NCBI RefSeq assembly: GCF_044704955.1
Contig: NC_091993.1
Location: 117,242,001-117,306,000, forward strand
Length of the DNA stretch: 64,000 nucleotides
Reading direction: 5' to 3'
From: Pristiophorus japonicus
Taxonomy: Eukaryota
Part shown: positions 1-64,000 of the stretch, piece after piece
Layout of the letters: each line of letters starts with the position of its first letter
Numbering within the stretch: position 1 is the stretch's first letter
Notes under the pieces: generated by a model
The model's input: the letters and a program-made list of their open reading frames with translations, nothing else
What the model was told of the DNA's origin: nothing
Database searches by the model: none
Position numbers and translations under genes: made by a program

Positions 1-1736
1 CTGCTCAGGGAAATAGGCCCTTCCTATCCACTCAATCCATGCCCCTCACAATTTTAGACACCTCAATAAGGTCTCCCCTCAGCCTCCTCTGTTCCAAAGA
101 AAACAAATCCAGCCTATCCAATCTTTCCTCATAGCTAAAATTCTCCAGTCCAGGCAACTCTCTTCTGTTGACTCAATGACTTGTAAAATATCCATATATC
201 CATTATTAAATTATTGTGCCGATTATAATGCGTGTAAAACTATTACAGATTACTTAAAAAAAAGAACAGTACCATCATCAATGTTCTCAGCACCACACTG
301 AAGTAGCAGATTCGATCAGATGTTTGAACCACCAACCTCCCATGCAGAGATACAACGGAATTCAACAAGAAAACCGGAAGGGATTGAGTCAGGAGGAATT
401 AATTTTTAATGCAATTGTAGCAGTTGTAGAAAGTTTGTTCCTGTTTCTTCTGGTGGATTTGAAACTGAATGAGTAATGATTACACCACAATGTATATTTA
501 GTTTGGTGTGACCTGTCTTCTCTGCATTTGCTCTCAAGGTGAAACAGAAAACAAAGGTCACCGACACAATAGCCTAGAAATTCGGGTGTGCTCATTTTTG
601 GGCATGTGGGGGGTGGCGAGTTAGGGAGGATAGGGTACAGTCCCTGCGCCTCAATGGTATGGCCCGATATTGGGACTCGGGCCTCATTTCCACCAAGCGG
701 GTGAGCTGCGGAGAGCAGGAGGCTGCTCTCCCGGTGAAGCGTCACTGAAGGTTGAGCTGCTGCGAACCTTGCAGTGACCCTCAGGTAAGTGAGGAAGGGG
801 AGGGGCATCATTGGGAGGGGGTGAGATTGATGGTCGGGGATTGGGTGTGCTAGCTCGGCGGGGGTGGGTGGGAGTTTCGGTGGCCGTTTGAGGGTTGGGG
901 GGGGGGGGGTGCTGGTTGCGGTGCGGCCAGGGTTTTAATGTGGGAGCAGGAGGGGGAGTCCTGCTCCTCCTGGCTCCATCTTCAGGTAAAGTCTGGAGTC
1001 CTTCCTGCCGGTTAGCACCACGTTGTATTGTGCGAGCTCAGCACTTGGGGAGTGGAGCCCCAGGGCGTTCGAAAATTGAGAACACGTCCCGCAAGATGCA
1101 CAGGACCCTAATTCAAAGTAAGTTGCTACCACCCTTGAATGTTTCTGATGCGCGCTCCTGACGCCACCTCATCCAATGTGGTTGTTGGAGCACTTGGAAA
1201 TGTGGGCGGGATTCTTGCCCGCCATATTGGAGGCTTAGGAGGCCGTTTTTACACGTTCATTGAGGCATATGCAGATGCCCATGTCTCAGATATGTGGCAT
1301 GCACTTTGCAACTTATACAGGAACTGGAGAGTTTGGGTCCTTGGAGCTTTGCTGCTATTTTACTGGTGTATCCCTGCAGATGACCAACAGTGGTTTTCAC
1401 AAAGTCAGAGCTCGTGTACTGGCCTCTGCTCCTATATACCAGGAAATCCTTTAGCCACTTCATTCATGCTTAAGAGCTTAGAGCGTGGATGAGCCCGAGA
1501 CCCTTGTCCAATAATCAGCATGGCCATCACCATGGATTTGGTAGGAGTGAGACAGATGTGAGGCTGAACCACCCAGGGTCAAAAAGAAATGGATAACTAT
1601 TAACTTAGGACTGCAGCCAGACAGGTATGTTTTATCTCTGATCAGTTACCATACAAATCTTAAATGAGAAATGTTTTAGTGTCACATTTGTCTGAAATTA
1701 TATTTGTATTGACACAGTTATGGTTTATCACTGCAT

Positions 1737-1742
1737 TTTATT
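1737..1742 (-). terminator. Candidate polyadenylation signal (AATAAA) of gene A
   Basis: tttatt on the + strand, ~480 nt downstream of the stop in AT-rich UTR-like sequence. Confidence 0.45.
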
Positions 1743-2222
1743 TGTGTTTGTAACATTTAGAGTATAACATGAAACACCAGTGAATACATTGATATCACAG
1801 TAAAATATATTATCAGTTTCCATTTTTAATGTGTAAATACTCCAATTGTACATACATTCAAAATGGCTCCGCAGGAATTTAAGACTGAAGGAAGCTACAT
1901 CCACTTGAAAAAATAACTCTCCAACAGCAATGAATAAAGCTGCTTCTCATTAATAAACAATGGGAAGAACTTACATAGAAAGACAAGGAATATACAGCAC
2001 AGAAACAGGCCATTCGGCCTAACTAGTCTGGACTCAGAAACTCAATGTAAGGTGATTACACTTGCTGATGATGCCAAACTGGGAGGAGCAGTGGAGTTGG
2101 AGGGAACAGCTCAGAAGTTATAGAATGAATTGGACAAAATAAATATGCGGCCAGCTCGTAAGAACTGAAATGCAAAGTAAGATGCAACAATAAGCAAGAC
2201 AGGGACCACATGAATGGTTTGC

Positions 2223-2540
2223 CTAAAGTCTAGCGTTAGCATAAATTGACATTTCAGAGTTTTCCGGAGTATCAAATGATGGAGGTTCTCTGTTGTTCTT
2301 TGGGGGCTGGCCTTGAACCTTGATAGCACTGTAGGTGACACTGTCCTCATTGTTAACTGAGTGCCTGGCCACCTCACCGCTCCGTGCTGTCGATTTCTTC
2401 TGAAACTGCACTGTTGCATACGTGATTCCATTTTTGTCATTACTCAACTGGGCACTTCCCTCGCTGGGCCTTTCTGCTGAGCTATGTCGAAGGGGCTTTA
2501 CACTTGCATATACAGTGCTCCCTTCCGCTGCTGAAAATTG
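2223..2540 (-). CDS. Gene A exon 7, cytoplasmic tail with TVYASV, ITYATV, VTYSAI and SIYANA
   Basis: Acceptor T-tract plus tag at 2541-2543; in frame with ORF 2223..2447; four Tyr motifs. Confidence 0.9.
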   Translation of the reverse strand, partial: QFSAAEGSTVYASVKPLRHSSAERPSEGSAQLSNDKNGITYATVQFQKKSTARSGEVARHSVNNEDSVTYSAIKVQGQPPKNNREPPSFDTPENSEMSIYANARL

Positions 2541-5500
2541 CTAAAATAAAAAAAAATGAGATCCAATTTATCTCTGATTAACTTGAATGATGATTTGTGC
2601 TGTTATGAGGAGAAATGTATTTCTGGATTATTACAAATCAATTTACAAAGTATTAGAAAGTACGACAAATTATTTACAGCACAGAAACAGGCCATTCGGC
2701 CCAATGGGTCCATGTCAGTGTTTATGCTCCACATGAGCCTCCTTCCACTCCTCTTCATCTAACCCCATCAACATACCCCTCTATTCCTTTCTCCCCATGT
2801 GCTTATTTAACTTCCCCTTGAATGCATTTATGCTATTTGCCTCAACTACTCCCTGTGGTAGCGAGTTCCACATTCTGACCACTCTCTGGGTAAAGAAGTT
2901 CCTCCTGAATTCCCGATTGGATTTATTAGAGTCTTATATGTATGGCCCCTAGTTCTGGTCTCGCTCGCAAGTGGAAACATCTTCTCTATGTCTACCCTAT
3001 CCAACCCTTTTATAATCTTGAAGACCTCTATTAGGTCACCCCTCAGTTTTCTCTTTTCAGAAAAGAGCCCCAGCCTGTTCAATCTTTCCATAAATGTTTA
3101 ATTTTCCAAGAGAGTATAATAACACATTACATCTCATCATTTCATAGGTGAAGTAGCAGTGATCCTAAATCAATATTAACTACATCTATATTTACAACAA
3201 CAACAACTTGCTTTCATATAGCGCCTTCAACGTAGTAAAATATCCCATGGAGCTTCACAGGAGCATAATCAGTTAAAAATTGAAACCGAGCCAAAGAAGC
3301 AGACATTAGGGCAGTGACCAAAAACTTTTAAGTTTTTACGGCAGAAGAATTTTAAGGAGTGTCTTAAAGGAGGAGAGAGTAGCGGAGAGTTTTAAGGAGA
3401 GAATTCCAGAGCTTAGGACCTAGGTGTCTGAAGTCAAGTCTGCCAATAGTGGTGTTAAGGAAGTGGAGGATGCATAAGGCCGGAGTTGGAGGAACGCAGA
3501 GTTCTTGGAGAGTTGTAGGGCTGGAGGAGGTTAAGATGTTTAAATAATGCATGTGCAACATCCTGGCCCAAAATCCTAATTTTCAGTTTCACAATTTTTG
3601 AGTACGCTTTTGGGAATTCCCTGTTTACCACTGTCAACATTGGGTTGTCATGTTCCAGGCCTCATTTGACCAGAGCCCTGCTCTTGAAGTACCTTGACCA
3701 ATGCCAAGAGAAGGTCACTCGTTTAAAAATGTTTTAAAACTTTGGGGCTTCACCCTTATGGGTCACAAAGCTCTCAACAGTCGAGGTGCTGTTCTTGTTG
3801 TGTCACAAAGGGAAACAAAACTGAACGTTTAGCCCCCCCGTTTGGGATAGTGCAGCATGTCGTTTGTTTTGTGTGTTATGTGGAGCGCTACAGAAGACAT
3901 TCAAGTCTGGAAATGCTACATTGTTCAGCTATGTGCCGACATTGACTCTTCTGGGTGAAGAGGTCAATCAGTCCACATAGCAGAAGATTGGAGAAGCCCA
4001 AGTGAAGGATGACAACATGCAGTTCATAAACAAGGGATGGGTCTCACAGTTATGCTGTCATACATCTCGATACTGCAAAGTCAAATAAACTCCAAATTGT
4101 AAGATATGTGGTTCCACTTATGGGAGAGACCAGTGCTGCTGATATGAGACAATATCTATGGCAGGCCAGAAATTTGTAACCTCCTCACTGGTATAGAGCA
4201 GTCTTTGGTCATGGGGAGAGACAGGTGATGAAATTGAGATTCTTAAGATTATGAAGCTAATTAATAAAATTGACCCAGTCAAAATTTCACTGTGGCAAAA
4301 GGTTCAAATACTTGGGATGTCGAGTTGAAATTAATACGATAGCAAGTCAGGTCAAACTTTCGGTACTCAATGGCCCAGAAATCCCGGTCGGCTGCTTCCA
4401 GCAGGCGATCGAGGGAAAAACTTTAAAAAGATGCGCACTTACCTGAAGCTGCTGCGCCCACGCGGGTTCCCGGTCCTGAGGCCGCCACTGACTGCGCGTC
4501 GCAGCGCGTGCACGTCAGGACGTGTGCAGGGCTGGAACTGCAGTCACATGGCTCTGGGCAGCCAATCAAGGTGAAGTGTGTTCTCATTCATAATAATGGG
4601 AATTCCGTAAGTTGGAGTTCCCATTATTATGAATGAGAACCACGCCTCCCAAACACCCAAAACACTAATAAAAAATAGAAAAAACGCACCACATGTTTTT
4701 ATTAATTTAAATTAAAGTTATTAATGTATTATAAAAAATATATATTTTTCCAATTAAAAAAAACATTTTTTACATTATGGTTTAAAATAAACTTACTGTA
4801 GTGGGGAGGGTTTGTATAATTTTATTTTAAAATGTTTTTGTGTATTTTAAAACTCTTACACCTGTAAAAGTAGGCTATGTGCCTGCTTTTATCAGGCGCA
4901 AGGGTTTTCATGACATTTGCTGGGCAAGATATGGGAAAATACCCGCAATCTTGCCCGTGCGAATGTCCTGGCAGCCGAGATACGGAAGATCTGTCAAGCT
5001 CCAGCTTGACAGATCGGAAAAGCCGGTTTTCAGCGCATGCACATTGTGCGCTGAAAACCACACAATGCGCATGCACACTCCGTACGGACCCGGGAGGCCG
5101 GAATTTCTGGGCCAAAAGAGTTGTGGAAAATTTTACTAGGAAAGACTAGATGAATAGATTTAAGAGTCAATACGATGCATTTTGGAGCGGGAAAGCATTG
5201 TCAGATATAATAAAAAAGTGGGTAGGTAAGATCAACCTCAGAGAACAGCAGATGTGCTGGTTGGGCCTGGTGGCCTATTCCTGTTCTTAATTTTTTTTTG
5301 CATTAGTACTTGGGACTTTACACGACTATATGAAAATGTAGACTGAGAAAAGTCATCAAATCTGTAATGTATTTGCTTCATGGGCTCCCTGCTCACGAAT
5401 TCATAGCAACACTTTGCTACCAAGAACTAGTTGGTTTATCAACAAAGGTTTAATAATCACACTACACATTACCAGTTCATCCACTAGGCTCACAACAGCA

Positions 5501-8500
5501 TACCTCATTGTGGATGACTTAGACCCAACTGACTGGGGTTTTACTGAATTTTGTGAACATCACGTGACTGGCTAAGCCACTCACAATGCTCTACAAACCT
5601 GTGAGAATACTCATGGGTGCGTACATTACAAAATCCAAAGACCGGGTTAAACAATTAACAAAGTCGCATTTCTAACTGTAAGGCCAAGGTCACCATCCCT
5701 CTGTGCCCATGAGAGTGAAATAATGGAATGATATGCTGCTAGGGTTAGCTGAAGAGGGGTGGAAGGAGGCCTGTGTGGAGCATAAACGCTGACATGGCCA
5801 AATGGCCTGTTTTTGTGCTTTAAATTCTATGTAATCCAGTTTTGCAAATTTCCAAATATTATTCAGAGAATTCATACTTAATATCCTTACCTCATCATGA
5901 ATAAGAGTGCCGTCTCCTCTATGACATATTATGCAGTTTGTACCTGAAAAATTACAATGTTACTGTTGAAAGAGCTATAACAGGAACAATTAATATGTTT
6001 AAAATGTACAAACTGACAATGTGTTTCAGCGTGCATAGTCTTACATTGATCTACATTGATGTGAACCTCATCTGCATTGCACACATGATTCCCTACATAG
6101 AGCGAAAAACTGCTCTGGTTATTCTGCACAATATTCAGAAAGCACGGAGGTAACTTTCACCTTCACTGACTGACGCAGCAGATCATCTGCCTGTTGTAGA
6201 ACTCGCCCGATTATCACCCATTGAGTTCTACAAGGCGCTCTGCCAGATTATCGCCCAGACGTGAAGGTGAAAATTAGCTCCCACTATGTTCAGGTTTTTA
6301 CAAGACAAAGACTGATCAATTCTACCCTGCAAATGAGCTCCTGATCTGTTGTGCCATCAGTGGGAGGCCAAACAATTCATCACAGGGAGAAATCAGAGTC
6401 AGCCAGTGGCTGAGTTGCATTAGCGAGTGGCTCAGTGGGTAGCGCCCTCGCTAAGTCAAGAGGTCATGGGTTCAAGAGACTTGAGCGCAAAAATCTAGGC
6501 TGACACTCCTCATGAAGGAATGCTGCACTGTTGCAGGTGCCATCTTTCAGATGAGACATTAATCTGAGGCCCCGTCTGCTCTCTCAGGTGAAGGTAAAAG
6601 ATTCCATGGCACTATTTTGAAGAAGAGCAGGGGAGTTCGCCCCGGTGACCTGGCCAATATTTATTCCTCAACCAACATAACAAAAACAGATTATCTGGTC
6701 GTTATCACATTGCTGTTTGTGGGAGCTTGCTGTGCGCTTATTGGCTGCTATGTTTCCTACATAATAACAGTGAGTACACATCAACAAATAAGGACTTAAT
6801 TTGCTGTAAGGCGCTTTGAGGCATCTGATGGTCGTGAAAGGCGCTCTATAAATCTTTCTTTTTTCTATTGACACCAGCCAATGAGTTGGAGGTGGGGCAG
6901 GATTAGTTTATTTTGCAGCAAACAAAATTAATAAGAGAATAGTAATGCAAACAAAATATATTCACTCAGCAAAATCTATTTAAACAGTGCATTACAGCAA
7001 ACAATCTAGAGAGTCTATTTTAACAATGCATTACAGCAAACAGTTTACAGAGTCTATTTTAACAGTGCATTACAGCAAACAGTCCATAGAGTCTATTTAA
7101 ACAGCATTACAGCAAACAGTCTACAGAGTCTATTTTAACAGTGCATTACAGCAAACAGTCTACAGAGTCTATTTAAAAAGAGTCCCTGTGGACTAGAGGA
7201 ACAGAACTCCTGACCGAAACTACGGCCATTTCTCCTGATGATAACAGGATGATTTCTCCAGAAAAATGCAGTGAGAGAAGGGTAATTACATAATACAAAT
7301 TGATTATTCCTCCAGCAAAATGCAGATAGCTCCATGCAAATTCTGAGCATAAAATCAATCTCAGTCACTTAAAGCAGTGCAGTCTCCAGACGTGATTGAC
7401 GGGGAATTGCCCAATGATCTCCATGGCCGAGAATAGTGGTTTCACTATAAGCAACTGGGAGAATTCTTAGAGGTTGTCACCTCAGTGATCTCAGGTACAG
7501 CATTAGCAGCAGAAAACTGGTCCAACTTGTTGGTCCATGAGTAACATTTGTCTCAGAGAAGTACAGTTGTCTGTGGCAGCTCTTTGCTGGAGCAATCTAA
7601 AACTAATACTAATGTCTTTGCTCACTCTTCAATGCTCTGTATATATCACTGCTTTGTAAGAGTTTACACGTTTCGTAATCAAGCACAGCAAGAGATCGCG
7701 GACTGAAGTGGTTGAAAACAAAAACCTGTGGGACTGTTGGGTGGGAGAAAAAGTGCCAGCCTGGGGCAGGTGGTGACTCATAACTGATTAATGCAATTTC
7801 TGCGGCCAGGAGCGAGACCCGATTAACATCGAGACAAAGGGTTTTGATACAATCAAGCAGAGAAGCCCATGGATTCATTGGCCGGAGGGGAAAAACCAGT
7901 TCCCTATGGAGACTACAAGTCTGCGAAAATCTAGCACCACAAAGGATCCCACAAGGCGTGCATTTTTGGATAGCGAGGCATAAAAGATAAGGAGTTATCT
8001 TTGGTCCTGCTGATTCCGTGCACAGAACGAGGTGCAAATTGTGACCATCCAAGCAGATCCAAACCCATCATTACAGCCATCGAGGCTCATCCAGACACAT
8101 TAACTGAAAGCAGCCCAGCAGGAAACTTGTATCGAATGGATATATATGAAGGAGCTCACAGAAGCAAACCACCTCAGAACAACAGGTCAAAGGAACAACA
8201 ACCACGAAGGGGAACAATGGAAAGAAGAACAAGAAGAGAGAGATGACGAGAAGGAAACACACGCAGGAGTAGAGACAAGTGGAGAAGCAAGCAGCGGGGA
8301 CCCACCATCTTCCCTCGCTCCACGAGCCTACAATCACCAACAGTAGCAACTGGCTGGGCGGGTGTTTGTATGTCTTCGATCAATCTCTAAGAAGTCTTAT
8401 TCTGTAATTTTTAGTTGGTTTTTGTGTAATAAACTAACAGTTGGGTTTAAGACTAAACTTTGCGTTACGTGGAGTCCTTCCTGTAATTCCCGAGGTCTAT

Positions 8501-11500
8501 GAATCAAAGTAGAGTGGGAAACAAACACCCTACAGCTTCAAACCATGAGCCAATTTCCCTTTAAAAAGTCCAAGGGTCTTTACCACTCCCTATGACAAAG
8601 CATTCCATGTTCCAACACATCTCTGAATAAAGAAATATCTCCTAACCTCTCTCCTCACTCTCTTAGTAACAATTTTAAATTGAGAACCCCTTCATCACTG
8701 ACTCCCCAACCAGAGAAAATCGTTTTTCCCCATTCACTTGATCAGGACCGTTCATATCTTTGAAAAACTCTACTAGACCAGAAAATATGAGGCAATTTAG
8801 AAAAAATGAATAAAGTAAACAATTTGTTGTTAATGATACATAGTTTGTATATGCAATGGTGATTGTAAACTTGATTATCATGATAACATTAGGACCAGAT
8901 TTAATAAACCACCACTTTAAACTCCTGTCTCCAAATGAAAGATAGAGGATGGCTTCTACTGTACTCCAGTTGACCCTGTGTTCTAACTGAACATAACAAG
9001 ATGTGAAACATGGTCAAGTTGACTTTATTGCACCATCTGTGGTGAGGTGTAACAACTGTTTTCACAACTTCTTCCTCTCGAAGCTACAAGCTGCTTCAAG
9101 ATTAATTACTTCATATTTGCCATTGGCAGAAGGGTCGAGCACCAGAGGTCACAGATTTCAAGGTGATTGGCGGAAGAGCCAAAGGCAACGTGAGGGAAAA
9201 CTTGTTTACGCAGCGAGTGGTTAGGATCTGGAATGCACTGCCTGATGGGGTGGTGGAGGCAGACTCAATCACGGCTTTCAAAAGGGAATTGGATAATTAC
9301 TCGAAGGAAAAAACATTGTAGGGTTGGGGGAAGGGGTAGGGGAGTGGGATTAGCTGAGGTGCACCTGCAGAGAGCTGGCGCAGATTCGACGGGCCGAATG
9401 GCCTCCTTCTGTGCTGTAACCGTTCTATGATTCTATGTAAGAACAGTAACAATGGGTGAAAAATGAGAACATTGTGGATTTTATCGACTTTTATAAACTT
9501 CTTGCAGCATTGTCTCTGCTTTAGCTGGAATGCCCCAGCCAGCATATGTCATCTTTAGGGCTCAGCCTTTGGAATTTCCCATTTGAACTTAGTTTGGACG
9601 TCAAAGCCAAACACATCTTGATTCCCGCCATACAAAGCTTTCGCTTCAGATAATCAATCAAATTTCAACTGATGTTCTAATCCAAAATATCACGAGGAAA
9701 ATCTTTTCAGCTACCTTTTATTTGTATGCGAGCTCAAGGTGCTCTCAGCAAATACATGCTCGCGTGAATTTAAGGCAGTCATTAACCCACTTCATTCATG
9801 ACCGCCTTAAGTTATTGCTGACAGGAATTTGTTTTACATGTCTTATGTATTCATACTGAAAGACCACTAACTGACACATTTCCTGTCGTTTGACTAGGGG
9901 AAGCATTAAATGGTCAAAAAGAAGCCAGACACTATTAGATTTTACTGGTAAAGCAGCCAGTCCCACAGAGAATCTGCAATCTTTTTTTTCCTTCGGGTAA
10001 TTATCCAATTCCCTTTTGAAAGCCACGATTGAGTCTGCCTCCACCACCCCATCAGGCAGTGCATTCCAGATCCTAACCACTCGCTGCGTAAAAAAGTTTT
10101 CCCTTACGTCGCCTTTGGATCTTCTGCCAATCACCTTGAAATCAGTGACCTCTGGTTCTTGACCCTTCTGCTTGAGTAAACAGTAACCATTCCAAAATTG
10201 GTCATCTGACTCCCGAACTCATTCTCTTAAACGTCTTGGATTTGATCGCAACTTAGCACAATTGGGTCATAAGAACATAAGAAATAGGAGCAGGAGTAGG
10301 TCATTTGGCCCCTCGAGCCTGCTCCGCCATTTAATAAAATCATGGCTGATCTGATCATGGATTCAGCTCCACTTCCCTGCCCGCTCCCCATAACCCTTTA
10401 TTTCCCTTATCGCTCAAAAATCTGTCTATCTCCGCCTTAAATATATTAAATGACCCAGCCTCCACAGGCAGAGAATTCCACAGATTTACAACCCTCTGAG
10501 AGAAGAAATTCCCCATCACAGTTTTAAATGGGCGACCCCTTATTCTGAGACGATGTCCCCCAGTTTTAGTTTCCCTTATGAATGGAAATATCCTCTCTGC
10601 ATCCACCTTGTCGAGCCCCCTCATTATCTTATATGTTTCGATAAGATCACCTCTCATCCTTCTGAACTCCAATGTATATAGGCCAAAACTACTCAACCTA
10701 TCATCATAAGTCAAACTCCTCATCTCTGGAATCAATCTAGTGAACCTTCTCTGAACAGCCTCCAATGCGAGTATTCCTTAAATACGGAGCCCAAAACTGT
10801 ACGCAGTACTCTACATGTGGTCTCGCCAATATCCTGCACAGTTGTAGTCTGCTTTTATATTCTATCCCTCTTGCAATAAAGACCAATGTTCCATTTGCCT
10901 TCCTGATTACTTGCTTGTCGAATCAGAGAAATTTAGCTGATGAAGAACATACATGAGAAATAGGAGCAGGAGAAGGACATTTGGCCTCTCTAGCCTGCTC
11001 CTTCATTTAACAAGATCATGGCTGATCTGATCACATTCAATTACAACAAACACATCGCAACTGCTCACGCTTATCGTTGAAAGACCAAGGCCCATCTAAA
11101 TTTCACTTCCACCGAAACATCTCTATCTTTCTAAACCCATGATGGATTCTGCTTCCTGCAGAGCTCAGAGGAATATTTGCTGTTACCTAGCAAAAGTAAC
11201 AACTTACCTACTATTCTTCCATGTTTTATACATCTAGACTAGAAAATGCAATATACTACAATTGTAGCTGTTTGTTGATTGCAACGAGCCATGTTCTCTT
11301 TATACAAAAGAAGGGTCATCGACCTGTAACACTAACTCTGTCTCTTTTTCCACAGATGCTGCCTGATCTGCTGAGTATTTTCAGCATTCTCTGTTTTTAT
11401 GTCCTCTTTATATTCTGCTGCAAATTATTGACATATAATGAAATTATTGAAGAAAGATAGGAACTCACCCTTCTTGTTGAGCATCAGGTAGAAAAGTAGG

Positions 11501-14500
11501 CAAACAGCAAACACAACAATAAGGGCTCCCAGCACACTGAGCACAATGTAAACCAGGCTGTGGTACAGAGAAGAGGAAAGGGTCAGCGTTGGTTCTCAAT
11601 TGGTCCTTGGCTATTTTCTTTTAAAGAAAAACTTGCATTTCTATAGCGCCTTTTACAGCCTGGGGACATCCCAAAGCGCTTTGCAGGCATGAAGTACTTT
11701 TGAATGTACTGCCGTAATGTGGGAAACGAGGCAGCCAATTTGCGCACAGCAAGCTCCCACAAACAGCAATGTGATAATGAATAGATAATCTGTTTTTTAC
11801 TGGTATTGGTTAAGGAATAAATATTGGCCATGCCTCTAGGGAGAACTCACTGCTCTTCTTCAAATATTGCCATGGGATCTGTTACAGCCACCTGACAGGG
11901 CAGATGGACCCTTGATTTAATGTCACATTTAAAAAAAATTTGTTCCTGAGATGTGGGCATCGCTGGCATGGCCAGCATTTATTGCTCATCCCTAATTGCC
12001 CTCGAGGAGGTGGTGGTGAGCTGCCTTCTTGAACTGCTGCAATCCGTGAGGTGAAGGTATTCCCACAGTGCTGGTGGGAGCGAGTTCCAGGACTTTGACC
12101 CAGCGACGATAAAGTAACGGCAATATATTTCCAAGTCAGGGTGGTGTGTGACTTGCAGGGGAACTCGGAGGCGATGGTGTTCCCACGCGCCTGCTGCCCT
12201 TGTCCTTCCAGGTGATGGAGGTCACGGGTTTGGGAAGTGCTGCCGAAGAAGACCTGAAAGACGGCACCTCCGACAGTGCAGCACTCACTCAGTACTGCAC
12301 TGGAACGTCATCCTAGATATTGCGCTCAAGTCTCTGGACTGGGACGTGAACCACAACCTTCTGACTTCGAAGGTGAAAACAACAAAAGAATACCTGGTGA
12401 TACCTGACAATATAGAAGCAACAACAGTTTGATGCACTATCTGGATTTTATAGTCAGATGATCTTCATAGTCAAATTTATATAACAACAGATACAGGGAT
12501 ATATCCTAAAATAAAATGCAAAGATTTTCAATATTTGTTACATGATTAACATTTATCTGGCATATGCAGGAAATCTGAAAGAAAAACAGAAGTTTCTGGA
12601 AACACTCAGCAGGTCAGTCGGCAGCTGTGCGATATCTTTAGAATCTGGTGTGAACTAGAATTCTGAGGAAGTGTCTGCACCTGAACCATAAATGTGTCTG
12701 TTTTCTCCACAGACCGGTCTTGTGTTTCCAGCAGTCACTACTTTAGTTTGACATTTAGTTGGTGTTTTCTCCTTATTCCCATTGCAACTTCAAAGACCCA
12801 ATTCCTTAGTGTTCACATTGAACTACAATTTCTGCTGCTTGTTGCCTACATCTCGGGCTAATAATACGGAAATCCATTACATTAATTGAGTATTTACATC
12901 CCAAGCACATTGGGTGAAATATATAGCCACAGAATAGGAATTGGAGAAAACCTCCTCCAAGCCCTGACTTAAAACGGCATCACTAAACACAAGTCCCTGC
13001 CATCAACATCCTAGGGGTCACTGTTGACCAGAAGCTTAACTGGACCAGCCACGCCAACATTATGGCTACAACAGCAGGCAAGAAGCTGGGTGCTCTGCAA
13101 CGAGTGGCTCACCCTCTGATCACTCCGAGCCTCTCCATCATCTGCAGTGCTCAAGCCTGGAGTGTGATGGGAGTACTCACCTTGGATGGGTGCAGCTGTA
13201 ATAACACTGAGGTTCACCACTATTTAAGACAAAGCAGTGCATATGATCAGTGCCCCTGCTGCTGAGCTCAATATCCATCCCCTCCACCACTGGCGCATGG
13301 TGGCTACAGTACATACCATCTACAGGACACACTGCAGCAACACCCACATCCTGAGAATCTATTAAATCAACTTGCCCAGCTTAACTTAAAATCACCTCTG
13401 AGCCCAATGGTCTGTACCATCAAGGCAAGCAACGTCATGCGAACACCATCTCCCTTAAGTTACACACGGTTCTGGCCAGGACACCGGGATAACTCTCTTG
13501 CTCTTCTTTGAAATAATGCAATGGGATTTTTTACGTCAGCAGATGGGACCATGATTTAATGCCTCATCCAAAAGACAGCTCCTCCAACAGTGCAGTGATC
13601 CCTCAGTGCTGCACTGGAGTGTCAGTCTAGAATTTTGTGCTCAAGTCTTGGGCGTGGGACCTGAATCAGAGGTGAGAGTGCTAATCTCTGAGACACAATC
13701 GACAAAATTGGTAAATTGGTTGAGGCTTTGAAGAAGTACAAGAGCTTCTGAGCCTTATGCGAGTAATGCACAACAGCTGAGTTACTTTGAGGCTTGAGCT
13801 AGATTTACGTCTTGCATATGAAATCTGGCAGCTACATTAAAATACACTGTGAATAGAATTCCTTACCAAATACAACAAATTGTTTGGCCACCATTTTAAG
13901 TGAGCTAAGCCTGCCCTAATGTAAAATAAACATGTGCCCATCAGCAGCATTTTGAGGTGTTGGCAGCATAATTCACTCTGTAACTTATTAATCAATTCGA
14001 GAAATTGGCAGAGCAGAACAATTAATTAAATTAATATTTATTTTTATGACTTGTAAAACATAAGAATCTTGAGTGTCATAACATCAAAAGACTACATTGG
14101 GGAGGGGAAAATGCTGTTTCTTTATTGTTGCTAGGTCAAAATCATGGAATTTCTTACTTAACACCATTGATCAGCAGATCAAGAAGGTGGACCAGCATCA
14201 CCTTCTCAGAGCAACTAGTGACAGGCAATAAATGTGATCTTGTCAGCATTGCCCACCTCCCTAGAACAAATTTTAAGAGAAGAAACTTCCTGCAGTTGTA
14301 GTGAGCGACACTGAGAATTGGACCAAAGCTGAAGATGTTGCTCACTGGTGATATCAAGGGCTGTGCAGATATATTGCTGCTATTGCTCACTTTCACCAAC
14401 AGAAACTTTACTGTCAGCCCCACACCAGAACAGATATCGGCAAGGTAAGTTTGATAAGTGCAACTCATCATACACCATGAGAGTAGGTTAGTGGTGAAGT

Positions 14501-17500
14501 AATCATGGTGAATAATGCAAAGAGCACCGTCTGAGGGGCGGCAAAATGGAGGTTCCCAATACTCATTCTTATTTCCTACCAACAAAGACAGCACCTTCAT
14601 TAGGAGCTAACACAGCAGCATGTGTAAACCCAGCCACCATTCCAAAATAATAAATGATTATCATCCCTTATGTCAAAATGATTAAAGAATATTTAATCTC
14701 TCAGGTGGAAGCAATGTCGGTCAAAACATCAGTAATGAGAACATTGTACCTTTTCGGCGCTTTGGATCTTGAAGATGGTTTTCGTTTATCACTGGAAATT
14801 ATATTTGTACTTGTTGGTGATACTGTTGTAAAAACTTCACAAGAATATTCAGGTCCTATTGAAACAAGGGAACAAAATTCAGATTCACCTCATTTTTACT
14901 TGTAGTCAACCAAGAGAGCACGATTGTCAAATGGAACCTCACTATTTGAGTAAAAGCCTGGTTGACATAATGGATTTGGATAATTTAATTTCTGTGTAAT
15001 TTTCCCCTCTCTGGTAGCAAGGGGAGATGCTGCTGACATCTGGCCATGGCCCATTGTTACTGATAATTTTTGTTTTTTTCCCGTATCTGAGAATTGGTGG
15101 TACAGAGTTATTATTGTGGCAGACAGCCATGGCTCAGTGGGTAGCACCCTTCCCTCTGAGTCAGAAAGTTGTGGGTTCAAATCCCACTCCAGAGGCTTGA
15201 GCACAAAAATCGCGGCTGACACTCCAGTGCAGTGCTGAGGGAATGCTGCACTGTTGGATGTGCTGCCTTTCAGATGAGACATTAAACCAATGCCTTGCTG
15301 CTCTCTCAGGTGGACATAAAAGACCCCATGGCACTAAAATTATTATAACATTGCTGTTTGTGGGAGCTTGCTGTGAGAAAATTGGCTGCTGCGTTACTGC
15401 CATTACAACAGTGAATACACTTAAAAAAATGTTCTTAATTGGCTCTAAGGTTCTTTGGGACATCCAGTGGTCGTGAAGGGTGCTATATAAATGCAAGTCT
15501 TTGTTTTTAAAGGGCTCAGGATGGTGGACTACAAAGCAGGTATGCCCATTTATGCCCCATGCATACGTATGGGAAAGTCCCAGCCAGAGAGCCAGCCTCA
15601 GCCACCGGATAATGTATTTCTGGGGGCCAAGCAAGCATAATTCTGTCCCGGAGAGTGTCCTCAGTGGCAAAGTCGCAGCAGCAGTGTGTAAAGGAATGTC
15701 ACATGAATACATTAAACAGTCGCCTGCCAATATTGGTAATGGTCATTTCCTGCCTCCAGGGACTGGTTTTCTGAGCTTGCAGTGGAGACAGAATGCTGGC
15801 GGAGAGGCCCCCCATCACCACTGAGCATTCAGATAATTGGCTCTGGTCAGTTGTAAGTAAATAATTTGTTTCGAAATGTAAGAAATAACTCGCATTGGTA
15901 CGGTACCTTTCACTTTCTCAGGATGTTCCAAAGTGCTAAACGGCCAATGAAGTACTTTGTTGAAGTGTAGGAGTGTAGGTTGTAATGCAGGGAAATGCAG
16001 AAGCTAATTTGCACACAGCAATGTCCCACAAACAGCAATAAGATAAATCACCAGATAATCTGATTCTTGGTGATGTTGGTTGAAGGATGAACGCTACTAG
16101 GACATCTGGAGAACTTCCCTATCCTTCTTTCACTAGTGCTATGGGATCTTTTGCATCTACCTGAGGGGGCAGATAGGTCCTCAACATCAAGTCCCGCCTA
16201 GAGAACAGCATCTCCAACAGTGAAGCACTAGCTCAGTGCTGGGACAGTGGTTTCTGCCTGAATTATATTTATGGAACATGCCTTGAACCCACAATCTACC
16301 TGTATCAGAGGCAAGAGTGCTACTAATTGAGCCACTACTGACACGTACAGCACAAATGCAGTTTACAGGTGAGATTTCGACCTGCTGCTGACATCCTTCT
16401 TCTCTGACCGCTAAAGCAAGTGAACACATTAGTATATGGCCAGAGTCAATATTTGCATTTGTTAATTTATATGAATAATTGCTTAGGAGAAAATGCATTT
16501 ATTTCTATTTTCTGACCGTTTTGTTGTTTCTCAGCGCAGCCACTGGTGAACATATTGCTTCCCGCTCTGCGAACAATTAAACCGCTACATTTGAATAGGC
16601 TAAAGTCCTCCTTAATTCAGTACCATGGTCATGGTTTTACAGTGAGTGAGTAATTCCGTTTTTAGCTATTGAGGGATCCAAATGGAGTGAATTTGGCCAG
16701 TTGCAGTTGCTCAGTGACTGAAGGAACTTAACCAGCGACCAGTTAAGAAACATAGCAACATAGAAAATAGTTGCAGGAGTAGGCCATTCGGCCCTTCGAG
16801 CCTGCACCACCATTCAATAAGATCGTGGCTGATCATTCACCTCAGTACCCCTTTCCCACTTTCTCTCCATACCCCTTGATCCTTTTAGCCGCAAGGGCCA
16901 TATCTAACTCCTTTTTGAATATATCTAATGAACTGGCATCAACAACTTTTTGCGGTAGGGAATTCCACAGGTTAACAACTCTCTGAGTGAAGAAGTTTCT
17001 CCTCATCTCAGTCCTAAATGGCTTACCCCTGATCCTTAGATTATGTCCCCTGGTTCTGGACTTCCCCAACATCGGGAACATTCTTCCTGCATCTAACCTG
17101 TCCAGTCCCTTCAGAATTTTATATGTTTCTATGAGCTCCCCTTTCATCCTTCTAAACTCCAGTGAATACAGGGCCAGTCGATCCAGTCTCTCCTCATATG
17201 TCAGTCCTGCCATCCCGGGAATCAGTCTGGTGAACCTTCGCTGCACTCCCTCAATAGCAAGAACATCCTTCCTCAGATTAGGAGACCAAAACTGAATACA
17301 GTATTCCAGGTGAGGCCTCATTAAGACCCTGTACAATTGCAGTAAGACCTCCCTGATCCTATACTCAAATCCCCTAGCTATGAAGGCCAACATACCATTT
17401 GCCTTCTTCACCGCCTGCTGTACCTACATGCCAACTTTCAATGACTGATGTTCCATGACACCCAGGTCTCGTTGCACCTCTCCTTTTCCTAATCTGCCTC

Positions 17501-20500
17501 CATTCAGATAATATTCTCCCTTCGTGTTTTTGCCACCAAAGTGGATAATCTCACATTTATCCTCATTATACTGCAACTGCCATGCGATTGCCCACTCACC
17601 TAACCTGTGCAAGTCACCCTGCATCCTTTTAGCGTCTTCCTCACAGCTCACACCACCACCCAGCTTAGTATCATCTGGAAACTTGGAGATATTACACTCA
17701 ATTCCCTCATCTAAATCGTTATGTACATTGTAAAGAGCTGAGGTCCCAGCACTGAGCCTGTAGCACCCCACTAGTCACTGCCTGCCATTCTGAAAAGGAC
17801 CCGTTTATCCCGACCTCTGCTTGCTGTCTACCAACCAGTTCTCTATCCACGCCATACATTACCCCCAATACCATGTGCTTTAATTTTGCACACTAATCTC
17901 CTGTGTGAGACCTTGTCAAAAGCCTTTTGAAAGTTCAAATACACCACATCCACTGGTTCTCCCTTGTCCACGCTACCAGTTACATCCTCAAAAAATTCTA
18001 GAAGTTTTTTCAAGCAGGATTTCCCTTTCATAAATCCATGCTGACTTGGACCGATCCCGTCACTGCGTTCTAAATGTGCTGCTGTTACATCTTTAGTAAT
18101 TGATTCCAACATTTTCCCCACTACCGATGGCAGGCTAACCGATCTATAATTACCTGTTTTCTCGCTCCCTCCCTTCTTAAAAAGTGGTGTTACATTAGCT
18201 GCCCTCCAGTCCATAGGAACTGATCCAGAATTGATAGACTGTTGGAAAATGATCACTAATGAATCTATTATTTCTAGGGGTATTTCCTCAAATACTCTGG
18301 GATGCAGACCATTAGGCCCCGGGGATGTATCATCCTTCAATCCCATCAATTTCCCTAACACAATTTCCCACCGAATAAGGATTTCCTTCAGTTCCTCCTT
18401 CTCACTAGTCCCTCGGTCCCCTAATATTTCCGGAAGGTTATTTGTGTCTTCCTTCGTGAAGACAGAACCAAAGTATTTGTTTAACTGGTCCGCCATTTCT
18501 TTGTTCCCCATTATAAATTCACCTGAATCTGACTGCAAGGGACCTACGTTTGTCTTCACTAATCTTTTTCTCTTCACATATCTATAGAAACTTTTGCAGT
18601 CAGTTTTTATGTTCCCAGCAAGCTTCCTCTCATACTTTATTTTCCCCCTCCGAATTAAACCCTTCACCTCCTCTGCTTTATTATAAAGTTCTCTCAGTCC
18701 TCAGGTTTGCTGCTTTTTCTGGTCAATTTATATGCCTCTTCCTTGGATGTAACACTATCCTTAATTTCCCTTGTTATCCACGGTTGAGCCACCTTTCTAA
18801 TTTTAATTTTACTCCAGACAGGGATGTGCAATTGTTGAAGTTCATCCATGTGATCTTTAAATGTTTGCCATTGCCTATCCACCGTCAACCCTTTAAGTAT
18901 TACTCGCCAATCTATTCTAGCCAATTCACGTCTCATACCATCGAAGTTACCTTTCCTTAAGTTCAGGACCCTGAATTAACTTGTGTCGCTCTCCATCTTG
19001 AAAAAGAATTCTACCATATTATGGTCACTCTTCACCAAGGGGCCTCGCACAACAAGATTGCTAATTAGCCCTTTCTCATTACACATCACCCAGTCTAGGA
19101 TGGCCAGCCTTCTAGTTGGTTACTCGACATATTGGTCTAGAAAACCATCCCTAATACACTCCAGGAAATTCTCCTCCACCGTATTGTTACCATTTTGGTT
19201 AGCCCAATCAATATGTAGATTAAAATCGCCCATGATAACTGCTGTATCTTTATTGCACGCATCCCTAATTTCTTGTTTGATGCTGTTCCCAACCTTATTA
19301 CTACTGTTTGGTGGGCTGTACACAAATCCCACTACCGTTTTCTGCCCTTTGGTAGTCCGTAACTCCACCCGTACCGATTCCACATCATCCAAGCTAATGT
19401 CCTTACTTACTATTGCAATAATTAGTTTGGATAGACATTTATTTTGAAAATTCATTGATCATATTGTTTGTTTAAAGTAACACTTATCAATAATTGACTA
19501 CATTGTTCTTTCGAAGTAACACTTACCAATGCCACTGATTTGTGTCACATAACTGCAGTGCTTCCCTGCTCTGTTGAAGACTGACACATCGACCTTTTCA
19601 CTGGATTTCTCTCCCTGATTATTTGAGGCTGTGCAGTAATATTGATGATGTTGCTGTTTGAAGGATTGACAATGTAGATCCAATTTATTGGTGTCAGAGA
19701 TCTTTGAACCTTTAGTCGGGGTCTGTTCATACCATGTGTACTGAATGGGTAGGGATCCCTGGACAGACTCACAGAAAACTGACACCAAGCCCCCAGAACA
19801 TGAGACATTTGGTGGCGATAAATATCTAACTACAGGAACTGAGACGGTTTCTGTGGGAAAGAAACAAACATTCAGATACTGACTGAACATTTAAAAATCA
19901 AACACTCTCCAATTTTCAGCACTTCTGCATCTCAGCCAGGGCCTGCCATGTTGGAATCTCACCAGCACATCTCCCTCTCCATGTCTCTCCATCCTCCCAG
20001 CAGCCTGAACTACCATGTCTGCCATTATATCAGAACATAGCAGGGCTCCAGATCGGGTCAGCAGCAATGATACTGAGGATGTGTCAATGTGAAAATCAGG
20101 GAGAACAATTTCTCTCAGTAGCAGGTAGCCAGCCTGCATTGCTGTTTCGTTGTTTGACTCTCGAATGTGAACGAGTTGGGGAGAGTCCGAGAAAACTACA
20201 GCAGAATAGGAGGGAAAAAAACTGGCAGATATCTGTTACATGTTTTGTGGGTCTAGATCACTTTTCTACTCATGCGCTCAGATCCATTGAAAAATGAACA
20301 CGTTCTGAACATAAGAAAGGGAGTAGGCCATTCAGCCCCTCGAGCCTGTTCTGCCATTCAATTAGATCTCGACTGATCTATATCTTAACTCCATCGACCC
20401 GTCTTGGTTCTGTAACCCTTAATACCCTTGCTTAAATCTGTCAATCTCAGTTTTGACATTTTCAATTGCTCCCCAGTCTCAACAGCTTTTTGTGGTAGAT

Positions 20501-23500
20501 TTCCATGAGCCTTCATTTGAAAATGTGTTTCCTGACGTTACCCTCAAGATGCGCTTCAGTTGCCTGGACAGATCTGGAGGTGCCCTTCAGTGCTCACCAG
20601 CCTGGGCCTACAGAATGATGGTGGTTTGCTGCGCTCTGCACAACACTGCGCAGCAGCGAGATTGGAGCTGCAGGAGGGACAAGGAGCTGAGCACACGTTG
20701 TCTGCGGACCATTCCGAGACAGAGGAGGAAGATAAGAGGAAAAGGAGCAGGAAGAGGAGGAGGGGATTGCGACCCTAACGAAGCACCAGTCACTCACATT
20801 GTTGCCCGCGATGCCAGCGTTTCCCTTATAGCTGTAAGGTTCAGTCTGTTACCAGCACTGGGCTGATGTAACAACCACATCCAATGCTGCTCTCAATTGC
20901 CTATCTCCTACCCTGCCCCCCCCCCGCACCCACCCCCGCACCAATCCCACTGACACAAAGCAGACCTGCTACCCACCAACCACCCATTGCTCCCCATCAA
21001 TTCATGTCTTCCCATTCATTACCGAGCAACTGAAAAGGCCAGTTGCCACCCAGCAACCAAAAATGGGGAGGGAAAGTGATGCAAAGTAATATATTTTATG
21101 TAATTCTGCCAAAGAACAGAAAATTAACAACATAACAATTACTCAAACACACACGTGGATACACTTCTGCAATTACACAGCTTTACTCTGCCTTTTCCGA
21201 CCGCTCCTATGTGGTGCAACATTTATGACTTCAGCAGAGGTAGAGGTAGGCTGCTCAGATCCCTGCTCTGACTGTTGAGAAGCACTTGGTCGATGACCTC
21301 TGGGTTTGTAGCCCATGAGGGCTCAGCCAAAGTCTGCTCCACCCGCAGTAGATTTGATAAGACAGGGTGAGGGGGTGGTTTATATGTACAATGGGTAGTA
21401 GGTGAATGAGCAGCTGTACTCACCTTTCCTAAACTGGTTTGGTCATTAAAGAGCTTCTTGGTGTTAGCAGCAGTAGCGTTGTGAAAGTGGGGCGCAGGCT
21501 TTGAGCGTCGTGAGTCTATCTTCTACGATTGCTGTCTATGTTCCCAACCTCCCAACTCCTAGAATTCCATCTTTGGATTGGTCCTTTAAATACTTGAGTT
21601 AAGATTACATCATGCATGTCTGCACCACTCCCACTACCGCACATACGATGCAAAACCCGGGAGTAAATTATTATCGGCCGGCTGCGTAAAAATGCCACAG
21701 ACAGACGCACTGTCCAGAACCAGGGGACACAGTCTTAGGATAAGGGGTAGGCCATTTAGGACTGAGATGAGGAGAAACTTCTTCACTCAGAGAGTTGTTA
21801 ACTTGCGGAACTCCCTACCACAGAGAGTTGTTGATGCCAGTTCATTGGATATATTCAAGAGGGAGTTAGATATGGCCCTTACGGCTAAGGGGATCAAGGG
21901 GTATGGAGAGAAAGCAGGAAAGGGTACTGAGGGAATGATCAGCCATGATCTTACTGAATGGTGGTGCAGGCTCGAAGGGCTGAATGGCCTACACTTGCAC
22001 CTATTTTCTATGTTTCTATGTAATTACTTCCGGGTTTCCCAGGCGATATTGGATCCCCTGCACCGAACATGTCTCGAAGTTAATATCCAGACCATTGCAT
22101 CTTATAGTTGATCCATCAGGAGGTTATGCTGGGGAGAAAGATAATGTCTCAGCATTTAATAAAGAGGCTTCTTTTACCATCAAAACAGTGACCAGCTTTT
22201 CAATTTTCTTTTATATTGTTTGTAAAGTTGACCAATTAACTCATTGATAATGTGAGCCATCCATCATATCAGGAAACCTACAAAATTTGTTCAGCTCTGT
22301 GGATTGCAGGTATTTTTTATTCATTTCAAAGAATTTATACCATTAGTAACGACTTGCTGCTCACTGCTTTTGTTATTGTCTGACTATTAGTTTCAGTCTG
22401 AAGGCAAACCTCTGACAGTGGGACATTTAATACAGCTCAGAGACAGGGACATGTGGTGAGCCTCCTAGGTGATGTCTGGCACAACACCCTGTAGTTAAAG
22501 GAATTGTTGGTCCCATAATACTTGAAATTCCTGGTCGGGAAGTTGGGCAGGCCACGGATTGGGAGTGTGCACCATGAGTCGGATTTCCCCACCTCTGCCC
22601 ACTACCTGTGAGACTCTGCACTGCTGCGGAGCCTCGGGATATCGGAGCTCTCATGTTTCCTCCCAGATACAACATTGATCAGACAGTTCAGCAGAGAGTA
22701 ATAAAGCACATCGCTGAGAAACGTACCGTCAGATATTTGTAGCTTTACAGAAAACCTTGTATCAATGCCAGATTGTGAAATACCACAGCTGTACCGTCCT
22801 TCATCTTCTGAGCGAAGGTCCTTCATCGTAACAACAAATATTCCTGCTGTCTGGTTATCTGTGATTGACACTCTTCCTTGCCGTCCATTTGGGTCATTTG
22901 ATTTTACTAAATATGTACAACTGATAGTTGTTCCATCACACCAATATTTCACATGTGACCGGTACCCATGGTCATAGTGACATTCTATGGAGATCGCTCT
23001 TCCCACAATTCCTCTTACTTTATTTTTTGCCCACAATGCACCTGAAACTGAGGAGACAACATTTCAGAAATTGAACAGGAAATAACTGCTCAATACAAAC
23101 AGCTCCATTTTAATAAGTGTTACCACACTGTACAGAGGAATCTCTCCACTACATCAATTAATACAGTTGAGTTCCTTCTAATTTGTGATGAAAGAAAACA
23201 TTAATGCAGTGCCTGATCACATTCTCAGGATGTGCCAAAGCACTTCACAGCCAACGATTAACTTTTGAAGTACAGTCACTGTTGTTAATGTGCCAGATGT
23301 GGTTCAGTGTTCGCACTTTCGGCTCCAAGTCAGTAGATTGTGTATTCAAGTTCCAGCCCAGGGACCCGAGCATAAAATCTCGGCTGACATTCCACTGTTG
23401 GAGGTGCTGTCTTTCAGATGAGATATTATACTGAGACAGGGTCGGTCCTGTCAGGTTGTTGTAAAAGTTCCCATGGTACTATTTTGAAGAAGAGCAGGGG

Positions 23501-25081
23501 AATTCTCCCCAATGTCCTGGCCATCATTTATACCTCTACCAACAATCAGTAAAATACATGATCACGTTGCTGATTGTGGGATCTTGCTGCGCGTAAATTG
23601 GTTGCCATGTTTCCTACATTACAACAGTGAGAGCACATAAAATAAGTAACTGGCTGTAAAGTGCGTTGGGACGTCCTGAGGTCGTGAAAGGCACCACATA
23701 AATGCAAGTCTTTCTTTCTAACCGCAGCAACAACTTGAACTTGATATTCCTCTCGATTCATTCAGCACTATGGGAACAGCCAAAGGAATGTCCATCCTCT
23801 CAACTTTGTTGCTGCAACCTGTACTGCAGCAGGGTTTGGGGAGGGAAGGTGAACATGGTTCATGTAACCAAGGACATGGAAAGGAAGAGGATTGAGGATC
23901 GGCAAGGGAAGACTCAGGAACTTGGAGATAGATCAATGAGCAGGATATTGAGGGTAGTAAACACAGGATTATTCCCAGTGCCACATGGTAGTCAGTGTAA
24001 GAATAGTGAGATAAGGGACGTGATTCTTTGTCAGGAGAGATGGTTCGGAAGAAAAGGGTTCAGATTCCTGGCACATTGGGGCCAGTTCTGGAAAAGGATG
24101 GGGAGGACTTTGGTTGAATAGTTCTTAGACCAATGGCCTTGCTGGGAGAGCAGCTCGTGCTGTGGGGAAAGAGTTTACACTAAAATGGCGGAGGGAGGTT
24201 AAAAATGTGAAGAGGCAGAGAGAAGAGCTGATAGGGAAAAGAAGATAGGAAAGATAAAAGGTGGAATCGGGGAGGTAAAGGAGATCAGATCAGAAAGAGG
24301 AAGGATTGAAAAGAGGAAGATGCCAAACAGACAGAGGCTCGTGTCAGTTGCATATACAGAAGTTCATAAAGTATTCTGTGTAAAATTGGTAAGCTGGAGG
24401 CACAAATCTTCATGGGGAGGTTTGATGTAACAGAATTAACGATCTTGGCTGAGGGTAGGGTGAGACTGGAAGTTCAGCATTGCTGGGAACAAAGATTCGG
24501 CATAAATAGAGGAGAGGTGGCAGTATTAATCTGAACTTCCATTATAGCATAATATAGTTAGGTTAATATGGGGTGGGAGTGAAAAAGCTAAATCTACTTG
24601 GTTCGAGTTAAAGAGTGAGAAGCAAACGGTTACTTACTGGGAGTAATATAGACCCAGCCTCTAGCAGTGAGGAACAGTGTCACTGACAGAGCCTCATAAA
24701 ACAAGACTTCATCAGCTGTACTTTAAATAACAGAAACAATTGCAAGCTCCAGACATGTTCTGTGTGAGGGATTATTACCACTGCAGTCTTCAGTGTATAT
24801 TGGACATAAGACTACATTAAAAAGCACTTTTTACAGATTAAAATGGGTGACCTTTGCATCTTGATTATGTTACTCGTGTCGCTTTAAAAAAAGTAAATGG
24901 GCCCTTTATTATTCATTACAATAAATAATGCAGTTTAGTACATTTTGGTAAATATGAGTATTTCAACATGTCTGCTGCATAAACCGTACACTAGACTCAA
25001 ACTAACACTGATTATCTGAATATCCTGCTCTGAATGTCACTCACCGGGCAGGGAACACATGAGAAGAATCAGAATCCACAT
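2223..25081 (-). CDS. Gene A: complete spliced inhibitory-type CD300/pIgR-like V-C2 receptor, 415 aa. Exons 25081-25045, 23047-22727, 19850-19527, 14855-14750, 11557-11469, 5943-5891, 2540-2223
   Basis: All introns are GT-AG and the phases chain consistently (1,1,1,2,1,0). Exons sum to 1248 nt = 415 aa + stop, with no internal stop. Order is leader, V, C2, stalk, TM, juxtamembrane, Tyr-motif tail. Confidence 0.88.
2675..3091 (-). mobile_element. CR1 3' fragment (shared with gene C 59255-59675)
   Basis: LRGDLIEVFKI...TRGH motif and CR1 3' UTR. Confidence 0.85.
4371..5114. mobile_element. MITE with 17-bp TIR TGGCCCAGAAAT(C/T)CCGG
   Basis: Terminal inverted repeats; related inverted copy at 40335-41079. 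Confidence 0.78.
5363..5630 (-). mobile_element. Short solo LTR (268 bp)
   Basis: TGTAATGTA...TACATTACA termini, 5-bp TSD AAATC; second copy at 36875-38403. Orientation is inferred. Confidence 0.8.
5891..5943 (-). CDS. Gene A exon 6, juxtamembrane cytoplasmic GTNCIICHRGDGTLIHDE
   Basis: Acceptor tttttcag, donor GAG|GTAAGG, phase 1-0; an open paralogous exon of equal length lies at 60984-61036. Confidence 0.82.
6427..6865 (+). repeat. tRNA-headed DeuSINE/SacSINE-like SINE (representative copy)
   Basis: A box GTGGCTCAGTGG, B-box-like GGTTCAAG, Deu-like core, L2-type tail. Other copies at ~11625-12360(-), 13480-13690(-), 15129-15505(+), 15885-16340(-), 23318-23715(+), 41175-41460(+), 58250-58610(-), 61820-62140(+). 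Confidence 0.72.
6975..7177. repeat. 39-bp minisatellite, 5 full units plus a partial unit
   Basis: Unit TCTATTTAAACAGTGCATTACAGCAAACAGTCTACAGAG starting at 6975, 7014, 7053, 7092, 7129. Confidence 0.95.
7655..8534 (+). mobile_element. Solo LTR (~880 bp) in gene A intron 5
   Basis: TGTA...TACA ends, 4-bp TSD GCTT, AATAAA at 8428; the empty site is visible in the gene C paralog (~62912). Confidence 0.82.
10268..10915 (-). mobile_element. CR1 3' fragment
   Basis: VQRRFTRLIP...RMRGDLIETYKI; (ttcttatg)n tail. Confidence 0.88.
11469..11557 (-). CDS. Gene A exon 5, uncharged transmembrane segment SLVYIVLSVLGALIVVFAVCLLFYLMLNKK
   Basis: Polypyrimidine tract plus cag, donor G|GTGAGT; hydrophobic helix followed by a KK stop-transfer; phase 2-1 fits neighbours. 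Confidence 0.88.
14750..14855 (-). CDS. Gene A exon 4, Ser/Thr-rich stalk GPEYSCEVFTTVSPTSTNIISSDKRKPSSRSKAPK
   Basis: Acceptor ttgtttcaatag, donor AG|GTACAA, open in the required phase, and a paralogous exon is open at 42757-42877. Confidence 0.85.
16747..19418 (-). mobile_element. CR1 LINE, 5'-truncated ORF2 (endonuclease end plus RT), frameshifted
   Basis: IMGDFN (APE), SPGPNG, NVTPLFKKG, QHGFMKGKSC, FQKAFDKV, KFPDDTKL, RPHLEYC; (tttctatg)n tail. Confidence 0.93.
19527..19850 (-). CDS. Gene A exon 3, Ig C2-type domain (FcR/FCRL-like)
   Basis: VSVPV..VSVFCESVQGSLPIQYTWY...YYCTASNNQG; acceptor tttcccacag, donor G|GTAAGT; 324 nt, phase 1-1. Confidence 0.9.
20530..21700 (+). mobile_element. 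Harbinger transposase and Myb remnants in gene A intron 2
   Basis: TLKMRFSCLDRSGGALQ...VVCCALHN matches the HARBI1/DDE_Tnp_4 C-terminus; shared with gene B at ~45555-46920. Confidence 0.7.
21710..22021 (+). mobile_element. CR1 3' fragment (shared with gene B ~46933-47243)
   Basis: SRTRGHSLRIRGRPFRTEMRRNFFTQRVV plus tail. Confidence 0.88.
22727..23047 (-). CDS. Gene A exon 2, CD300/pIgR-type Ig V domain
   Basis: IECHY...KYWC-x6-C...GRVSITD...FVVTMKDLRSEDEGRYSCG, including the extra CC' disulfide pair typical of CD300/pIgR/TREM V domains. Acceptor ctcctcag, donor G|GTACGT. Confidence 0.93.
23760..24680 (+). mobile_element. Old CR1 5' fragment: ORF1 esterase (SGNH) region and start of ORF2
   Basis: RVVNTGLFPVP...GFRFLAHWGQFW resembles CR1 ORF1 esterase; highly degraded. 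Confidence 0.6.
25045..25081 (-). CDS. Gene A exon 1, signal peptide MWILILLMCSLP
   Basis: ATG at 25081, hydrophobic run, phase-1 donor G|GTGAGT; joins the V exon to give MWILILLMCSLPVSGALW. Confidence 0.85.
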
Positions 25082-25240
25082 CGTTATCTTTGCAAATTTC
25101 AGGTCAGCACTTGTTGCAAGTCATCCAGCTCTTAGCTCTCACATCGAAATAAATCAATGTAAATGTTGGGAAGTTGTAAATGAGGAAGAAGTTAGCAGGA
25201 AGCAGATGATGAAACCACAAACGCCAGCTGATGAAATCTT
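25082..25240 (-). promoter_or_regulatory. Putative TATA-less haematopoietic-type proximal promoter of gene A
   Basis: Ets/PU.1-like GAGGAA 25182-25187, RUNX AACCACA 25213-25219, E-boxes CAGATG/CAGCTG and GATA TTATCT 25084-25089, all just upstream of the ATG. Motif matches only. Confidence 0.4.
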
Positions 25241-25359
25241 GAAATACTGTCAGTTATATCTAACAAACTAAACTAATCTAATTTTCATCCAAAGGATAGA
25301 AAATTGTGATAACAAGAGAGTGAAAGTGTTAGCAGGAATGGATAATGGCAGTTCAAGGG

Positions 25360-25830
25360 AGATGGCTGGACTGACAAATGAGGAGAGACTGGATCAATTG
25401 GGCCTTTATACATTGGAGTTTAGAAAGATGAGAGGGATCTCATAGAAACCTACAAGATTATGACGGGACGGGACAGGTTAGATGAGGGTAGATTGTTCCC
25501 GATGTTGGGGAAGTCTAGAACCAGGGGACACATTCTTAGGATAAGGGGTAGCCATTTAGACTGAGATGAGTAGAAACTTCTTCACTCAGAGAGTTGTTAA
25601 CCTGTGGAATTCCCTACCGCAGAGAGTTGTTGATGCCAGTTCATTGGATATATTCAAAAGGGAGTTAGATATGGCCCTTACGGCTAAGGGGATCAAGGGG
25701 TATGGAGAGAAAGCAGGAAGGGGGTACTGAGGGAATGATCAGCCATGATCTTATCGAATGGTGGTGCTGGCTCGAATGGCCAAATGGCCTACTCCTGCAC
25801 CTATTTTCTATATTTCTATGTTTCTATGTT
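25360..25830 (+). mobile_element. CR1 3' fragment immediately upstream of the gene A promoter
   Basis: CR1 ORF2 C-terminus and tttctatg tail. Confidence 0.88.
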
Positions 25831-26763
25831 TATGGTGAATTGTGAGGTGAGCGAGAACACAAGTTTTGAAAAAACTCATGCAAATCTTGAGATTGTCAGG
25901 AAAATTGAACCTCCTCCCCTTTTCACAAAGTGCTGGGTATGTCAATTAGATTGACAGATGAAGCAGTTAATGCAGTGTTTATAAACAGCATGAAGAATAT
26001 CTGGCCAAGCAGTCGGAGACCCTGTGAAAAGACATGTTGGTCTGTGTCAGAACCACATCTTGGTAAAGGTGCACTCAGCCATTTTCTAAATGTCCGTTCT
26101 TCTATGGCAAACAATTGCAGGGCAAAGTTATGCTTCAAAGTTCCTCCCCCCAGTAGGATATACGTCCCATTTGCCCATTCCAACCCAAGTCCTTCCCAGG
26201 AATTGTGCTAATGGGAAGATGCTCCCAAACCACCGGCAGGACCTCGAATACCGCAGGCTGCACTTGCCACAATATCCTGTTTATTAACATTAATGGATGG
26301 TGGCATGGGCTCTCAGACAATTCCACCCATCATGTCCCTCCAGAATAGGGGTCACAGCTGACCATTACTGTCACTGGCTGTGCCAGCTTTATGCTGCACA
26401 TTAGCTGCAGATGTCCTTGCAGCAGAAGGCTCAGCTCTACACCTGTCCCTTTGATGAACTGTAGACAATTGCTGTCAGGAGGGTGTTCCAATGCCTGCAG
26501 ATATGGTTGTTAACATCTTGGAGTTGCGTCCAAGTAGGTTGTGCTTGCTATTGAATTACCCTGACACGTCTTATTTCCTGTAATATTGCAAGCAAATAGA
26601 ATGGCTCAGAATGTGTGAAAAAACAACGATGTGTGAACAACGCAGGCCTTCATTAATGTGTAAATCAGCCAACAACGTGTGGTGATGAAAAGATACCCCA
26701 TTGAAAATATTCAAGGAGGTGGGGGCGAGGGACAATACTGAAATGTAAATCTAGGACTCACAT

Positions 26764-29700
26764 TGTCATGTATTCAACTATCATTGTAACCCATGTGTAA
26801 GCTGACCTAAGTTGTACACCTTGAGAACATTGACCACTAGGTGGTGGACTTGTGGGAGACACTCCTAACCTGGACTTTCAGGTATAAAAGGGGAAGCTCC
26901 ACCCACCTTCATCACTTGAGGTCTTGGTAATAAAGTTAATTGGTCACAGAGTGACCTTCTCTCAAGTATGGGCCTCGTGTGCATTTATACTGTATAGTAA
27001 GGACATATCATTGGCGACGAGAAACTGGGATTTAAACCACGCGAGCATGGCCACTAGCAGCACAGAAGAGAGAAACTGTGTTGGTGATGATTGGGATGAC
27101 TTTATTGAGAGACTACAGAAAAGTTTTGTCACTAAGGAATGATTGGGACAGAATTCGGCCGACAAACGCAGGGCTCATCTGCTGACGGTTTGTGGATCCA
27201 GAACTTACTCCCTGATGAAGACCTTCTAGCGCCAGAGAAGCCGGTGGACAAGATGTTCGAAGAAATTAGTAAGTTGATCAGGGAACACCTTAAACCTATG
27301 AGCAGCATGCACATGGCGAGACACTGGTTTTACACGAACCGGCGGCGAAAAGGGCAAAGTGTTCCAGACTTCGTGGCAGATCTCCGGCGACTGGCGAGCC
27401 TATGTAAGTTCCCAGATGCATGCAGAGCGTAGAAGCTGCGAAACTTTTTTATTGAGGGCATCGGGCACGCTGGGGTTTTCAGGAAACTGATTGAGACCAA
27501 AGACTTGACCTTGGAAACGGCTGCTCTGATCGGCCAGACATTTATCTCAGGGAAGGAAGAGACCAGAATGATGTATGCCAAAAATCTTGGCTCAATTGCA
27601 GCAAACGACCACGGAGTCAACATTGTTAACGCAGCACACGGTTCTCTAGGCAGACAAGAGTAATCGGACATGCCCCAGCATGTAGTCGAACCCAAAGGGG
27701 GAATTCAACAGAGACAATGGCTAGCTGAACGGCGATTCATGCCATTGCAATGGACAATGCGGCCAGTAATGGGGCCATCAACACTTAAGGACAGTTACAG
27801 AGACAGTCAGAGACGATTGACTGGTAATGGACCTTTTGTTTCCAACAACGGGGCCTCCAGCTCATGCTGGAGCTGTGGAGGCAAACACCCAGCCAGAGCT
27901 TGCAGGTATCAGCAATATACTTGCAGAAACTGCAACGTCAGTGGTCACTTGGCGCATATATGTAGGAAGCCTGCGGCCAGGGTGATGTACGAGGAGGACG
28001 GGCCCAATGTAAGCCCTACGAGGTCAAATGAATACTGGGTGAAATCGCTGGAAGCTGAAGTTCAGCGAGTTCATGTGGAGCACATATACAGTTCATATAC
28101 CAGGACGCCACCGATAATGATGAAAGTGCTCCTCAATGGCATTCCAGTATTAATGGAGCTAGACACGGGGGCCAGCCAGTCCCTGATGAGTATCAAACAG
28201 TTCGAAAGGTTGTGGGTGTCCAAGGCCAGGAGACCAAAATTATTGCCAATTGACGCACAGCTATGGATATATACAAAGGCGATCATTCCGGTGCTAGGCA
28301 GCGCCACGGTAGTCGTGACCCACAAAGATTCGGAGAACAGGTTGCCACTCTGGATTGTCCTGGGGGTCGGTCCCGCACTACTGGGGAGGAGTTGGCTTAC
28401 TGTCATGAACTGGAAATGGGGCGATGTCAATGCAATTTCTTCTGTGGAGCGAGTATCATGCTCACAGGTCCTGGACAAATTTGACTCATTATTTCAACCC
28501 GGCATCGGCACTTTCATGGGGGCCAAGGTAGTGACGCCAGGCCAGTACACCACAAGGCCAGAGCGGTGCCGTACGTGATGCGGGAAAAGATAGAATGCGA
28601 ATTGGACCGCCTGCTGAAGGAAGACATCATCTCACCAGTCGAATTCAGTGACTGGGTGAGCCCGATCATGCCGGTGCTCAAGGCGGATGGGTCGGTCAGG
28701 ATATGTGGCGATTACAAGGCCACCATCAATCGGGTGTCACTCCAAGACCAGTACCCGCTATCGAGAGCGGAGGATCTCCTTGCGACGCTATCCGGTGGCA
28801 AACCTTTTTCAAAATTGGACCTGACCTCAGCTTACATGACCCAGGAGCTGGCGAGTGAGTCGAAGAAGCTGACCACCATCACGACACACAAGGGGTTGTT
28901 TGAGTATAACAGATGTCCGTTCGGGAGTCGCTCGGCTGCCGCGATCTTTCAGCGAAATATGGAAAGCCTCCACAAGTCGATTCCAAGGACGGTGGTTTTT
29001 CAAGACGACATCCTCATCACGGGTCGCGATACTGAAGAACACCTCTACAACCTGGAGGAGGTGCTATGCAGACTGGACCGGATAGGGCTGCGACTGAAAA
29101 AGGCGAAGTGCGTCTTCTTAGCTCCAGAGGTAGAATTCCTGGGGAGGAGGGTAGCAGCAGATGGGATCAGATCTACTGCGTCCAAAACGGAAGCGATCCA
29201 GAGAGCACCCAGACCCCGTAACACGACGGAGCTGCGTTCATTCCTGGGGCTCCCGAACTATTTTGGCAACTTTCTTCCCAAATTGAGCACGCTGTTAGAG
29301 CCGCTACACGTGCTCCTACGCAAAGGTCGCGAATGGGTCTGGGGGGACAGCCAGGAAAGGGCTTTTGATAGAGCACGCAATTTGTTATGCTCCAACAAAC
29401 TGTTAACGTTATATGACCTGTGCAAGAAACTTGTTTTAATGTGTGATGCATCCGCCTATGGGGTTGGTTGTGTGTTGCAGCATGTGAATGTCAATGGCCA
29501 GTTACAGCCGGTAGCTTATGCCTCCAGAAGTCTGTCCCAGGCAGAAAGGGGCTACGGGATGGTAGAAAAGGAAGCGCTTGCATGTGTATATGCAGTAAAA
29601 AAAATGCATCTTACGTGTTTGGCAGGAAATTTGAGCTGGAGACAGTTCACAAACCCCTAACGTCCCTTTTGGCCGACAACAAGGCCATAAATGCAAATGC

Positions 29701-31475
29701 ATCGGCCCGCATACAGAGGTGGGCACTCATGTTAGCCGCCTATAACTATACAATTCGGCAGAGACCGGGCACTGAAAACTGCGCCGATGCACTCAGCAGG
29801 CTCCCACTAGCCACCACTGATGGGGCAACTGAGCATGATGCTGAGATGGTCATGGCTGTTGAAGCTTTCGAAAGCGAAGGCTCACCTGTGACAGCCCGTC
29901 AGATTAAAGTCTGGACAAATAAAGACCTGCTACTGTCTTTAGTTAAAAAATGTGTCCTGAATGGGGACTGGGCAGCCACGTACGGGGCATGCCCTGAGGA
30001 ATTTAAACCGTTTCATAGGTGCAAGGATGAACTCTCGATTCAGGCCAATTGCCTACTGTGGGGAAACCGAGTAGTCATGCCCCAGATGGGCAGAGAGCTG
30101 TTTATCAGAGAATTTCACAATGAGCACCTGGGCATTGTCATGATGAAGGCAATTGCCAGGCCACACGTTTGGTGGCCAGGGATAGATGCAGACCTGGAAC
30201 TTTGTGTTCGCAGGTACAACACATGTGCTCAGCTGGGCAACGCACCCAGGGAAGCCCCCCTTAGCCCCTGGTCCTGGCCCACCAAGCCATGGTCATGCAT
30301 TCATGTGGACTACGCAGGTCCTTTCACGGAAAAATTGTTTTTGCTTGTAGTAGATGCCTACTCCAAATAGATTGAGTGTGCCATTTTAAATTCAAGCACA
30401 TCCTTTGCCACGGTAGAAAGTCTACGGGCAATGTTCGCCGCCCATGGTCTACCGGATGTCTTGATGTCACAAGCACCACATTCCAGGACTTCATGGCAGG
30501 CAATGGAATCAATCATGTCAGAACGGCACCGTTCAAGCCGACCTCAAACGACCATGCAGAACGAGCAGTGCAGATAATCAAACTGGGGATGCTCAGAATC
30601 CAAGGGGGTTCTCTACAAAGCCACTTATCACGCCTCCTGTTGGCCAATTGATCCCGACCACACTCGCTCACAGGGGTTCCACCTGCATAGCTGCAAATGA
30701 AAAGGATGCTCAAAAACCAGGTTATCCTTTATACACCCTTCTATGAAAGAAATTGTTGAGAGCAGGCATCAGTCACAATGTGACTACCATGACAAGAATG
30801 CGAGGGCACGATGTATTGATGTCAATGACCCTGTTTTTGTCCTTAATTACGATGCAGGGCCCAAATGGCTTGCAGGCACTGTGATTGCCAAAGAGGGGAA
30901 TAGGGGTTTGGTAGTTAAACTTACCAATGGACAAATCTGTCGCAAACACGTGGATCAAACTAAAAGGAGGTTCAGCAACCCCATAGAAGAAGCAGAGGAA
31001 GAACACAACATAGAGTTTACTCCACCACATGTGACCGAACACCAGAACCAAGTGGAGGAGAGCCCAGTCACTGTGGGCAGTCCCGACAGGCCTGAAGCAC
31101 CGCAAACAGCAGACACTCAGGCCAGCGCCCAACAACCGGAGCCCCAACTCAGGCGCTCTACAAGGGAGTGTAAACCACCCGAGAGACTTAACCTGTGATC
31201 CCAATAAGACTTTGGGGGGGGGGAGGTGATGTCATGTATTCAACCAGCATTGTAACCCATGTATAAACTGACATAAGTTGTACACCTTGAGAACATTGAC
31301 CACAAGGGGTGAACTTGTGGGAGACACTCCTAACCTGCACTTTCAGGTATAAAAGGGGAAGCTCCACCCACCTTCATCATTTGAGGTCTTGGTAATAAAG
31401 GTAACTGGTTGCAGAGTGACCTTCTCTCAAGTATGGGCCTCGTGTGCATTTATACTGTATAGTAAGGACATATCA
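26764..31475 (+). mobile_element. Full-length, decayed Ty3/Gypsy LTR retrotransposon
   Basis: LTRs 26764-27010 and 31230-31475 (TG...CA, TATAAAA, AATAAA); 5-bp TSD CACAT; PBS-like TGGCGACGAG; polypurine tract ~31214-31228. Gag with two CCHC knuckles, protease LDTGAS, RT FQDDILI, RNase H, integrase in Gypsy order; several stops and frameshifts. Confidence 0.96.
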
Positions 31476-31747
31476 CACATCCCCCTCTTCAGCAATTTCT
31501 AAATCCATCCATTTAGGTTTGGTCCACCGGAATATAAATACTCGCATTCTGGGTCTGGTCTCCTGGTGGCCATCCATCCTCGACCTTCTGCAAACTTGAG
31601 CTCATTTAAAACTCTGCCGCTCGCATCCGGTCCCACACCAAGTTCTGCTCACCCATCATTCTCCACTTGCTTCCCAGGGTTGGGCAGGTTGCTGTGGGCT
31701 ACTGTCCAACATATACAAGCAACTCCTTGCATTTCTGTCTTCACTGA

Positions 31748-32290
31748 AAAGTAACATGCAGGTACAGCAAACAATTAAGGGAGTAAATGGTATCTGGGCC
31801 TTTCTTACAAGAGGATTTGAGTCTAAGAGTAAAGACGTCTTACTGCATTTATAAAAGGCCCTGGTGAGACCACACCTGGAGTATTATGTACAGTTTTGTT
31901 CTCCTTACTCAAGGAAGGATATACTTGGCATAGAGAGAGTGCAATAAAGGTTCACCAGACTGATTCCTGGATTTGGGGGATTGTCCTATGAGGAGAGATT
32001 GAGTAGACTAGACCTATATTCTCTAGAGTTTAGAAGAATGGGAGGTGATCTGATTGAAACATACAAAATTCTTATAGGGCTTGACAGAGTAGATGCAGGG
32101 AGGATGTTTCGTCTGGCTGGGGAGTCCAGAACCAGGGGGTCACAGTCTCAGAATAAGGGGTCGGCCATTTAGGACTGAGCTGAGGTGAATTTTCTTCAGG
32201 AAAGTGGAGCTGAGGTAAAAGATCATATTGAATGGTAGAGCAAGCTCGAGGGGTCTAATGGCCTAATCCCGTTCCTATTTCTTATGTTCT
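31748..32290 (+). mobile_element. CR1 3' fragment
   Basis: RPHLEY...LEFRRMGGDLIETYKI. Confidence 0.85.
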
Positions 32291-33730
32291 ACTGATTCCC
32301 TCACCTATATTTATCACTGAACTGACACCATCAAAAGATATTAACTGCTCATTTATTTCATACGTGTTTATGGGGCATTGCTGCGTGTAAGTTGGCTGCC
32401 ATGGTTGCCTGTGTAACTACAGTAACTAGTCTTACGGCCAATGAGCTTCACCGTATGGATTCTGTGCAGCAGCTCGAAGAGGCTCAATCCACTTTATGCC
32501 ATGCTGGCCCACAGCAGTGGGTCACCTTATCTCACTTAGACAAAGAATCCTCTAAAATGTCTAACTTCTTCACTTCAGTGAAGCCCTCACAGGTTGCTCT
32601 TTAGCAAACCTGAGTGCCTTTGTAGCATTGCTGTTTCAAAAAGTCTCTCCTTGTGTGCCTGCCTCTGTGTGGTTTATCTCCCACTATTCACAACCTGAAA
32701 ATAAAAGCCGGCTAAACCTTCTACTGAGCACCTTGGACCAAAGGTTCCCCAAACAAATCGGTGCGGTGTGCTTATTGATTACCAAGGTAACCTAACGCAT
32801 TGCTTATTATTTACTATCTACAAGGAAACATTCACAAAGTTCGTTCATTTGCATCATAACTGCTCATCATTTCAAACACCCCTTCCCTTTTTATTTTAAA
32901 TTAGATGAATACATTGGGGCCGAAATTCAGCCATTCGGAAAATGCCACTTACCGCCAGAAAGCGGAGGCCAGGCGGCGAAGCCAAGCAGCCGCCGACTTC
33001 CGGGCCAATGGCTGCCACGACCGAAATTCACCCCGGGGATTTTTGTGGTGGTCCCCACTTCCGCCCCACTGCTAAGCGCGACCATCCGAAGCGCGTCATT
33101 AAAGCACGCACCGTCGATCTCCTGCACCTCTATCGCACCTTCTGTGAAATTTAGCTGAAAAAATCCACGAAGTGCCGCACGGTGCCCCTGACAGCTTTTT
33201 CTGTCGGTGCATCTTCCTTTCACTGTGTGAGCCAGTGCAACGCGGCGGCCCTTCAAGGGGAGGGAGCACTTATTTTGATGTTTTTTTTTGGAATACTGAC
33301 TTCCCGATCGGCCGGACAATTATGGCCCCGGGTTCGGTCGAGCCGGCAACAGGCAGCCTGGCACCCCCCCGCTTGAGTGCCAGGACGCTGGCCTGGTCGA
33401 AACCCTCCCCGGTGGCCCAGTGGGCTGAACCTAAACAATCGCTGCTTCTCTCCCCTTTAAATGAGGGGAGAGCCGTGGAGACGCACACGCGCACTGACGT
33501 CAGCACCGCTCCGTCGCTGACTGACAGCGGCAGAGACTCCGCCCCCGCCCCCACTTCCGCCCCTCACCAGTACTTACCGCCGCACTTCTGCCCCCATTAT
33601 GACCGACTTTCGGTCCGCTCAAAAAACATTGCCAAAGAGTTGAAAATGGAACAAGAGTCCACCTTGTCTGACGTGACTGTAAAAACACTTAGAAACCGGT
33701 AGGTGCGCCAGCTCTCTGGCGGGGGTTACC

Positions 33731-33878
33731 TGTACAGGTGTGCCTGGCCGAGTATAAAAGGCAGGCCACCAGGTGTGATCCTCAATCTGGAGTTATCAAT
33801 AAAGGACTAAGGTCACTACAGTTCAAGTACAACACACTGCCTCGGGGAGTCATTCTTAGAGCATCCAAAGACATAACA
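33731..33878 (+). mobile_element. Partial LTR (3' part)
   Basis: TATAAAA, AATAAA and terminal ...ATAACA in the same layout as the Gypsy LTRs nearby. Confidence 0.45.
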
Positions 33879-34914
33879 GGATATTTACTTGAAAAGAAAA
33901 ACAGAGCAGGGCTATGGGGAAAGCGCAGCCCTGCACCCTTGAGAACCTACACATACAGTGAGAAGCAAGCAGCCTTGCCTGCTGTTCCCATTTGGTATTG
34001 CTGAATGTTGTGTGCCCATGAGGGTGCCTTTGGAAGACTTCTGTAATGTCCCTTGTGCAACAGTTGACAGCATTTCCACCGACTCCTGAGATATCTGCCA
34101 CTCGTTCCTGGAAGGTATGTCAATGTTGAGAGCTGTGGTAACTGTGACTTCCCCGAACAGCACAGTTTAAATGTTGACTGCTTCCTCGCGTCTTTTGGGA
34201 GCACGTCATGTGGATCTATTAAAAAGTCTTTGCTCAGCTTTAGCCTCTCCTTCTCTTTAAGATTTATAAAACTACATCTTGCTCAGTAATGCTTCCCCCT
34301 GGGGTCATTGGTCCACACCATGGTGTGGCCCGCATGTCCCCTGTACACCTCTCCACTGTTTCTTCCATCTGCATCATCTGGTGTCCAATAAATGGACCAG
34401 CACCCATGATGCCTGCCTGTAAAAAGCTCTGTAATATTGGAGTTCTTCTTCTCCCACTTGCACCCACAACCCTTCATTTAGTAATTGACACCTCCTGCCA
34501 TTGTACATTGATGGGTTTCTGTCACACATCCACCCTGAGAATAGCAACACATTTTTTTACAGTTTCAAACCACAATGACCATCGCAAGCTGCAGCAAACT
34601 TGAAAATGCATTTTATTAAGAGCCCAACTCTTTCAACCCTTAAAGTAATTGAGGAGTTAATGGAATTGTGCTAAAACTGAATTCATGTTCATTTAGGATA
34701 TAACACTTAATCGTAGCATTTTCTGCACAACAAAAATTTCCTAACTGTTGTTTCCAGTGGGGAAATTCTGGCTGCTGAATATAAAGTATTGTACATGCAT
34801 AAAGTTTCACTCTGAACAAAACTAAAGGGATAGGCCTCTCATTGCAACAGCATTGGCTTCAGAAACACGTTCATTTATTGTTGTTGCCTCATTACTGGGA
34901 TTAACATCAACAAC

Positions 34915-35740
34915 AGCAATTACTTGCATTTATATAGTGCCGTCAAGAAAGTAAATTGTCCCAAGGCGCTTTATAGGAACGTAATCAGACAAAATTGATA
35001 CAGAGCCAAAGAAGGAGACATTAGGACAGGTGACAAAATGTTAGGTCAAAGAGAGTGGCGAGCTTTAGTAAGGCAATTCCGGAGATTAGGACCAAGACGG
35101 CTGAAGACATTGCCATCAATGGTGGGGTGAAGGAAGTGGGGGAATGAACAAGAGTTGGAGTTGGAGGAACACAGAGTTCGTAGAGGGGCTTATAAAGAGA
35201 GGGAGGGCCGAGGCCATGGAGGGATTTGAAAATGATGAGAATTTTAAAATCGAGGCATTTGGGGACTGGGTGCAATGTAGATCAGTGAGCATGGGGGTGA
35301 TGAGTGAATAGGACTCAGTACGAGTTAGGGTACGGGCAGCAGAGTTTTGGATGAGTTTAAGTTGATGGAGGGTGGAAGGTGGGAGGCTGGCCAGGAGATC
35401 ATTGGTATAGTCAAGTCGGGAGTTAAACAACAGTATGGATGAGGATTTCAGCAGCAGATGGGCTGAGGCAGGGTTGGAGATGGGTGATTTTGGAGGTAGA
35501 TGTCGTCGGTTTTGGTGATGGAGAGCATTACAGGGTCGGGAGCTCAGCTCAGGTTCAAATACGACACTGAGGTTGTGCACAGCCTGGTTTAGCTTCAGAC
35601 AGTGGCCTTGGAGGTAGGTGGAATCCATGGCTAGGGATCGGTGTTTGTGACGGGGATGAAGACAATGGCTTTGGTCTTCCCAATGTTTAATTGGAAGATA
35701 TTTTGACACATCCAGGACTGGATGCCGGACCATCAGGCTG
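34915..35740 (-). mobile_element. L2-clade LINE 3' fragment
   Basis: SRLDYTNDLLASLP...KLIQNSAARTLTRT is typical of the L2 ORF2 C-terminus. Confidence 0.75.
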
Positions 35741-35866
35741 GTCTAACAGGGGATCAGGCTTTATGCATGTAATTACGGTTGTAGTATTTGGAAACACTTC
35801 GCAAGTGGAGATATATCTGTTACAATAAAGAAATACACATTCTTACTTATAACAGTGCGTCTCCCA

Positions 35867-36866
35867 GGCCTGGATTTTGCGGTCAGTGGCAAAGGAACGA
35901 TGCTCACCGTTCACTACACTGACAGCTGCCCACGGAGATTTTGCAACATTTGAGCGTAGACTTGCTGTCATCTGGCAGCTGATCTAGAGCGACGCCCTCT
36001 ACAGGGGATCTGTGGCATCTGTGAGCAAGGCAAGAAACAGCAAGACTCTTCAACGAATCAGATTAAAGAGTCCACACTGAGACACACAGGGGGCTAAATT
36101 GGATAAGCCCCACAAAATGGGCAAAGGGATCGCTATTGAGGATTAACCTGCGCCCATTTATTGCAACCCAGGCAAGGCACCAAATTTGTACCGCTTGTTC
36201 ATTTCCATAGTTTTTGCATGCAGCCAGCGCTCCCCACGCGATTCATTGGTTTGATGCATCATCAGGGGGCCCAATATTCAGAGTGGCTAGCACTACTTCA
36301 ATCTGGCCCTACCTGTGAAAGGTGAGGTGCATTGTGGCTGCTGGTGGGGCTGAGATCATTCTGAATATTGTGCTGTGGAAGAATCAACAATGGCTGACCA
36401 CGGGAGAGAACAAGGTTTTTTGGACACTGCACTGGAGGTCTTGATGGAAGAGATGGAAAGGAGAGAAGTCTTGTATCTTCAGGGTGGGGGTGTGGGTGGG
36501 GGAGTCGGAGACCCTCCAGACACAAGTTCAGAAGGCAGTGGGAAGGGATAGCAGAGGAGATCAATGGTCGAAGTATAGCCCCAGGGACCTGGATGCAGTG
36601 CAGGAAGAAGTTTAATGCTCTCACAAGATTTGTCAAGGTCAGTGAGTGTATCTCCAAATGTCAAATCCTACCAACTGCATCACTAGCCTCCTCCACTGCT
36701 CTATTCACATCACACCCATCACTCATCTACCAACAGTATCTCTCAATCAAGACTCATTCTGAACATTCATATACTGTACCTCACCCTCACACACTTAGCC
36801 CATTTACTCCATCATTCCGGTGAACTCTGTTAGTTTTACTGTCATTCTCAACACAAAATCCGGGCC
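35867..36866 (+). mobile_element. Internally deleted Harbinger-type element with Myb/SANT (MADF-like) exon
   Basis: 13-bp TIR GGCC(T/C)GGATTTTG; WEGIAEEINGRSIAPRTWMQCRKKFNAL at ~36390-36640. Confidence 0.7.
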
Positions 36867-36874
36867 ATTGTTCT

Positions 36875-38403
36875 TGTAATGTATTTGCTTCATGGGTTCT
36901 TTGCTTAAGAATTCATAGCAACACATTGCTATAAAGAACTAGTTGGTTTATTAACAAAAGTTTAACAATCACACTACACATTACCAGTTCATTCACCAGG
37001 CTCACAACCGCATGCCTCATCGTGGATGACCTAGACCCAATTGTCTGGGGTTTTACTGAGTCTTGTGAACATCACGTGCTTTGCTAAGCCACTCACAATG
37101 CAACAGCTCTACAACTATTTGAGTAGAAACTTTAAATTAAGCGCCTAGAAAAGCTCCACAATTATTTTTGTGAATCTATAAATCAAGTGCCCCCTTGTTA
37201 ACAGAGGGCACTAAAGCAGAAAAATTAAACAAATTAAACTTTAAACGTTAACGATCAAATTAAAATTTGGTTTCCGGGGGTGATGATGCACTCCAGTCCC
37301 TCCGGCGTCCACCTCTTGAGGAAGGCCGCGAGCGTACCGGTGGACACCGTGTGCTCCATCTCCAGGGACACCCTGGCTCGGATGTAACCGCGGAAGAACG
37401 GCAGGCAGTCGGGCTGAATGGCTCCCTTGACCGCCCGCTGTCTGGACCGCTTCATGGCCCCTTGGCCAGGTCCAGGAGCAGGCCTACGAGGAGGCCTTCT
37501 GACCTGCCCGCTTCCCTCTGCACCGGGTGCCCAAAGATCAGGAGTGTGGGGCTGAAGTGCAACCAGAATTTGAGGAGCAGCCCCTTCAAATAATGGAATA
37601 GGGGCTGCAACCTCGTACATTCCATAAAAACGTGGAACACGGACTCCTCCAGACCGCAGAAATTACCGGCGGCAGCATAAGCTCTACAACTCTTTTGGTT
37701 GTAAACAAATTAATCCATTAAATCAAGTTTCCCCTGCTTAAAGGGGGGGGGGGGGGGTCCGGGGGCGGGGGTGGGGGGGTGTTATTCCAAACATTTTTCA
37801 AGTGCGCTTTTTTTTTTGTTTTTTTTTTTGTGTTTTTTTAGGGCACCGAGAGACAAATTATACAAATGCCCCCTGACTGGGGGGGACACTAAAATCTGGC
37901 AATAAAACAAATTAAACATTAAAACATATAAAATCAAATTAAAATTTGGTTGCCGGGGGTAACGATGCACTCCAGTCCCTCCGGCGCCCACCTCTCGCGG
38001 AAGGCCGCAAGCGTACCGGTGGACACCGCGTGCTCCATCTCCAGGGACACCCTGGCCCGGATATAAGCACGGAAGAGAAGCAGGCAGTCAGGCTGAATGA
38101 CCCCCTCAACCGCCCGCTGCCTGGACCGGCTGATGGCACCCTTGGCCGTGCCCAGGAGCAGTCCTACGAGGAGGCCTTCGGGCCTACCCGCTCCCCTCCG
38201 CACAAGGTGCCCAAAGATCAGGAGTGTGGGGCTGAAGTGCAACCAAAATTTGAGGAGCAGCCCCTTCAAATAATGGAATAAGGGGCTGCAACCTCACACA
38301 TTCAATAAAAACATGGAACACGGACTTCTCCAGATCGCAGAAATTACCAGCGGCAGCAACAGCTCTGCAACCTCTGAGCATACTCACAGGTGCATGCATT
38401 ATA
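36875..38403 (-). mobile_element. Solo LTR of the same family as 5363-5630, interrupted by Tx1-like insertions
   Basis: 36875-37116 and 38356-38403 align to the intact copy; flanks GTTCT/GTTCC. Confidence 0.8.
37117..38355 (-). mobile_element. Two tandem 5'-truncated Tx1/L1-group LINE 3' ends, plus a possible 34-bp third remnant
   Basis: ORF2 C-terminal C..FCGLEESVFHVFMEC zinc-finger and ...FRERWAPEGLEC tail in both copies; different 3' UTRs with GC hairpins; separated by repeated target sequence. Confidence 0.75.
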
Positions 38404-38812
38404 GTTCCATCCCATGTAAAAGTGCAACATATTATTAACTTCCAATGCATGAATAGGTCAAGTGGCCGATTTCGTAAAGAATATTGTTCATGTGTTTGTG
38501 ATATTTTCAGGCTTACAAAATTGACACAATAATTGTAACAAAATATGAAACAAGAAGTCAAGTTGTGCAGACAGGAATTGGGCACACAGATATATTATTA
38601 CTAAGATGCAGACAGAGAGACAACAACTTAAAGGATGCAGCCAGAGTTTCGGTTTTGATTTTTCCTCCACTAATTAAATGGTCAAGTTGATTTCATGTCG
38701 AAATCCATTTTATTATTTACAATTGATAAAAATAAATGTGCAAAGCTGGATGAATAATGAATGTTTGATCAGGACACAATATTCCATCAAGGTCGATGTA
38801 ACCAGGGAATCA

Positions 38813-38860
38813 TCACTTTACCACATTGGTCAAGCTGTGACGAACCGATTCATTGAGTAA
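38813..38860 (-). CDS. Probable gene B terminal exon LLNESVRHSLTNVVK*
   Basis: Acceptor ttttctttttcag, phase 0 as required, TGA at 38815-38813, AATAAA ~100 nt downstream (38709-38714). An alternative weaker acceptor exists at ~39350. Confidence 0.55.
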   Translation of the reverse strand, partial: LLNESVRHSLTNVVK

Positions 38861-41800
38861 CTGAAAAAGAAAATATTTAAGGCGTCAGATTCATTGATTC
38901 TGAGAATGATGCATTGTTTTACATGTCAGTTCTGAACAGAATTCCAACAAATGGAGGAGAAGCTTGAGATGGACTGGAGCTGTGTTGAGATCACAATCCT
39001 CCCTCCCCTATCACTATTGCACATGTGATGGGAAAAGGTGCTAGTTGGGCCCCTCTTGAAAACATGTAACACCATTTACTCACATGCAACAAGTGTTTCC
39101 CTGCAGCTTAGATGGTGGACAATTCACAGGAGAAAAAGATTGACTTGGCTACTTTGTTAAACACATTTTCGACCGTTTAGTCGAGGTTCCCAGCAACAAT
39201 AGCACTGGGTCTGTGTCTGAGCACCTTGGTGCTCGACCGGACACGTTTAACTGTCTGTGTTCTTGTGTGAAAACCATTGTCTCTGGTGCTCGACAGCAAA
39301 GTGCTTTTTTTTAGCCTTTCCCATTTCCTCCCTTCCGTTTCTTGTAACGACTGTTTTATATCAATGGAATGAAAGTCGGAGGGTTCTATAACGGGCGGGT
39401 TACATAGGAACAAAGCAACAGGAGCAGCCCATTCAACCCTTTGAGCCTGTTCCACCGTATAACTGGATCACAGCTGATCAGTGGCACAACTCCATTTACC
39501 CGCCTTTGATCCATACCCTTTGATGATCTTACCCAACAAATATCTAGTGATCTCAGCTGTGAAAATTTCAATTGGCCCTGCATCCACAGCCAGTTCCAGG
39601 TTCCCACAACCCTTTGTGGGAAAAAGTGCTTCCTAATTCTACTCCTAAATGGTTTAGCTCTAATTTTTAGATTATGCCCCCTTGTGGGGATTCCCCCACC
39701 ACGCAAGTAATTTCTCCCTATCTAGTCTATCGAATCCCTTAATAATTTTAAATTCTTTGATTATTTCAACCCTCAACCTTCTAAGCTCTAGGGAATACAA
39801 CCAAGTTTATGTAATCTCTCCTCATAATTGAACACTTTAAGCCCGAGTATCAGTCTGGTGAATTTGCACTGCAGTCCCTCCAAGGCCAGTATTTCTTTCC
39901 TGAGGTTTGGTGCCCGAAACTGAACACAGAACTCCAGGTGGGGTCTGACCAAGGCTCTGTACAACTGAAACAATTTTGAATTCCAATCCCCATAAAATGA
40001 AGGCCAACTTCCCATTAGCCTTTTTGATTACTTTTTGCACATGTGCCCTAGCTTTCAGTGACTTGTGTACATCGACATCTAAATCTCTTTACTTCTCCAG
40101 ATCCTCTAGTGTATCATCCTGGAGAAAATATTCCGATTTTTCTTCCTCTGATCCAAAGGGGATGATCTCACGCTTCCCCACATTGAACTCCACCTGCCAT
40201 AGCTTTGCCCACTCACTTAGTCTGTCTATGTCCTCAGGTAACTTCCTGCTCCCATCCGCACAATTCACGCTCTAGAACGGGAGGGGGATCCGCTCCTCAG
40301 AATTACCGCCTATGCTGTAATATATTGAAGATATTGGCCCTGAAATTCCGATGTCCCGGGTCTGTACGAAGTTTATACGGACCCGGGAAGGCTTCGAAAA
40401 AGCAGTTTTTCAGTGTGCAATGCGCATGCGCAGAAAACCGGCTTTTCCGATCTGTCATTTTTCTGGTTTGACAGATCCATTGCATATCGGGAGCGAGGAC
40501 ACTGGCAGGGCAAAATTTCCGATATTTACGAATATCTTGCCCTGCAAATGTTCTTTAAAATCTTGCGCCTGAAAAAGCAGGCGTATAGCCTACTTTTACA
40601 GGCGCAAGTGTTTAAAAATACACACAAACATTTTAAAATAACGTTATAAAAACACATTTTGTTGTTAAAAACCCTCCCCACTACAGTAAGTTTATTTTAA
40701 GGTTTAATTAAAAAAACTTTTTAAAAAGTCGGGAAAATAATTTGTTTTGTAACAACTTTAATTTAAATGAATGTGAAATATGTAGTGTATTTTCTATTTT
40801 TTATTGTGTTTTGGGGGGGTTTCGCATTCATAGTAATAGGAGTTCCAGACTTATGGAACTCCTATTACTATGAATGAGAATCTACACTACACCTTATTGG
40901 CTGCTGTCTCCAGATCCTGGCCTGCGCACGTCCCCACGTGCATGCGCTGCGCGTGCAGTCACCAGATGCCTCAGGCTCGGAAGTTCCAACGGGCGCAGCA
41001 GCAACAGGTAACTGCGCATATTTTTTCTCTTCTTCTGTCGTTTGCCCGCGGGAAAAGCTCAAACGGAATTTCAGGGCCAATAAGTTACCCCAGTGACACC
41101 AATTAGAGATAAAGCGCTTGCCATGTTGAGTTCTGTAAACTGGATTGAGCCTGTTTGGCCAAGGACTACAACACATAATCTAGGCTGGCACTGCAGTGTC
41201 GTGCAGAGGTATCGCTCTATTGTCGGATGATGCATCAACTGCAGGCCTCGTCTGCTTGTACAGGTAAAGCTAAAAGATCCTACGGCAGCATTTGAAGAAG
41301 AGCAGAGGTGTTCGCCAAAACAAACTATCTGGTCATTTATCCCTTTTGCTGTTTGGGGGTCTTTGCTGTGTGCAAATGTTCTGCCCCTCTTGACTATGTA
41401 ACAAAAATAATTACTTGGATGTAAAGAGCTTGGGACATCTTGAAGACATGAGAGGCTCTGTGTAAATATTATTACAAGAACCACAGTGATAAAGTGAAAC
41501 TTTCATTTATTGGTGGAAGTTATCCTGGACTAATACTGCTCATCACTTCTGGATGGATGCAGCCACAACAAGGGCTCAAGAAGCCCGAAGACATCCAGAA
41601 CCAGCAATCCACTGGATTTTGCCTACATTACAACAGGAACACTTCAAAACTAACTCATATTGGCTGCAAAATGCTTTGTTTCGTCCTGAGGATATGAAAG
41701 GGTTTATATCAATGCAAGTTTTTCTTTATAGTATCTGCGATCAATATTTTTGAAAGAATTGATGGAGTGATTCATTTAAAGTCCGTAAACCCTACCTTCG

Positions 41801-44800
41801 ATTTTCTCGTACACCTTGTGACTGAAATAGTACAAATCACCAGGAGAGCAAAGAGCAGCCAGCGTCCCACATTCCATATAATGTAACTGAGCAAAAGGGA
41901 ACAAATACAAAATCATTCGAAGCAAACGAGTCTGCTTTGTGTTTGAAACATTTATCATCTGTTTACACTGTAATCTTAGTATAGTGCATCAATGTAAAGC
42001 TGCAGAGCCAAGGGACGTTAACTGGGAAAGTAAACTAGTGTTTACGTTATGGAGGAAAGTCAACCTTGTGATCATTAGATAAAGATCAAATGAAGCAAAC
42101 TTCATTAACATGTGCACAATGTATAGCTGCAATGGTAAGCCACAATTTTATAATTGAGGACTTTATAAAAGTGACTGGCCAGCTGAGGGAAGCATCGCTG
42201 CCTGGGGCCATGTAGCAATGGTGAGATATCTCCTCAGGGAGTAAGGATAGTCAGAGTAGCATCACCCTACACTGCTCTTATGCACCTTCTAACAGGCAAT
42301 TGCTGAATAGCTGGAATCAGATATCCTTCCTACCCTCTCAGTTTGGGAACTGTGTCTCACGTCGGGGAACTGAGAAGGGGAAAAAGACAACTTTTTTGTC
42401 AGTACCAGAACAGATAAGGGGCAAGGAAAACTGACATTGCGGTTCTTTGGTAAGTGCAACTCCATGAGATTATGTTAACGGTGAAGTAATCAAGTTGAAT
42501 AATGAAAAAAGCCCCATCTAAGTAGCAGCAAAATGGAAGTGCTTACTTGTTATTCTTATTTTCCAGCAACAAAGACAGCACCTTGGTTAGGAAGCTAACA
42601 CAACATGATGTCAACTCAGTCACCATTCCCATTCTGAGGAGCTACATTCCAAAATAATACATGATTATCAACCCTTATGACAAAACTATTAAAGAATATT
42701 TAATCTCTCACATGGAAGCAATGCTAATCAGAACACCAGCGATGAGAACATTGTACCTTTTCGTCAATTTGGATCCTGAAGAATGGTTTCGATTATCAGT
42801 GGAAATTATATTTGTATTTGTGGAATGTGCAGTTGTTGGTGATACTATTGAAACACCTTCACAAGAATATTCAGGTCCTTTTGAAACAAGGGAACAAAAT
42901 TCAGATTCATCTAATTTTCACTAGTAGTCAACCAAGAGAGCACGATTGTCAAACGGAACCTCAATACTTGGCTGCTAGAAATTAAATTATCCAAATCTAT
43001 GCTGTGTAATTGCCCTTCTCTGGCAGCAAGGAGAGATGTTGCTGTCACCTGACCATGGCCCATATTACTGATAATATACTATTGGGACAGTTAAAGGGCT
43101 CAGGTTGGTGCGATTACAAACCAGGTATCCCCGCGCAAGTGTAAAGGAAAGTTCTAGCCAGAGAGTCGGTCTCTGCCACCACCAGAAAATGTATTCTGTG
43201 GTCCGAGCAAGTGCAATTGTGTCCTGGAAAGTGTCCTCAGTGGAAAAGGAATGTCAGCTGTGCATTGAGTGCAGAGGGAAATATTAGACCAGGAATTACT
43301 GCTGTCAATATTAGTGGACAAGCAGATACATTTCAGATGGCATTTCATTGTCAAAAGATTGTTTCTGTTAAATTAATCAGCAGATGAATGTCACACAAAC
43401 ACATTGAACAGACGCCTGCTAATATTGGCCATGGTCATTTCCTGCCTCTTGGGCTGGGTTTTCTGAGCTTGCGGTAGTAACAGCAAACGACACACACCAT
43501 GCAGGGGATCTCGCATATCAGGGACTGGCTCACAATCACAATAGATCATCGTCCGCCATTTCTGCCACCTCCAGCATGATCCCACCACCAAACGCATCTT
43601 CCCCTCCCCTCCCAACATTCCGAAGCTGGCGCACCCTCCGCGACACCCTTGTCCGCTCCACAAACACCCCCAGCACCCCCTCCCCTTCCCACGACACCTT
43701 CCTGTGCAAGCACAAGAGATGCAACACCTGCCCTTTTACCTCCTCCCTTCCCACTTTCCAAGGCCCAAAATACTCCTTCCAGGTGAATCAGCGGGTTACT
43801 TGTACTTATTTCAATTTAGTATCTTGCATTCGTTGATCACGATGTGGTCTCCGCTACATTGGGGAGACCTAACGCAGATTGGGTGACTGCTTTGCAAAAC
43901 ATCTCCATTCAGTCCGTAAGTGTGACCCTACGCTTCCTGTCGCCTGTCATTTCAACTCTCCGCTCCACTCCACTCCAACTGGGATCTCTCAGTCCTCGGT
44001 CTCCTAGACTGTTCCAATGGAGCTCAACGCAAGCTCGAGGTACAGCTTCTCATCTTTTGTATAGGCACTTTACAGTCATCAGGACTCAACATCAAGTTTA
44101 ATAATTTCAGATCATAATCTCTGACCATATATTTTCCCTTTTTTTAAAAAGCATTCCTTTCTCTCTCCTTCCCATGGCAGCTGGTGATGATTCTGCCATT
44201 CATATCCCATTTAGTTGTTGCTTAACTTGTTCCATTACCATCTCAGTTTTGCCCATCATCCCTTTAGTCTCTTTAATCTCTCCTGCCTTCCACCCTATCA
44301 CAGACCTTCCCTTTTGTTCTTTCCTCCCCTCCCCCTTTCACTGCCACTGCACGTCTTTAAGAATTTGTTACATCTAAAACTTTTCCAGGTCTGATGAAGG
44401 GTCACAGACCCGAAAAGTGAACTCTGTTTCTCTCCACAGATGCTGCTTGACCTACTGAGATTTCCAGTATTTTCTGTTCATATTTCTGGCTCACAAACGG
44501 TTTGGATCGACATTCATTGAAAAATTAATGTTGTTTGTTCAAAGTAACACATACCAATGCCACTGATTTGTGTCACATAACTGCAGTGCTTCCCTGCTCT
44601 GTTGAAGACTGTCACATCGACCGTTTCACTGGATTTCTCTCCCTGATTATTTGAGGCTGTGCAGTAATATTGATGATGTTGCTGTTTGAAGGATTGACAA
44701 TGTAGATCCAGTTTATTGGTGTCGGAGATCTTTGAATCTTTAATCGGGGTCTGTTCATACCATGTGTACTGAATGGGAAGGGATCCCTGGACAGACTCAC

Positions 44801-47800
44801 AGGATACTGACACTGAGCCCCCAAAACATGAGACATTTGGTGGCGATAAATATCTAAGTACAGGAACTGAGACGGATTCTGTGGGAAAGAAACAAACATT
44901 CAGATACTGACTGAACATTTAAAAATCAAACACTCTCCAATTTTCAGCACTTCTGCATCTCAGCCAGGGCCTGCCATGTTGGAATCTCACCAGCACATCT
45001 CCCTCTCCATGTCTCTCCATCCTCCCAGCAGCCTGAACTACCATGTCTGCCATTATATCAGAAGATAGCAGGGCTCCAGATCGGGACAGCAACAATGATA
45101 CCGAGGATGTGTCAATGTGAAAATCAGAGCTAACAATTTCTCTCAGTAGCAGGTAGCCAGCCTCCAATGTTGTTTCATTGTTTGACTCTCGAATGTGAAC
45201 AAGTTGGAGAGAGTCCAAGAAAACTGAAGCAGAATATGAAGGCAAAAATCTGGCAGATATCTGTTACATGTTTTGTGGGTCTAGTTCACTTTTCTACTCA
45301 CACGCACAGATCGATTGAAAAATGAGCAGGAAGTCCTGAACATAGGAAAGGGAATAGGCCATTCAGCCCGTCGAGCCTGTTCTGCCATTCAATTAGATCG
45401 CGGATGATCAATATCTGAAGTACCCACCTTGGTTCCATAACCCTTAATACCCTTGTCTAAATCTGTCAATCTCAGTTTTGACATTTTCAATTGCTCCCCA
45501 GCCTCAACAGCTTTTTGTGGTAGAGACTACCCTTTGTATGAACAAATGTTTCCTGACGTTACCCTCAAGATGCGCTTCAGTTGCCTGGACAGATCCGGAG
45601 GCGCCCTTCAGTGCTCACCAGCCTGGGCCTACAGAATGATGGTGGTTTGCTGCGCTCTGCACAACACTGCGCAGCAGCGAGATTGGAGCTGCAGGAGGAA
45701 CAAGGAGCTGAGCACACGTTGTCTGCGGACCATTCCGGGACAGAGGAGGAAGATAAGAAGTGGAGCAGGAGGAGGAAGAGGAGGAGGAGATTGCGACCCT
45801 AACGCAGCAGCTGTCCCGGCCATCACTCTCTGTTCTTGCTCACTTCTGCAGTGTGAGTCTCCAGGTGAAAACACAACTATCTGTCTAATTGGACCCACTG
45901 AAGTGTGAGTATCTGCGTTGGTGCCTGGTAAGCATGAGTCCTGTGATGGTGCACCCTCAGAAAGAATCACCTCCTCTGAGGATTCGTCGTCTGCGAGGTG
46001 CACTGACTGCTGCTGCACGTGTGAAGGACCTGGCAGGGAGAAAAAATATGAATTAGTACTGGCAAGTTAAGAATGTTGCAACCTATCATTATGAAAATGA
46101 TTATATCTGACTCTGCTGAAACCAGGTCAACATGATTGAGTGTTGCATGACATGTGGGTTCATGATATTTAATTCTGTCACCAGGTAGCTGAGAGGTCCC
46201 CATCTCCAATGGCCAGGGACACCGGGTTGCCACTGATCTTCAGCGCTTCCACCTCTGCATTTGTTAGCTATGAGATCTGTGGAGGACCACCTGTGGTTCT
46301 CTCTCGCTCCCGAGTGTTCTGCACTTTCTTCTCCTGCAACGGGGGAAAGAACAGACCCATGAGTGACTGTAGTGGCATGTGTTCACCCGATGGATGTCGT
46401 GCATATGGTGAGGGTGACTATCAGTGAGAGGCATGAAACTGCATAAGAATCAGGATGGGAGGGAGTGGTGGATGGAGAGATGGGGATGAGAGGAATTGCA
46501 TAGAAAGAGAAGTTTGGGTGTGTATGCAAGGTAAGTGGGTATGAGGAGCGATATGATGCAGTAGATTTGATAAGACAGGGTGAGGGGGTGGTTTATATGT
46601 ACAATGGGTAGTCGGTGAATGAGCAGCTGTACTCACCTTTCCTAACCTGGTTAGGTCATTAAAGAGCTTCTTGGTGTTAGCAGCAGTAGCGTTGTGAAAG
46701 TGGGGCGCAGGCTTTGAGCGTCCTGAGTTTATCTTCTACGATTGCTGTCTATGTTCCCAACCTCCCAACTCCTAGAATTCCATCTTTGGATTGGTTCTTT
46801 AAATACTTGAGTTAAGATTACATCATGCATGTCTGCACCACTCCCACTACCGCACATACGATGCAAAACCCGGGAGTAAATTATTATCGGCCGGCTGTGT
46901 TAAAATGCATTAAAATGCCACAGACAGACGCACTGTCCAGAACCAGGGGACACAGTCTTAAGATAAGGGATAGGCCATTTAGGACTGAGATGAGGAGAAA
47001 CTTCTTCACTCAGAGAGTTGTTAACCTGCGGAACTCCCTACCACAGAGAGTTGTTGATGCCAGTTCATTGGATATATTCAAGAGGGAGTTAGATATGGCC
47101 CTTACAGCTAAAGGGATCAAGGGGTATGGAGAGAAAGCAGGAAAGGGTATTGAGGGAATGATCAGCCATGATCTTATTGAATGGTGGTGCAGGCTCGAAG
47201 GGCTGAATGGCCTACTCCTGCACCTATTTTCTATGTTTCTATGTAATTACTTCTGGGTTTCCCAGGCGATATCGGATCCCCTGCACCGAATACGTCTCGA
47301 AGTTAATATCCAGACCATTGCATCTTATAGTTGATCCATCAGGAGGTTATGCTGGGGAGGAAGATAATGTCTCAACATTTAATAAAGAGGCTTCTTTTAC
47401 CATCAAAACAGTGACCAGCTTTTCAATTTTCTTTTATATTGTTTGTAAAGTTGACCAATTATCTCATTGATGATGTGAGCCATCCATCATATCAGGAAAC
47501 CAGAAAATTAGTTAAGCTCTGTAGATTATAGGTATTTTTTATTAATTTCAAGGAATTTATTCCATTAGTAATGATTTGCTGCTCACTACTTTTGTTATTG
47601 TCTGACTATAAGTTTCATCGTGGGTCCCCTCGACCTGTGCGAGAACACCACCTCAGGTTGTGGCTATAAATAGAGCTTGCCCTGGAACATTGTGGTCGAA
47701 GGTGCAGGTAATGAGGGTATGGGGCCCAGAAGAGTCAAGGGCCCATGGGCAGCACGGGCCAGCCCACACTGTGTGCGCACTAGGTCTGTGCAGCAGAGCA

Positions 47801-48650
47801 GGTCTCCAGTCGTCCTCATTCAACACTTGCCACTTGATAAAGGCCTAGCTCTGGCAAGCCCGTCTGGTGGTTGATGTGCAACGGTCACTACACGTTAAAA
47901 AAATTCACGCACAGACATCTTCCACCCCCTCAATTGGAGTTCAGGACTGGAACATTGGGTCTTTCATTGAATCATCTGTGATGATGATTAGTTTCAGTCT
48001 GAAGGCAAACCTCTGACAGTGGGACATTTAATACAGCTCAGAGACAGGGACATGTGGTGTGCCTCCAGGTGATGTCTGGCACAACACTCTGTAGTTAAAG
48101 GAATTGTTGGTCCCATAATAATTGAAATTCCTGGTCGGGAAGTTGGGCAGGCCACGGATTGGGAGTGTGCACCGTGAGTCGGATTTCCCCACCTCTGCCC
48201 ACTACCTGTGAGACTCTGCACTGCTGCGGAGCCTCGGGATATCGGAGCTCTCATGTTTCCTCCCAGATACAACATTGATCAGACAGTTCAGTAGAGAGTA
48301 ATAAAGCAAATCGCTGAGAAATGTACCGTGAGATATTTGTAGCTCCATATTGAAATGTGTATCGAAGCTGCCTGATTCTGTAATACCACAACTGTACCAT
48401 CCTGCATCTGCTGAGCGAAGGTCCTTCATCGTAACAACAAATATTCCTGCTATCTGGTTATTTGTGATTGACACTCTTCCTCCCCATCCATGTTTCTCAT
48501 TTGTTGTTACTACAACTGAGCATTGGTGAGTCCAGCCCTGACACCAATATTTCACATGTGACCGGTACCTTTGGTCATAGTGACATTCTATGGTGATCGC
48601 TCTTCCCACAATTCCTCTTAGTCGTTTATTTGCCCACAATGCACCTGAAA
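38813..48650 (-). CDS. Gene B: activating-type paralog (V-C2-stalk-TM(Arg)-short tail). Exons 48650-48327, 44878-44555, 42877-42757, 41886-41796, probable last exon 38860-38813; leader exon not found
   Basis: All identified exons are open, with GT-AG sites and consistent phases. It would be 314 aa with an A-type leader. It may be a 5'-truncated pseudogene. Confidence 0.72.
39403..40265 (-). mobile_element. CR1 3' fragment
   Basis: LYRALVRPHLEFCVQF...TRGHNLKI. Confidence 0.85.
40335..41079. mobile_element. MITE of the same family as 4371-5114, opposite orientation
   Basis: Perfect TIR TGGCCCTGAAATTCCG; internal similarity to 4371-5114. Confidence 0.78.
41796..41886 (-). CDS. Gene B transmembrane exon SYIIWNVGRWLLFALLVICTISVTRCTRKSK with intramembrane Arg
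   Basis: Strong acceptor ttgttcccttttgctcag, donor AAG|GTAGGG; the phase-2 start matches the stalk; Arg codon at 41862-41864. Confidence 0.85.
42757..42877 (-). CDS. Gene B stalk exon GPEYSCEGVSIVSPTTAHSTNTNIISTDNRNHSSGSKLTK
   Basis: Paralog of 14750-14855 with an in-frame 15-nt insertion; acceptor aag, donor AG|GTACAA. Confidence 0.82.
43541..44485 (+). mobile_element. Penelope-like element fragment (GIY-YIG endonuclease and 3' end)
   Basis: CKHKRCNTC..FTC...NLVSCI..C.L.YIGET.RRL....H...PVACHFN pattern with stops; a reverse fragment lies at ~57830-58230. Confidence 0.8.
44555..44878 (-). CDS. Gene B C2-domain exon
   Basis: 9 aa differences from gene A exon 3; acceptor tttcccacag, donor G|GTATGT. 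Confidence 0.9.
45555..46920 (+). mobile_element. Harbinger remnants in gene B intron (paralog of 20530-21700)
   Basis: Same transposase C-terminal fragment; the middle portion differs from A. Confidence 0.7.
47613..47987. mobile_element. Gene B-specific ~370-bp retroposon-like insertion
   Basis: Absent at A ~22390; flanked by a duplicated t(a/t)agtttca; family not identified with certainty. Confidence 0.55.
48327..48650 (-). CDS. Gene B V-domain exon (CD300/pIgR-type)
   Basis: IECHY..KYWCQGWTHQC..GRVSIT..DAGWYSCG; same splice positions as gene A. Confidence 0.92.
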
Positions 48651-48905
48651 CTGAGGAGACAATATTTCAGAAATTGAACAGGAAATAACTGCTTAATACA
48701 AAGAGATACATTTTAATAAGAGGAATCTCTCCACTACATCTATTGATACAGGTGAATTCCTTCTAGTTTGTGATGAAAGAAAACATTAATATATTGCCTG
48801 ACCATACCTTCAGGATCTGCCAAAGCGCTTCACAGCCAATGATTTACTTTTGAAGCACAGTCACTGTTGTTATTGAGCCAGCTGTGGCTCAGTGTTAGCA
48901 TTCTC

Positions 48906-50336
48906 TAGGTGGGAGGGGGTAGGAGTGAGCAGGTGCTGCTGATTACTGCAGGATTTGGTGTGAGTTTGTAAAACGTTGGTGGTGTTTTTGTTTCAAATTT
49001 TAGGGCCTGTTTGTCCCATATACAGCAGCCAGATGGCTGCTTAGAGGCCTGGAATGCTGGCCCCTCTGAAGACAATGTTCCCAGGATGAATTTAATCAGG
49101 GAAGAAAATGTTTTGGGAAGTGAGAATAAAAGGCCCAAATATTTGGGCCACGAGCTCAGGCGGTTTGGAAAACGTGGCATCACTTCAGGGTCTGCAGCTG
49201 CTTGTGTGGCTGTCCGGGTGTGCTTCCCCACGAGTGTGAGCACCTGCTCCTTCATGTCAGTGATGTCATTGATGACTGGTGGCCCCCCACCTATTCACCT
49301 CTGCATGGACCTCATCATTGATAGCTTCTTCTGTAAAAGGTAACAGGACGACATGGCATGAGATCACTGCGTGATATCATTGCTAGATACTGCCACAGAG
49401 ACTGATACAACACATAACCGACAGAAGTAATCATCATTATTATGAAAATTATCCTTCTTTACCTAAAGATGTACACCATGAATGCAGGCATTGAGTACAA
49501 CATTCCCAGTAAAAGTGGAAGACCTCACATCTGATTATAGTCATTCATGACTCTTACAAATCAAATTATATAAATATATAAATACAGGTAAATAAATTTA
49601 ATACTCTTGCAGATCCAACAAGGTTGTTCCATCGCTTGCGGCATTGGTTGCCCTCACGCACCTCGTTGGTCACCGACGAGACCACCTCTGCTATCTCGGC
49701 CCATATCTTCTGGTAGGCCTTTGGATTGGGCTTCCCATACCCTCCCTGGGTCAAATCACCCCAGCGTAACTCAACCTTCTGCAAGAGGGAGGCATTTGCC
49801 TCATCCGAGAACCTCCTCTCTTGTGCCCTCCAATGTGCTCCTCTCCCAGCTCATCAGCGTCAGTCTCCACAGCGTGCTGTCTCGCCTCCTCCTCTCCCTT
49901 CATTATCGGCACCAAATTGGGGCAAATATCTGGCTGGTAACAGCTAATTTTTTTTTTCCCAATTTGCTATAAAGCTCTAAACTCTCCCTCCTTCCTCCCA
50001 AAGCAGCCACATCACACCCACACACGCCTTCACTCACTCTCAGCTCCCTCTCTCTCTGTCTCCTCTTATGCGCATGTCATGATGACCTCCTGAATCACGG
50101 GAATCGAGCGTTGCTATGCCGTTGCTAAGGACGGCGACATTTTACGGCAGAAGGTCAAAGAGATTTAATGTTACCGCCTATTTCATATCGCTCGCAGTAA
50201 CGCCCAATTTGAAAAATGGAGACTAGAGGCTTTGAGAATGAGCGACAAGCCGACGATCTGAAAACGCATTTTTACAGCCCAGGCCGGAATAACGCCCTTT
50301 TTTGGGCAATCTGCTCAAAAGTGTAAAATCTAGCGC
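48906..50336 (-). mobile_element. Truncated inverted Harbinger-type copy related to 50600-56251
   Basis: ORF 49566..49784 IWAEIAEVVSSVTNEVREGNQCRKRWNNL (Myb/SANT); TIR-like end at 50336; the other end is abruptly truncated. Confidence 0.75.
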
Positions 50337-52319
50337 TATAACTTTCAAATAAATGGATAAAATGGATAAATAGCTGTTGTGGGAGTTTGGAAGGATTTAC
50401 ATGGTGCATTAAAATGGTGCATTTCATCTGTAAGAAAACACTTTCTGAGAGCCCAGCAGGTAGAGAGAGACTTATTATGTGCCTTGGGGGAGAAGGACTA
50501 ACCTATATGAGTGACATGGGAAACAGTGGAAAATATTGAGAATGAAAATCAAAAAGTGTCAGTCAGTGCTCAGTGGAGAGCACTCACCTCTGAGTCAGAG
50601 GGCTGGACTTTCCATTATTGTGCAGATCGCCCAAAATTGGGCGTTATTTCCAGCGTTGGTGTTTATTATGGATTTTGAGATCGTTGGATTATCACCTATT
50701 TTCAAACCCCCTCATTTCCACTTTATAAAATGGCCGTGAACGGTATTTATTTTTGTTCTGTTGCAAAATGTTGGCGTCCATAGCAATGCATAGCAATGGT
50801 CTTTTCCCGCGCTTTAGGTGGTCAGGGATCATCAATACATGTGCAGAAGAGGAAAGAGGAAGAGAAAGCTTGTGTGGGTTTGTTGTGTAGGTGTTTGTGA
50901 TTTGTTTGGCTGTTGTGGGAGTTTGGAAGGATTTCTATGAGGGGTACTCATTAAAAATAGCACCATTTAGTTCTGTGAGACAGAAATTTCTGTCACAAAA
51001 ACATTAAAAAAATGGAAGGCATGGAGGAGGCGAGAGATCACGATGTGGAGGTGGAAGAGGCTGGTGAGGGCAGTGAGGTTGGAGAAGAAGTGGAGATGTG
51101 AGGCCGAAAAAGAGTGAGGAGATTCTCGGACGAGGCAAGTGCTGCCCTCCTGCTGGAGATGGAGTCACGTTGGGGTCAATAGACCCGGGGCGGGCGTGGG
51201 GAGCCTACCCCGAAGGTTTATCAGCAGATTTGGGCTGAAATCACTGAGGTGGTCTCGTCGGTGAAGCACAAGGTGCGTGAGGGCAACCAGTGCTGCATGC
51301 GCTGGAATGACCTTGTCGGCTCTGGCAGAGTAAGTATTACATTTATTTACATTTACTTATATATTTATATAATTGGAATTGTAAGTGTAATGAGGAAATA
51401 AATTCAGATCAGATATATTGCAGTTAGACCGGTAACATTTTACTGCAATTCCCCGTTTACAGTGTACGTGTTTAGGTTAATAATGATAATAATAATAAAA
51501 ATTATAACATCTGTCAGTTATGTGTTGTACCAGTATCTGTGACAGTATCTAGCAATGATCTTATGCAATGATTTTATGCCATGTCGTGCTGTTGTTACCT
51601 TTTGCAGAAGAAGCTTTCGAAGAATAGGGCTGAGCAGCGACGCACAGGTGGCGGCCCACCAGTGATCACTGAGCTGACCGACATTGGGGAGCAGGCGTGG
51701 CACTAGTGGGGATCCATACCCGGTCAGCCACCCATGCAGCAGCAGAACCGGATGTTATGCCACGTGAGTAAAGTATACACCATTGCGTGATGTAAAGTCA
51801 ATAGATGCCACACCCACTCATAGCCGCACAATTTATGATAGATGATTGATGAAAGTGTTATATAATTAATTATGGGCTCACGAAAATCATTGTAGTGCAG
51901 AATTTGTTTATGTTCATTAAATGTGATGTCTGTGATTATTTTGATAGCAGTAGTGCTGTTCTCGTGCATATGCTATGTGCAGCGTTTGAATCACCCTGTG
52001 ACCCTAGCATTCCCTTCTCCTCTAACTCCCTCATTTATGTTTTGTAGCTCTGCCAAGAGCGCAGTCACTGCCAACACCACCGAGGCGGTGTCGGCAGTGG
52101 ATCGTGCTTCTGGTGGTGAGGAGCCCCGAATATCGCCCGTTGAGCTGCATGTTGTCCTCCCCACTGAGGACAGTGAGGAGTTGGAGGAGCCTGCAGCAAC
52201 AAGCTCCATATCAAGCACACCTATTACATTTAATGTTCCTGCGGCCATGTTCTCCTCCACTGTGGAGGTAGCGGGCCCAAGCACTTTGCTGCAGGGCACT
52301 CCAAGTGTCTCCATTCCTT

Positions 52320-52943
52320 CATAGCGAGGGAATTTGAGTACAGGGGCAGGGAGGTGTTACTACAGTTGTACAGGGCCTTGGTGAGGCCACACCTGGAGTA
52401 TTGTGTACAGTTTTGGTCTCCTAACTTGAGGAAGGACATTCTTGCTATTGAGGGAGTGCAGCGAAGGTTCACCAAACTGATTCCCGGGATGGCGGGACTG
52501 ACATATCAAGAAAGACTGGATCAACTGGACTTGTATTCACTGGAGTTCAGAAGAATGAGAGGGGATCTCATGGAAACGTTTAAAATTCTGACGGGTTCAG
52601 ACAGGTTAGATGCAGGAAGAATGTTCCCAATGTTGGGGAAGTCCAGAACCAGGGGTCACAGTCTAAGGATAAGGGGTAAGCCATTTAGGACCGAGATGAG
52701 GAGAAACTTCTTCACCCAGAGAGTGGTGAACCTGTGGAATTCTCTACCACCAAAAGTTGTTGAGGCCAATTCACTAAATATATTCAAAAAGGAGTTAGAT
52801 GTAGTTCTTACTACTAGGGAGATCAAGGGGTATGGCGAGAAAGCAGGAATGGGTTACTGAAGTTACATGTTCAGCTATGAACTCATTGAATGGCGGTGCA
52901 GGCTCGAAGGGCCAAATGGCCTACTCTTGCACCTATTTTCTAT
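52320..52943 (+). mobile_element. CR1 3' fragment nested in the Harbinger element
   Basis: ORF 52354..52860; the tail continues at 54498-54517 after the nested MITE. Confidence 0.9.
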
Positions 52944-54497
52944 GGCCCCAAGTTTCGACATGATTTGCTCCTGATTTTTAGGAGCAACTGGTGTAGAACG
53001 GAGTATCTTAGAAATCGGAATTCTCGCCATTTAGTTTGCTCCAGTTCTAGTCAATTAGAACAGTTTCACTTTGGAACAGAATTTTTTTTCAAAAGGGGGC
53101 GTGTCCGGCCACTTACGCCTGTTTTCAAAGTTTCGGCAGTGAAAACTTACTCCAAACTAACTTAGAATGGAGTAAGTGAAGATTTTTGTACGCTCGAAAA
53201 AACCTTGTCTACACTTTAGAAAATCAGGCGTAGGTTACAAATCAGGCGTAGGGAATGGGGGGGGTTGGAGGGGGGGTTTAAAGGGAAGTTTACAAACATT
53301 AAACACTTCAGTTTTACAAATAAAGAGCCATCATCAATAATAAATGATAAATACATCAATAAATCAACCAATAAATCAATCAAAAAAAATTAATTGGAAA
53401 TAATTTTTTTTTTTAAATCAATAAATAAAACATTTTCTACTTACCGACTGCAGCACCGGGAGCCCTCCAACAGCGTGCTGGGATGCCCCACCCCCAGTGT
53501 GTCTCTGTCAGTGTCTCTATCTCTCTGTCTGTGCGTGTCTCTCATTCTCTGTCTGTCAGTGTCTGTGTTTCTGACAGCGAGGGGAGGGGGAGGAGGGGGG
53601 TTAGAGGGAGAGAGGGGGGAGCAGAGGGGGGAGCAGAGGGAGAGCAGAGGGAGGGAAGGGGGAGAGGGGGAGAAGGGGGAGGGGGGGAGAAGGGGGGGAA
53701 GGGGGAGGGGGGGGAAGGGGGGAAGGAGATGGGAGAAGGAGATGGGGGGGAAGGAGATTGGGGGGCGGAAGGAGATTGGGGCGGGGGGGAAGGAGAAGGG
53801 GGAGGGAGGCTGAACGGGCCAGGCCCGGCCGGGCCCGAGACTTCGGGGCAGGGCCCGTCCCCAGCACCAGATTTCCAGGTAGGTGGCGTTGGGTCAGGTC
53901 GGGGGGAGCGTGGGTCGGGGGGGTGGTGGGAGGGAGGTCGGTTCGGTTCGGGTCGGGGGGAGGGAGAGGGAGGTCAGGTCGGGTCCAGTCGGGGGGGGTG
54001 GGGGGAGCGGGAGTCGGGTCGGTGTCGGGTCAGGTCCGGTGTGGGGGCGGGGATGGGGGCGGGGGGGTGGTAAGCGGGAGTCGGGTCGGTCTCGGGGTCG
54101 GTGTCGGGTCGGGTCCGGAAGCGGGTGTCGAGTCGGGTCGGGAGGAAGCAGGAGCTGGCCGTAGGAGGAGCCTTATGCACGCAGCCCCAGTGAGGCCATT
54201 GGGCCAGGGCTAGGGCTAGGGGCTGCATGCTTCGGCCCCTCCCACACAGTTTTGGGCGCCTGGAGCTACTGCACATGCGCGCCCACTGTAGCGCGCATGT
54301 GCAGAGGTCCCGGCACTGTTTTCAGCGCAGGGACCTGGCTCCGCCCCATACAGCTCCTGCTGCGCTGCGCCGAGGGCCAGAGGACCTGCAGGGAGGTGGA
54401 GAATCTGGAAGTATTTTTTCGGCGCACTTTGTGGCGCGAAAAATAGGCGTCCAGGTTGGGACTGCGCCGTTCTATGCGCGGCTCGAAACTTGGGCCC
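52944..54497. mobile_element. Non-autonomous Harbinger-like element nested in a CR1 3' tail
   Basis: 15-bp TIR GG(C/G)CCCAAGTTTCGA, 3-bp TSD TAT; internal G-rich low-complexity tract ~53580-54150. Confidence 0.82.
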
Positions 54498-56724
54498 TAT
54501 GTTTCTCTGTTTCTATGCCGCTGTCGAGCCCACAGAGCAGGACTGCTCCCCGATCGGTAGATCTCAGTGGTTACATGATACATTTGTCCAGGAGGAGTGT
54601 TGACATAGGTCAGCAGATCCTCCAGACAATGGGGGGCATATCCCAACAGATGGACACCATATCCGCAAACATGACCGAGTACATGCCTCGGATGGCAGTG
54701 GCCCTGGAGGTGATAGTCAGGAACACAGGTGCCAGAGGACTACCAGTGTTCCCGGAATGCGGCACTGAACCCCAAGGTGCCACACCCCCATTGCCAATGA
54801 CATGAGAGCCAGGAGGAAGCTTTTGCTTCTGGCTCGGAGGACATTACCCCCTCGGGAACATCCTCTCCAGCTTCCGGCCAACCAACGGATCTGCCATCAT
54901 CACCCCCAATGAAGCAGTGCCTGAGGCAAGGCATCTTGGAGTCAGTTGAGGAAGTGGTAGAGGTGGGGAGAAGATGCGGGGAGGAAAAGGAAAATGAGGT
55001 GCATGGCCGTAGGAGTTGGAGTTCTAACAGTATTGTTCTTGTTTTTGTTGCTAGTTAATGAATGTTGGGAGGTTTGGGGGAAGGGGGGAGGCGGGGTACT
55101 TTGTTGTATTTGCACTTGCGTTATTAGTGTTATTGGAAATGTTAAAATTGTTATAAATTTGTTCTGGAGCGGGGTGGGGGTGGGGTGGGGTGTTTTTTAC
55201 AGTTAGAATTATGAATTAATACAAATGTTATCATTAAACTTATTTTATTTAACATAACATTGTTGCGCATTTTCTCAGATCGCTGTAACATTAAACACTG
55301 GTGATTCCTTAACATGAAAGGAGATAATTAAACGTAACTTGAATTAACTGTCACCAAAGTAATGCACATCATTCATGTATGAGCTGCAGACACAGCAGTC
55401 TTGCAGCTTTGTAAATACCACCAACGTTATTTCAAGCAAAGAGCTCATTTATGGTCTGCTGATATAAGAGTCTTGCAGCTATGTAGCAACCACGGGCCGT
55501 TTCCAGCGGTCTACAGAGAGGCGGGGGCATGGTTTCATCTTCAGCCTGATTGTCCACCTCCTCGTCTTCCTCTTCCTCAGTCTGCCACCTCTTTGATTGG
55601 GCACATAATGCTCTTCAATATACCTTCTGCCATCTCTGGTCTACAGCATGTGCATAGGCATCGAGACAGGCTGAGAAATTACAGGCCCCATTACAATAAC
55701 AATCAGTATTATACCTCTTGCTCACAAACAAATTTACCTACTAAAACAAATAAAATAAATTCAATTCATCCACAGTATGATAAGATGTTTGTTCAGATTT
55801 TCAAATCACCTTAAAATAATTCCACATTACATCAAAACTCCCCAGAAGTTGAAGCAGCCTTTTATATGAAAAGTCCTCCGATTTACAAAATGGCGTCCAT
55901 ACCGCTGGGTAAAGGTCAGGTGAGTGCAGCTTTTTCTCAGCGTTTGTTTCGGTGAGCAATATTTTCAGCGATTATGTGGGCGAGATGCCGAAAGTAACGC
56001 TCGGCGATATTATGGGCGTCAATTTCCATTTTTCTGAAGTTTAGGGCAAAAGAAAATGGGCGGGCGGGATTAATAATTCTCGGCGTTAACTAAATGCCAA
56101 AAGCAACGCTGGGAGATAAGTGAGCGATAAATGGGCGTAAGTTTCCATTTTTCTGCTAAATGGGTGATATCTGGGTGTTATACCTCATCTCAGCGTTAAA
56201 ATGGACGTTAAGTGGGCAGTAGCGATGCAAAACTTATGGAAAGTCTAGCCCAGAAGATTGTGGGTTCAAGCCCCATTCCAGAGACTTGAGCATATAATCC
56301 AGGCTGGCAGTTCAGTGCAGTACTGAGGGGGTGCTGCACTGTCAATGGGTGCTATACTTCAGTTGAGATGTTAACCCTGCCTGCCCTCTCAGGTGGACAT
56401 AAAAGATCCCATAGTTTGAAGAAGAGCCATGGTTTCTTCCATTGATCTGGCCAACATTTATCGCAATTGTAAAATGTTTGCTCCTGTTCTTCTGGCTGAT
56501 TTTATACTGAAGGAGTAAATGGATAAATTGCAATGTATGTTTAGTTTGGACAAAAGCAAAATACTGCGGATGCTGGAATTCTGAAATAAAAACAGAAAAT
56601 GGTGGAAATATGCAGCAGATCAGGCAGCATCCGTGGAGAGAGAAACAGAGTTAACGGCGGCGATTTTGCCACCCATGGTGGGTCCGGAGTGGCTGGCATC
56701 GGTGGCAATTGAAGCAATCTTCCA

Positions 56725-56866
56725 GGGAGAGAGAGGGAGCATGTGAGAGGGAGAGAGAGCGAGTGAGAGGGGGAGAGAGTGTGTGAGAGTGAGAGAGTGT
56801 GTGACAGAGGGAGAGAGTGTGTGTGAGAGAGAGAGAGAGAGTGTGTGACAGAGGGAGAGAGTGTGT
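56725..56866. repeat. Compound (GA)/(GT) microsatellite
   Basis: Directly visible. Confidence 0.9.
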
Positions 56867-58805
56867 TAAGCCCGCCCTGCGAGGTTCCCGGCCAATTAAC
56901 AGGAAGCGGGTTTAATTAACGGGACCATGCCCACATTGATTTTGACAGTACTTCTGTCAGTGTTCTACACTCCCCACAATGGTGATGAGTGTGAAAGGAA
57001 TGGCTTGGCCATCGCAAAACACTTGATGGAGCTGGTGTGGATGGTGTCAACCTGGTGCATCATGTGGCAACCAGGGTGTACAAGGTCAAGTGAAGTAAAT
57101 GTGGCCATAGTGAGGCCATCCCTGCCCTCCCAGGCAGCAATATGGTTGGGTGCTGATGCCCTGTGTCCATGCAGCATCAAGAGTTTGCGGAGAAGGTTGG
57201 TGTTGTTGATGATGTTGGTGTTGGGGCTGATCGTGTTGGGATTCTGAGGACCAAGGTGAGAATTTTTCAAGGGCAACAATACTGCTGGAATAGATGGCAG
57301 ATGAGGTTGAGATGACAGAAGTGATCTGTCAATTGTGAGAGAGGTTGCTCCAATTAGGTGACAGTGAATAGAGAGTTCACTGTAAATACTTCCAAACTGC
57401 ATACAGCTCAAAAGTTTCTTTCAAATCCTGAAGGCTTCAGATTCTGATATTGGAAAGTGAACAGCTGTGAAATGGTAGCTTTTATATCACTTTTGCAAAT
57501 ATCAACTAGCCAAAGTAATGGAGAGTCATGGAGAACCCGACTCCACTTACCTGGTGTGTTCCGAGGGACGGCAAAGTCATCAAAAGTTTGGTAAAATTGT
57601 AAGTGCCTGCTTAATTAGCATTCAACCACCGGTTAACTACCTTAATTAACTAGCCCGTGGCTTGGTGACGGGTCTGCGATCCGCAGGCACACCAGACAGT
57701 TGGGAAACTGGCACAGAGGCGGGCTCAGAGAGGGATCCTGTCCCACTATCAATCAGGGCCATTTTGACAGCAGGCCCGCCTCCAAACCCGCACTCGAGGG
57801 CTGGGAATATTCCGGTCAATGTTTCAGGTCGATGACCTTTCGTCAGACTGGAAAAGGTTAGCGATGTAACAGGTTTTAAATAAGTACAGAGGCAGGGAAA
57901 TGGGGGAGGGGAGGAAAGAACAAAAGGGGAATGTCCGTGATGGGGTGGAAGGCAGGAGTGATTACATGACAAAAAGGGATAATGGTGCAAGACAAAAGTA
58001 GATGGTAATGGGACCAGTAAAGAAACAAAAGATGGGTCGAGAGGAGGTGTAAATGGGAAAAGCAGAATCACCAGCATCAGCTGCCATCCGAAAAAATGGT
58101 GGCAAAGACAATGATGTGAAATGATTGAACTCAATGTTGAGTCCGGAAGGTTATAAAATGCCTCATAGAAAGTTGAAGAGCTGTTTCTTGAGCTTATGTT
58201 GAGCGTCATTGGAACAGTGTAGGAGGCTGAGGAAAGAGAAAGAAAGAAAGACAGACTTCGATTTATGACTTTTATGATCACCAGACAGCGCTTTACAGCT
58301 AATGGAGTACTTTTGGAGTGTAGTCACTGTTGTATTGCAGGAAACGCGGCTGCCAACTTGCGCACAAGCAAGCTCCCACAAACAGCAATGTGATAATGAC
58401 AAGATAATCTGTTTGTTTTTGTTATGGTGATTAAGGGATAAATATTGCTCTTCTTTGCAATAGTGCCATGGGATCTTTTACGTCCACCTGAGAAATAGGA
58501 CGGGGCCTCGGTTCAACGTCTAATCCGAAAGGCGGCACCTCCGCCAGTGCAGCATTCCCTCAGTACAGCACTGGAGTGTCAGTCTAGATTTTTTGTGCTC
58601 AAGCCCCTGGAGTCTCAGAAACACAAACTTGCTGATGATGCTAAATTGGGAGGAGCAATAGTGTTGGAGGGAACAGCTCAGACGTTAGAGAATGAGTGGG
58701 ACAAAATAGGTATGCAGACAGCTCATGGCAGCTGAAATTCAATGCAACTGAAATGCAAAGTAAGATGCAACAATAAGCAAGGCATGTACCACATGAACGG
58801 TTTGC

Positions 58806-61036
58806 CTAACATCTAGCGTTAGCATAAATTGCCATTTCAGAGTCCTGTGGAGTATCAGGTGATGGAGGGTCTCTGTTGTTCGTTGGGGGATAGGTTTGAA
58901 CCTTGATAGCACTGTAGGTGACACTGTCCTTGTTGTTAACTGAGTGCCTGGCCACCTCACCGCTCCGTGCTGTTGATTGCTTTTGAAACTCCACTCTTGC
59001 ATACGTGATTCCATTTTCATCGTTACTCAATTGGGCAGTTCCCTCGTTGGGCATTTCTGCTGAGCTATGTCGAAGGGGCTTTAGACTTGCATATACAGTG
59101 CTCCCTTCCGCTGCTGAAAATTGCTAAAATAAAAAAAAATACAAGATCCAATTTATCTCTGATTAACTTGAATGGTGGTTTGTGCTGTTATGAGGTAAAA
59201 TGTATTTCTAGATTATTACAAATCAGTTTACAAAGTATTACAAAGTACGACAAATTATTTACAGCACAGAAACAGGCCATTCGGCCCAATGGGTCCATGT
59301 CGGTGTTTATGCTCCACACGAGCCTCCTTCCACCCCTCTTCATCTAACCCCATCAACATACCCTCTATTCCTTTCTCCCCATGTGCTTATTTAGCTTCCT
59401 CTTGAATGCATTTATGCTATTTGCCTCAACTACTCCCTGTGGTAGCGAGTTCCACATTCTGACCACTCTCTGGGTCAAGAAGTTCCTCCTGAATTCCCGA
59501 TTGGATTTATTACTGTCTTATATGTATGACCCCTAGTTCTGGTCTCGCTCGCAAGTGGAAACATCTTCTCTATGTCTACCCTATCCAACCCTTCTATAAT
59601 CTTGAAGACCTCTGTCAGGTCACCCCTCAGTTTTATCTTTTCAGAAAAGAACCCCAGCCTGTTCAATCTTTCCATAAATGTTTAATTTTCCAAGAGAGTA
59701 TAATAACACATTACATATCATAGAAACATAGAAACATAGAAAATAGGTGCAGGAGTTGGCCATTCGGACCTTCGAGCCTGCACCACCATTCAATATGATT
59801 ATGGCTGATCATGCAACTTCAGTACCCCATTCCTGCTTTCTCTCCATACCCCTTGATCCCTTTGGCCGGAAAGGGCCACATCTAACTCCCTTTTGAATAT
59901 ATCTAATGAACTGGCCTCAACAACTTTTTGTAGTAGAGAATTCCACAGGTTCACAATTCTCTGAGTGAAGACGTTTCTCCTCATCTCAGTCCTAAATGGC
60001 TTATCCCTTATCCTTAGACTGTGACCCCGGTTCTGGACTTCCCCAACATCGGGAACATTCTTCCTGCATCTAACCTGTTGAATCCCGTCAGAATTTTATA
60101 TGTTTCTATGAGATCCCCTCTCATGCTTCTAAATTCCAGTGAATATAAGCCTAGTCGATCCAATCTTTCATATATCAGTCCTGCCATCCTGGGAATCTGT
60201 CTGGTGAACCTTCGCTGCACTCCCTCAAAAGCAAGAATGTCCTTCCTCAGATTAGGAGACCAAAACTATACACAATATTCAAGGTGTGGCCTCACCAAGG
60301 CCCTGTACAACTGCAGTAAGACCTCCTTGCTCCTATTCTCAAATCCTCTTGCTATGAAGGCCTTTTGCCTTCTTCACCGCCTGCTGTACGTGCATGCCAA
60401 CTTTCAATGACTGATATACCATGACACCCAGGTCTCGTTGCACCTCCCCTTTTCCTAATCTGTCACCATTCAGATAATATTCATCATCTCATGGGTCAAG
60501 TAGCAGTGATCCTAAATAAATATTAACTACATCTATATTTACAACAACAACAACTTGCTTTCATAGAGTGCCTTCAATGTAGTAAAATGTCCCATGGAGC
60601 GTTACAGGAGCATAATCAGTTAAAAATTGAAACCGAGCCAAATAAGGAGACATCAGGGCAGTTGGCCAAAAACTTCTAAGGTTTTAAGGCAAAATATTTT
60701 AAGGAGCGTCGTAAAGAAGGAGATAGCAGCGGAGAGGTTTAAGAACGAAAATTCCAGAGCTTAGGGCCTAGATGTCTGAAGTCAAGTCCGCCAATGGTGG
60801 TGTTAAGGAAGTGGAGGATGCATAAGGCCGGAGTGGGAGGAACGCAGAGTTCTTGGAAAGTTGTCGGGCTGGAGGAGGTTAAAAGGTTAAAATAATGCAT
60901 GTGCACATCCTGGCCCAAAATCCTAATTTTCAGTTTCATAATTTCCAAACATTATTCAGAGGATTCATACTTAATACCCTTACCTGATTATCATGAAGAG
61001 TTTTGTCTCCTCTATTACATATTATGCAGTTTGTAT
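58806..61036 (-). CDS. Gene C (partial): inhibitory paralog of gene A. Exons 61036-60984 (DTNCIICNRGDKTLHDNQ) and 59123-58806 (tail with TVYASL, ITYARV, VTYSAI, AIYANA); upstream exons lie beyond the window
   Basis: Same exon lengths (53 and 318 nt), splice sites and flanking intron repeats as gene A exons 6-7; both exons are open. Confidence 0.85.
59718..60482 (-). mobile_element. CR1 3' fragment specific to gene C intron
   Basis: CR1 motifs; absent at the paralogous site in A (~3135). Confidence 0.88.
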
Positions 61037-62266
61037 CTGAAAAATGAGAATGCTGCTGTTGAAAGAGCTATAACAGGAACAATTAATATGTTTAAAACTG
61101 AGTTTTAAAAATGTACAAACTGAGCAGGTGTTTCAGAGTGCATGACCATACATTGATCTACATTTATGTGAACCTCATCTGCATTGCACACATGATTCCC
61201 TACATAGAGCGAAAAACTGCTCTGGTTATTCTGCACAATATTCAGAAAGCACGGAGGTAACTTTCACCTTCACTGACTGACGCAGCAGATCATCTGCCTG
61301 TTGCGGAACTCGCCCGATTATCACCCATTGATTTCTACAAGGCACTCTGCCAGATTATCGCCCAGACGTGAAGGTGAAAATTAGCTCCCCGTGTGTTCAG
61401 GGTTTTACGAGACAAAGAGATGTTGAATCAGTTTGGGTGGTGATGAGGAATAATAAAGGGGAAAAAGTCGCTGATGGGTGTAGTCTATATGCCCCCTAAC
61501 AGTAGCTACATTGTTGTTGGAGTATAAATCAAGAAATAATGGAGACTTGTAACAAAAGGAACATCAATAATCATGGGCGATTTTAACCTTCATATTGATT
61601 GGACAAAGCAAATTGGACAGGGTAGCCTTGAGGAAGTGTTCATGGAGTGTATCCGGGATAGTTTCCTTAAACAGTTTCAGAACCAAGCAGGAAGCAGGCT
61701 ATCTTAGGTCTGGTACTGTGTAATGAAATAGGATTAATAAACGATCACCTGATAAAAGATTTTCGAGGAATGAGTGACCATAGCATGGTTGAATTTCAAA
61801 ATCAGTTGGAGTGTCGGAAGTGCCGTCTTTCGGATGGGACGTTAATCCAAGGCTCCGTCTGCCCTCTCAGGTGGATATAAAAGATCCTATTGCACTATTT
61901 CAAAGAAGAGCAGGGGAGTTAGCCCTAGTTTCCTGGCCAATATTTTTCCCTCAACCAACATAACTAAAACAGATTTTCTGATGATTATCATATTGCTGTT
62001 TGTGGGACCTTGCTGTGTGCAAATTGTCTGCCGCGTTTCCTACATTATAACAGTGACTAAACTTCAAGAAGTACTTCTTTGGTTAAAAAGTGCTTTGGGA
62101 TGTCTGATGTTTATGAAAGGCACTCGATAATTCTTTCTTTTTTCTACTGACACCACAATGTCAGCCGATGAGTTGGGGGTGGGGAAGGACTAGTTTATTT
62201 TGCAGCAAACAAAATTTATTTATTAAGAAAACAGTAATGCAAACAAAGTCTATTTACTCAGCAGAG

Positions 62267-62432
62267 CCTATTTAAACAGTGCATTACAGCAAACAGTCTA
62301 CAGGGTCTATTTAAACAGTGCATTACAGCAAACAGTCTACAGAGTCTAGTTAAACAGTACATTACAGCAAACAGTCTACAGAGTCTATTTAAACAGTGCA
62401 TTACAGAAAACAGTCTACAGAGTCTATTTAAA
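62267..62432. repeat. Paralogous 39-bp minisatellite, 4 full units plus a partial unit
   Basis: Units start at 62267, 62306, 62345, 62384. Confidence 0.95.
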
Positions 62433-63230
62433 AAGAGTCTGTATGGATTAGAGGAACAGAACTCCGGACCAAAACTACGGCCATTTCTCCTGATGATAAA
62501 AGGATGATTTCTCCAGCAAAATGTAGTGACAGAAGGCTGTTACATAATGCAAATTGATTATTTCTCCAGAAAAACGCAGTGTGGACGATAGCTACATGTA
62601 AATTCTGAGCATAAATTCAATCCCTGTCACTTACAGCAGTGCAGTCTCCAGGTATGATTGACGGGGAATTACCCAATCATCTCCATGGCCGAGAATAGTG
62701 GTTTCACTATAAGCAGATGGGAGAAATCTTAGGGGTCGTCACCTCAGTGATTGCAGGTGCAGCATTAGCAGAGGAAAACTGGTCCACCTTGTTGATCCAT
62801 GAGTAGCATTTGTCTCAGAGAAGCATAGTTGTCTGTGGCAGCTCTTTGCTGGAGCAATCTAAAACTAATGCTAATGCCTTTGCTTGCTATTCAATGCTCT
62901 GTATATCCCTCTGCTTCAAATCATTACCCAATTTACCTTTAAAAGGTCCAAGCGTCTTTGTCACTCTCTGTGACAAAACATTCCATGCTCCAGCAACCCT
63001 CTGAATAAAGAAATGTCTCCTTACCTTTCTGCTCACTCTCTTGGTAACAATTTTAAATTGATGACCCCTTTAACACTGACTCCCCAACCAGAGAAAACCA
63101 TTTTTCCCCATTCACTCGATCAGGACCGTTCATATCATTGAAAACCTCCAGTAGACGAGAAGGGGAAGGGAAGAAACTATGAGGTAACTTAGAAACAAAA
63201 AGAACAAAGGAAACACGTTTGTTGTTAATA

Positions 63231-63719
63231 CAAGTTGAACCTCCCTTATCCGGCATCCTCGGGACCTGGCCTGTTCCGAATGAGGGATTTTGCCGTATGA
63301 GGGGAGTTCGCGCCTTTAAGGGCTGTTGCTAGGCTGGGCTGAGGTGTTGCTGCGGTCAGTGTGTGTGTGCGCCGATTGGCTGGAATAACTGTCAGTCAGC
63401 CAATCAGTGTGCAGGGGGCTGAGAAGAGTTGATGGGCCCCGAAGAGCTGGCAGACCCAGAAGAGTTGGCGAGCCCAGAACAGTCGGCCCGACCCCCCCGG
63501 AGGGAGTGCTGTGGAGAGGAGCGACTGGCCCGAGGACTGTGGCTACAGGAGTTCCAGCAGGGTGACGAGGAGGAGGCAGCCGATCGAGGAGAAAGATTAT
63601 ATTGGCGAGTAGGATTTTGACGGTTGTGTTCTGCGCATGCGCCACCCAGCGGCCAGGAATGGTTCCGGACGAGGGGTGGTGCCGGATAAGGGAATCCCGG
63701 ATAAGAGCGGTTCAACCTG
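63231..63719. mobile_element. Tc1/mariner-pogo (Tigger-like) MITE specific to gene C
   Basis: ~23-bp imperfect TIR CA(A/G)GTTGAACC..CTTATCCGG, TA TSD; absent at the paralogous site in A (~8835). Confidence 0.8.
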
Positions 63720-64000
63720 TACATAGCTTGTATATGCAATGATGATTGTAAACTTGATTATCATCATAACATTAGGACCAGATTTAATAAATCACCACCT
63801 TTAAACACCTGTCTCCTAATGAAAGAATTACTAATGGGACTAAAGGTGGACAAGTTCCCTGGACCTGACGGTTGCATCCTAGGGTCTGAAAAGAAGTGGC
63901 TGCAGAGATAGTGGATGCATTAGTTGTAATCTAGCAAAACTCCCTGAATTATGGAGAGGTCCCAGCGGACTGGAAAACCACAAATGTAACACCTCTATTT

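Follow-up and report, generated by a model that had tools for sequence, protein, structure and literature searches.

Tandem inhibitory and predicted activating-type MDIR genes in a 64-kb region of a shark genome

Gene content of the window

The window, a 64-kb stretch of DNA from the shark Pristiophorus japonicus which was analysed over its whole length, carries three tandem genes of the modular domain immune-type receptor (MDIR) type, all located on the minus strand and here called A, B and C (Table 1). Judged from the sequence, the window very probably is part of a large MDIR gene cluster in which A represents a complete inhibitory gene, C the 3' part of another inhibitory gene and B their activating-type counterpart. 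The original prediction of three tandem paralogs was borne out, with all of its elements found at or next to their predicted places. Throughout the exons listed, acceptors read AG, donors read GT and the phases agree with one another.

Table 1. Exons of the MDIR-type genes A, B and C (P numbers denote individual proteins)
Gene	Exon	Position	Strand	Supporting evidence
A	Leader (MWILILLMCSLP)	25045..25081	-	Pattern search; phase-1 donor G|GTGAGT; matches leaders of MDIR2, P0176 and P0101
A	V	22727..23047	-	Pfam V-set E 2.5e-11; second Cys pair (KYWC...C); 61% identity to MDIR2
A	C2, FCRL-like	19527..19850	-	PDB match FCRL5, E 5e-42 summed over FCRL5 domains
A	Stalk (PEYSCEVFTTVSPTSTNIISSDKRKPSSRSKAPK)	14750..14855	-	tblastn with P0073 and P0176; splice sites, phase 1 to 2
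A	TM, uncharged (LVYIVLSVLGALIVVFAVCLLFYLMLNKK)	11469..11557	-	Hydropathy score 3.13; tblastn with P0073 and MDIR2
A	Juxtamembrane (TNCIICHRGDGTLIHDE)	5891..5943	-	Phase 1 to 0; aligns with gene C exon
A	Tail and stop codon	2223..2540	-	tblastn with P0073, E 7e-33
B	V	48327..48650	-	Pfam V-set E 1.7e-11; 69% amino acid identity to gene A V
B	C2	44555..44878	-	9/107 residues differ from gene A C2
B	Stalk	42757..42877	-	Five codons longer than gene A stalk
B	TM with Arg (YIIWNVGRWLLFALLVICTISV..., YIIWNVGRWLLFALLVICTISVTRCTRKSK)	41796..41886	-	66-78% identity to TM of MDIR5, P0076, P0119, P0101, P0022 and P0154
B	Terminal (LLNESVRHSLTNVVK, then stop)	38813..38860	-	15 residues, Tyr-free
C	Juxtamembrane (TNCIICNRGDKTLHDNQ)	60984..61036	-	Alignment to gene A exon; exon table
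C	Tail	58806..59123	-	Four Tyr motifs as in gene A

Gene A is complete and consists of seven exons with a summed length of 1248 nt (415 codons and the stop), which encode, in this order, a leader, a V domain of the CD300/pIgR type, a C2 domain resembling those of FCRL, a stalk rich in Ser, Thr and Pro, a transmembrane (TM) segment without charge, a juxtamembrane segment and a tail with four tyrosines including two canonical ITIMs. In detail, the tyrosines of the tail lie within the motifs TVYASV (ITSM-like), ITYATV and VTYSAI (both ITIMs) and SIYANA (YxN). That the TM is uncharged and the tail contains four tyrosines had been predicted, and both exons were located in consistent phase. The C2 exon matched the Pfam families Ig_3 and Ig_2 under the cut-offs only. 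A poly(A) signal of the canonical type (AATAAA or ATTAAA) follows the stop codon.

From gene C, the window contains the juxtamembrane and tail exons only, with no TM exon as far as position 64000, in agreement with the expectation of an A-type tail whose TM lies outside the window. All four Tyr motifs match those of gene A, with ITYA[TR]V and VTYSAI present in both tails, and the juxtamembrane exons together with their flanks show 93% mean column identity in an alignment of 143 columns. Neither AATAAA nor ATTAAA was found within 1.6 kb past the gene C stop codon, whereas genes A and B both have such signals.

Gene B had been described as a V-C2-stalk ectodomain followed by an Arg-containing TM and a short Tyr-free tail, and all of these exons are indeed open and flanked by canonical splice sites. 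The terminal exon equals the tails of P0154 (LLNESDHHRSANVAR) and P0076 in length and stop position and is followed by AATAAA 101 nt downstream.

For the searches, single exons or database proteins were used as queries. The V exon of gene A yielded 988 library matches at E<=1e-10, the V exons of A and B both match the Pfam V-set model at E values of about 2e-11, and tblastn with family proteins gave matches within the 64 kb which were confined to the listed exon sites. In a self-comparison of the window, positions 19503-23315 resemble positions 44531-48900 with 88-95% identity, and positions 2060-8783 resemble positions 58627-63161 with an identity of about 90%. The Pfam scores, the number of library matches, the tblastn sites and the self-comparison place this gene layout far above chance.

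Relationship to skate MDIRs and mammalian receptors

The MDIR family was reportedly first described in skate by Cannon and co-workers in 2006. Skate MDIRs form a multigene family of activating and inhibitory receptors which resemble CD300, TREM, FCAR and pIgR (PMC3031540). On the basis of sequence, the genes of the cluster belong to this already known family. The original prediction had named the skate MDIRs as the closest family, which is exactly right, as MDIR2, MDIR3 and MDIR5 all match strongly. Its suggestion of a possibly uncharacterised, lineage-specific system is not supported, since the genes are those of the MDIR family, the named skate proteins match over their full length and the family extends across sharks, rays and Callorhinchus.

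When the named MDIRs were placed onto the window by tblastn, identities of 56-61% for V, 56-64% for C2 and 58-68% for the TM were obtained. Homologues are found as RefSeq models in at least 15 sharks and rays as well as in the chimaera Callorhinchus, labelled 'pIgR-like', 'CMRF35-like' or 'Fc receptor-like', and these labels are automatic and mutually inconsistent. The proteins of the family are built as (V-C2)n with n ranging from 1 to 3. The sequence features of the MDIRs are found here, i.e. the combination of CD300/pIgR-type V with FCRL-type C2 modules, the presence of both ITIM-bearing and charged-TM forms, and the multigene organisation in cartilaginous fish; among the skate proteins, ITIM-type tyrosines occur in MDIR2 and an Arg-TM in MDIR5.

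MDIR2 from Rostroraja eglanteria (P0198, 416 aa) shares the architecture of gene A, from the leader, V and C2 through a stalk containing two paired Cys and a TM without charge to an ITIM tail with several tyrosines. Identity reaches 61% for V, 56% for C2 and 58% for the TM, but only about 30% for the tail. MDIR2 comes from a ray, which makes it a member of the same family and not a one-to-one orthologue of gene A, and it is known as a protein record lacking the genomic context described here. The best single-V-domain match, with 66% identity to the V domain of gene A, is XP_067863712.1 from Heptranchias perlo (P0073, 418 aa, annotated as 'uncharacterized protein'), a machine-predicted model from a different shark order. 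In tblastn it matches all exons of gene A, and the tail with its four tyrosines is matched at 59%. This model itself matches MDIR3, MDIR5 and MDIR2 at E values of 4e-185 to 5e-101.

The counterpart for gene B is MDIR5 from Rostroraja eglanteria (P0160, 501 aa), which carries the same Arg-TM cassette (SYISWKVGRWLLFLLLVIW compared with SYIIWNVGRWLLFALLVIC in gene B). The same cassette is also found in single-module models, namely XP_038676045.1 from Scyliorhinus canicula (P0076), P0176, P0184 and P0119, and the short Tyr-free tail is common to all of them. P0076 matches MDIR5 at E 5e-139 and MDIR2 at E 1e-71. MDIR5 differs from gene B in having two V-C2 modules instead of one, and both MDIR5 and the single-module models have a leader, whereas gene B has none in the window.

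Among mammalian proteins, the V domain of gene A resembles D1 and D5 of pIgR, CD300f (E 2.7e-19) and CD300a (E 2.4e-13) in comparison with PDB, and its four cysteines in the pattern ECHY...KYWC...C...YSCG indicate a V domain of the CD300 type with an extra disulfide. CD300a and CD300f are inhibitory and CD300b, CD300c and CD300e activating, the latter having Lys or Glu in the TM. The CD300 family places ITIM-bearing beside charged-TM members by the same logic as the cluster, its V domain is of the same type, with a second disulfide, and CD300f is the best single-domain match in PDB. However, CD300 proteins possess a single V domain and no C2, unlike A and B with V plus C2 each, and identity is low. 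Likewise, D1 and D5 of pIgR resemble the V of the cluster, yet the pIgR ectodomain consists of tandem V-like domains only, and although domains of FCRL5 resemble the C2 of the cluster, the FCRL ectodomain consists of C2-like domains only, whereas the N-terminal domain of A and B is of the V-set; neither has a V-C2 module.

It is thus very improbable that the three genes are orthologues of mammalian CD300, pIgR or FCRL and not a separate family. The matches of V to CD300f and pIgR and of C2 to FCRL5 could be taken that way, as could the RefSeq names of the homologues, but these names conflict with each other, the combination of V and C2 is absent from all three mammalian families, and the matches outside cartilaginous fish span the V domain only (23-33% of the query) with 35-42% identity.

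Gene B in comparison with gene A

At the amino acid level, genes A and B are 92% identical in C2 and only 69% identical in V, and the self-comparison finds their TM and tail cassettes to be unrelated. Upstream of the V exon their similarity ends after 250 bp. The ratio dN/dS between the two V domains is 1.5 and not significant (Fisher p = 0.37), and dS is raised too; pure positive selection on V is therefore unsupported.

A caution given elsewhere, that gene B lacks a leader, holds across positions 48651-58800, i.e. the approximately 10 kb between the gene B V exon and the gene C tail. Two scans upstream of gene B for a signal peptide followed by a donor gave no credible candidate even with relaxed criteria, a fuzzy leader-pattern search of the whole window retrieved the leader of gene A only, and a sensitive blastn of the gene A region 23300-25600 against 48651-58800 detected repeats only. 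An ORF at 51991-52314 on the minus strand was rejected as an alternative first exon: although similar to the beginning of the paralogue model P0210, it does not encode a signal peptide and lacks a donor whose phase could be used.

The reading frame is open in all five exons of gene B, whose splice sites are canonical and whose phases are correct, the indel in its V exon relative to gene A is in frame, and its terminal exon has kept length, stop position and poly(A) signal. In addition, its TM retains all eight fixed positions (W4, V6, R8, W9, F12, L14, L15 and I17) of the motif [YF]xxWxVxRWxxFxLLxI, which is kept in 26 of the collected proteins from both sharks and rays. These features argue against gene B being a leaderless, non-functional copy, either recently disabled or consisting of V-C2 and an activating 3' cassette that a rearrangement left without promoter and signal peptide, in which case the inhibitory genes would be the only working ones in the window. 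We regard such a loss as a serious possibility, though a somewhat doubtful one. It would account for the lack of any acceptable signal-peptide exon and of any homologue of the gene A leader region upstream of B, and the dN/dS of the V domain is compatible with relaxed constraint. Furthermore, P0210, the sole model from the same species that was seen, and a paralogue, begins with a non-signal sequence that matches positions 52192-52260 upstream of B, suggesting that the annotators likewise found no leader there.

The missing leader and the lack of a canonical poly(A) signal behind gene C would both be explained if C and B were one transcription unit, whose transcripts start at the promoter of C and either end in the inhibitory cassette of C or skip it, joining the C2 of C to the V of B and thereby giving rise to a V-C2-V-C2 activating receptor similar to MDIR5. 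Phase 1 is shared by the C2 donor and the V acceptor, activating proteins with two modules are known (MDIR5, P0154 and P0157), and isoforms of one Heptranchias gene, the one encoding P0073, differ by one whole V-C2 module. Nevertheless, this arrangement is unlikely: it would place an inhibitory stalk/TM/tail cassette within an intron of an activating gene, for which no case is known, gene C may still use a non-canonical poly(A) signal, and its 5' exons lie outside the window. If true, a single gene would switch between opposite signalling outputs by the choice of its 3' cassette.

Possible pairing and exchange of modules

The reading of gene B as the activating-type counterpart of A and C agrees with the predicted paired inhibitory/activating layout, in so far as A and C have ITIM tails and B has the conserved Arg in its TM and a short tail free of tyrosines. 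If these receptors are expressed, ligand bound by the V domain would lead to their clustering, upon which the phosphorylated ITIMs of A and C may recruit SH2 phosphatases, and the TM arginine of gene B would pair with an ITAM adaptor that carries an Asp, similar to FcR-gamma or DAP12, to signal. As the V domains of A and B are only 69% identical, a shared ligand in the sense of classical paired receptors may not hold.

Across the family, V domains group by lineage, and activating and inhibitory labels are mixed among them. A scheme that combines expression of gene B from the promoter of C, in place of a promoter and leader of its own, with a continual exchange of V-C2 modules between ancient activating and ancient inhibitory cassettes could be envisaged, and we consider it improbable as a whole.

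No new kind of receptor system emerges from the cluster. It rather provides a fully resolved genomic example of inhibitory and activating-type MDIR genes adjacent to each other in a shark, complete with the coordinates and phases of the exons and a map of the breakpoints, which can be used for the annotation of repeat-laden MDIR loci that RefSeq has named inconsistently and for the choice of constructs in adaptor and ligand experiments. For the family, it means that the Arg-TM cassette has been conserved from shark to ray while the ligand-binding modules were reshuffled within each lineage.

Organisation of the receptor cluster

The receptor genes and their features are all on the minus strand. 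Exons of the three tandem genes A (inhibitory type), B (activating type) and C (the 3' end of a second inhibitory-type gene) were located by tblastn guided by family proteins, and their splice sites were read directly. For every exon, the acceptor is an AG that follows a pyrimidine tract, the donor is GT, and the phase fits those of the adjoining exons. The original observation of a cluster of three tandem paralogues is confirmed. The 415-aa model proposed there is gene A, whose exons total 1248 nt (415 codons plus stop).

Exons of the three receptor genes (window coordinates)
Exon	Position	Strand
Gene A leader	25081-25045	-
Gene A V	23047-22727	-
Gene A C2	19850-19527	-
Gene A stalk	14855-14750	-
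Gene A TM	11557-11469	-
Gene A juxtamembrane	5943-5891	-
Gene A tail	2540-2223	-
Gene B V	48650-48327	-
Gene B C2	44878-44555	-
Gene B stalk	42877-42757	-
Gene B TM	41886-41796	-
Gene B terminal	38860-38813	-
Gene C juxtamembrane	61036-60984	-
Gene C tail	59123-58806	-

Pfam recognised V-set domains in ORFs 22602-23036 (E 2.5e-11) and 48202-48639 (E 1.7e-11), with weaker Ig_2 and Ig_3 matches at 19498-19890 and 44514-44918. Self-comparison of the window revealed two duplicated blocks, 19503-23315 with 44531-48900 (88-95% identity), which contains the V and C2 exons of both A and B, and 2060-8783 with 58627-63161 (about 90% identity), which contains the 3' portions of A and C. As tblastn of all 264 collected family proteins matched the listed sites only, the 64-kb window conceals no other exon of the family.

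An inserted LINE (16746-19455, minus strand) with endonuclease and reverse-transcriptase ORFs lengthens the C2-stalk intron of gene A to 4.7 kb; the corresponding intron of B measures 1.7 kb. The 3' part of this LINE recurs in the window at least six times. A Ty3/gypsy-type LTR retrotransposon (26764-31475, plus strand) separates genes A and B; RT, RNase H and integrase domains are encoded in its ORFs, and the repeats on its two sides (26764-27010 and 31230-31475) share 94% identity. A GC-rich, low-complexity stretch at 53400-54280 gives rise to long ORFs rich in Gly, Arg and Glu, in several frames and on either strand, and is probably a simple repeat rather than coding sequence.

Family membership

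A phmmer search of 1.84 billion representatives with the gene A V exon gave 988 matches at E<=1e-10. The named ones come from RefSeq and are models of shark and ray proteins (Heptranchias perlo, Scyliorhinus canicula, Rhinoraja longicauda, Mustelus asterias, Hemitrygon akajei, Hypanus sabinus, Amblyraja radiata, Leucoraja erinacea, Narcine bancroftii, Hemiscyllium ocellatum and Mobula birostris), labelled variously as 'polymeric immunoglobulin receptor-like', 'CMRF35-like molecule', 'Fc receptor-like' or 'uncharacterized'. A 213-aa Pristiophorus japonicus protein is a 92% paralogue, full-length relatives are present in Callorhinchus, and bony-fish matches cover the V domain only (35-42% identity).

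Searches with two shark/ray family proteins retrieved MDIRs 2, 3 and 5 (Modular domain immune-type receptors) of the clearnose skate. PMC3031540, referring to Cannon et al. 2006, presents the skate MDIRs as activating and inhibitory receptors that form a multigene family and resemble CD300, TREM, FCAR and pIgR. MDIR2 and MDIR5 map to the exons of the window with 56-68% identity (tblastn); MDIR2 (416 aa) has exactly the architecture of gene A, and MDIR5 ends in SYISWKVGRWLLFLLLVIW..., the TM type of gene B. Judged by sequence comparison, A, B and C are members of the MDIR family.

Among solved structures, the V domain resembles pIgR D1/D5, CD300f (2.7e-19), CD300a, NKp44 and TREM, and the C2 domain FCRL5 and FCRL4. 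To our knowledge, V is combined with C2 in none of the CD300, pIgR and FCRL families, and the three genes are therefore not members of these. A cysteine pair on either side of the C2-stalk junction (..HCSYVTQISGIG / PEYSCE..; 19527-19580 and 14830-14855 in A, 44555-44610 and 42850-42877 in B) is conserved; MDIR2, MDIR5 and the shark models retain it as well. It might close a small loop or link two chains by a disulfide.

Signalling parts and the 5' end of gene B

The gene A TM (LVYIVLSVLGALIVVFAVCLLFYLMLNKK) is uncharged and is the top hydrophobic segment in a hydropathy scan. Four tyrosines are encoded by its tail exon: ITYATV and VTYSAI match the ITIM consensus [ILVS]xYxx[ILV], TVYASV the ITSM pattern TxYxx[VI], and SIYANA is a YxN motif. 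All four are retained in the gene C tail (dN 0.096, dS 0.125 relative to A). From what is established for ITIM receptors, A and C would inhibit by recruiting SH2 phosphatases.

The gene B TM exon (YIIWNVGRWLLFALLVICTISVTRCTRKSK) carries an Arg in its outer third, and its phase-0 donor is compatible with the terminal exon, which is preceded by the acceptor TTTTCTTTTTCAG and codes for LLNESVRHSLTNVVK and a stop. Tail length and stop position are equal in the homologues from Heptranchias (P0154, LLNESDHHRSANVAR) and catshark (P0076, PLNDCSSHSFSNVGK). By analogy with other charged-TM receptors, gene B would activate via an Asp-bearing ITAM adaptor.

The only leader-like match in the whole window was MWILILLMCSLP of A, with none for B. 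The 2.3 kb upstream of the A V exon (23300-25600) and the 10 kb upstream of the B V exon have only repeats in common, and two scans for an ATG, a hydrophobic core and a phase-1 donor returned nothing credible for B. That gene B is a working gene with an unrecognised 5' exon has about an even chance; that it is a leaderless, inactive copy is a somewhat less probable reading. Signals of the AATAAA/ATTAAA type follow the stop at 395 and 483 nt in gene A and at 101 nt (AATAAA) in gene B, and neither hexamer occurs within 1.6 kb of the gene C stop (57200-58805, minus strand), where similarity to the 3' flank of A ends about 180 bp past the stop. This absence, together with the existence of activating-type MDIRs with two modules, speaks for transcription of B from the promoter of gene C, which we nevertheless consider unlikely.

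An annotated sawshark paralogue, P0210 ('CMRF35-like molecule 8'), has an N-terminus that matches a short stretch upstream of B, 52192-52260 (minus strand, EENMAAGTLNVIGVLDMELVAA). As a start of gene B this stretch was rejected, being no signal peptide and having no usable donor here; the public P0210 model probably starts in repeat-derived sequence.

Divergence of A and B and evolution of the family

Compared over 22665-23261 and 48265-48860, A and B form a mosaic whose divergence falls abruptly where the V exon ends on its 3' side. The V exon differs by 17% (9-18% along the exon; dN 0.207, dS 0.137) and the 150 bp upstream by 13%. Differences amount to 1-4% in the V-C2 intron (1-2% directly past the V exon) and to about 4% in the C2 exon (dN 0.037, dS 0.073). 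Since the divergence of V at synonymous sites, too, is several-fold that of the adjacent intron, this mosaic looks, at the sequence level, like a recombination or gene-conversion breakpoint at the V exon 3' end combined with relaxed or diversifying selection on V. Pure positive selection is not supported, given the raised synonymous sites and a V exon dN/dS of 1.5 with p = 0.37.

The signalling cassettes of A and B are themselves old: the stalk regions are only 78% identical, and the TM and tail cassettes are unrelated in self-comparison. Among the collected proteins, 26, from sharks and rays alike, have the Arg-TM motif [YF]xxWxVxRWxxFxLLxI, with W4, V6, R8, W9, F12, L14, L15 and I17 invariant, and gene B fits it exactly; the Arg-TM cassette is ancient. 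Ectodomains follow (V-C2)n, with n from 1 to 3, on both cassette types, and one Heptranchias gene has isoforms set apart by an entire V-C2 module: the ectodomain is modular.

In a tree of 59 V domains, sequences group by lineage (rays versus sharks and chimaera) and those of A and B are sisters (support 89/95). The activating/inhibitory label changes 15 times on this tree, no fewer than with shuffled labels (mean 16.9). V domains thus track lineage and not signalling type. Belonging to the known MDIR family, the genes do not form a new one, and the novelty first suggested is not supported; the accompanying idea of paired receptors is backed by sequence, according to which the three genes would act like CD300-type paired receptors.

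Follow-up and report, generated by a model that had tools for sequence, protein, structure and literature searches.

The MDIRs of cartilaginous fishes were reportedly described in skate by Cannon et al. in 2006, and the abstract of that work is said to note their similarity to FcR homologues. According to PMC3031540, the family is multigenic and has both activating and inhibitory members. The deposited skate proteins are built from V and C2 domains, arranged as V-C2 in MDIR2, V-V-C2-V-C2 in MDIR3 and V-C2-V-C2 in MDIR5, and an elephant-shark cDNA (AFK11143.1) was likewise deposited as MDIR2. The CD300 family consists of clustered paired receptors with ITIM or charged-transmembrane forms, like the shark cluster reported here. 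CD300 proteins have a single V domain as their ectodomain, whereas the shark gene analyzed here has an in-frame C2 exon after the V exon. The V domains of pIgR, FCMR and FCAMR are homologous to that of the shark gene, which differs from these receptors in its shorter CDR1, the C2 domain in its ectodomain, its ITIM-type tail and its place in a multigene cluster.

Gene A and its family

The window, a stretch of 64,000 nucleotides from Pristiophorus japonicus, contains a gene (gene A) of seven exons on the minus strand with a complete open frame of 415 amino acids. The product is laid out as a leader, a V domain (D1), a C2 domain (D2), a stalk, a transmembrane (TM) segment and a tail bearing four tyrosine motifs.

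25045..25081, minus strand: leader exon; ATG at 25081, GT donor, phase 1
22727..23047, minus strand: D1, CD300/pIgR/TREM-type V domain with an extra C-C' cysteine pair (KYWC-x6-C); 60% identity to MDIR2 D1
19527..19850, minus strand: D2, C2 domain of MDIR type; five cysteines, additional strand at the C-terminus; 59% identity to MDIR2 D2
14750..14855, minus strand: stalk exon; one Cys, then Ser/Thr-rich
11469..11557, minus strand: transmembrane exon; hydrophobic stretch without a charged residue
5891..5943, minus strand: first cytoplasmic exon
2223..2540, minus strand: last exon; tyrosine motifs TVYASV, ITYATV, VTYSAI and SIYANA, then stop

All seven exons are bounded by canonical splice sites. 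The D1 exon (23047-22727, 321 nt) and the D2 exon (19850-19527, 324 nt), each with AG/GT borders and phase 1-1, join in frame on splicing. A preliminary description of this DNA had reported a hybrid V+C2 ectodomain at 19527..23047. The observation is real, its coordinates being the exact exon borders on the minus strand, and the motifs named were found, KYWC-x6-C in D1 and CESVQGSLPIQYTWY...YYCTASN in D2. Since the two exons belong to the complete seven-exon frame, and D2 was matched by 97 database proteins at E<=0.001, they are not a chance occurrence.

Gene A is almost certainly a shark member of the named MDIR family. In an end-to-end comparison with clearnose-skate MDIR2 (ABC86796.1; UniRef A0S0E8), 201 of 393 aligned columns were identical (51%), the values for the separate domains being those listed above. 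Against all matching domains of MDIR2, MDIR3 and MDIR5, identity ranged from 54 to 60% for D1 and from 57 to 64% for D2. In the maximum-likelihood (ML) tree, the window D2 fell within a clade with support of 99/93 that also held the skate MDIR2, MDIR3 and MDIR5 domains and holocephalan domains. The V+C2 module was present in named matches from 24 cartilaginous fishes, and in the deposited skate MDIRs the modules are joined in the same way as in the gene A prediction. The V+C2 hybrid is thus not new; it is the basic module of the MDIR family, deposited and named in 2006.

Skate MDIR2 (Raja (Rostroraja) eglanteria) shares with gene A the order leader-V-C2-stalk-TM-tyrosine tail (416 vs 415 aa) and the cysteine pattern of both domains, but its D1 loop sequences differ, and the four tyrosine motifs of the gene A tail are a further difference. 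The likeness is at the level of a family that has undergone lineage-specific expansion and does not make gene A a one-to-one orthologue.

Affinities of the V and C2 domains

D1 matched the Pfam V-set profile above its cut-off (E 1e-11, 45.4 bits). Its best single-domain score in the PDB was for mouse CD300f (72.8 bits), with lower scores for pIgR D1 (42 bits in full-length chains and 46-48 bits in isolated D1 chains). D1 is of the CD300/pIgR/TREM type of V domain, in agreement with the earlier CD300/pIgR-type assignment. The V domain of mouse CD300lf (CLM-1; 6c74, 1zox) has a C-C' disulfide, as predicted for D1, and, like D1, a short CDR1, but the C-C' spacing is x7 in CD300LF and x6 in gene A. 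Of 297 family V domains, 266 and 281 retain Cys49 and Cys56, respectively, the pair that makes up the putative C-C' disulfide of D1. The Cx6C motif is given in a passage of 10.1101/2022.04.21.489081 as common to nearly all TREM, CD300 and PIGR domains, and it is therefore uninformative on Ig binding.

The BC/CDR1 loop of D1 is two residues shorter than that of pIgR D1; a His aligns with His32, and the position of Arg34 is a gap. An Ig-binding role of Arg34 in mammalian pIgR D1 is described in part of PMC4786434. Since teleost pIgR, according to the same source, lacks the mammalian CDR residues and still transports Ig, the short CDR1 of D1 does not exclude Ig binding. These comparisons bear on the reading that MDIRs are the missing Fc/polymeric-Ig receptors of sharks, in which D1 would bind IgM, IgW or IgNAR as D1 of pIgR, FCMR and FCAMR does and gene A would be an inhibitory FcR. 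The homology of D1 to pIgR domains argues for it, and reviews in which sharks are said to lack pIgR, FcR and FCRL do not settle the question (PMC4016189, PMC13337447). However, D1 scored higher against CD300f and its CDR1 is short, and with the evidence from D2 and from the cluster given below we regard this reading as improbable.

Residues 72-104 of D1 matched CD300lf 75-107, the two stretches being of equal length. The metal ligands of CD300lf, Gly96 and Asp98, lie in the CDR3 loop, as stated in a section of PMC6166816. If the match is ungapped, as the equal lengths and the numbering in that paper suggest, Gly106 and Asp108 of D1 would map onto them and provide a putative counterpart of this loop. 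Gene A retains the Gly-x-Asp loop. Across 297 distinct family V domains, the putative metal-site Asp is present in 171 and absent in 126. A single-sequence structure model of D1 was poor (pLDDT 58).

Three Pfam families, Ig_3, Ig_C17orf99 and Ig_2, matched D2 with E values between 1e-5 and 4e-5, all slightly below their cut-offs. Its best named match outside the MDIRs was FCRL (representative set, 48.0 bits; PDB, 43.7 bits). This lead is small, since teleost multi-Ig proteins of CD22/CEACAM type reached 40 bits and shark exons from elsewhere reached 44-46 bits; the label CD22-like on six of the teleost-type proteins is our own, and the source names one CEACAM5-like. D2 was not joined with FCRL in the ML tree, in which unnamed shark exons (C16, C2, C3, C11, C19, C33) stood in for PECAM1, MILR1, C17orf99, SLAM and mammalian CEACAM; holding the two together was neither shown nor rejected (AU p 0.36). 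The fold search with D2 ended in a near-tie between CD22 (Z 9.7), CEACAM6 (8.7), NTB-A (8.7), FCRLA (8.0) and FcgammaRI D3 (7.8), a comparison blind to FCRL5 D4-D9, for which the cryo-EM structure offers no model. A Foldseek search with the D2 model found nothing at E<=0.001. The earlier view of D2 as FCRL-like therefore holds for the best named sequence match, while neither the tree nor the fold search can tie D2 to FCRL.

The membrane-proximal C2 domains of FCRL5 and FCRL4 share with D2 the pattern PVS.P...CE..RGS.PI.Y...YYC.A.N. Within FCRL5, the D2 profile matched D4-D9 at 24.3-43.7 bits, with 3.1 bits for D1, 1.3 bits for D3 and D2 undetected, and no FcgammaR chain was among the 54 PDB matches of the profile at E<=0.05. 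According to part of PMC12757038, FCRL5 D1-D3 suffice for IgG binding, and gene A, in contrast to FCRL5 and FCRL4, is without Fc-binding domains of the D1-D3 type. Judged by profile scores, the FCRL likeness of D2 is to spacer domains and not to Fc-binding ones. The preliminary description had proposed that the hybrid links two Ig-binding receptor lineages. This is not supported, since D2 resembles D4-D9 of FCRL5 and not the IgG-binding domains, neither tree nor fold search can tie it to FCRL, and the hybrid is a known MDIR module with a Cx6C motif that says nothing on Ig binding.

Two extra cysteines of D2 are near-invariant (265/268 and 256/268 domains) and a third was found in 154/268; the extra cysteines and the extra C-terminal strand set D2 apart from the C2 domains of FCRL5 and FCRL4. 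The A'-strand Cys occurs in 61 of the 75 domains that precede a stalk Cys and in 34 of the 88 that precede a V domain, and in skate MDIRs it was found in 3/3 terminal and 0/2 internal modules. Support for a disulfide between this Cys and the one in the stalk is partial.

Exons resembling FcgammaRI D3, and more FcR-like than D2, were found elsewhere in the same genome (C19). Their existence and the resemblance of D2 to non-binding FCRL domains both argue against MDIRs being the missing Fc receptors, and their existence also speaks against the proposed link between two Ig-binding lineages. An FcR-D2-type mammalian fragment (P0288) used as query found nothing in the genome. The genome search with mammalian FCRL used a stricter first pass, and its counts are lower bounds.

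The paralogue cluster and its chromosomal position

A second V+C2 unit, gene B, lies in the window at 48650-44555 and was not mentioned in the preliminary description. It and the upstream gene C are as follows.

48327..48650, minus strand: gene B V exon, a paralogue, for which no separate leader exon was found
44555..44878, minus strand: gene B C2 exon; protein 92% identical to gene A D2
42757..42877, minus strand: gene B stalk exon
41796..41886, minus strand: gene B transmembrane exon with Arg (MDIR5-like TM)
38813..38860, minus strand: gene B short tail exon without tyrosine, then stop
58806..61037, minus strand: upstream gene C, two cytoplasmic exons; borders approximate

The cluster comprises at least nine units (nine C2 exons and nine close V exons), with at least five Arg-TM exons and at least four tyrosine-tail exons. 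Both forms expected of MDIRs as type I receptors, inhibitory and charged-TM, were found: the TM of gene A is uncharged and its tail bears four tyrosine motifs, and the TM of gene B contains an Arg like that of MDIR5. The charged residue of the cluster is an Arg near the outer face of the membrane, unlike in CD300.

Stops were found in two of the nine units, and the C2 exon of gene C, outside the window, holds a TGA stop. Together with the lack of a leader exon in gene B, the stops would suit a reading in which birth-and-death turnover of the cluster has recently silenced gene A and left it without present function. We consider this very improbable, given that 7/7 gene A exons are canonically spliced, the frame is open throughout and D2 of gene A shows pN lower than pS against all seven stop-free paralogues.

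Among the eight stop-free copies, pN and pS were 0.083 and 0.051 for D1 and 0.026 and 0.064 for D2, from 28 non-independent pairs, with three D1 copies identical. V domains in the cluster change faster than C2 domains, and D1 variation among these copies was concentrated in loops. In the D1 loops of non-identical L015-L020 pairs, 9-21.5 non-synonymous differences were counted against 0-1 synonymous ones. Single-pair tests of the excess of pN over pS in D1 fell short of significance (Fisher p 0.057 and 0.086), as did the D1/D2 contrast between genes A and B (p 0.15).

Fast change of the D1 loops is no better explained by an unchanging lipid than by ligands that are proteins or pathogens. Gene A could accordingly be read as an inhibitory MDIR whose D1 sees variable proteins (self markers or pathogen proteins), with activating paralogues countering pathogen decoys. 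The strong loop differences among paralogues and the loss of the metal-site Asp from many family members are in line with this, as is the use of the lipid cleft of mouse CD300lf by a viral capsid, described in a portion of PMC6166816. Gene A itself, however, keeps the Gly-x-Asp loop and the selection tests were non-significant; we take this reading to be possible but rather unlikely. Many diversifying paralogues are in turn a poor fit to a single conserved Fc ligand.

The cluster is located at 116.99-117.66 Mb of contig C17. In human, pIgR, FCMR and FCAMR lie between IL10 and C1orf116, TREM and NKp44 lie between NFYA and FOXP4, and CD300 lies beside TTYH2 at 17q25. C17 carries SARG/C1orf116 (108.36 Mb), the IL10 family (109.48 Mb) and PFKFB (within 108.3-109.5 Mb), as well as NFYA (119.78 Mb) and a FOXP gene (129.2 Mb). 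The exact pIgR slot was rejected for the cluster, which lies at least 7.5 Mb outside the SARG-IL10 interval and nearer to NFYA (2.1 Mb away). The exact TREM slot was rejected as well, NFYA and the FOXP gene both lying on one side of the cluster. In a search with a stricter first pass that did not distinguish paralogues, 18 of 18 Tweety matches were on C15, C16 or C4233 and none on C17, a possible difference from the CD300 locus.

All 16 D1-like exons found in the genome are on C17. This and the PFKFB, SARG/C1orf116 and IL10-family exons on the contig favour MDIRs as Ig receptors, whereas the distance from the SARG-IL10 interval does not. A related proposal, to which we likewise attach little probability, is that MDIRs are the Ig receptors of cartilaginous fishes, that the cluster is a survivor of an ancestral pIgR/FCMR/FCAMR-TREM-CD300 cluster and that gene A is an inhibitory receptor for IgM, IgW or IgNAR. 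In this proposal the shark V-receptor cluster has the IL10/C1orf116 (pIgR) block on one side and NFYA (TREM block) on the other.

Predicted function and significance

The observed gene structure, open frame, family identity, cluster make-up and faster change of D1 than of D2 are the base for a functional proposal, to which as a whole mechanism we give slightly better than even weight. Gene A is intact and of MDIR2 build, and it probably encodes the inhibitory member of a paired-receptor cluster, in which D1 would sense a lipid or microbial surface and the tail motifs would recruit phosphatases. The ligand site of D1 would be the cleft that separates the CC' and FG (CDR3) loops, with a divalent cation probably held by Gly106 and Asp108, by analogy with mouse CD300lf binding phosphocholine. 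D2 and the stalk would act as a rigid, disulfide-locked spacer rather than as an Fc-binding unit. ITIM receptors recruit SHP-1 and SHP-2 once phosphorylated, and engagement of gene A would lead to phosphorylation of its ITIM/ITSM-like motifs and to SHP-1/SHP-2 recruitment. Arg-TM receptors pair with ITAM adaptors, and the short-tail Arg-TM paralogues may be activating partners that pair with such an adaptor. The likely outcome would be damped white-cell activation when the tip domain D1 meets a lipid or microbial surface, and not a role as an antibody receptor. Of the ligands named in the preliminary description, lipids would fit the receptor predicted here better than Ig.

PMC13337447 still treats as an open question how sharks, lacking pIgR and FcR, achieve opsonisation and secretion of antibody, and our literature searches found no MDIR with a reported ligand. 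Some 150 proteins of sharks and rays that RefSeq labels "pIgR-like", "FCRL5", "CMRF35-like", "titin-like" and the like belong to one family, MDIR. The additions made here are modest, namely the unification of these labels, the assignment of the FCRL likeness to spacer domains and the finding that the MDIR cluster shares its chromosome with both the pIgR and the TREM neighbourhoods.

Gene A and the MDIR family

The preliminary description had placed a hybrid V and C2 ectodomain at 19527..23047, and this span proved to run between the outer edges of a pair of exons on the minus strand (23047-22727 and 19850-19527), both from one gene, here called gene A. Both motifs claimed, KYWC-x6-C in the V domain (D1) and YYCTASN in the C2 domain (D2), were present in the sequence. 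In the domain search D1 matched V-set (E 1e-11), and the Ig_2/Ig_3/Ig_C17orf99 match of D2 was weaker. When the remaining exons were located by homologue-guided tblastn, gene A comprised seven exons with AG/GT borders and compatible phases, giving an open 415-aa type I protein in the order leader, V, C2, stalk, transmembrane segment (TM) and tail. The stalk bears Cys and Ser/Thr, the TM is uncharged, and the tail contains four tyrosine motifs (TVYASV, ITYATV, VTYSAI and SIYANA). The nearest database proteins to D2 were labelled Pristiophorus japonicus (94% to D2). Gene A is a real, intact gene.

The D2 query retrieved 97 database proteins and the D1 query 14, while a skate query matched 164, of which 120 were listed. 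The named matches among those listed came from 24 species, cartilaginous fishes only, Callorhinchus included, and comprised clearnose-skate MDIR2 (ABC86796.1), MDIR3 (ABC86797.1) and MDIR5 (ABC86800.1), members of an immune receptor family of these fishes named in 2006. Gene A aligned end to end with MDIR2, with 201 of 393 columns identical (60% in D1, 59% in D2); an elephant-shark cDNA is likewise named MDIR2. Gene A is a new member of the already known MDIR family. Among 150 family proteins, some long ones of which may be fused gene models, 278 of the 295 C2 domains came straight after a V domain and 46 proteins had a plain V-C2 architecture; the V+C2 pair is therefore the repeating module of the family. 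A literature search on the family name and MDIR, covering few subscription papers, found PMC3031540 and one review, in which the term MDIR does not occur.

The V domain and its predicted function

Per-domain scores of D1 were 72.8 bits for mouse CD300f, 42-48 for mammalian pIgR D1, 45.6 for NKp44, 30 for TLT-1 and 26 for TREM2; the score of about 101 bits against teleost pIgR was spread over two domains. According to preprint 10.1101/2022.04.21.489081, CD300, pIgR and TREM-type families cannot be told apart by the Cx6C motif. Compared with pIgR D1, the CDR1 of gene A D1 is two residues shorter and lacks the Arg34 position, whose role is taken from PMC4786434. The same paper reports the mammalian pIgR residues to be missing from teleost pIgR too, and therefore the CDR1 difference is not decisive. 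Binding of Ig by D1 seems quite unlikely to us.

The final 33 residues of D1 matched CD300lf 75-107 at equal length. If this match is ungapped, Gly106 and Asp108 of D1 would correspond to CD300lf Gly96 and Asp98, which hold a phosphocholine-binding cation (PMC6166816). The Asp column was retained in 171 of 297 distinct MDIR-family V domains. We lean towards gene A being an inhibitory paired receptor, in which D1 would sense a lipid or microbial surface via a CD300-like cleft, D2 and the stalk would act as a spacer keeping D1 off the membrane, and the tail would recruit SH2 phosphatases.

The C17 cluster and its chromosomal setting

The region 117.24-117.66 Mb of contig C17 contains nine C2 exons, nine close V exons, eight leader-like exons, five Arg-TM exons and four tyrosine-tail exons. 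Seven more distant CD300/pIgR-type V exons (L022-L028, C17:116.99-117.20 Mb), 34-42% identical to D1, adjoin this cluster. Stops were present in two of its units. The paralogue gene B (window 38813-48650, minus strand) is open from V to stop and has an MDIR5-like Arg-TM. A leader exon of its own was looked for and none was found; the nearest upstream minus-strand leader is at C17:117.371 Mb, beyond the upstream gene C. Either gene B is a dead copy, or splicing joins it to a leader further away. For gene A, with its open seven-exon frame, a dead copy is very improbable.

Repeats around genes A and B (window coordinates)
26764-31475, LTR-retrotransposon-like element in the interval from gene A to gene B
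26764-27010 and 31230-31475, direct repeats of this element, 94%
49172-51765, long inverted repeat pair, arms about 1.2 kb, 69% identity

The broken ORFs of the LTR-like element resemble, by eye, protease, reverse transcriptase and integrase. The inverted repeats lie just upstream of the gene B V exon, near the end of similarity to the upstream region of gene A.

With the stop-bearing exons L009 and L021 left out, mean pN and pS were 0.083 and 0.051 for V exons and 0.026 and 0.064 for C2 exons (28 pairs per domain, not independent), and single-pair tests gave p 0.06-0.15. The pattern in these sequences suggests a tendency, short of proof of selection. Variable protein ligands with the same inhibitory signalling are an unlikely reading, though less so than Ig binding. 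The V exons of L016, L017 and L018 (C17:117.48, 117.53 and 117.58 Mb), in units about 50 kb apart, are DNA-identical, the cause being a tandem duplication of very recent date, a gene conversion or an artefact of the assembly.

Marker genes on C17
108.26 Mb, PFKFB
108.36 Mb, SARG/C1orf116
109.48 Mb, one IL10-family match (E 1.5e-4)
119.78 Mb, NFYA
129.2 Mb, FOXP gene

The V-receptor cluster lies between pIgR-neighbourhood markers (PFKFB, C1orf116, IL10 family) and TREM-neighbourhood markers (NFYA, FOXP) at C17:108.26-129.2 Mb. We take human gene orders to assign the former to the pIgR/FCMR/FCAMR neighbourhood and the latter to that of TREM. Tweety matches were all on other contigs, and the D1 query found no D1-like exon between C1orf116 and IL10. 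The cluster shares a chromosome with both neighbourhoods and is in neither exact slot; this location keeps a possible link to the pIgR lineage alive, short of demonstrating it. A literature search on shark CD300/pIgR and synteny, covering few subscription papers, found nothing for this locus.

Affinity of the C2 domain and FCRL-like exons elsewhere

A D2 profile built from 14 sequences scored 28.1, 43.7, 39.6, 24.3, 32.3 and 30.1 bits against FCRL5 D4 to D9, respectively, whereas D1 and D3 gave 3.1 and 1.3 bits (domains numbered through a 15-residue offset to PMC12757038). In that paper, D1-D3 are enough for IgG binding and D4-D9 are flexible and unmodelled. Within the best 150 of 2526 representative matches, the top non-MDIR single domains were FCRL-type (48.0 to 40.4 bits), three of them named FCRL5, with teleost multi-Ig proteins close behind (40.2 bits). 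Other exons in this shark genome scored 45.7 and 44.2 bits. A mammalian FCRL query scored higher at C16:128.2 Mb (49.4 bits) than at MDIR C2 exons (30.2 at best). In a 71-row tree the MDIR C2 clade (99/93) and the FCRL D4-D9 clade (98/97) were not sisters, on a weak backbone, and the AU test did not reject joining them (p 0.36).

The D2 model was good (pLDDT 89), and its fold search pointed to generic C2 domains, all within 2 Z units: CD22 (Z 9.7, rmsd 2.1, 83 aligned), CEACAM6 (8.7), NTB-A (8.7), FCRLA (8.0) and FcgammaRI D3 (7.8). An Atlas feature search with D2 scored a C17orf99-type cluster at 0.94 and an FCRL2 fragment cluster at 0.92. Features of D2's own are a further two near-invariant cysteines and an additional strand at the C terminus. 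The most fitting name for D2 is an MDIR-type C2 domain, broadly of the FCRL-proximal/PECAM/C17orf99 kind, with PECAM as a presumed element of this label. The preliminary observation itself, a V domain joined to a C2 domain, holds. The proposal that gene A links two Ig-binding lineages is not supported, since D2 resembles FCRL5 D4-D9 rather than D1-D3 and does not group with FCRL in the tree.

Other FCRL-proximal/C17orf99-type C2 exons
C16:127.8-128.24 Mb, L029, L033, L035, L037, L042 and L043
C16:115.19 Mb, L030 and L032
C2:215.27 Mb, L010
C3:246.36 Mb, L011

These possibly belong, as a guess, to PECAM1-, MILR1- or C17orf99-like genes.

FCRL-like gene copies at C19:58.01-58.03 Mb
L062:4996-9190
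L063:271-531, 1395-1685 and 9092-9391

Like exons occur at L046 and C19:57.9-62.9 Mb, C30 and C1838. One exon in the C19 copies matched FcgammaRI D3 (48 bits), FCRL5 D3, FCRL4 and FCRLA, and grouped with FCRL D3 at 96/92 in the tree. Exons of FCRL-proximal type come after it, and an exon upstream in this copy has a stop. Because cartilaginous fishes are said to lack pIgR, FcR and FCRL (PMC4016189 and PMC13337447), the C19 copies are better Fc-receptor candidates than MDIR and merit separate study.

What the first reader, a model, noticed from the sequence alone, without database searches (positions are those of the whole stretch)
41796..41886. Gene B TM carries a membrane-outer Arg, predicting FcR-gamma-type adaptor coupling
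Seen: YIIWNVGRWLLFALLVICTISVT, with Arg near the extracellular end. Established: an outer-leaflet Arg pairs with FcR-gamma/CD3-zeta in FcalphaRI, GPVI, OSCAR, LILRA and NKp46, whereas activating CD300 and TREM receptors typically use a central Lys with DAP12. Inference: a CD300-type V domain is wired to an LRC-style signalling module, an unusual mix.
Basis: partly seen in the sequence, partly recalled or inferred. Interest (0 to 1): 0.78.

Follow-up and report, generated by a model that had tools for sequence, protein, structure and literature searches.

The report
Shark activating receptor with membrane arginine
This is a real exon for the membrane anchor of a sawshark immune receptor, and its buried arginine is kept in every relative found in sharks and rays, which marks the activating half of an already described receptor family (MDIR); which signalling partner it binds is still untested.

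Summary
A 91-nt minus-strand exon (41886-41796) with AG/GT sites encodes YIIWNVGRWLLFALLVICTISVTRCTRKSK. Each of five exons fits predicted and cDNA-derived proteins of other species: V (pIgR/CD300-type), C2 (FCRL-like), stalk, TM, and a 15-codon tail exon that I located at 38860-38816.

The same TM cassette occurs in 54 of 268 relatives I collected, from 17 elasmobranch species and one sturgeon. The residue aligned to the Arg is R in 56 of 56 matches. One carrier is clearnose-skate MDIR5, so gene B is a new member of the known MDIR family.

The tail has 22 residues and no tyrosine. Neighbouring genes A and C carry an uncharged TM (A) and ITIM tails, so this is a paired activating/inhibitory cluster.

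A partner of the zeta/FcR-gamma class fits the high position of the Arg but is untested. A 2014 survey found no FcR-gamma in cartilaginous fish. The Asn of "NxxR" is not conserved (3 of 56). CD300 members are already known to use FcR-gamma, so the "unusual mix" claim is overstated.

No RNA run was listed, and no leader exon for gene B was found.

The parts
41796..41886 (-). TM exon of gene B (the finding): 91 nt, phase 2 in, phase 0 out. Encodes (S)YIIWNVGRWLLFALLVICTISVTRCTRKSK.
   Evidence: tblastn E 7e-9 to 1e-6 from five relatives, and 1e-9 and 2e-6 from two more.
41862..41864 (-). Codon CGC for the membrane Arg.
   Evidence: sequence. R in 56 of 56 aligned relatives.
42757..42877 (-). Stalk exon of gene B: 121 nt, phase 1 in, phase 2 out. 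Encodes (G)PEYSCEGVSIVSPTTAHSTNTNIISTDNRNHSSGSKLTK plus AG.
   Evidence: sequence (acceptor ...tttcaaaAG, donor AAA AG|GTACAA). tblastn with P0155 E 2.8e-6. The G-x-EY-x-C motif is shared with relatives.
44555..44878 (-). C2-type Ig exon of gene B: 324 nt, phase 1/1.
   Evidence: sequence. Pfam Ig_3/Ig_2 below their cut-offs. Best solved-structure match FCRL5, 3.9e-42. tblastn 1e-33 to 1e-52.
48327..48650 (-). V-type Ig exon of gene B: 324 nt, phase 1/1, four Cys.
   Evidence: sequence. Pfam V-set 2e-11. Solved structures: pIgR 9e-49, CD300f 2.7e-17, CD300a, NKp44, TREM2.
38813..38860 (-). Last coding exon of gene B: LLNESVRHSLTNVVK plus stop TGA (38815-38813). Acceptor ttctttttcAG, phase 0.
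   Evidence: sequence. Weak tblastn matches to the tails of P0115 (E 0.39) and P0155 (E 0.18). The tails of Heptranchias (LLNESDHHRSANVAR) and Mustelus (SLNESDSHSSNKVGN) are alike.
38709..38714 (-). AATAAA polyadenylation-type signal about 100 nt after the stop.
   Evidence: Read. Function not tested.
11469..11557 (-). TM exon of neighbouring gene A: uncharged (..LVYIVLSVLGALIVVFAVCLLFYLMLNKK), same phase-2 acceptor. The inhibitory-type counterpart.
   Evidence: Weak tblastn match to skate MDIR2 (E 0.34).
2226..2540 (-). Open stretch holding the cytoplasmic tail of gene A, with three [S/I/V/L/T]xYxx[I/V/L] motifs (TVYASV, ITYATV, VTYSAI). Exon limits not defined.
   Evidence: tblastn with MDIR2 at 2471-2238, E 7e-8.
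58809..59123 (-). Open stretch holding the same kind of ITIM tail for upstream gene C. Exon limits not defined.
   Evidence: tblastn with MDIR2 at 59048-58815, E 2e-6.
25045..25081 (-). Leader exon of gene A (MWILILLMCSLP plus G, donor GTGAGT). No counterpart was found for gene B.

Best explanation
Gene B is the activating-type member of a tandem cluster of MDIR (modular domain immune-type receptor) genes in a sawshark.

Shown:
- Five intact, phase-compatible exons encode a pIgR/CD300-type V domain, an FCRL-like C2 domain, a Ser/Thr/Asn-rich stalk, one TM helix and a 22-residue tail without tyrosine.
- The TM helix holds one Arg in its outer third.
- The TM-plus-tail cassette is shared with at least 17 elasmobranch species and with skate MDIR5, and the Arg never varies.
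- The neighbours with near-identical ectodomains carry an uncharged TM (gene A) and ITIM tails (genes A and C).

Inferred:
- The receptor cannot signal through its own tail.
- The Arg makes the intramembrane contact with the paired Asp of a disulfide-linked ITAM adaptor dimer.
- Because the basic residue is Arg and sits high in the helix, a partner of the zeta/FcR-gamma class (RDD type) is more likely than a DAP12/DAP10 (DxxxT/S, central Lys) partner. In a shark that partner may be CD3-zeta or a zeta-like chain rather than FcR-gamma proper.
- Ligand binding would then lead to ITAM phosphorylation and Syk/ZAP-70 recruitment, opposing the ITIM-bearing genes A and C.
For: - Exon and peptide.
- Exon-by-exon fit to relatives. 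Splice phases.
- Family identity: the UniRef names 'Modular domain immune-type receptor 5' and '2' appear among the hits. MDIR5 carries SYISWKVGRWLLFLLLVIWSISTAVFTRGSK....
- Arg invariance: blastp-short of the exon peptide against all 268 stored proteins gave 56 matches in 54 proteins at E<0.01, with R aligned in 56 of 56. A pattern with that position left free gave R in 55 of 55.
- Short tails: 16 of 17 R-TM occurrences among the first 150 proteins have no ITIM-like motif after them. Gene B's own tail has no Tyr.
- Pairing: gene A has an uncharged TM and ITIM tail, and gene C an ITIM tail. Fused predictions such as P0011 hold both kinds.
- Depth: position -3 is K, D, S, N, T, A, M, E or Q in relatives, so it is probably at the interface, which puts the Arg about one turn below it. 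The AlphaFold model of catshark P0115 has one helix 259-286 with the Arg at 267, and pLDDT 83-90 there.
- Rule linking a top Arg to zeta/gamma: PMC13107469, PMC8102735, PMC2413239, which includes a co-expression test in Xenopus, and PMC6557307; passages only.
Against: - No transcript evidence: no sequencing run was listed, so splicing and expression of this copy are unproven.
- No leader exon for gene B between 48.65 and 58.8 kb or elsewhere in the window.
- FcR-gamma was reported as not found in cartilaginous fish in a 2014 survey (PMC4016189). I could not search for the adaptors myself.
- The NxxR Asn is not conserved (N in 3 of 56), and the other marks of the tetrapod cassette are missing.
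- In most relatives 17-18 apolar residues follow the Arg, so it may sit at the interface and snorkel without a partner.
- Catfish LITR 2.6b shows that adaptor rules differ in fish and that the receptor's charge was not needed (PMC4810170).
- A test for a conserved helical face on the Arg side was not significant (p 0.28).
- Recalled, not seen: the 2006 MDIR paper listed MDIR5 as lacking activating or inhibitory motifs.
Confidence: 0.5

Rival explanations
1. The Arg docks a DAP12- or DAP10-type adaptor (DxxxT/S module) instead of a zeta/gamma-type dimer.
For: In gene B itself only 15 apolar residues separate the Arg from the next Arg (position +16). The best 19- to 23-residue apolar windows therefore put the Arg at residue 7-8, deeper than in relatives. 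NKG2D uses an Arg with DAP10 (PMC13107469). Another first-reader note reports a DAP12-like acidic TM elsewhere in this genome (s1-877245; unchecked).
Against: According to PMC13107469, all other receptors of the DxxxT/S class use a centrally placed Lys. PMC8102735 places Lys and Asp at position 9 for DAP12, against Arg 4 and Asp 3 for FcR-gamma. In relatives the Arg is only 1-3 residues into the best 19- to 21-residue apolar window.
Confidence: 0.15
2. There is no adaptor. The Arg sits at the outer membrane interface as an anchoring (snorkelling) residue. The receptor is a non-signalling or decoy form, or acts through its small conserved tail or by pairing with another receptor.
For: In most relatives 17-18 apolar residues follow the Arg, enough to span the bilayer without it. 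Position -3 can be K, D or E. The short tails share a motif ([N/D]ES..H) across sharks and rays, which hints at a tail function. PMC6557307 says that receptors with the NxxR cassette do not usually need FcR-gamma to reach the surface. Recalled only: MDIR5 was described as lacking signalling motifs.
Against: R is aligned in 56 of 56 matches while its neighbours vary, with no K, H or Q. The R cassette goes with short motif-free tails, and the uncharged TMs of the same family with ITIM tails. That is the classic signature of adaptor-coupled paired receptors.
Confidence: 0.2
3. This copy is not a working gene. It is a leaderless partial duplicate (V to stalk copied from an A-like gene next to an older R-TM cassette) that is not expressed, or it is expressed only as the 3' half of a longer unit reading on from gene C.
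For: No leader exon was found for gene B, while gene A's is plain at 25081-25045. A-B homology starts about 250 nt upstream of the V exon and ends about 310 nt past the stalk exon. Four-Ig forms V-C2-V-C2-TM(R) are common in relatives (MDIR5 and P0155; further ~500-residue forms P0158-P0162). First-reader note s1-878023 raised the same idea.
Against: All five exons are open, their splice sites are canonical, and their phases add up (1 + 908 nt = 303 codons including the stop, by arithmetic). An AATAAA follows the stop. This rival concerns this copy only. It does not alter what the cassette is.
Confidence: 0.25

Closest known systems
MDIR family of the clearnose skate (modular domain immune-type receptors; Cannon et al. 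2006, Immunogenetics, not held; family described in PMC3031540 passages)
   Same: It has a pIgR/CD300-type V domain combined with C2 domains and belongs to a multigene family with activating and inhibitory forms. Skate MDIR5 (P0161) carries the same TM-plus-tail cassette. Skate MDIR2 (P0198) matches gene A's leader, V, C2, TM and ITIM tail.
   Different: It is from a different species (sawshark). Gene B has two Ig domains in this window where MDIR5 has four. Gene B has Arg where relatives have Trp, Cys, Met or Thr at +16. No leader exon was found.
NxxR-type TM cassette of tetrapod FcR-gamma-coupled receptors (LILRA2, PIR-A, NKp46, GPVI, OSCAR, Fc-alpha-R, TARM1; Xenopus FCRL-like and SLAM-like receptors) as described in PMC2413239 and PMC6557307
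   Same: It has an Arg near the N-terminal end of the TM, a short tail, and a separate TM exon grafted onto different ectodomain families. It is paired with uncharged-TM/ITIM forms. Gene B itself reads N-V-G-R.
   Different: The Asn is kept in only 3 of 56 relatives. There is no DYT motif (S-Y instead). The C-end is basic (RCTRKSK) rather than acidic. An invariant Trp follows the Arg. Homology is not shown, and FcR-gamma binding is not tested.
Mammalian CD300/LMIR/CLM activating members
   Same: The V domain is of the same type (CD300f 2.7e-17, CD300a 7.7e-12). They also have a charged TM and short tail, with inhibitory ITIM-bearing siblings, and some use FcR-gamma (PMC5974347).
   Different: CD300 proteins have a single V domain, whereas this one adds an FCRL-like C2 domain. 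LMIR8 has a TM Lys (PMC5974347), whereas this one has Arg. There is no evidence of orthology.
DAP12-coupled receptors (activating human KIR, NKp44 and others)
   Same: It has a charged TM residue and a short tail, and is an activating counterpart of inhibitory siblings.
   Different: Those receptors use a central Lys (position 9 in KIR). Here it is Arg in the outer third.

Membership tests
MDIR (cartilaginous-fish modular domain immune-type receptors) | Direct sequence similarity to named MDIR proteins | tested here: met
   tblastn of MDIR2 (P0198) against the window: V exons E 3e-37, C2 exons E 1e-34. MDIR5 (P0161) and MDIR2 appear among the hits of the catshark relative.
MDIR (cartilaginous-fish modular domain immune-type receptors) | pIgR/CD300/TREM-like V domain combined with other Ig domains in modular fashion | tested here: met
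   V-set 2e-11. Solved structures: pIgR, CD300, NKp44, TREM2. C2 exon matches FCRL5 at 3.9e-42.
MDIR (cartilaginous-fish modular domain immune-type receptors) | Multigene family with activating-type and ITIM-bearing forms | tested here: met
   Genes A, B and C lie in tandem on the minus strand.
MDIR (cartilaginous-fish modular domain immune-type receptors) | Same TM-plus-tail cassette as a published member | tested here: met
   MDIR5 ends with ...SYISWKVGRWLLFLLLVIWSISTAVFTRGSKKRDESEPRHSAHELQ.
zeta/FcR-gamma-coupled receptors (RDD assembly) | Single Arg in the top (N-terminal) part of the TMD | tested here: met
   The Arg is residue 7-8 of the best 19- to 23-residue apolar window in gene B and residue 1-4 of the best 19- to 21-residue windows in relatives (crude scale). 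Position -3 is polar or charged in relatives.
zeta/FcR-gamma-coupled receptors (RDD assembly) | Short cytoplasmic tail without signalling motif | tested here: met
   The tail is RCTRKSK plus LLNESVRHSLTNVVK, 22 residues with no Tyr. 16 of 17 relatives' tails have no ITIM-like motif.
zeta/FcR-gamma-coupled receptors (RDD assembly) | Arg-dependent association with a zeta or gamma dimer through its Asp pair | not testable with these tools
   This needs co-expression and mutagenesis.
zeta/FcR-gamma-coupled receptors (RDD assembly) | The adaptor gene exists in the species | not tested
   No seed sequence from a tool was available, and the genome collections on hand are bacterial and archaeal. Literature: CD3 chains are annotated or cloned in elephant shark and catshark (PMC6795676). 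FcR-gamma was not found in cartilaginous fish in 2014 (PMC4016189).
NxxR TM cassette (LRC / Xenopus FCRL-like) | Conserved Asn three residues before the Arg | tested here: not met
   Gene B has N-V-G-R, but the aligned residue is N in only 3 of 56 relatives (K 23, D 12, S 8, T 3, A 3, M 2, E 1, Q 1).
NxxR TM cassette (LRC / Xenopus FCRL-like) | [quoted passage not shown] | tested here: not met
   The N-terminus is S-Y-I-I-W. The C-end is T-R-C-T-R-K-S-K, which is basic.
DAP12/DAP10-coupled receptors (DxxxT/S assembly) | Centrally placed Lys (Arg only in NKG2D) | tested here: not met
   The residue is Arg, never Lys, in 56 of 56 matches, and it lies in the outer third of the helix.
Mammalian CD300 family | Single V-type Ig ectodomain | tested here: not met
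   A C2 exon at 44878-44555 lies between the V and stalk exons, and relatives show V-C2 or V-C2-V-C2.

The most novel reading that the evidence does not exclude
The elasmobranch cassette S-Y-x-x-W-x-x-x-R-W-x-x-F may be the cartilaginous-fish counterpart of the tetrapod Arg-top/FcR-gamma cassette. A diverged copy occurs in a sturgeon. Its Tyr at -7 and Arg at 0 have the same spacing as the Tyr of the DYT motif and the Arg would have in tetrapod receptors; that spacing is recalled, not seen in any call. If so, receptors docking a zeta/gamma-type dimer through a top Arg predate the split of cartilaginous and bony fishes. Sharks would then have a gamma-like partner that the 2014 survey missed, or would use zeta outside T cells. 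MDIR5-type proteins, filed (as I recall) as lacking signalling motifs, would be the activating arm of the family.
Probability: 0.22. Interest if true: 0.5.

Novelty: new member of a known kind. Interest (0 to 1): 0.3.

Why it matters
Paired activating and inhibitory receptor families are a recurring design of vertebrate innate immunity, yet almost nothing has been tested in cartilaginous fish. This exon shows that the activating arm of the MDIR family uses one fixed TM cassette, with an arginine that does not change in any of the 17 elasmobranch species sampled. That gives a concrete and cheap experiment: express receptor and candidate adaptor together, with Arg mutants. The result would say which ITAM adaptor the oldest living jawed vertebrates use, and whether the reported absence of FcR-gamma in this group holds. 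For the annotation of this genome, it settles the 3' half of gene B (stalk, TM and tail exons) and flags the missing leader.

Tried and rejected
- RNA evidence: the look-up of sequencing runs on 39500-49000 listed no run, so read laying was never called. Expression and splicing are therefore untested.
- TM-region search: the search for homologous proteins on the TM-plus-tail region of P0083 found only P0083 itself, out of 1 candidate. This says nothing beyond the limits of the word index.
- Paralogue search: I looked for a copy of the TM exon inside the window by tblastn and blastn-short and found none.
- Tail exon, first attempt: relatives' tails gave only a weak hit. It became convincing only with the Heptranchias and Mustelus tails and the splice sites.
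- Direct C2-to-TM splicing: rejected. The strong C2 donor is phase 1 and the TM acceptor is phase 2. Joining them in phase 1 would run into a stop. A weak phase-2 donor 3 nt further downstream would give Ile, not the conserved Ser (reasoning). The stalk exon resolves this.
- ITAM-coding stretches in the window: none found. There is also no ITIM cluster between gene B's TM exon and gene A.
- Leader exon for gene B: not found by blastn with gene A's leader region, by a scan for ATG plus hydrophobic core plus phase-1 donor, or by tblastn with 38 distinct leader peptides.
- Conserved helical face on the Arg side: not significant (moment 0.99 against a shuffled mean of 0.78; 28% of shuffles reach it). 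Four of the columns were fixed by the pattern used to collect the sequences, so that table cannot show their conservation. The unbiased count is.
It is crude, and no TM predictor was on hand.
- AlphaFold model of P0115: mean pLDDT 59, with the C2 domain and stalk below 50. Only the TM helix limits were used.
- Literature: searches for FcR-gamma or DAP12 in sharks and for MDIR or CD300-like receptors in sharks found no paper in the held library that tests an adaptor for a cartilaginous-fish receptor. The MDIR paper (PMC3701310) and a review (PMC2823954) are not held. What I say of the 2006 paper's wording is recalled. I asked for no supplements. The gene lists behind the 2014 survey's "not found" (PMC4016189) may be in supplements that I did not see.

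Full report
**What is there**

All genes in this window lie on the minus strand. Translating 41796-41888 (minus) gives SYIIWNVGRWLLFALLVICTISVTRCTRKSK. The exon runs from 41886 to 41796 (91 nt). An AG at 41888-41887 precedes it behind a pyrimidine tract, and AAG|GTAGGG follows it. In this frame the open stretch begins only nine codons upstream, and 41886 is the only acceptor inside it. The first base of the exon completes a codon (phase 2) and the exon ends in phase 0. The Arg codon is CGC at 41864-41862. The window contains no N.

**The gene around it**

- V exon, 48650-48327: phase 1/1, four Cys. Pfam V-set E 2e-11.
- C2 exon, 44878-44555: phase 1/1.
- Stalk exon, 42877-42757: 121 nt, phase 1 in and phase 2 out. 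It encodes (G)PEYSCEGVSIVSPTTAHSTNTNIISTDNRNHSSGSKLTK plus the bases AG. AG plus the first T of the TM exon gives Ser. That is the residue before Tyr in relatives (..SVSK-S-YIIW..).
- TM exon, 41886-41796.
- Last exon, 38860-38816, with stop at 38815-38813: it sits behind ttctttttcAG in phase 0 and encodes LLNESVRHSLTNVVK. Compare LLNESDHHRSANVAR in Heptranchias and SLNESDSHSSNKVGN in Mustelus. An AATAAA lies about 100 nt further on.

The five exon lengths (324 + 324 + 121 + 91 + 48) plus one base from a phase-1 leader make 303 codons including the stop.

tblastn of relatives against the window supports each exon:

| Exon | tblastn support |
|---|---|
| V | 1e-33 to 1e-42 |
| C2 | 1e-33 to 1e-52 |
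| Stalk | 2.8e-6 with P0155 |
| TM | 1e-9 to 2e-6 |

The tail exon has only weak matches (E 0.18 and 0.39). It rests mainly on its splice site, phase and likeness to two shark tails.

**Neighbours**

Gene A has the following parts:
- leader at 25081-25045;
- V exon near 23051-22728;
- C2 exon near 19851-19530;
- an uncharged TM exon at 11557-11469 with the same phase-2 acceptor;
- a tail at 2540-2226 with three [S/I/V/L/T]xYxx[I/V/L] motifs.

The same kind of tail at 59123-58809 belongs to an upstream gene C.

A-B nucleotide homology is 76-95%. It runs from about 250 nt upstream of the V exon to about 310 nt past the stalk exon, and then stops. The TM exon of gene B has no paralogue in the window. 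The two genes therefore share an ectodomain cassette and differ in the TM/tail cassette, as first-reader note s1-878051 proposed.

**What family**

The V exon alone found 2348 proteins at E <= 1e-3 in the 1.84-billion library, and the best 150 were returned. The best hits that I looked up are NCBI predictions from sharks and rays. They carry assorted names such as polymeric immunoglobulin receptor-like, CMRF35-like and Fc receptor-like.

Two further searches, with catshark P0115 and skate P0161, brought the stored set to 268 proteins. Three of these are named by UniRef 'Modular domain immune-type receptor' 5, 2 and 3 of the clearnose skate. PMC3031540 (passages) describes MDIRs as multigene activating/inhibitory receptors of skate, related to CD300, TREM, FCAR and pIgR.

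Against solved structures:
- the V exon is closest to pIgR (9e-49 over several domains), then CD300f (2.7e-17), CD300a, CLM-6, NKp44 and TREM2;
- the C2 exon is closest to FCRL5 (3.9e-42).

A UniRef entry from Pristiophorus japonicus (P0209) is a close paralogue. Earlier notes of this scan call the genome a sawshark.

**The cassette and its arginine**

blastp-short of the exon peptide against all 268 stored proteins gave 56 matches in 54 proteins at E < 0.01, with identity 46-86%. The residue aligned to the Arg is R in 56 of 56. A pattern that fixes Trp -4, Trp +1 and Phe +4 but leaves the Arg position free gave R in 55 of 55 occurrences, in 52 proteins.

By the names, those 52 proteins come from 17 elasmobranch species plus one sturgeon. 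The sturgeon sequence is IWSYLRWILFVLMLAC. The only chimaera protein stored has an ITIM tail; with a single protein, nothing follows from that.

Skate MDIR5 ends ...SYISWKVGRWLLFLLLVIWSISTAVFTRGSKKRDESEPRHSAHELQ. It has no contig on record, so it may be cDNA-derived.

Among the first 150 proteins, 16 of 17 R-TM occurrences have no ITIM-like motif in the following residues. The exception is P0085, with SQYRGL. Of 79 uncharged TMs, 41 are followed by at least one such motif. Several fused gene predictions (P0011, P0050, P0067) carry one copy of each kind.

**Where the arginine sits**

In gene B the Arg is followed by 15 apolar residues and then RCTRKSK.

Most relatives have Trp, Met or Cys, and then Phe, at +16 and +17, where gene B has Arg and Cys. 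In them 17-18 apolar residues follow the Arg, and the best 19- to 21-residue windows place it at residue 1-4.

Position -3 (Asn in gene B) is K 23, D 12, S 8, N 3, T 3, A 3, M 2, E 1, Q 1. A position that accepts either charge is probably at the membrane-water interface, which puts the Arg about one helical turn below it.

An AlphaFold model of catshark P0115 was built with a 30-sequence alignment (mean pLDDT 59, C2 domain poor). It shows one helix 259-286 with the Arg at 267 and pLDDT 83-90 there. The Arg is therefore inside the helix and in its outer third.

**Which adaptor**

Passages I read state the rule.
- An Arg near the top of the TMD binds the Asp pair of zeta-zeta or gamma-gamma (CD89, NKp30, NKp46, TCR-alpha). 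Receptors of the DxxxT/S modules use a central Lys, with NKG2D's central Arg as the exception (PMC13107469).
- KIR Lys and DAP12 Asp are at position 9, against KIR2DL4 Arg 4 and FcR-gamma Asp 3. Macaque Arg-KIR binds FcR-gamma and not DAP12 (PMC8102735).
- Xenopus FCRL-like receptors with an NxxR TM bind FcR-gamma in co-expression (PMC2413239).
- The NxxR cassette is conserved in the LRC and also sits on FCRL-like and SLAM-like receptors (PMC6557307).

By residue and position, gene B fits the zeta/gamma class.

Against a simple transfer of the rule:
- The Asn is not conserved. The DYT motif and the acidic C-end that PMC6557307 lists are absent.
- CD300/LMIR members already use FcR-gamma, and LMIR8 does so with a Lys (PMC5974347).
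- Catfish LITR 2.6b (Lys) bound FcR-gamma-type chains and not DAP12, and kept binding after its charge was removed (PMC4810170).
- The 2014 survey found no FcR-gamma, pIgR or FCRL in cartilaginous fish (PMC4016189). That survey also missed pIgR-like and FCRL-like domains, which are plainly present here, so its negative result is weak.

CD3 chains are annotated in elephant shark and were cloned in catshark (PMC6795676). I could not search for the adaptors myself.

**Open points on this copy**

No sequencing run was listed, so there is no transcript evidence. No leader exon for gene B was found anywhere in the window, whereas gene A's is obvious.

Four-Ig forms V-C2-V-C2-TM(R) are common in relatives (MDIR5 and P0155; further ~500-residue forms P0158-P0162). 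Gene B could therefore be one of three things:
- the 3' half of a longer unit;
- a leaderless duplicate;
- a gene with an unrecognised first exon.

**Verdict**

The exon is real and belongs to an intact-looking activating-type MDIR gene. The Arg is an invariant family feature. The reading 'adaptor-coupled, zeta/gamma class' is the best-supported mechanism but is untested. The claim of an unusual CD300/LRC hybrid is overstated. This is a new member of a known kind, with a clear bench test attached.

Noticed in passing
window 48651-58800 (minus strand): Gene B has no recognisable leader exon, while gene A's sits 2 kb upstream of its V exon (25081-25045). Relatives often have V-C2-V-C2 before the R-TM, so gene B may be the 3' half of a longer unit that reads on from gene C, or a leaderless duplicate.
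   Followed up: partly
window 38816-38860 and stored proteins (for example P0155, P0243, P0025, P0161): The short tails after the R-TM share a small motif across sharks and rays: [N/D]-E-S-(D)-x-H, as in LLNESVRHS, LLNESDHH, RRDESNPHSL, KRDESEPRHS. A conserved tail without tyrosine hints at a function of its own, such as sorting or phosphoserine.
   Followed up: no
window 41815-41817 (codon for position +16 of the TM exon): Gene B has Arg where relatives have Trp, Cys, Met or Thr. This shortens the apolar run after the membrane Arg from 17-18 to 15 residues and would push the Arg deeper into the bilayer in this copy.
   Followed up: partly
window 42712-42756 and 14737-14800 (minus strand): Reading through the stalk-exon donor gives, in gene B, ..KRYNVLIAGVLISIAS and then a stop after one more codon. 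The start of the same read-through (..KRYNVL) shows in gene A as well. A-B homology continues about 310 nt past this donor. This could be an alternative short C-terminus or just a conserved intron or repeat.
   Followed up: no
stored protein P0209 (Pristiophorus japonicus, UniRef): The database model of a paralogue in the same species reads through introns: it contains ...ISYLNVCFFPTESV... and ends ...GIGKCYFERTI, which are intron translations next to the C2 exon. The public annotation of this family in the sawshark is unreliable.
   Followed up: no
stored proteins P0064 (sturgeon), P0042 and P0097 (teleosts): pIgR-like proteins of bony fishes also carry a top-of-TM Arg, with a Trp a few residues before it in two of the three (IWSYLRWILF in Acipenser, LWVLRHTGLV in Conger). 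The design may predate the split between cartilaginous and bony fishes.
   Followed up: no
stored proteins P0004 and P0051 (Leucoraja, Stegostoma): Other members of the wider family have different charged TMs with Lys (LLMAKIVKFLILNV, LLIMKVIEFIIIL). Elasmobranch pIgR-like receptors therefore use more than one kind of charged TM cassette, perhaps for different adaptors.
   Followed up: no
window 42661-42924 and 14654-14902 (plus strand): Open frames of 83-87 residues on the opposite strand overlap the stalk exons of genes B and A and are similar to each other. This is probably a by-product of the conserved block, not a gene.
   Followed up: no

Follow-up and report, generated by a model that had tools for sequence, protein, structure and literature searches.

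Patches of divergence on the predicted binding face of a V domain shared by tandem MDIR genes of the sawshark Pristiophorus japonicus

The MDIRs are the cartilaginous-fish relatives of the CD300, pIgR, and TREM receptors and have been described as multigenic activating and inhibitory receptors (PMC3031540). In the clearnose skate (Rostroraja eglanteria), MDIR2 consists of a leader, a V domain, a C2 domain, a stalk, a transmembrane (TM) segment, and a tyrosine tail. MDIR5 carries an arginine TM segment and a short tail, and both MDIR3 and MDIR5 contain several V-C2 modules. Mammalian CD300 receptors have a similar V fold, in which two further cysteines close off the C-C' loop, and likewise occur in inhibitory and charged-TM activating forms. 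To our knowledge, CD300s have no C2 domain. Tyrosine motifs inhibit, and a TM arginine couples a receptor to an ITAM adaptor.

Gene conversion between the paired ectodomains of CD300A and CD300C keeps their binding domain alike, according to a study that also sets out the charged-TM principle of activating receptors (PMC12447643). Activating and inhibitory CEACAM genes of Xenopus have binding domains matched by recent conversion together with diversification (PMC5112662). Exon 5 of human red/green opsin is far more diverged than the flanking introns, which was read as selection against conversion (PMC3924837), and a comparable divergence peak under gene conversion was described for bovine CEACAM32 (PMC7042247). 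In the literature searched, which took in few subscription papers, we came upon neither an analysis of selection or conversion in MDIRs nor an MDIR ligand, pathogen or other.

The window analyzed here is a stretch of 64,000 nucleotides of the P. japonicus genome (NC_091993.1, positions 117,242,001 to 117,306,000). From the window onward, nine genes (A to I) occupy 464 kb and, judged by sequence, A and B are two of these nine tandem shark MDIR genes, which combine a CD300/pIgR-like V domain with a C2 domain. The V exons of A and B were both assigned to the Pfam V-set, pIgR and CD300 chains led a PDB sequence search with V, and all 25 matches of the first protein search came from cartilaginous fish. 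When a little-skate relative served as the query, the 108 matches included skate MDIR2, MDIR3, and MDIR5. The V domain of B was 57% identical to that of MDIR2 (E 2e-42) and its C2 domain was 62% identical (E 1e-40). As in the MDIR family, the cluster has homologous V domains, a C2 domain after V, and multiple genes with tyrosine-tailed and charged-TM forms. Membership in CD300, in contrast, fails on the C2 exon, which was present in 9/9 sawshark genes. Gene A has the layout of skate MDIR2, and B resembles MDIR5 in its arginine TM segment and short tail; unlike MDIR3 and MDIR5, the sawshark genes have one V-C2 module each, and B differs from the skate MDIRs in having no leader.

Within the sawshark genome, at least 17 V matches (9 of them close), 11 C2 matches (9 close), and 4 tail exons were detected. 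Tyrosine-motif tails were present in A, C, H, and I, while the TM segment of B, D, E, F, and G contains an arginine and their last exon encodes 15 residues. Genes A, D, E, F, G, and H have open frames of 311 to 419 amino acids with a leader and represent complete type I membrane proteins; C has a stop in C2, and I is broken in V. By their exons, A and B likely have opposite signaling ends, a feature that the initial annotation of this locus had missed along with the leaderless state of B. The arginine forms would signal via an ITAM adaptor, and the tyrosine-tailed forms would inhibit.

All exons described here lie on the minus strand of the window. Gene A comprises a leader exon (25045..25081), a V exon of 315 nt that is the outlier of the cluster (22727..23041), a C2 exon (19527..19850), a stalk exon (14750..14855), an uncharged TM exon (11469..11557), a first cytoplasmic exon (5891..5943), and a last exon (2223..2540) with four ITIM/ITSM-like tyrosine motifs; its frame of 413 amino acids is open. 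The CD300/pIgR-like V-set exon of gene B (48327..48644; PF07686, E 6.5e-12) has 318 nt, 105 codons, and phase 1-1. It had been placed at 48327..48650, and the last 6 of those bases are intron. It is followed by a C2 exon (44555..44878), a stalk exon (42757..42877) that is 99% identical to that of gene D, a TM exon with an arginine (41796..41886), of activating type like that of skate MDIR5, and a short last exon without a tyrosine motif (38813..38860). The frame of B is open from V to the stop. Gene C lies upstream of B, with its last, tyrosine-motif exon at 58806..59123 and its first cytoplasmic exon at 60984..61036; its C2 exon carries a TGA.

A leader query that detected 8 copies in the 464 kb found none between the C tail and the B V exon, and a scan of 48645-58800 yielded no signal-like leader candidate for B. 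What remains of intron 1 of B (48645..49172) is homologous to intron 1 of D up to 49172, with no leader exon before the tail of gene C. Within 48645-58800 (minus strand), the end of B intron 1 is thus joined to DNA that resembles the sequence lying downstream of a tyrosine-tailed gene. B has probably ceased to be a gene in its own right. As the V and C2 exons have phase 1-1, B could splice in frame from the C leader while skipping the stop-bearing C2 exon of C, and the product of such splicing could resemble skate MDIR3 in having a V-V-C2 arrangement. A contig of run X1 joins 48327 to 44878 across the intron; its letters are of the F/G/H type, so that it appears that this type is spliced, and they are uninformative on A or B. 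The V exon and leader of A were uncovered in X1, which speaks neither for nor against their expression.

Self-comparison of the window revealed a duplicated block (19.5-23.3 kb versus 44.5-48.9 kb) containing two V and two C2 exons, all with AG/GT ends. Of the 104 codons that align between the V exons of A and B, 34 differed, in addition to a gap of one codon (67% identity), and 54/312 nt differed. The C2 exons (44878-44555 versus 19850-19527) differed at only 9/107 codons and 14/321 nt. The excess in V was highly significant by Fisher's test (amino acids, p=1.3e-5; nucleotides, p=1.3e-7), in line with the initial annotation, which had called V far more diverged than C2. V nucleotide divergence also exceeded that of the introns (p=1e-13). 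The intron after V had been described as nearly identical between the two genes. This holds for its first 337 nt, with 7 differences, but not for the alignable V-C2 intron in full (110/2321, 4.7%) or for the intron upstream of V (24/215, 11%).

Nucleotide differences between A and B were unevenly spread over V, at 5/24 in codons 1-8, 1/42 in 9-22, 2/36 in 23-34, 25/63 in 35-55, 6/93 in 56-86, and 15/54 in 87-105. As the framework (9/171) is at the intron background, the excess divergence sits in three patches, whose borders were picked after the data were seen. The largest runs from the C-C' loop to the C'' region (B codons 35-55, 48478..48540), where 14/21 amino acids differ; the second covers the F-G loop and G strand (B codons 87-105, 48328..48384) and includes the one-codon gap; and the third is N-terminal (amino acids 5-8 within 1-8). 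The earlier description, in which changes cluster in C-C'-C'' and F-G and the framework is kept, was thus accurate for these two regions, including both quoted C-C'-C'' peptides, but missed the N-terminal patch. The clustering itself was significant in a permutation test (14 of 34 changes inside one 21-amino-acid window, p=0.009) but not in a runs test (p=0.07).

The AlphaFold model of V (pLDDT 94.4, from a 37-sequence alignment) had mouse CD300lf as its best match among the top 1000 of Foldseek (Z 18.9, rmsd 1.3, 102 aligned residues). Mapped by strand and loop on this predicted model, 24/51 positions of the C-C'-C''-F-G half differed between A and B, compared with 11/54 elsewhere (p=0.007, gap counted), so that at the level of predicted strands the changes concentrate in one half of the fold. 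The variable V sites of the sawshark were predicted by how much each site varies between paralogs in 17 other species (Spearman 0.54); of the 25 sites that vary most there, 20 are also sites of difference between A and B (p=4e-8). Cysteines C34 and C41 were kept in all copies and in at least 90% of the 37 aligned proteins, as an extra C-C' disulfide. In CD300lf, a pocket flanked by the CC' and CDR3 loops, with the Cys36-Cys44 bond as its floor, is the binding site of both phosphocholine and the norovirus capsid (PMC6166816). The C34-C41 pair is likely the counterpart of Cys36-Cys44. By analogy with this model, the C-C'-C''-F-G face would bind ligand as in CD300lf, and the MDIR V domain likely works like that of CD300.

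Sequence exchange among the copies was evident across the cluster. The V domain of A was 67-72% identical to those of B to F, while that of B was 83-91% identical to those of C to F. B is a mosaic of an F-type V and its D-like stalk. H (G000:C17:117568052-117605288) is chimeric: its V exon is identical over all 315 nt to that of F/G, and its TM segment and tail are of the C type; its tail has a phenylalanine in place of the second tyrosine. Divergence between F and H stays mostly at 0-0.6% as far as about 1.5 kb beyond V and is mostly 2-3% farther on. In an informative-site compatibility test on V plus flanks (37 sites), neighbors were more compatible than in shuffled data (p=0.0016), while V alone (18 sites) gave no significant result (p=0.43). 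As in paired receptors, one and the same V exon sequence is found in F/G, with their arginine TM, and in H, with its tyrosine tail. A and B, whose V domains are only 67% identical, are therefore not a pair with matched binding domains. Nor do A and B have a single age, as their stalk exons are about 80% alike, their upstream introns 89%, and their V-C2 stretches 95%. The F-G patch shared by A and D was considered as proof of conversion and dropped, since a V tree with A, D, and the rest as its lineages explains the sharing without any conversion.

No donor paralog for the A patch was found among the at least 17 V matches in the sawshark genome. In amino acids 35-55, the best paralog of A matched at 8/21 positions and a catshark domain at 13/21, and 51 of 209 foreign domains surpassed the best paralog of A, compared with 0/209 in the framework. 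At the 14 differing sites, however, 162 of the 209 foreign domains leaned to the B state, 32 to the A state, and 15 were tied, so the A patch is a minority type and not simply ancestral. The four closest carriers of an A-type patch have tyrosine tails. In a tree of the patch, A grouped with galeomorph domains (SH-aLRT 84 and 93), while the rest of V placed all sawshark copies together (support 99); these trees used 61 of 215 domains, leaving out batoids except R. eglanteria and three orectolobiform species. However, neither of two AU tests gave a rejection (p=0.38, for one sawshark clade in the patch, and p=0.29), and tests of A-patch sharing gave p=0.059, 0.029, and 0.67. In these comparisons, made on proteins only, the A patch is closer to galeomorph-shark domains than to its own paralogs, which may reflect ancient ancestry or convergence.

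Tentatively, A may carry an ancient 21-residue C-C'-C'' type common to receptors of catsharks, the whale shark, and the basking shark, which would predate the squalomorph/galeomorph split and whose flanking strands and introns were rewritten by conversion; we think this doubtful. The split is well over 200 million years old. If true, the patch would be a trans-order specificity cassette below the scale of an exon and would hint that one inhibitory MDIR has a ligand that is conserved.

The initial annotation had proposed diversifying selection on the binding face. For A and B alone, pN in V was 0.189 and pS was 0.121 (dN/dS 1.65), a difference that was not significant (Fisher p=0.13; range 0.05-0.5 over kappa and path choices), and this pairwise ratio was discarded as proof of selection. 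Wider sets of copies were more informative. In a tree-free count, the V exons of B, C, E, and F, a subset also chosen after the data were seen, differed by 28.5 non-synonymous changes as against 1.5 synonymous ones (p 0.006-0.019). The full set of six distinct V exons, from one assembly, gave 69.5 versus 11.5 (p 0.005-0.04; 0.03-0.12 with the most-synonymous paths), while C2 gave 20 versus 14. A loop-versus-framework split of this count was drawn post hoc and is not used as proof.

Codon models, fitted to the six V exons with purpose-written code, yielded an M0 omega of 2.11 and a difference between M1a and M2a of 2dL 39, with sites 7, 25, 39, 40, and 96 assigned to the selected class. This signal persisted in 4/4 V subsets and was absent in 2/2 C2 sets; C2 had an omega of 0.45-0.58 and no site class. 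However, as 13 of 18 neutral mosaic simulations also passed the M1a/M2a test at 5%, neither this comparison nor M8a/M8 (2dL 39) was taken at face value as proof of selection, although the largest simulated 2dL was 23.4 and none reached 39. Standard site tests thus overstate selection on mosaic gene copies. A dual-rate model allowing for site-rate variation gave V an omega of 2.55 (2dL 6.76, p about 0.009), a value reached by 0/18 neutral simulations, and a model of four segments with their own trees and branch lengths gave an omega of 2 (p=0.03). The segment signal came from amino acids 1-34 (2dL 9.3), while omega was about 1.5 and not significantly raised in amino acids 35-55 (2dL 0.19) and 87-105 (2dL 0.47). 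Positive selection on V across the six-gene set, with an omega of about 2-2.5 and p values of 0.01-0.03, is therefore moderately supported, but not specifically in the two patches that the annotation had named. The proposal is thus partly supported, by the omega of the V exons as a set and by the bias of the changes toward one half of the predicted fold, and not by A versus B taken by themselves.

Synonymous divergence between the V exons of A and B also exceeded intron divergence (p=0.009). Among codons with a conserved amino acid, 4 of 13 inside the patches carried a synonymous difference, compared with 1 of 54 in the rest of V (p=0.004); the same test was stronger for A-C, A-E, and A-F and not significant for A-D. 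Values of pS were 0.23 in amino acids 35-55, 0.34 in 87-105, and 0.024 in the framework, with pN at 0.45 and 0.26 in the two patches. As synonymous differences are raised together with replacements, the patches look older and not merely fast. However, all four synonymous patch differences adjoin a replacement or lie near the gap, and multi-base events could therefore explain them without greater age. A V-exon dS raised as much as dN had been named as a sign of an older conversion tract rather than selection; this was found in half measure, with synonymous changes concentrated in the patches and patch omega not significantly above 1. As patch dS is raised while omega over V exceeds 1, selection and conversion, which had been offered as alternatives, are not alternatives here: conversion would level all but the patches, and the patchwork import of the A patch from a paralog lacks a donor among the copies found.

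We favor, with a probability of about 0.6, the reading that selection preserves the differences in the binding-face patches. Gene conversion and unequal crossover would even out the introns, the V framework, and C2 among the copies, and selection against conversion would leave peaks of divergence at C-C'-C'' and F-G, below the scale of the exon. The difference between A and B in V is confined mainly to short patches because selection likely spares these from homogenization. Two layers would be superimposed, an older difference between A and the rest at C-C'-C'' and F-G that outlasts homogenization and a recent amino acid diversification among B to H at the N-terminus, the B-C loop, and positions 39, 40, and 96. 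The pressure on the face would presumably be microbial.

The main rival is recent positive selection with multi-base changes, in which one fairly recent duplication was followed by point and multi-base mutations fixed by selection in the loops, with synonymous changes carried along in the same events; neither an older tract nor protection from conversion would then be required. The excess of pN over pS in amino acids 35-55, the replacements adjoining the synonymous patch differences, an M2a signal above all 18 neutral simulations, and the AU test that retains one sawshark clade for the patch all fit it. We nevertheless regard it as unlikely, since pS exceeds pN in amino acids 87-105, the A-B segments have no common age, and the A patch is nearer to the domains of other sharks than to its own paralogs. 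Neutral patchwork or relaxed constraint is less likely still. Under it, the loops would be tolerant, or A would have received tracts from a divergent, since-lost paralog, with no selection for difference. It draws on a patch omega not significantly above 1, on site tests misled by mosaicism, and on loops that vary in every species sampled. It is at odds with an omega above 1 over V in the mosaic-aware tests, with differences among B, C, E, and F that are almost solely replacements, with two tracts that both map to one predicted face, the intervening strands being at background (4-6/93 nt), and with the absence of the A patch from all eight V loci of the distant group (identity 29-46%). That the divergence stems from B decaying as a pseudogene, as its missing leader exon might suggest, is very improbable and largely refuted by the branch pattern, as the V domain of B is 89-91% identical to those of C and F with an open frame, the long branch belongs to A with its intact 413-amino-acid gene, and the site signal remains without B (A, C, D, E, and F; 2dL 43). 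Shark antibody genes undergo AID-like mutation with tandem substitutions, but a similar germline mutator targeted to the V exon is scarcely credible here: 11/26 variable V sites among B, C, E, and F have a variable neighbor, yet so do 11/40 in the flanking introns, WRC/GYW motifs show no enrichment (5/44 hotspot versus 16/99 other C/G sites, p=0.6), and synonymous sites among these four genes are almost untouched.

The favored reading, selection holding patches apart amid homogenization, places a known evolutionary mechanism in a known family as a new instance, and the mechanism would not surprise a specialist. The pattern of CD300A and CD300C fits F/G and H, while A and B do the reverse and retain their difference at the binding face. 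The V matching of F, G, and H is also like that of the Xenopus CEACAMs, which belong to a different IgSF family from the MDIRs. In opsin and CEACAM32, the divergence peak spans a whole exon, whereas in the sawshark it is divided into two or three patches, each 8-21 codons long and separated by leveled strands. Outside the peak, opsin and CEACAM32 paralogs are closer to each other than to orthologs; for the sawshark, the ortholog comparison is one of proteins only. Taken together, the results suggest that the paired-receptor pattern of mammals and frogs, with conversion, chimeras, pseudogenes, and diversifying faces, also occurs in sharks. Residues 7, 25, 39, 40, and 96 and the patches at 35-55 and 87-105 are candidates for closer examination, for which the identical V of activating F/G and inhibitory H and the divergent V of A provide natural controls.

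Several further features of the cluster were observed. A public 1283-amino-acid model from P. japonicus (P0001) is identical to D, E, and F/G/H throughout their V domains and runs genes D to H together as one protein. As D to H each have their own leader, TM exon, and stop, P0001 is likely a mis-annotation, and other long shark models named pIgR-like or FcRL5 may share this fusion fault. A gap of 200 N (G000:C17:117360736-117360935) lies between the V exon of C and a putative leader 46 kb away, and the head-to-head layout of A-C versus D-I hinges on the join across it. The TM exon of C (L034), H, and I has a proline and an arginine where that of A has leucines. Beside the cluster, at G000:C17:116.99-117.20 Mb, the eight distant CD300/pIgR-like V exons (L010-L017) form a second subfamily. 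Between A and B (26764-31475), 247-nt direct repeats that are 94% alike flank broken gag/pol-like frames, an insertion that we presume to be LTR-retroelement-like.

The start of the V-C2 intron was the most conserved non-coding stretch, the first 337 nt in B (47990..48326, minus strand) being 96-98% identical in the 7 other copies having it. It was considered as a dispersed repeat and rejected, as only the 8 cluster copies match in the sawshark genome (G000). In 8/8 copies with an intact V, the V frame continues for about 41 codons into the intron (48202-48326), giving open frames of 153-154 amino acids, and an X1 contig of depth 3 covers this region. By its frame, a secreted V-only form produced by read-on into the intron is possible.

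Follow-up and report, generated by a model that had tools for sequence, protein, structure and literature searches.

Gene B and its receptor family

The window, by which we mean the whole 64,000-nt stretch of Pristiophorus japonicus DNA that was analysed, carries genes A and B on its minus strand together with the last two exons of gene C. Gene B encodes a V domain, a C2-like domain, a stalk, an arginine-bearing transmembrane (TM) segment and a short tail. Its V-set Ig exon (48327–48650, phase 1-1) has tandem acceptors, both intact, and is followed by an open C2-like Ig exon (44555–44878, phase 1-1), a stalk exon (42757–42877, phase 1-2), a TM exon (41796–41886) in which the arginine lies in NVGRWLLF, and a last exon (38709–38860) that specifies a 15-codon tail with its stop at 38815–38813. 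The acceptor of the stalk exon ends in AAAAG, as compared to AATAG in gene A. Joined at AG/GT sites, the five exons yield a single open frame of 302 codons, as expected from the initial sequence-only reading, in which all exons of B were open. All donors are intact, as is the poly(A) signal, an AATAAA near 38714, downstream of the frame. Judged from its charge, the TM segment is predicted to be of the activating type. With no leader, the first methionine of the frame is codon 75, within the V domain.

Genes A, B and C appear to belong with the CD300/pIgR-like (MDIR-type) paired receptors of cartilaginous fish. The V-set domain (PF07686) was detected in both B (E 6.3e-12) and A (E 9.9e-12), and each has an extra cysteine pair after YWC (KYWCQGWTHQC and KYWCDGTTISC, respectively), which is a feature of CD300 and pIgR. 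Four Tyr motifs mark both A and C as putative inhibitory members, the TM segment of A being neutral; B, the putative activating member, has an Arg in its TM segment and a short tail. Related proteins bear database names such as 'polymeric immunoglobulin receptor-like' and 'CMRF35-like', and the name MDIR was absent among the 25 homologs returned. According to the accessible text on the MDIRs of clearnose skate (PMC3031540), these likewise comprise V-set and C2-like Ig modules, with Tyr-motif inhibitory and charged-TM activating members in tandem; this likeness is one of domain organization. Compared to the cartilaginous-fish CD300/pIgR-like receptors, B has a single module and lacks a leader.

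The nearest named protein is a P. japonicus model, P0001 (leader, 100%; C2, 97%; V, 91%). At least three Ig domains occur in 20 of the 25 homologs, which were returned by a search restricted to longer proteins and biased toward such forms. Multi-module L-(V-C2)n receptors are, by these predicted proteins, common in sharks and rays, so that forms with three or four Ig domains are not unusual; we rejected the suggestion that isoforms of this size would be a novelty. Splicing of a C2 exon to a V exon is usual for the family, and at least two V domains stand behind one leader in nine of ten homolog models with the TM type of B. The activating gene in P0001 has three modules. The V domain of B is identical at 95 of 104 positions to that of the final one, versus 85–86 of 104 for modules 1 and 2, and it is also identical at 95 of 104 positions to a leader-adjacent V in P0001. 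Gene B looks like the last module and tail of a multi-module activating gene. Models P0001, P0002 and P0005 each show an activating gene with the leader of a second gene directly behind it, matching the order of B then A. Another named model from the sawshark, P0025, likewise consists of a V-C2 fragment with no leader and begins in Harbinger-like sequence.

The interval between genes B and C

To search for the missing 5′ end of B, we scanned the window with a profile of 16 distinct homolog leaders. The profile scored 49.8 at the leader of gene A (25045–25081, minus strand, phase-1 donor), the only leader in the window, and 22.8 at the next best minus-strand site. No leader-like exon was found in 48650–58810, where the maximum was 16.1, and candidates in this interval with a Met start and a phase-1 GT scored at best 2.0. 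Similarly, the leader and promoter region of A (24900–25360) had no other match in the window better than E 0.6. The earlier statement that no leader exon lies between the V exon of B and gene C is therefore upheld. Two hydrophobic Met-start ORFs, at 55315–55234 and 58077, were rejected as replacement leaders: they lie within transposons, have weak donors and are unlike the family leader. Over 48651–58805, gene B has neither the promoter nor the leader expected of a standalone type I membrane receptor.

Immediately above the V exon, an intron remnant (48651–48905, minus strand) is 89% like intron 1 of A. As previously described, the match stops at 48905, ∼30 nt inside a SINE head. It does not stop at a truncated Harbinger copy, as had also been proposed: the match to that copy begins at 49172, after a 266-nt stretch (48906–49171) that is matched nowhere else in the window. 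A second version of this stretch, with one extra T at 48984, is present in a DNA run and represents a paralog or an allele. The truncated Harbinger-like element (49172–50343, minus strand) contains a Myb/SANT ORF (49850–49569; PF13873, E 1.7e-6) and is 69% identical to, and inverted relative to, the copy at 50600 (50593–51765). Recombination between SINEs at 48905 was considered and rejected, as the SINE head near 48875 is distinct from the one at 50559 and lies 1.65 kb away from it.

Consistent with its description as almost entirely transposons, ∼9.2 of the 10.2 kb between B and C (91%, as the sum of element coordinates) is transposon-derived, with the elements nested. A plus-strand SINE is split into a head (50559–50599) and a body (56252–56455) by a large insertion, and the two halves rejoin colinearly with an intact SINE near 15130. 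The insertion is a 5652-nt Harbinger-like DNA transposon (50600–56251) that has 14-nt terminal inverted repeats (TIRs) with one mismatch and an AGA target duplication on both sides. Short TIRs and a 3-bp target duplication are characteristic of PIF/Harbinger elements, as is the Myb/SANT domain of the related copy. Nested within this element are a CR1-like fragment (52316–52943) and a second TIR element (52944–54497), and it contains a short acidic C-terminal remnant near 55680–55434 that we take to be transposase-like (DDE). The labels Harbinger, CR1 and SINE are likewise presumptive and independent of any repeat library. Closer to C, a retrotransposon-tail repeat (56550–58239) is interrupted, its parts at 56550–56657 and 57819–58239 being separated by a 1.16-kb insert (56658–57818).

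Gene C is represented by a cytoplasmic exon (60984–61036, phase 1-0) and by its last exon with the remaining 3′ UTR (58613–59123, of which 59123–58806 is coding). The leader, V and C2 exons of C lie beyond the window, and the phases of their donors are predicted from A. The last exon encodes four Tyr motifs (ITIM/ITSM type), has its stop at 58808–58806 and retains 193 nt of 3′ UTR. This UTR can be matched to A as far as 58613 (position 2032 in A), 290 nt before the AATAAA of A at 1742, where it is joined to a minus-strand, 5′-truncated SINE (58245–58612); TCCAG at the join is common to the UTR of A and the SINE. The reported loss of UTR homology near 58612 is thus correct, but homology to the A reference region (412–2032) resumes in an island at 56455–56549. 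This island matches 412–506 of A, which lies 1.2 kb past the AATAAA of A, over 95 nt in the same orientation (78% identity, 96 columns, E 1.1e-15). It scored 83, compared to a maximum of 34 across 30 shuffles, and no third copy was found in the window. Canonical minus-strand AATAAA hexamers occur between C and B at 55249, 51347, 50751 and 50667. The hexamer at 55244–55249, within the Harbinger-like element, is 185 nt after the stop of the transposase-like remnant (55434) and is AT-rich downstream; it could terminate C transcripts and is a candidate substitute poly(A) signal. A homolog search using the last exon of C yielded one passing model among 39 candidates (P0001), with neither gene C itself nor a C-B fusion represented.

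Origin and coding potential of gene B

Overall, these data suggest that gene B is probably a young, 5′-truncated gene remnant that is non-functional. A deletion or ectopic recombination would have removed its promoter, its leader and probably upstream modules. The break, placed between 48905 and 50559 and predicted to fall in 49172–50559 rather than at 48905 itself, would have joined the downstream flank of C to the intron above the V exon of B. Separately, the 3′ UTR of C would have been cut short at the SINE join, with C transcripts now presumably ending at a transposon signal such as that at 55249. The retained island indicates that the UTR loss in C was local and that the 5′ loss in B was a separate event, making at least two lesions. 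One continuous deletion between 58612 and 48905, earlier proposed to have taken both the terminator of C and the promoter and leader of B, is contradicted by the island, still present at 56455–56549, and by the coherent nested transposons at 50559–58612. Repeat-mediated deletions are known in paired-receptor clusters, according to the accessible text of PMC2816608. Some observations weigh against the remnant interpretation. The V domain matches the leader-adjacent V of P0001 equally well, which leaves the loss of upstream modules unproven. Moreover, the loss of the poly(A) region of C directly upstream of B would be a coincidence, and would favour read-through.

On this reading, the exons of B would still be open owing to the recency of the lesion. 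In a neutral simulation (4000 runs, indel/substitution ratio 0.083, exons and nine splice sites scored), B remained intact in 56%, 32% and 10% of runs at 0.5%, 1% and 2% divergence, respectively. As 10–56% of copies stay open over this range, the openness of the exons says little in favour of function. Intactness fell to 3% at 3% divergence and 0.4% at 5%, which counts against a remnant if the lesion is old. DNA-run contigs that differ from B by 0.8–4.4% cover its exons and introns, indicating that close relatives exist and that B can be young.

Contigs of sequencing runs were compared with 38500–53300 only, in four of 14 listed runs (X1, X5, X12 and X14), with none recorded as RNA, and the comparison was swamped by repeats. 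No B exon-exon joint was present among the 15 joints listed (455 more), in which every side was at most 30 letters, and no loose end at the V acceptor of B among the 24 listed (2305 more). In X5, a run of unrecorded kind, one contig (48327–48606; eight differences in 280) stops at the V exon boundary and another begins at the C2 acceptor (five differences in 243). These resemble cDNA from a paralog or a different allele and are not assignable to B. Runs X5, X12 and X14 gave little or no cover of the stalk and last-exon bins, which carries no evidential weight in a repeat-dominated comparison.

Of the two fates originally proposed for B, young pseudogene or read-through, the former is the best fit and the latter is possible in principle only. 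In the latter, B would serve as a functional alternative 3′ end of C, with transcripts from the C promoter joining a phase-1 donor, be it that of the leader, V or C2 exon, to the V exon of B; an activating receptor would then be made under the promoter of an inhibitory gene. The genes share a strand, B is fully open with intact phase-1 acceptors, C lacks the segment carrying the AATAAA of A, and the leader, V and C2 donors of A are all phase 1, in a family in which C2-to-V splicing is normal. We nevertheless consider this unlikely: such a transcript would skip at least four C exons (stalk, TM, cytoplasmic and an intact terminal exon) over >15 kb and pass all four intervening AATAAA hexamers. 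Moreover, the nearest C donor, at 60984, is phase 0 and would lead to a stop after 8–10 codons in the V exon of B, and the TM donor of C (phase 1 in A) would yield a product with two TM segments. A C-B chimeric transcript was not encountered. It is similarly doubtful that the two independent lesions created one unit, in which a single promoter would give either an ITIM receptor or, when the whole C tail is skipped, an activating receptor lengthened by additional V-C2 modules, perhaps as a segregating haplotype variant.

Alternatively, the leader and upstream modules of B may lie beyond 64000, with C a duplicate inside a long intron of an activating gene: internal modules normally have leaderless V exons, and the second version of the sequence past 48905 may mean that this segment is ordinary inter-module intron. 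This is improbable, as a gene that is nested on the same strand and has its own terminal exon would disturb splicing, the fused annotation models show tandem rather than nested genes, and the interval has no post-C2 intron homology beyond dispersed repeats. An assembly misjoin or collapse between 48905 and 50559 is conceivable in a cluster of 90–99% identical modules, given that near-identical paralogs exist and that none of the eight DNA-run pieces listed (182,267 more) bridges 48905. It is quite improbable, however: the window contains no N, zero-difference DNA contigs lie on either side (47432–47767, depth 8.95; 50305–50552, depth 8.2), and 50559–58612 is coherent, with matching TIRs, a target duplication and rejoining SINE halves. 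Finally, the truncated Harbinger-like element (49172–50343) might provide a promoter for a leaderless or non-coding RNA from B. The element is oriented toward B and places a minus-strand Myb ORF immediately upstream of the V exon; the paralog model P0025 begins in Harbinger-like sequence; and depth reached 238.5 at 48984 in one run of unrecorded kind. This is very improbable, since there is no signal-peptide-like exon and few strong donors in 48700–50600, and the first exon of P0025 corresponds to another copy, in antisense. Were B transcribed in this way, it would still be a non-functional receptor.

Relationship to other paired-receptor clusters

Read-through (conjoined) genes are typically adjacent and on the same strand, with a weakened upstream poly(A) region and compatible splice phase. 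The B-C pair resembles them in adjacency and strand and may do so in the other two traits: C lacks the A-type AATAAA segment but is followed by other minus-strand hexamers, and the phase-1 acceptor of B would suit the phase-1 donors predicted for C outside the window, the in-window donor being phase 0. A point of difference is that no promoter belonging to B lies within the window. Our literature search, in which few subscription papers were covered, returned nothing on this shark locus or on paired-receptor read-through. Hybrid genes formed by unequal crossover have been described, in the text accessible, for KIR2DL1/2DS1 and KIR2DL3/2DP1 (PMC2816608) and for SIGLEC14/5 (PMC4042635). As far as those sources go, these hybrids resemble B-C in involving a paired activating/inhibitory cluster, partial gene deletion, repeats at the breaks and the placement of one gene's exons downstream of another's promoter. 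By contrast, their crossovers, at homologous positions, gave one complete gene, which is not seen in B-C: the inhibitory tail of C is retained in full, together with a 3′-flank island, upstream of B. With the B exons behind that tail, a joint product could arise only by read-through combined with the skipping of several exons.

Among partial pseudogenes, KIR3DP1 is, as B would be, a gene fragment retained in a tandem array by birth-and-death turnover. KIR3DP1 lacks its 3′ end, whereas B lacks its 5′ end and, unlike such partial pseudogenes, has so far no frame-breaking change. The accessible part of PMC5290243 names KIR3DP1 as a pseudogene.

Gene models in this region are unreliable, as public ones fuse neighbours or begin in transposons. 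If read-through did occur, it would be a one-promoter route to paired activating and inhibitory receptors, unlike the homologous-crossover hybrids of KIR and SIGLEC. On the best reading, gene B is a snapshot of birth-and-death turnover, ordinary for such clusters, in a little-studied paired-receptor cluster of a shark.

Exon structure and missing leader of gene B

The window contains three related Ig receptor genes, all on the minus strand; in the direction of transcription C comes first, followed by B and then A. Gene A is complete, with a leader (25081-25045), V, C2, stalk, neutral TM and cytoplasmic exons and a last exon bearing four Tyr motifs; only two exons of gene C, 61036-60984 and 59123-58806, lie inside the window. 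In gene B, we identified a V exon (48650-48327), a C2 exon (44878-44555), a stalk exon (42877-42757), a TM exon encoding an Arg (41886-41796) and a last exon of 15 codons from 38860, with an AATAAA near 38714. As the sequence-only reading had stated, these exons are all open; they form a single frame when spliced. Two 470-nt direct copies, 88% identical, lie immediately downstream of B's 3' end (37223-38371). An LTR retrotransposon-like element (26764-31475) with interrupted ORFs and 94% identical terminal repeats (26764-27010 and 31230-31475) occurs upstream of A, 1.7 kb from its start codon. A C intron carries 4.4 copies of a 39-nt tandem repeat unit (62262-62432), versus a shorter duplication in A near 6975-7180.

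A leader profile built from 16 distinct homolog leaders scored A's leader at 49.8. By contrast, the best site in 48650-58810 scored 16.1, and the best site combining a Met start with a phase-1 GT scored 2.0. The A leader and promoter region matched nothing else in the window. A leader for B is absent inside the window, in agreement with the earlier claim that none lies between B's V exon and C's last exon, and the first Met in B's frame falls at codon 75.

Two probable lesions between C and B

Approximately 91% of the interval (48651-58805) is transposon sequence, much as had been described; the family names used here (Harbinger-like, CR1-like, SINE) are presumptive. The segment 48651-48905 matches A intron 1 at 89% and ends ~30 nt into a SINE head, as reported, but the Harbinger-like copy previously placed at this junction begins 266 nt further on, after sequence with no other match in the window. 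This truncated, Myb-bearing copy (49172-50343) is followed by a ~215-nt spacer and a split SINE (head 50559-50599, body 56252-56455). An element of 5652 nt, which has 14-nt TIRs and is flanked by an AGA target duplication, interrupts the SINE and itself harbours a further TIR element as well as a CR1-like fragment. Next comes a 95-nt non-repeat island (56455-56549) and, toward C, a retrotransposon tail split by a 1.16-kb insert and a 5'-truncated SINE (58245-58612) that joins C's UTR at a common TCCAG.

Aligned in the same orientation, the island and A 412-506 match at 78% (E 1.1e-15; score 83 versus at most 34 in 30 shuffles), and the window contains no third copy. The counterpart of the island sits 1.2 kb past A's AATAAA. 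Because the island matches A's far 3' flank, C's downstream flank would extend at least to 56455 and, via the split SINE, to 50559. Thus, C's homology to A, thought to stop at ~58612, appears to resume at the island, although the AATAAA segment is indeed lost. The piece missing from C would be local, spanning no more than A 2032-507 and taking in the AATAAA at 1742. The loss of B's 5' end would then be a separate lesion, located between 48905 and 50559, and the retained island argues against the single deletion proposed to have removed C's terminator together with B's promoter and leader. Alternatively, a low-copy repeat might account for the island.

The intron above B's V exon is 11% diverged from A, and at 48984 one contig of a DNA run (depth 16.2 of 24.8) carries a second version of the sequence. 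A paralog may therefore share the DNA past 48905, and the true break of B may lie elsewhere. In run X12, of unrecorded kind, depth at 48984, within the 266-nt segment that has no other match in the window, was 238.5, possibly a short repeat match; X5 and X14 had none.

Age of gene B and rival explanations

Contigs from the DNA run that cover B depart from it at 4/501, 5/335, 12/501 and 30/675 letters, indicating that close relatives exist. In neutral simulations (4000 runs each; indel/substitution ratio of 0.083 from A-B and A-C introns), all exons and nine splice dinucleotides survived in 56, 32, 10, 3 and 0.4% of runs at 0.5, 1, 2, 3 and 5% divergence, respectively. At 1%, survival was 43% with an indel ratio of 0.04 and 20% with 0.15. 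Under this model, B's open exons would not strongly imply function. The stalk acceptor of B (42878-42882) is AAAAG versus AATAG in A, a weaker -3 base that possibly reflects early decay. With its leader missing and its open exons a weak sign of function, B is most likely a young, 5'-truncated remnant of an activating gene, a reading that we favour with some confidence and that corresponds to the 'young pseudogene' branch of the original proposal.

Functional C-to-B read-through splicing is unlikely. In its favour, B has intact phase-1 acceptors, the leader, V and C2 donors of A are phase 1, and the A-type poly(A) region is gone from C. However, splicing to a useful product would have to bypass the terminal exon of C along with its stalk, TM and cytoplasmic exons. 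From the nearest C donor, which is phase 0, a stop follows within 8-10 codons, and a join from the TM donor would yield two membrane spans. Moreover, four minus-strand AATAAA motifs lie between C and B. The first below C, at 55249, has an AT-rich downstream tract and is 185 nt past a transposase-like stop. A phase-1 donor-like GCG/GTGAGG occurs at 58960 within C's last exon, and the motif is also present in A's last exon. That C is nested inside a long intron of B's activating gene is more doubtful still.

An assembly misjoin at B's 5' side is improbable, and the nested elements of the interval are coherent. The window contains 0 N letters, and DNA-run contigs match it with zero differences at 41091-41444, 42276-42522, 47432-47767 and 50305-50552. 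Support for the assembly at the B-C interval is nevertheless partial, since this run may be the assembly's own source and, in a contig comparison over 38500-53300, none of the pieces listed bridges 48905. Over 41091-50552 in run X1, depth was 8-11 in zero-difference contigs versus 14-17 in divergent ones; this hints weakly that only one haplotype carries B, contig depth not being copy number. Transposon-driven RNA from B is very unlikely, the least probable of these accounts. In KIR hybrids and SIGLEC14/5, a deletion joining homologous positions leaves one complete gene, with repeats at the KIR breakpoints (PMC2816608, PMC4042635, PMC5290243); the C-B locus is not such a hybrid, since C keeps its tail. 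Our literature search found no paper on this Pristiophorus japonicus locus.

Gene B among elasmobranch homologs

A search with B's V domain gave 25 homologs, every one from a shark, skate or ray and most of them carrying the names pIgR-like, FcRL5 or CMRF35-like; P. japonicus models come nearest, none identical to any window gene. These names are to be taken loosely, as PMC4016189 reports sharks to be without pIgR or FcRL homologs. Skate MDIRs are described as comprising activating and inhibitory families related to CD300/pIgR (PMC3031540), and the window genes are likened to them by that description.

Divergence between A and B (14400-23315 versus 42382-48905) forms a mosaic. It stands at 11% above V and 14% in V, drops to 2-7% over the stretch running from the post-V intron to C2, and is 13-17% at the stalk. 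This pattern suggests gene conversion or recombination across the V-C2 intron and C2. Public models P0001, P0002, P0003, P0005, P0006 and P0007 merge neighbouring cluster genes in several species, with internal leaders, and a Rhinoraja model joins a TM exon to a V exon; such fusions are either annotation artefacts or traces of read-through among these receptors.

At least three Ig domains occur in 20 of the 25 homologs, a single leader commonly serving several V-C2 modules, and at least two V domains in 9/10 models with B's TM type, in a search of proteins of at least 183 aa that favours multi-domain matches. Extra Ig domains in a C-B fusion product would be nothing new. In the P. japonicus model P0001, a three-module activating gene is joined by annotation to the following inhibitory gene, the B-then-A order; P0002 and P0005 likewise show an activating TM and then a leader. 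B's V shares 95/104 positions with the last activating module of P0001 and 85-86/104 with the first two, but it equally shares 95/104 with the V that follows the second leader. P0025, a sawshark V-C2 model, is also leaderless. Its start is Harbinger-like, with a 65% aa match to 52260-52192, and its end is intron sequence, indicating that leaderless fragments of B's kind recur. Together, the multi-module homologs and the likeness of B's V to the last P0001 module are consistent with B representing the 3' end of an activating gene with several modules.
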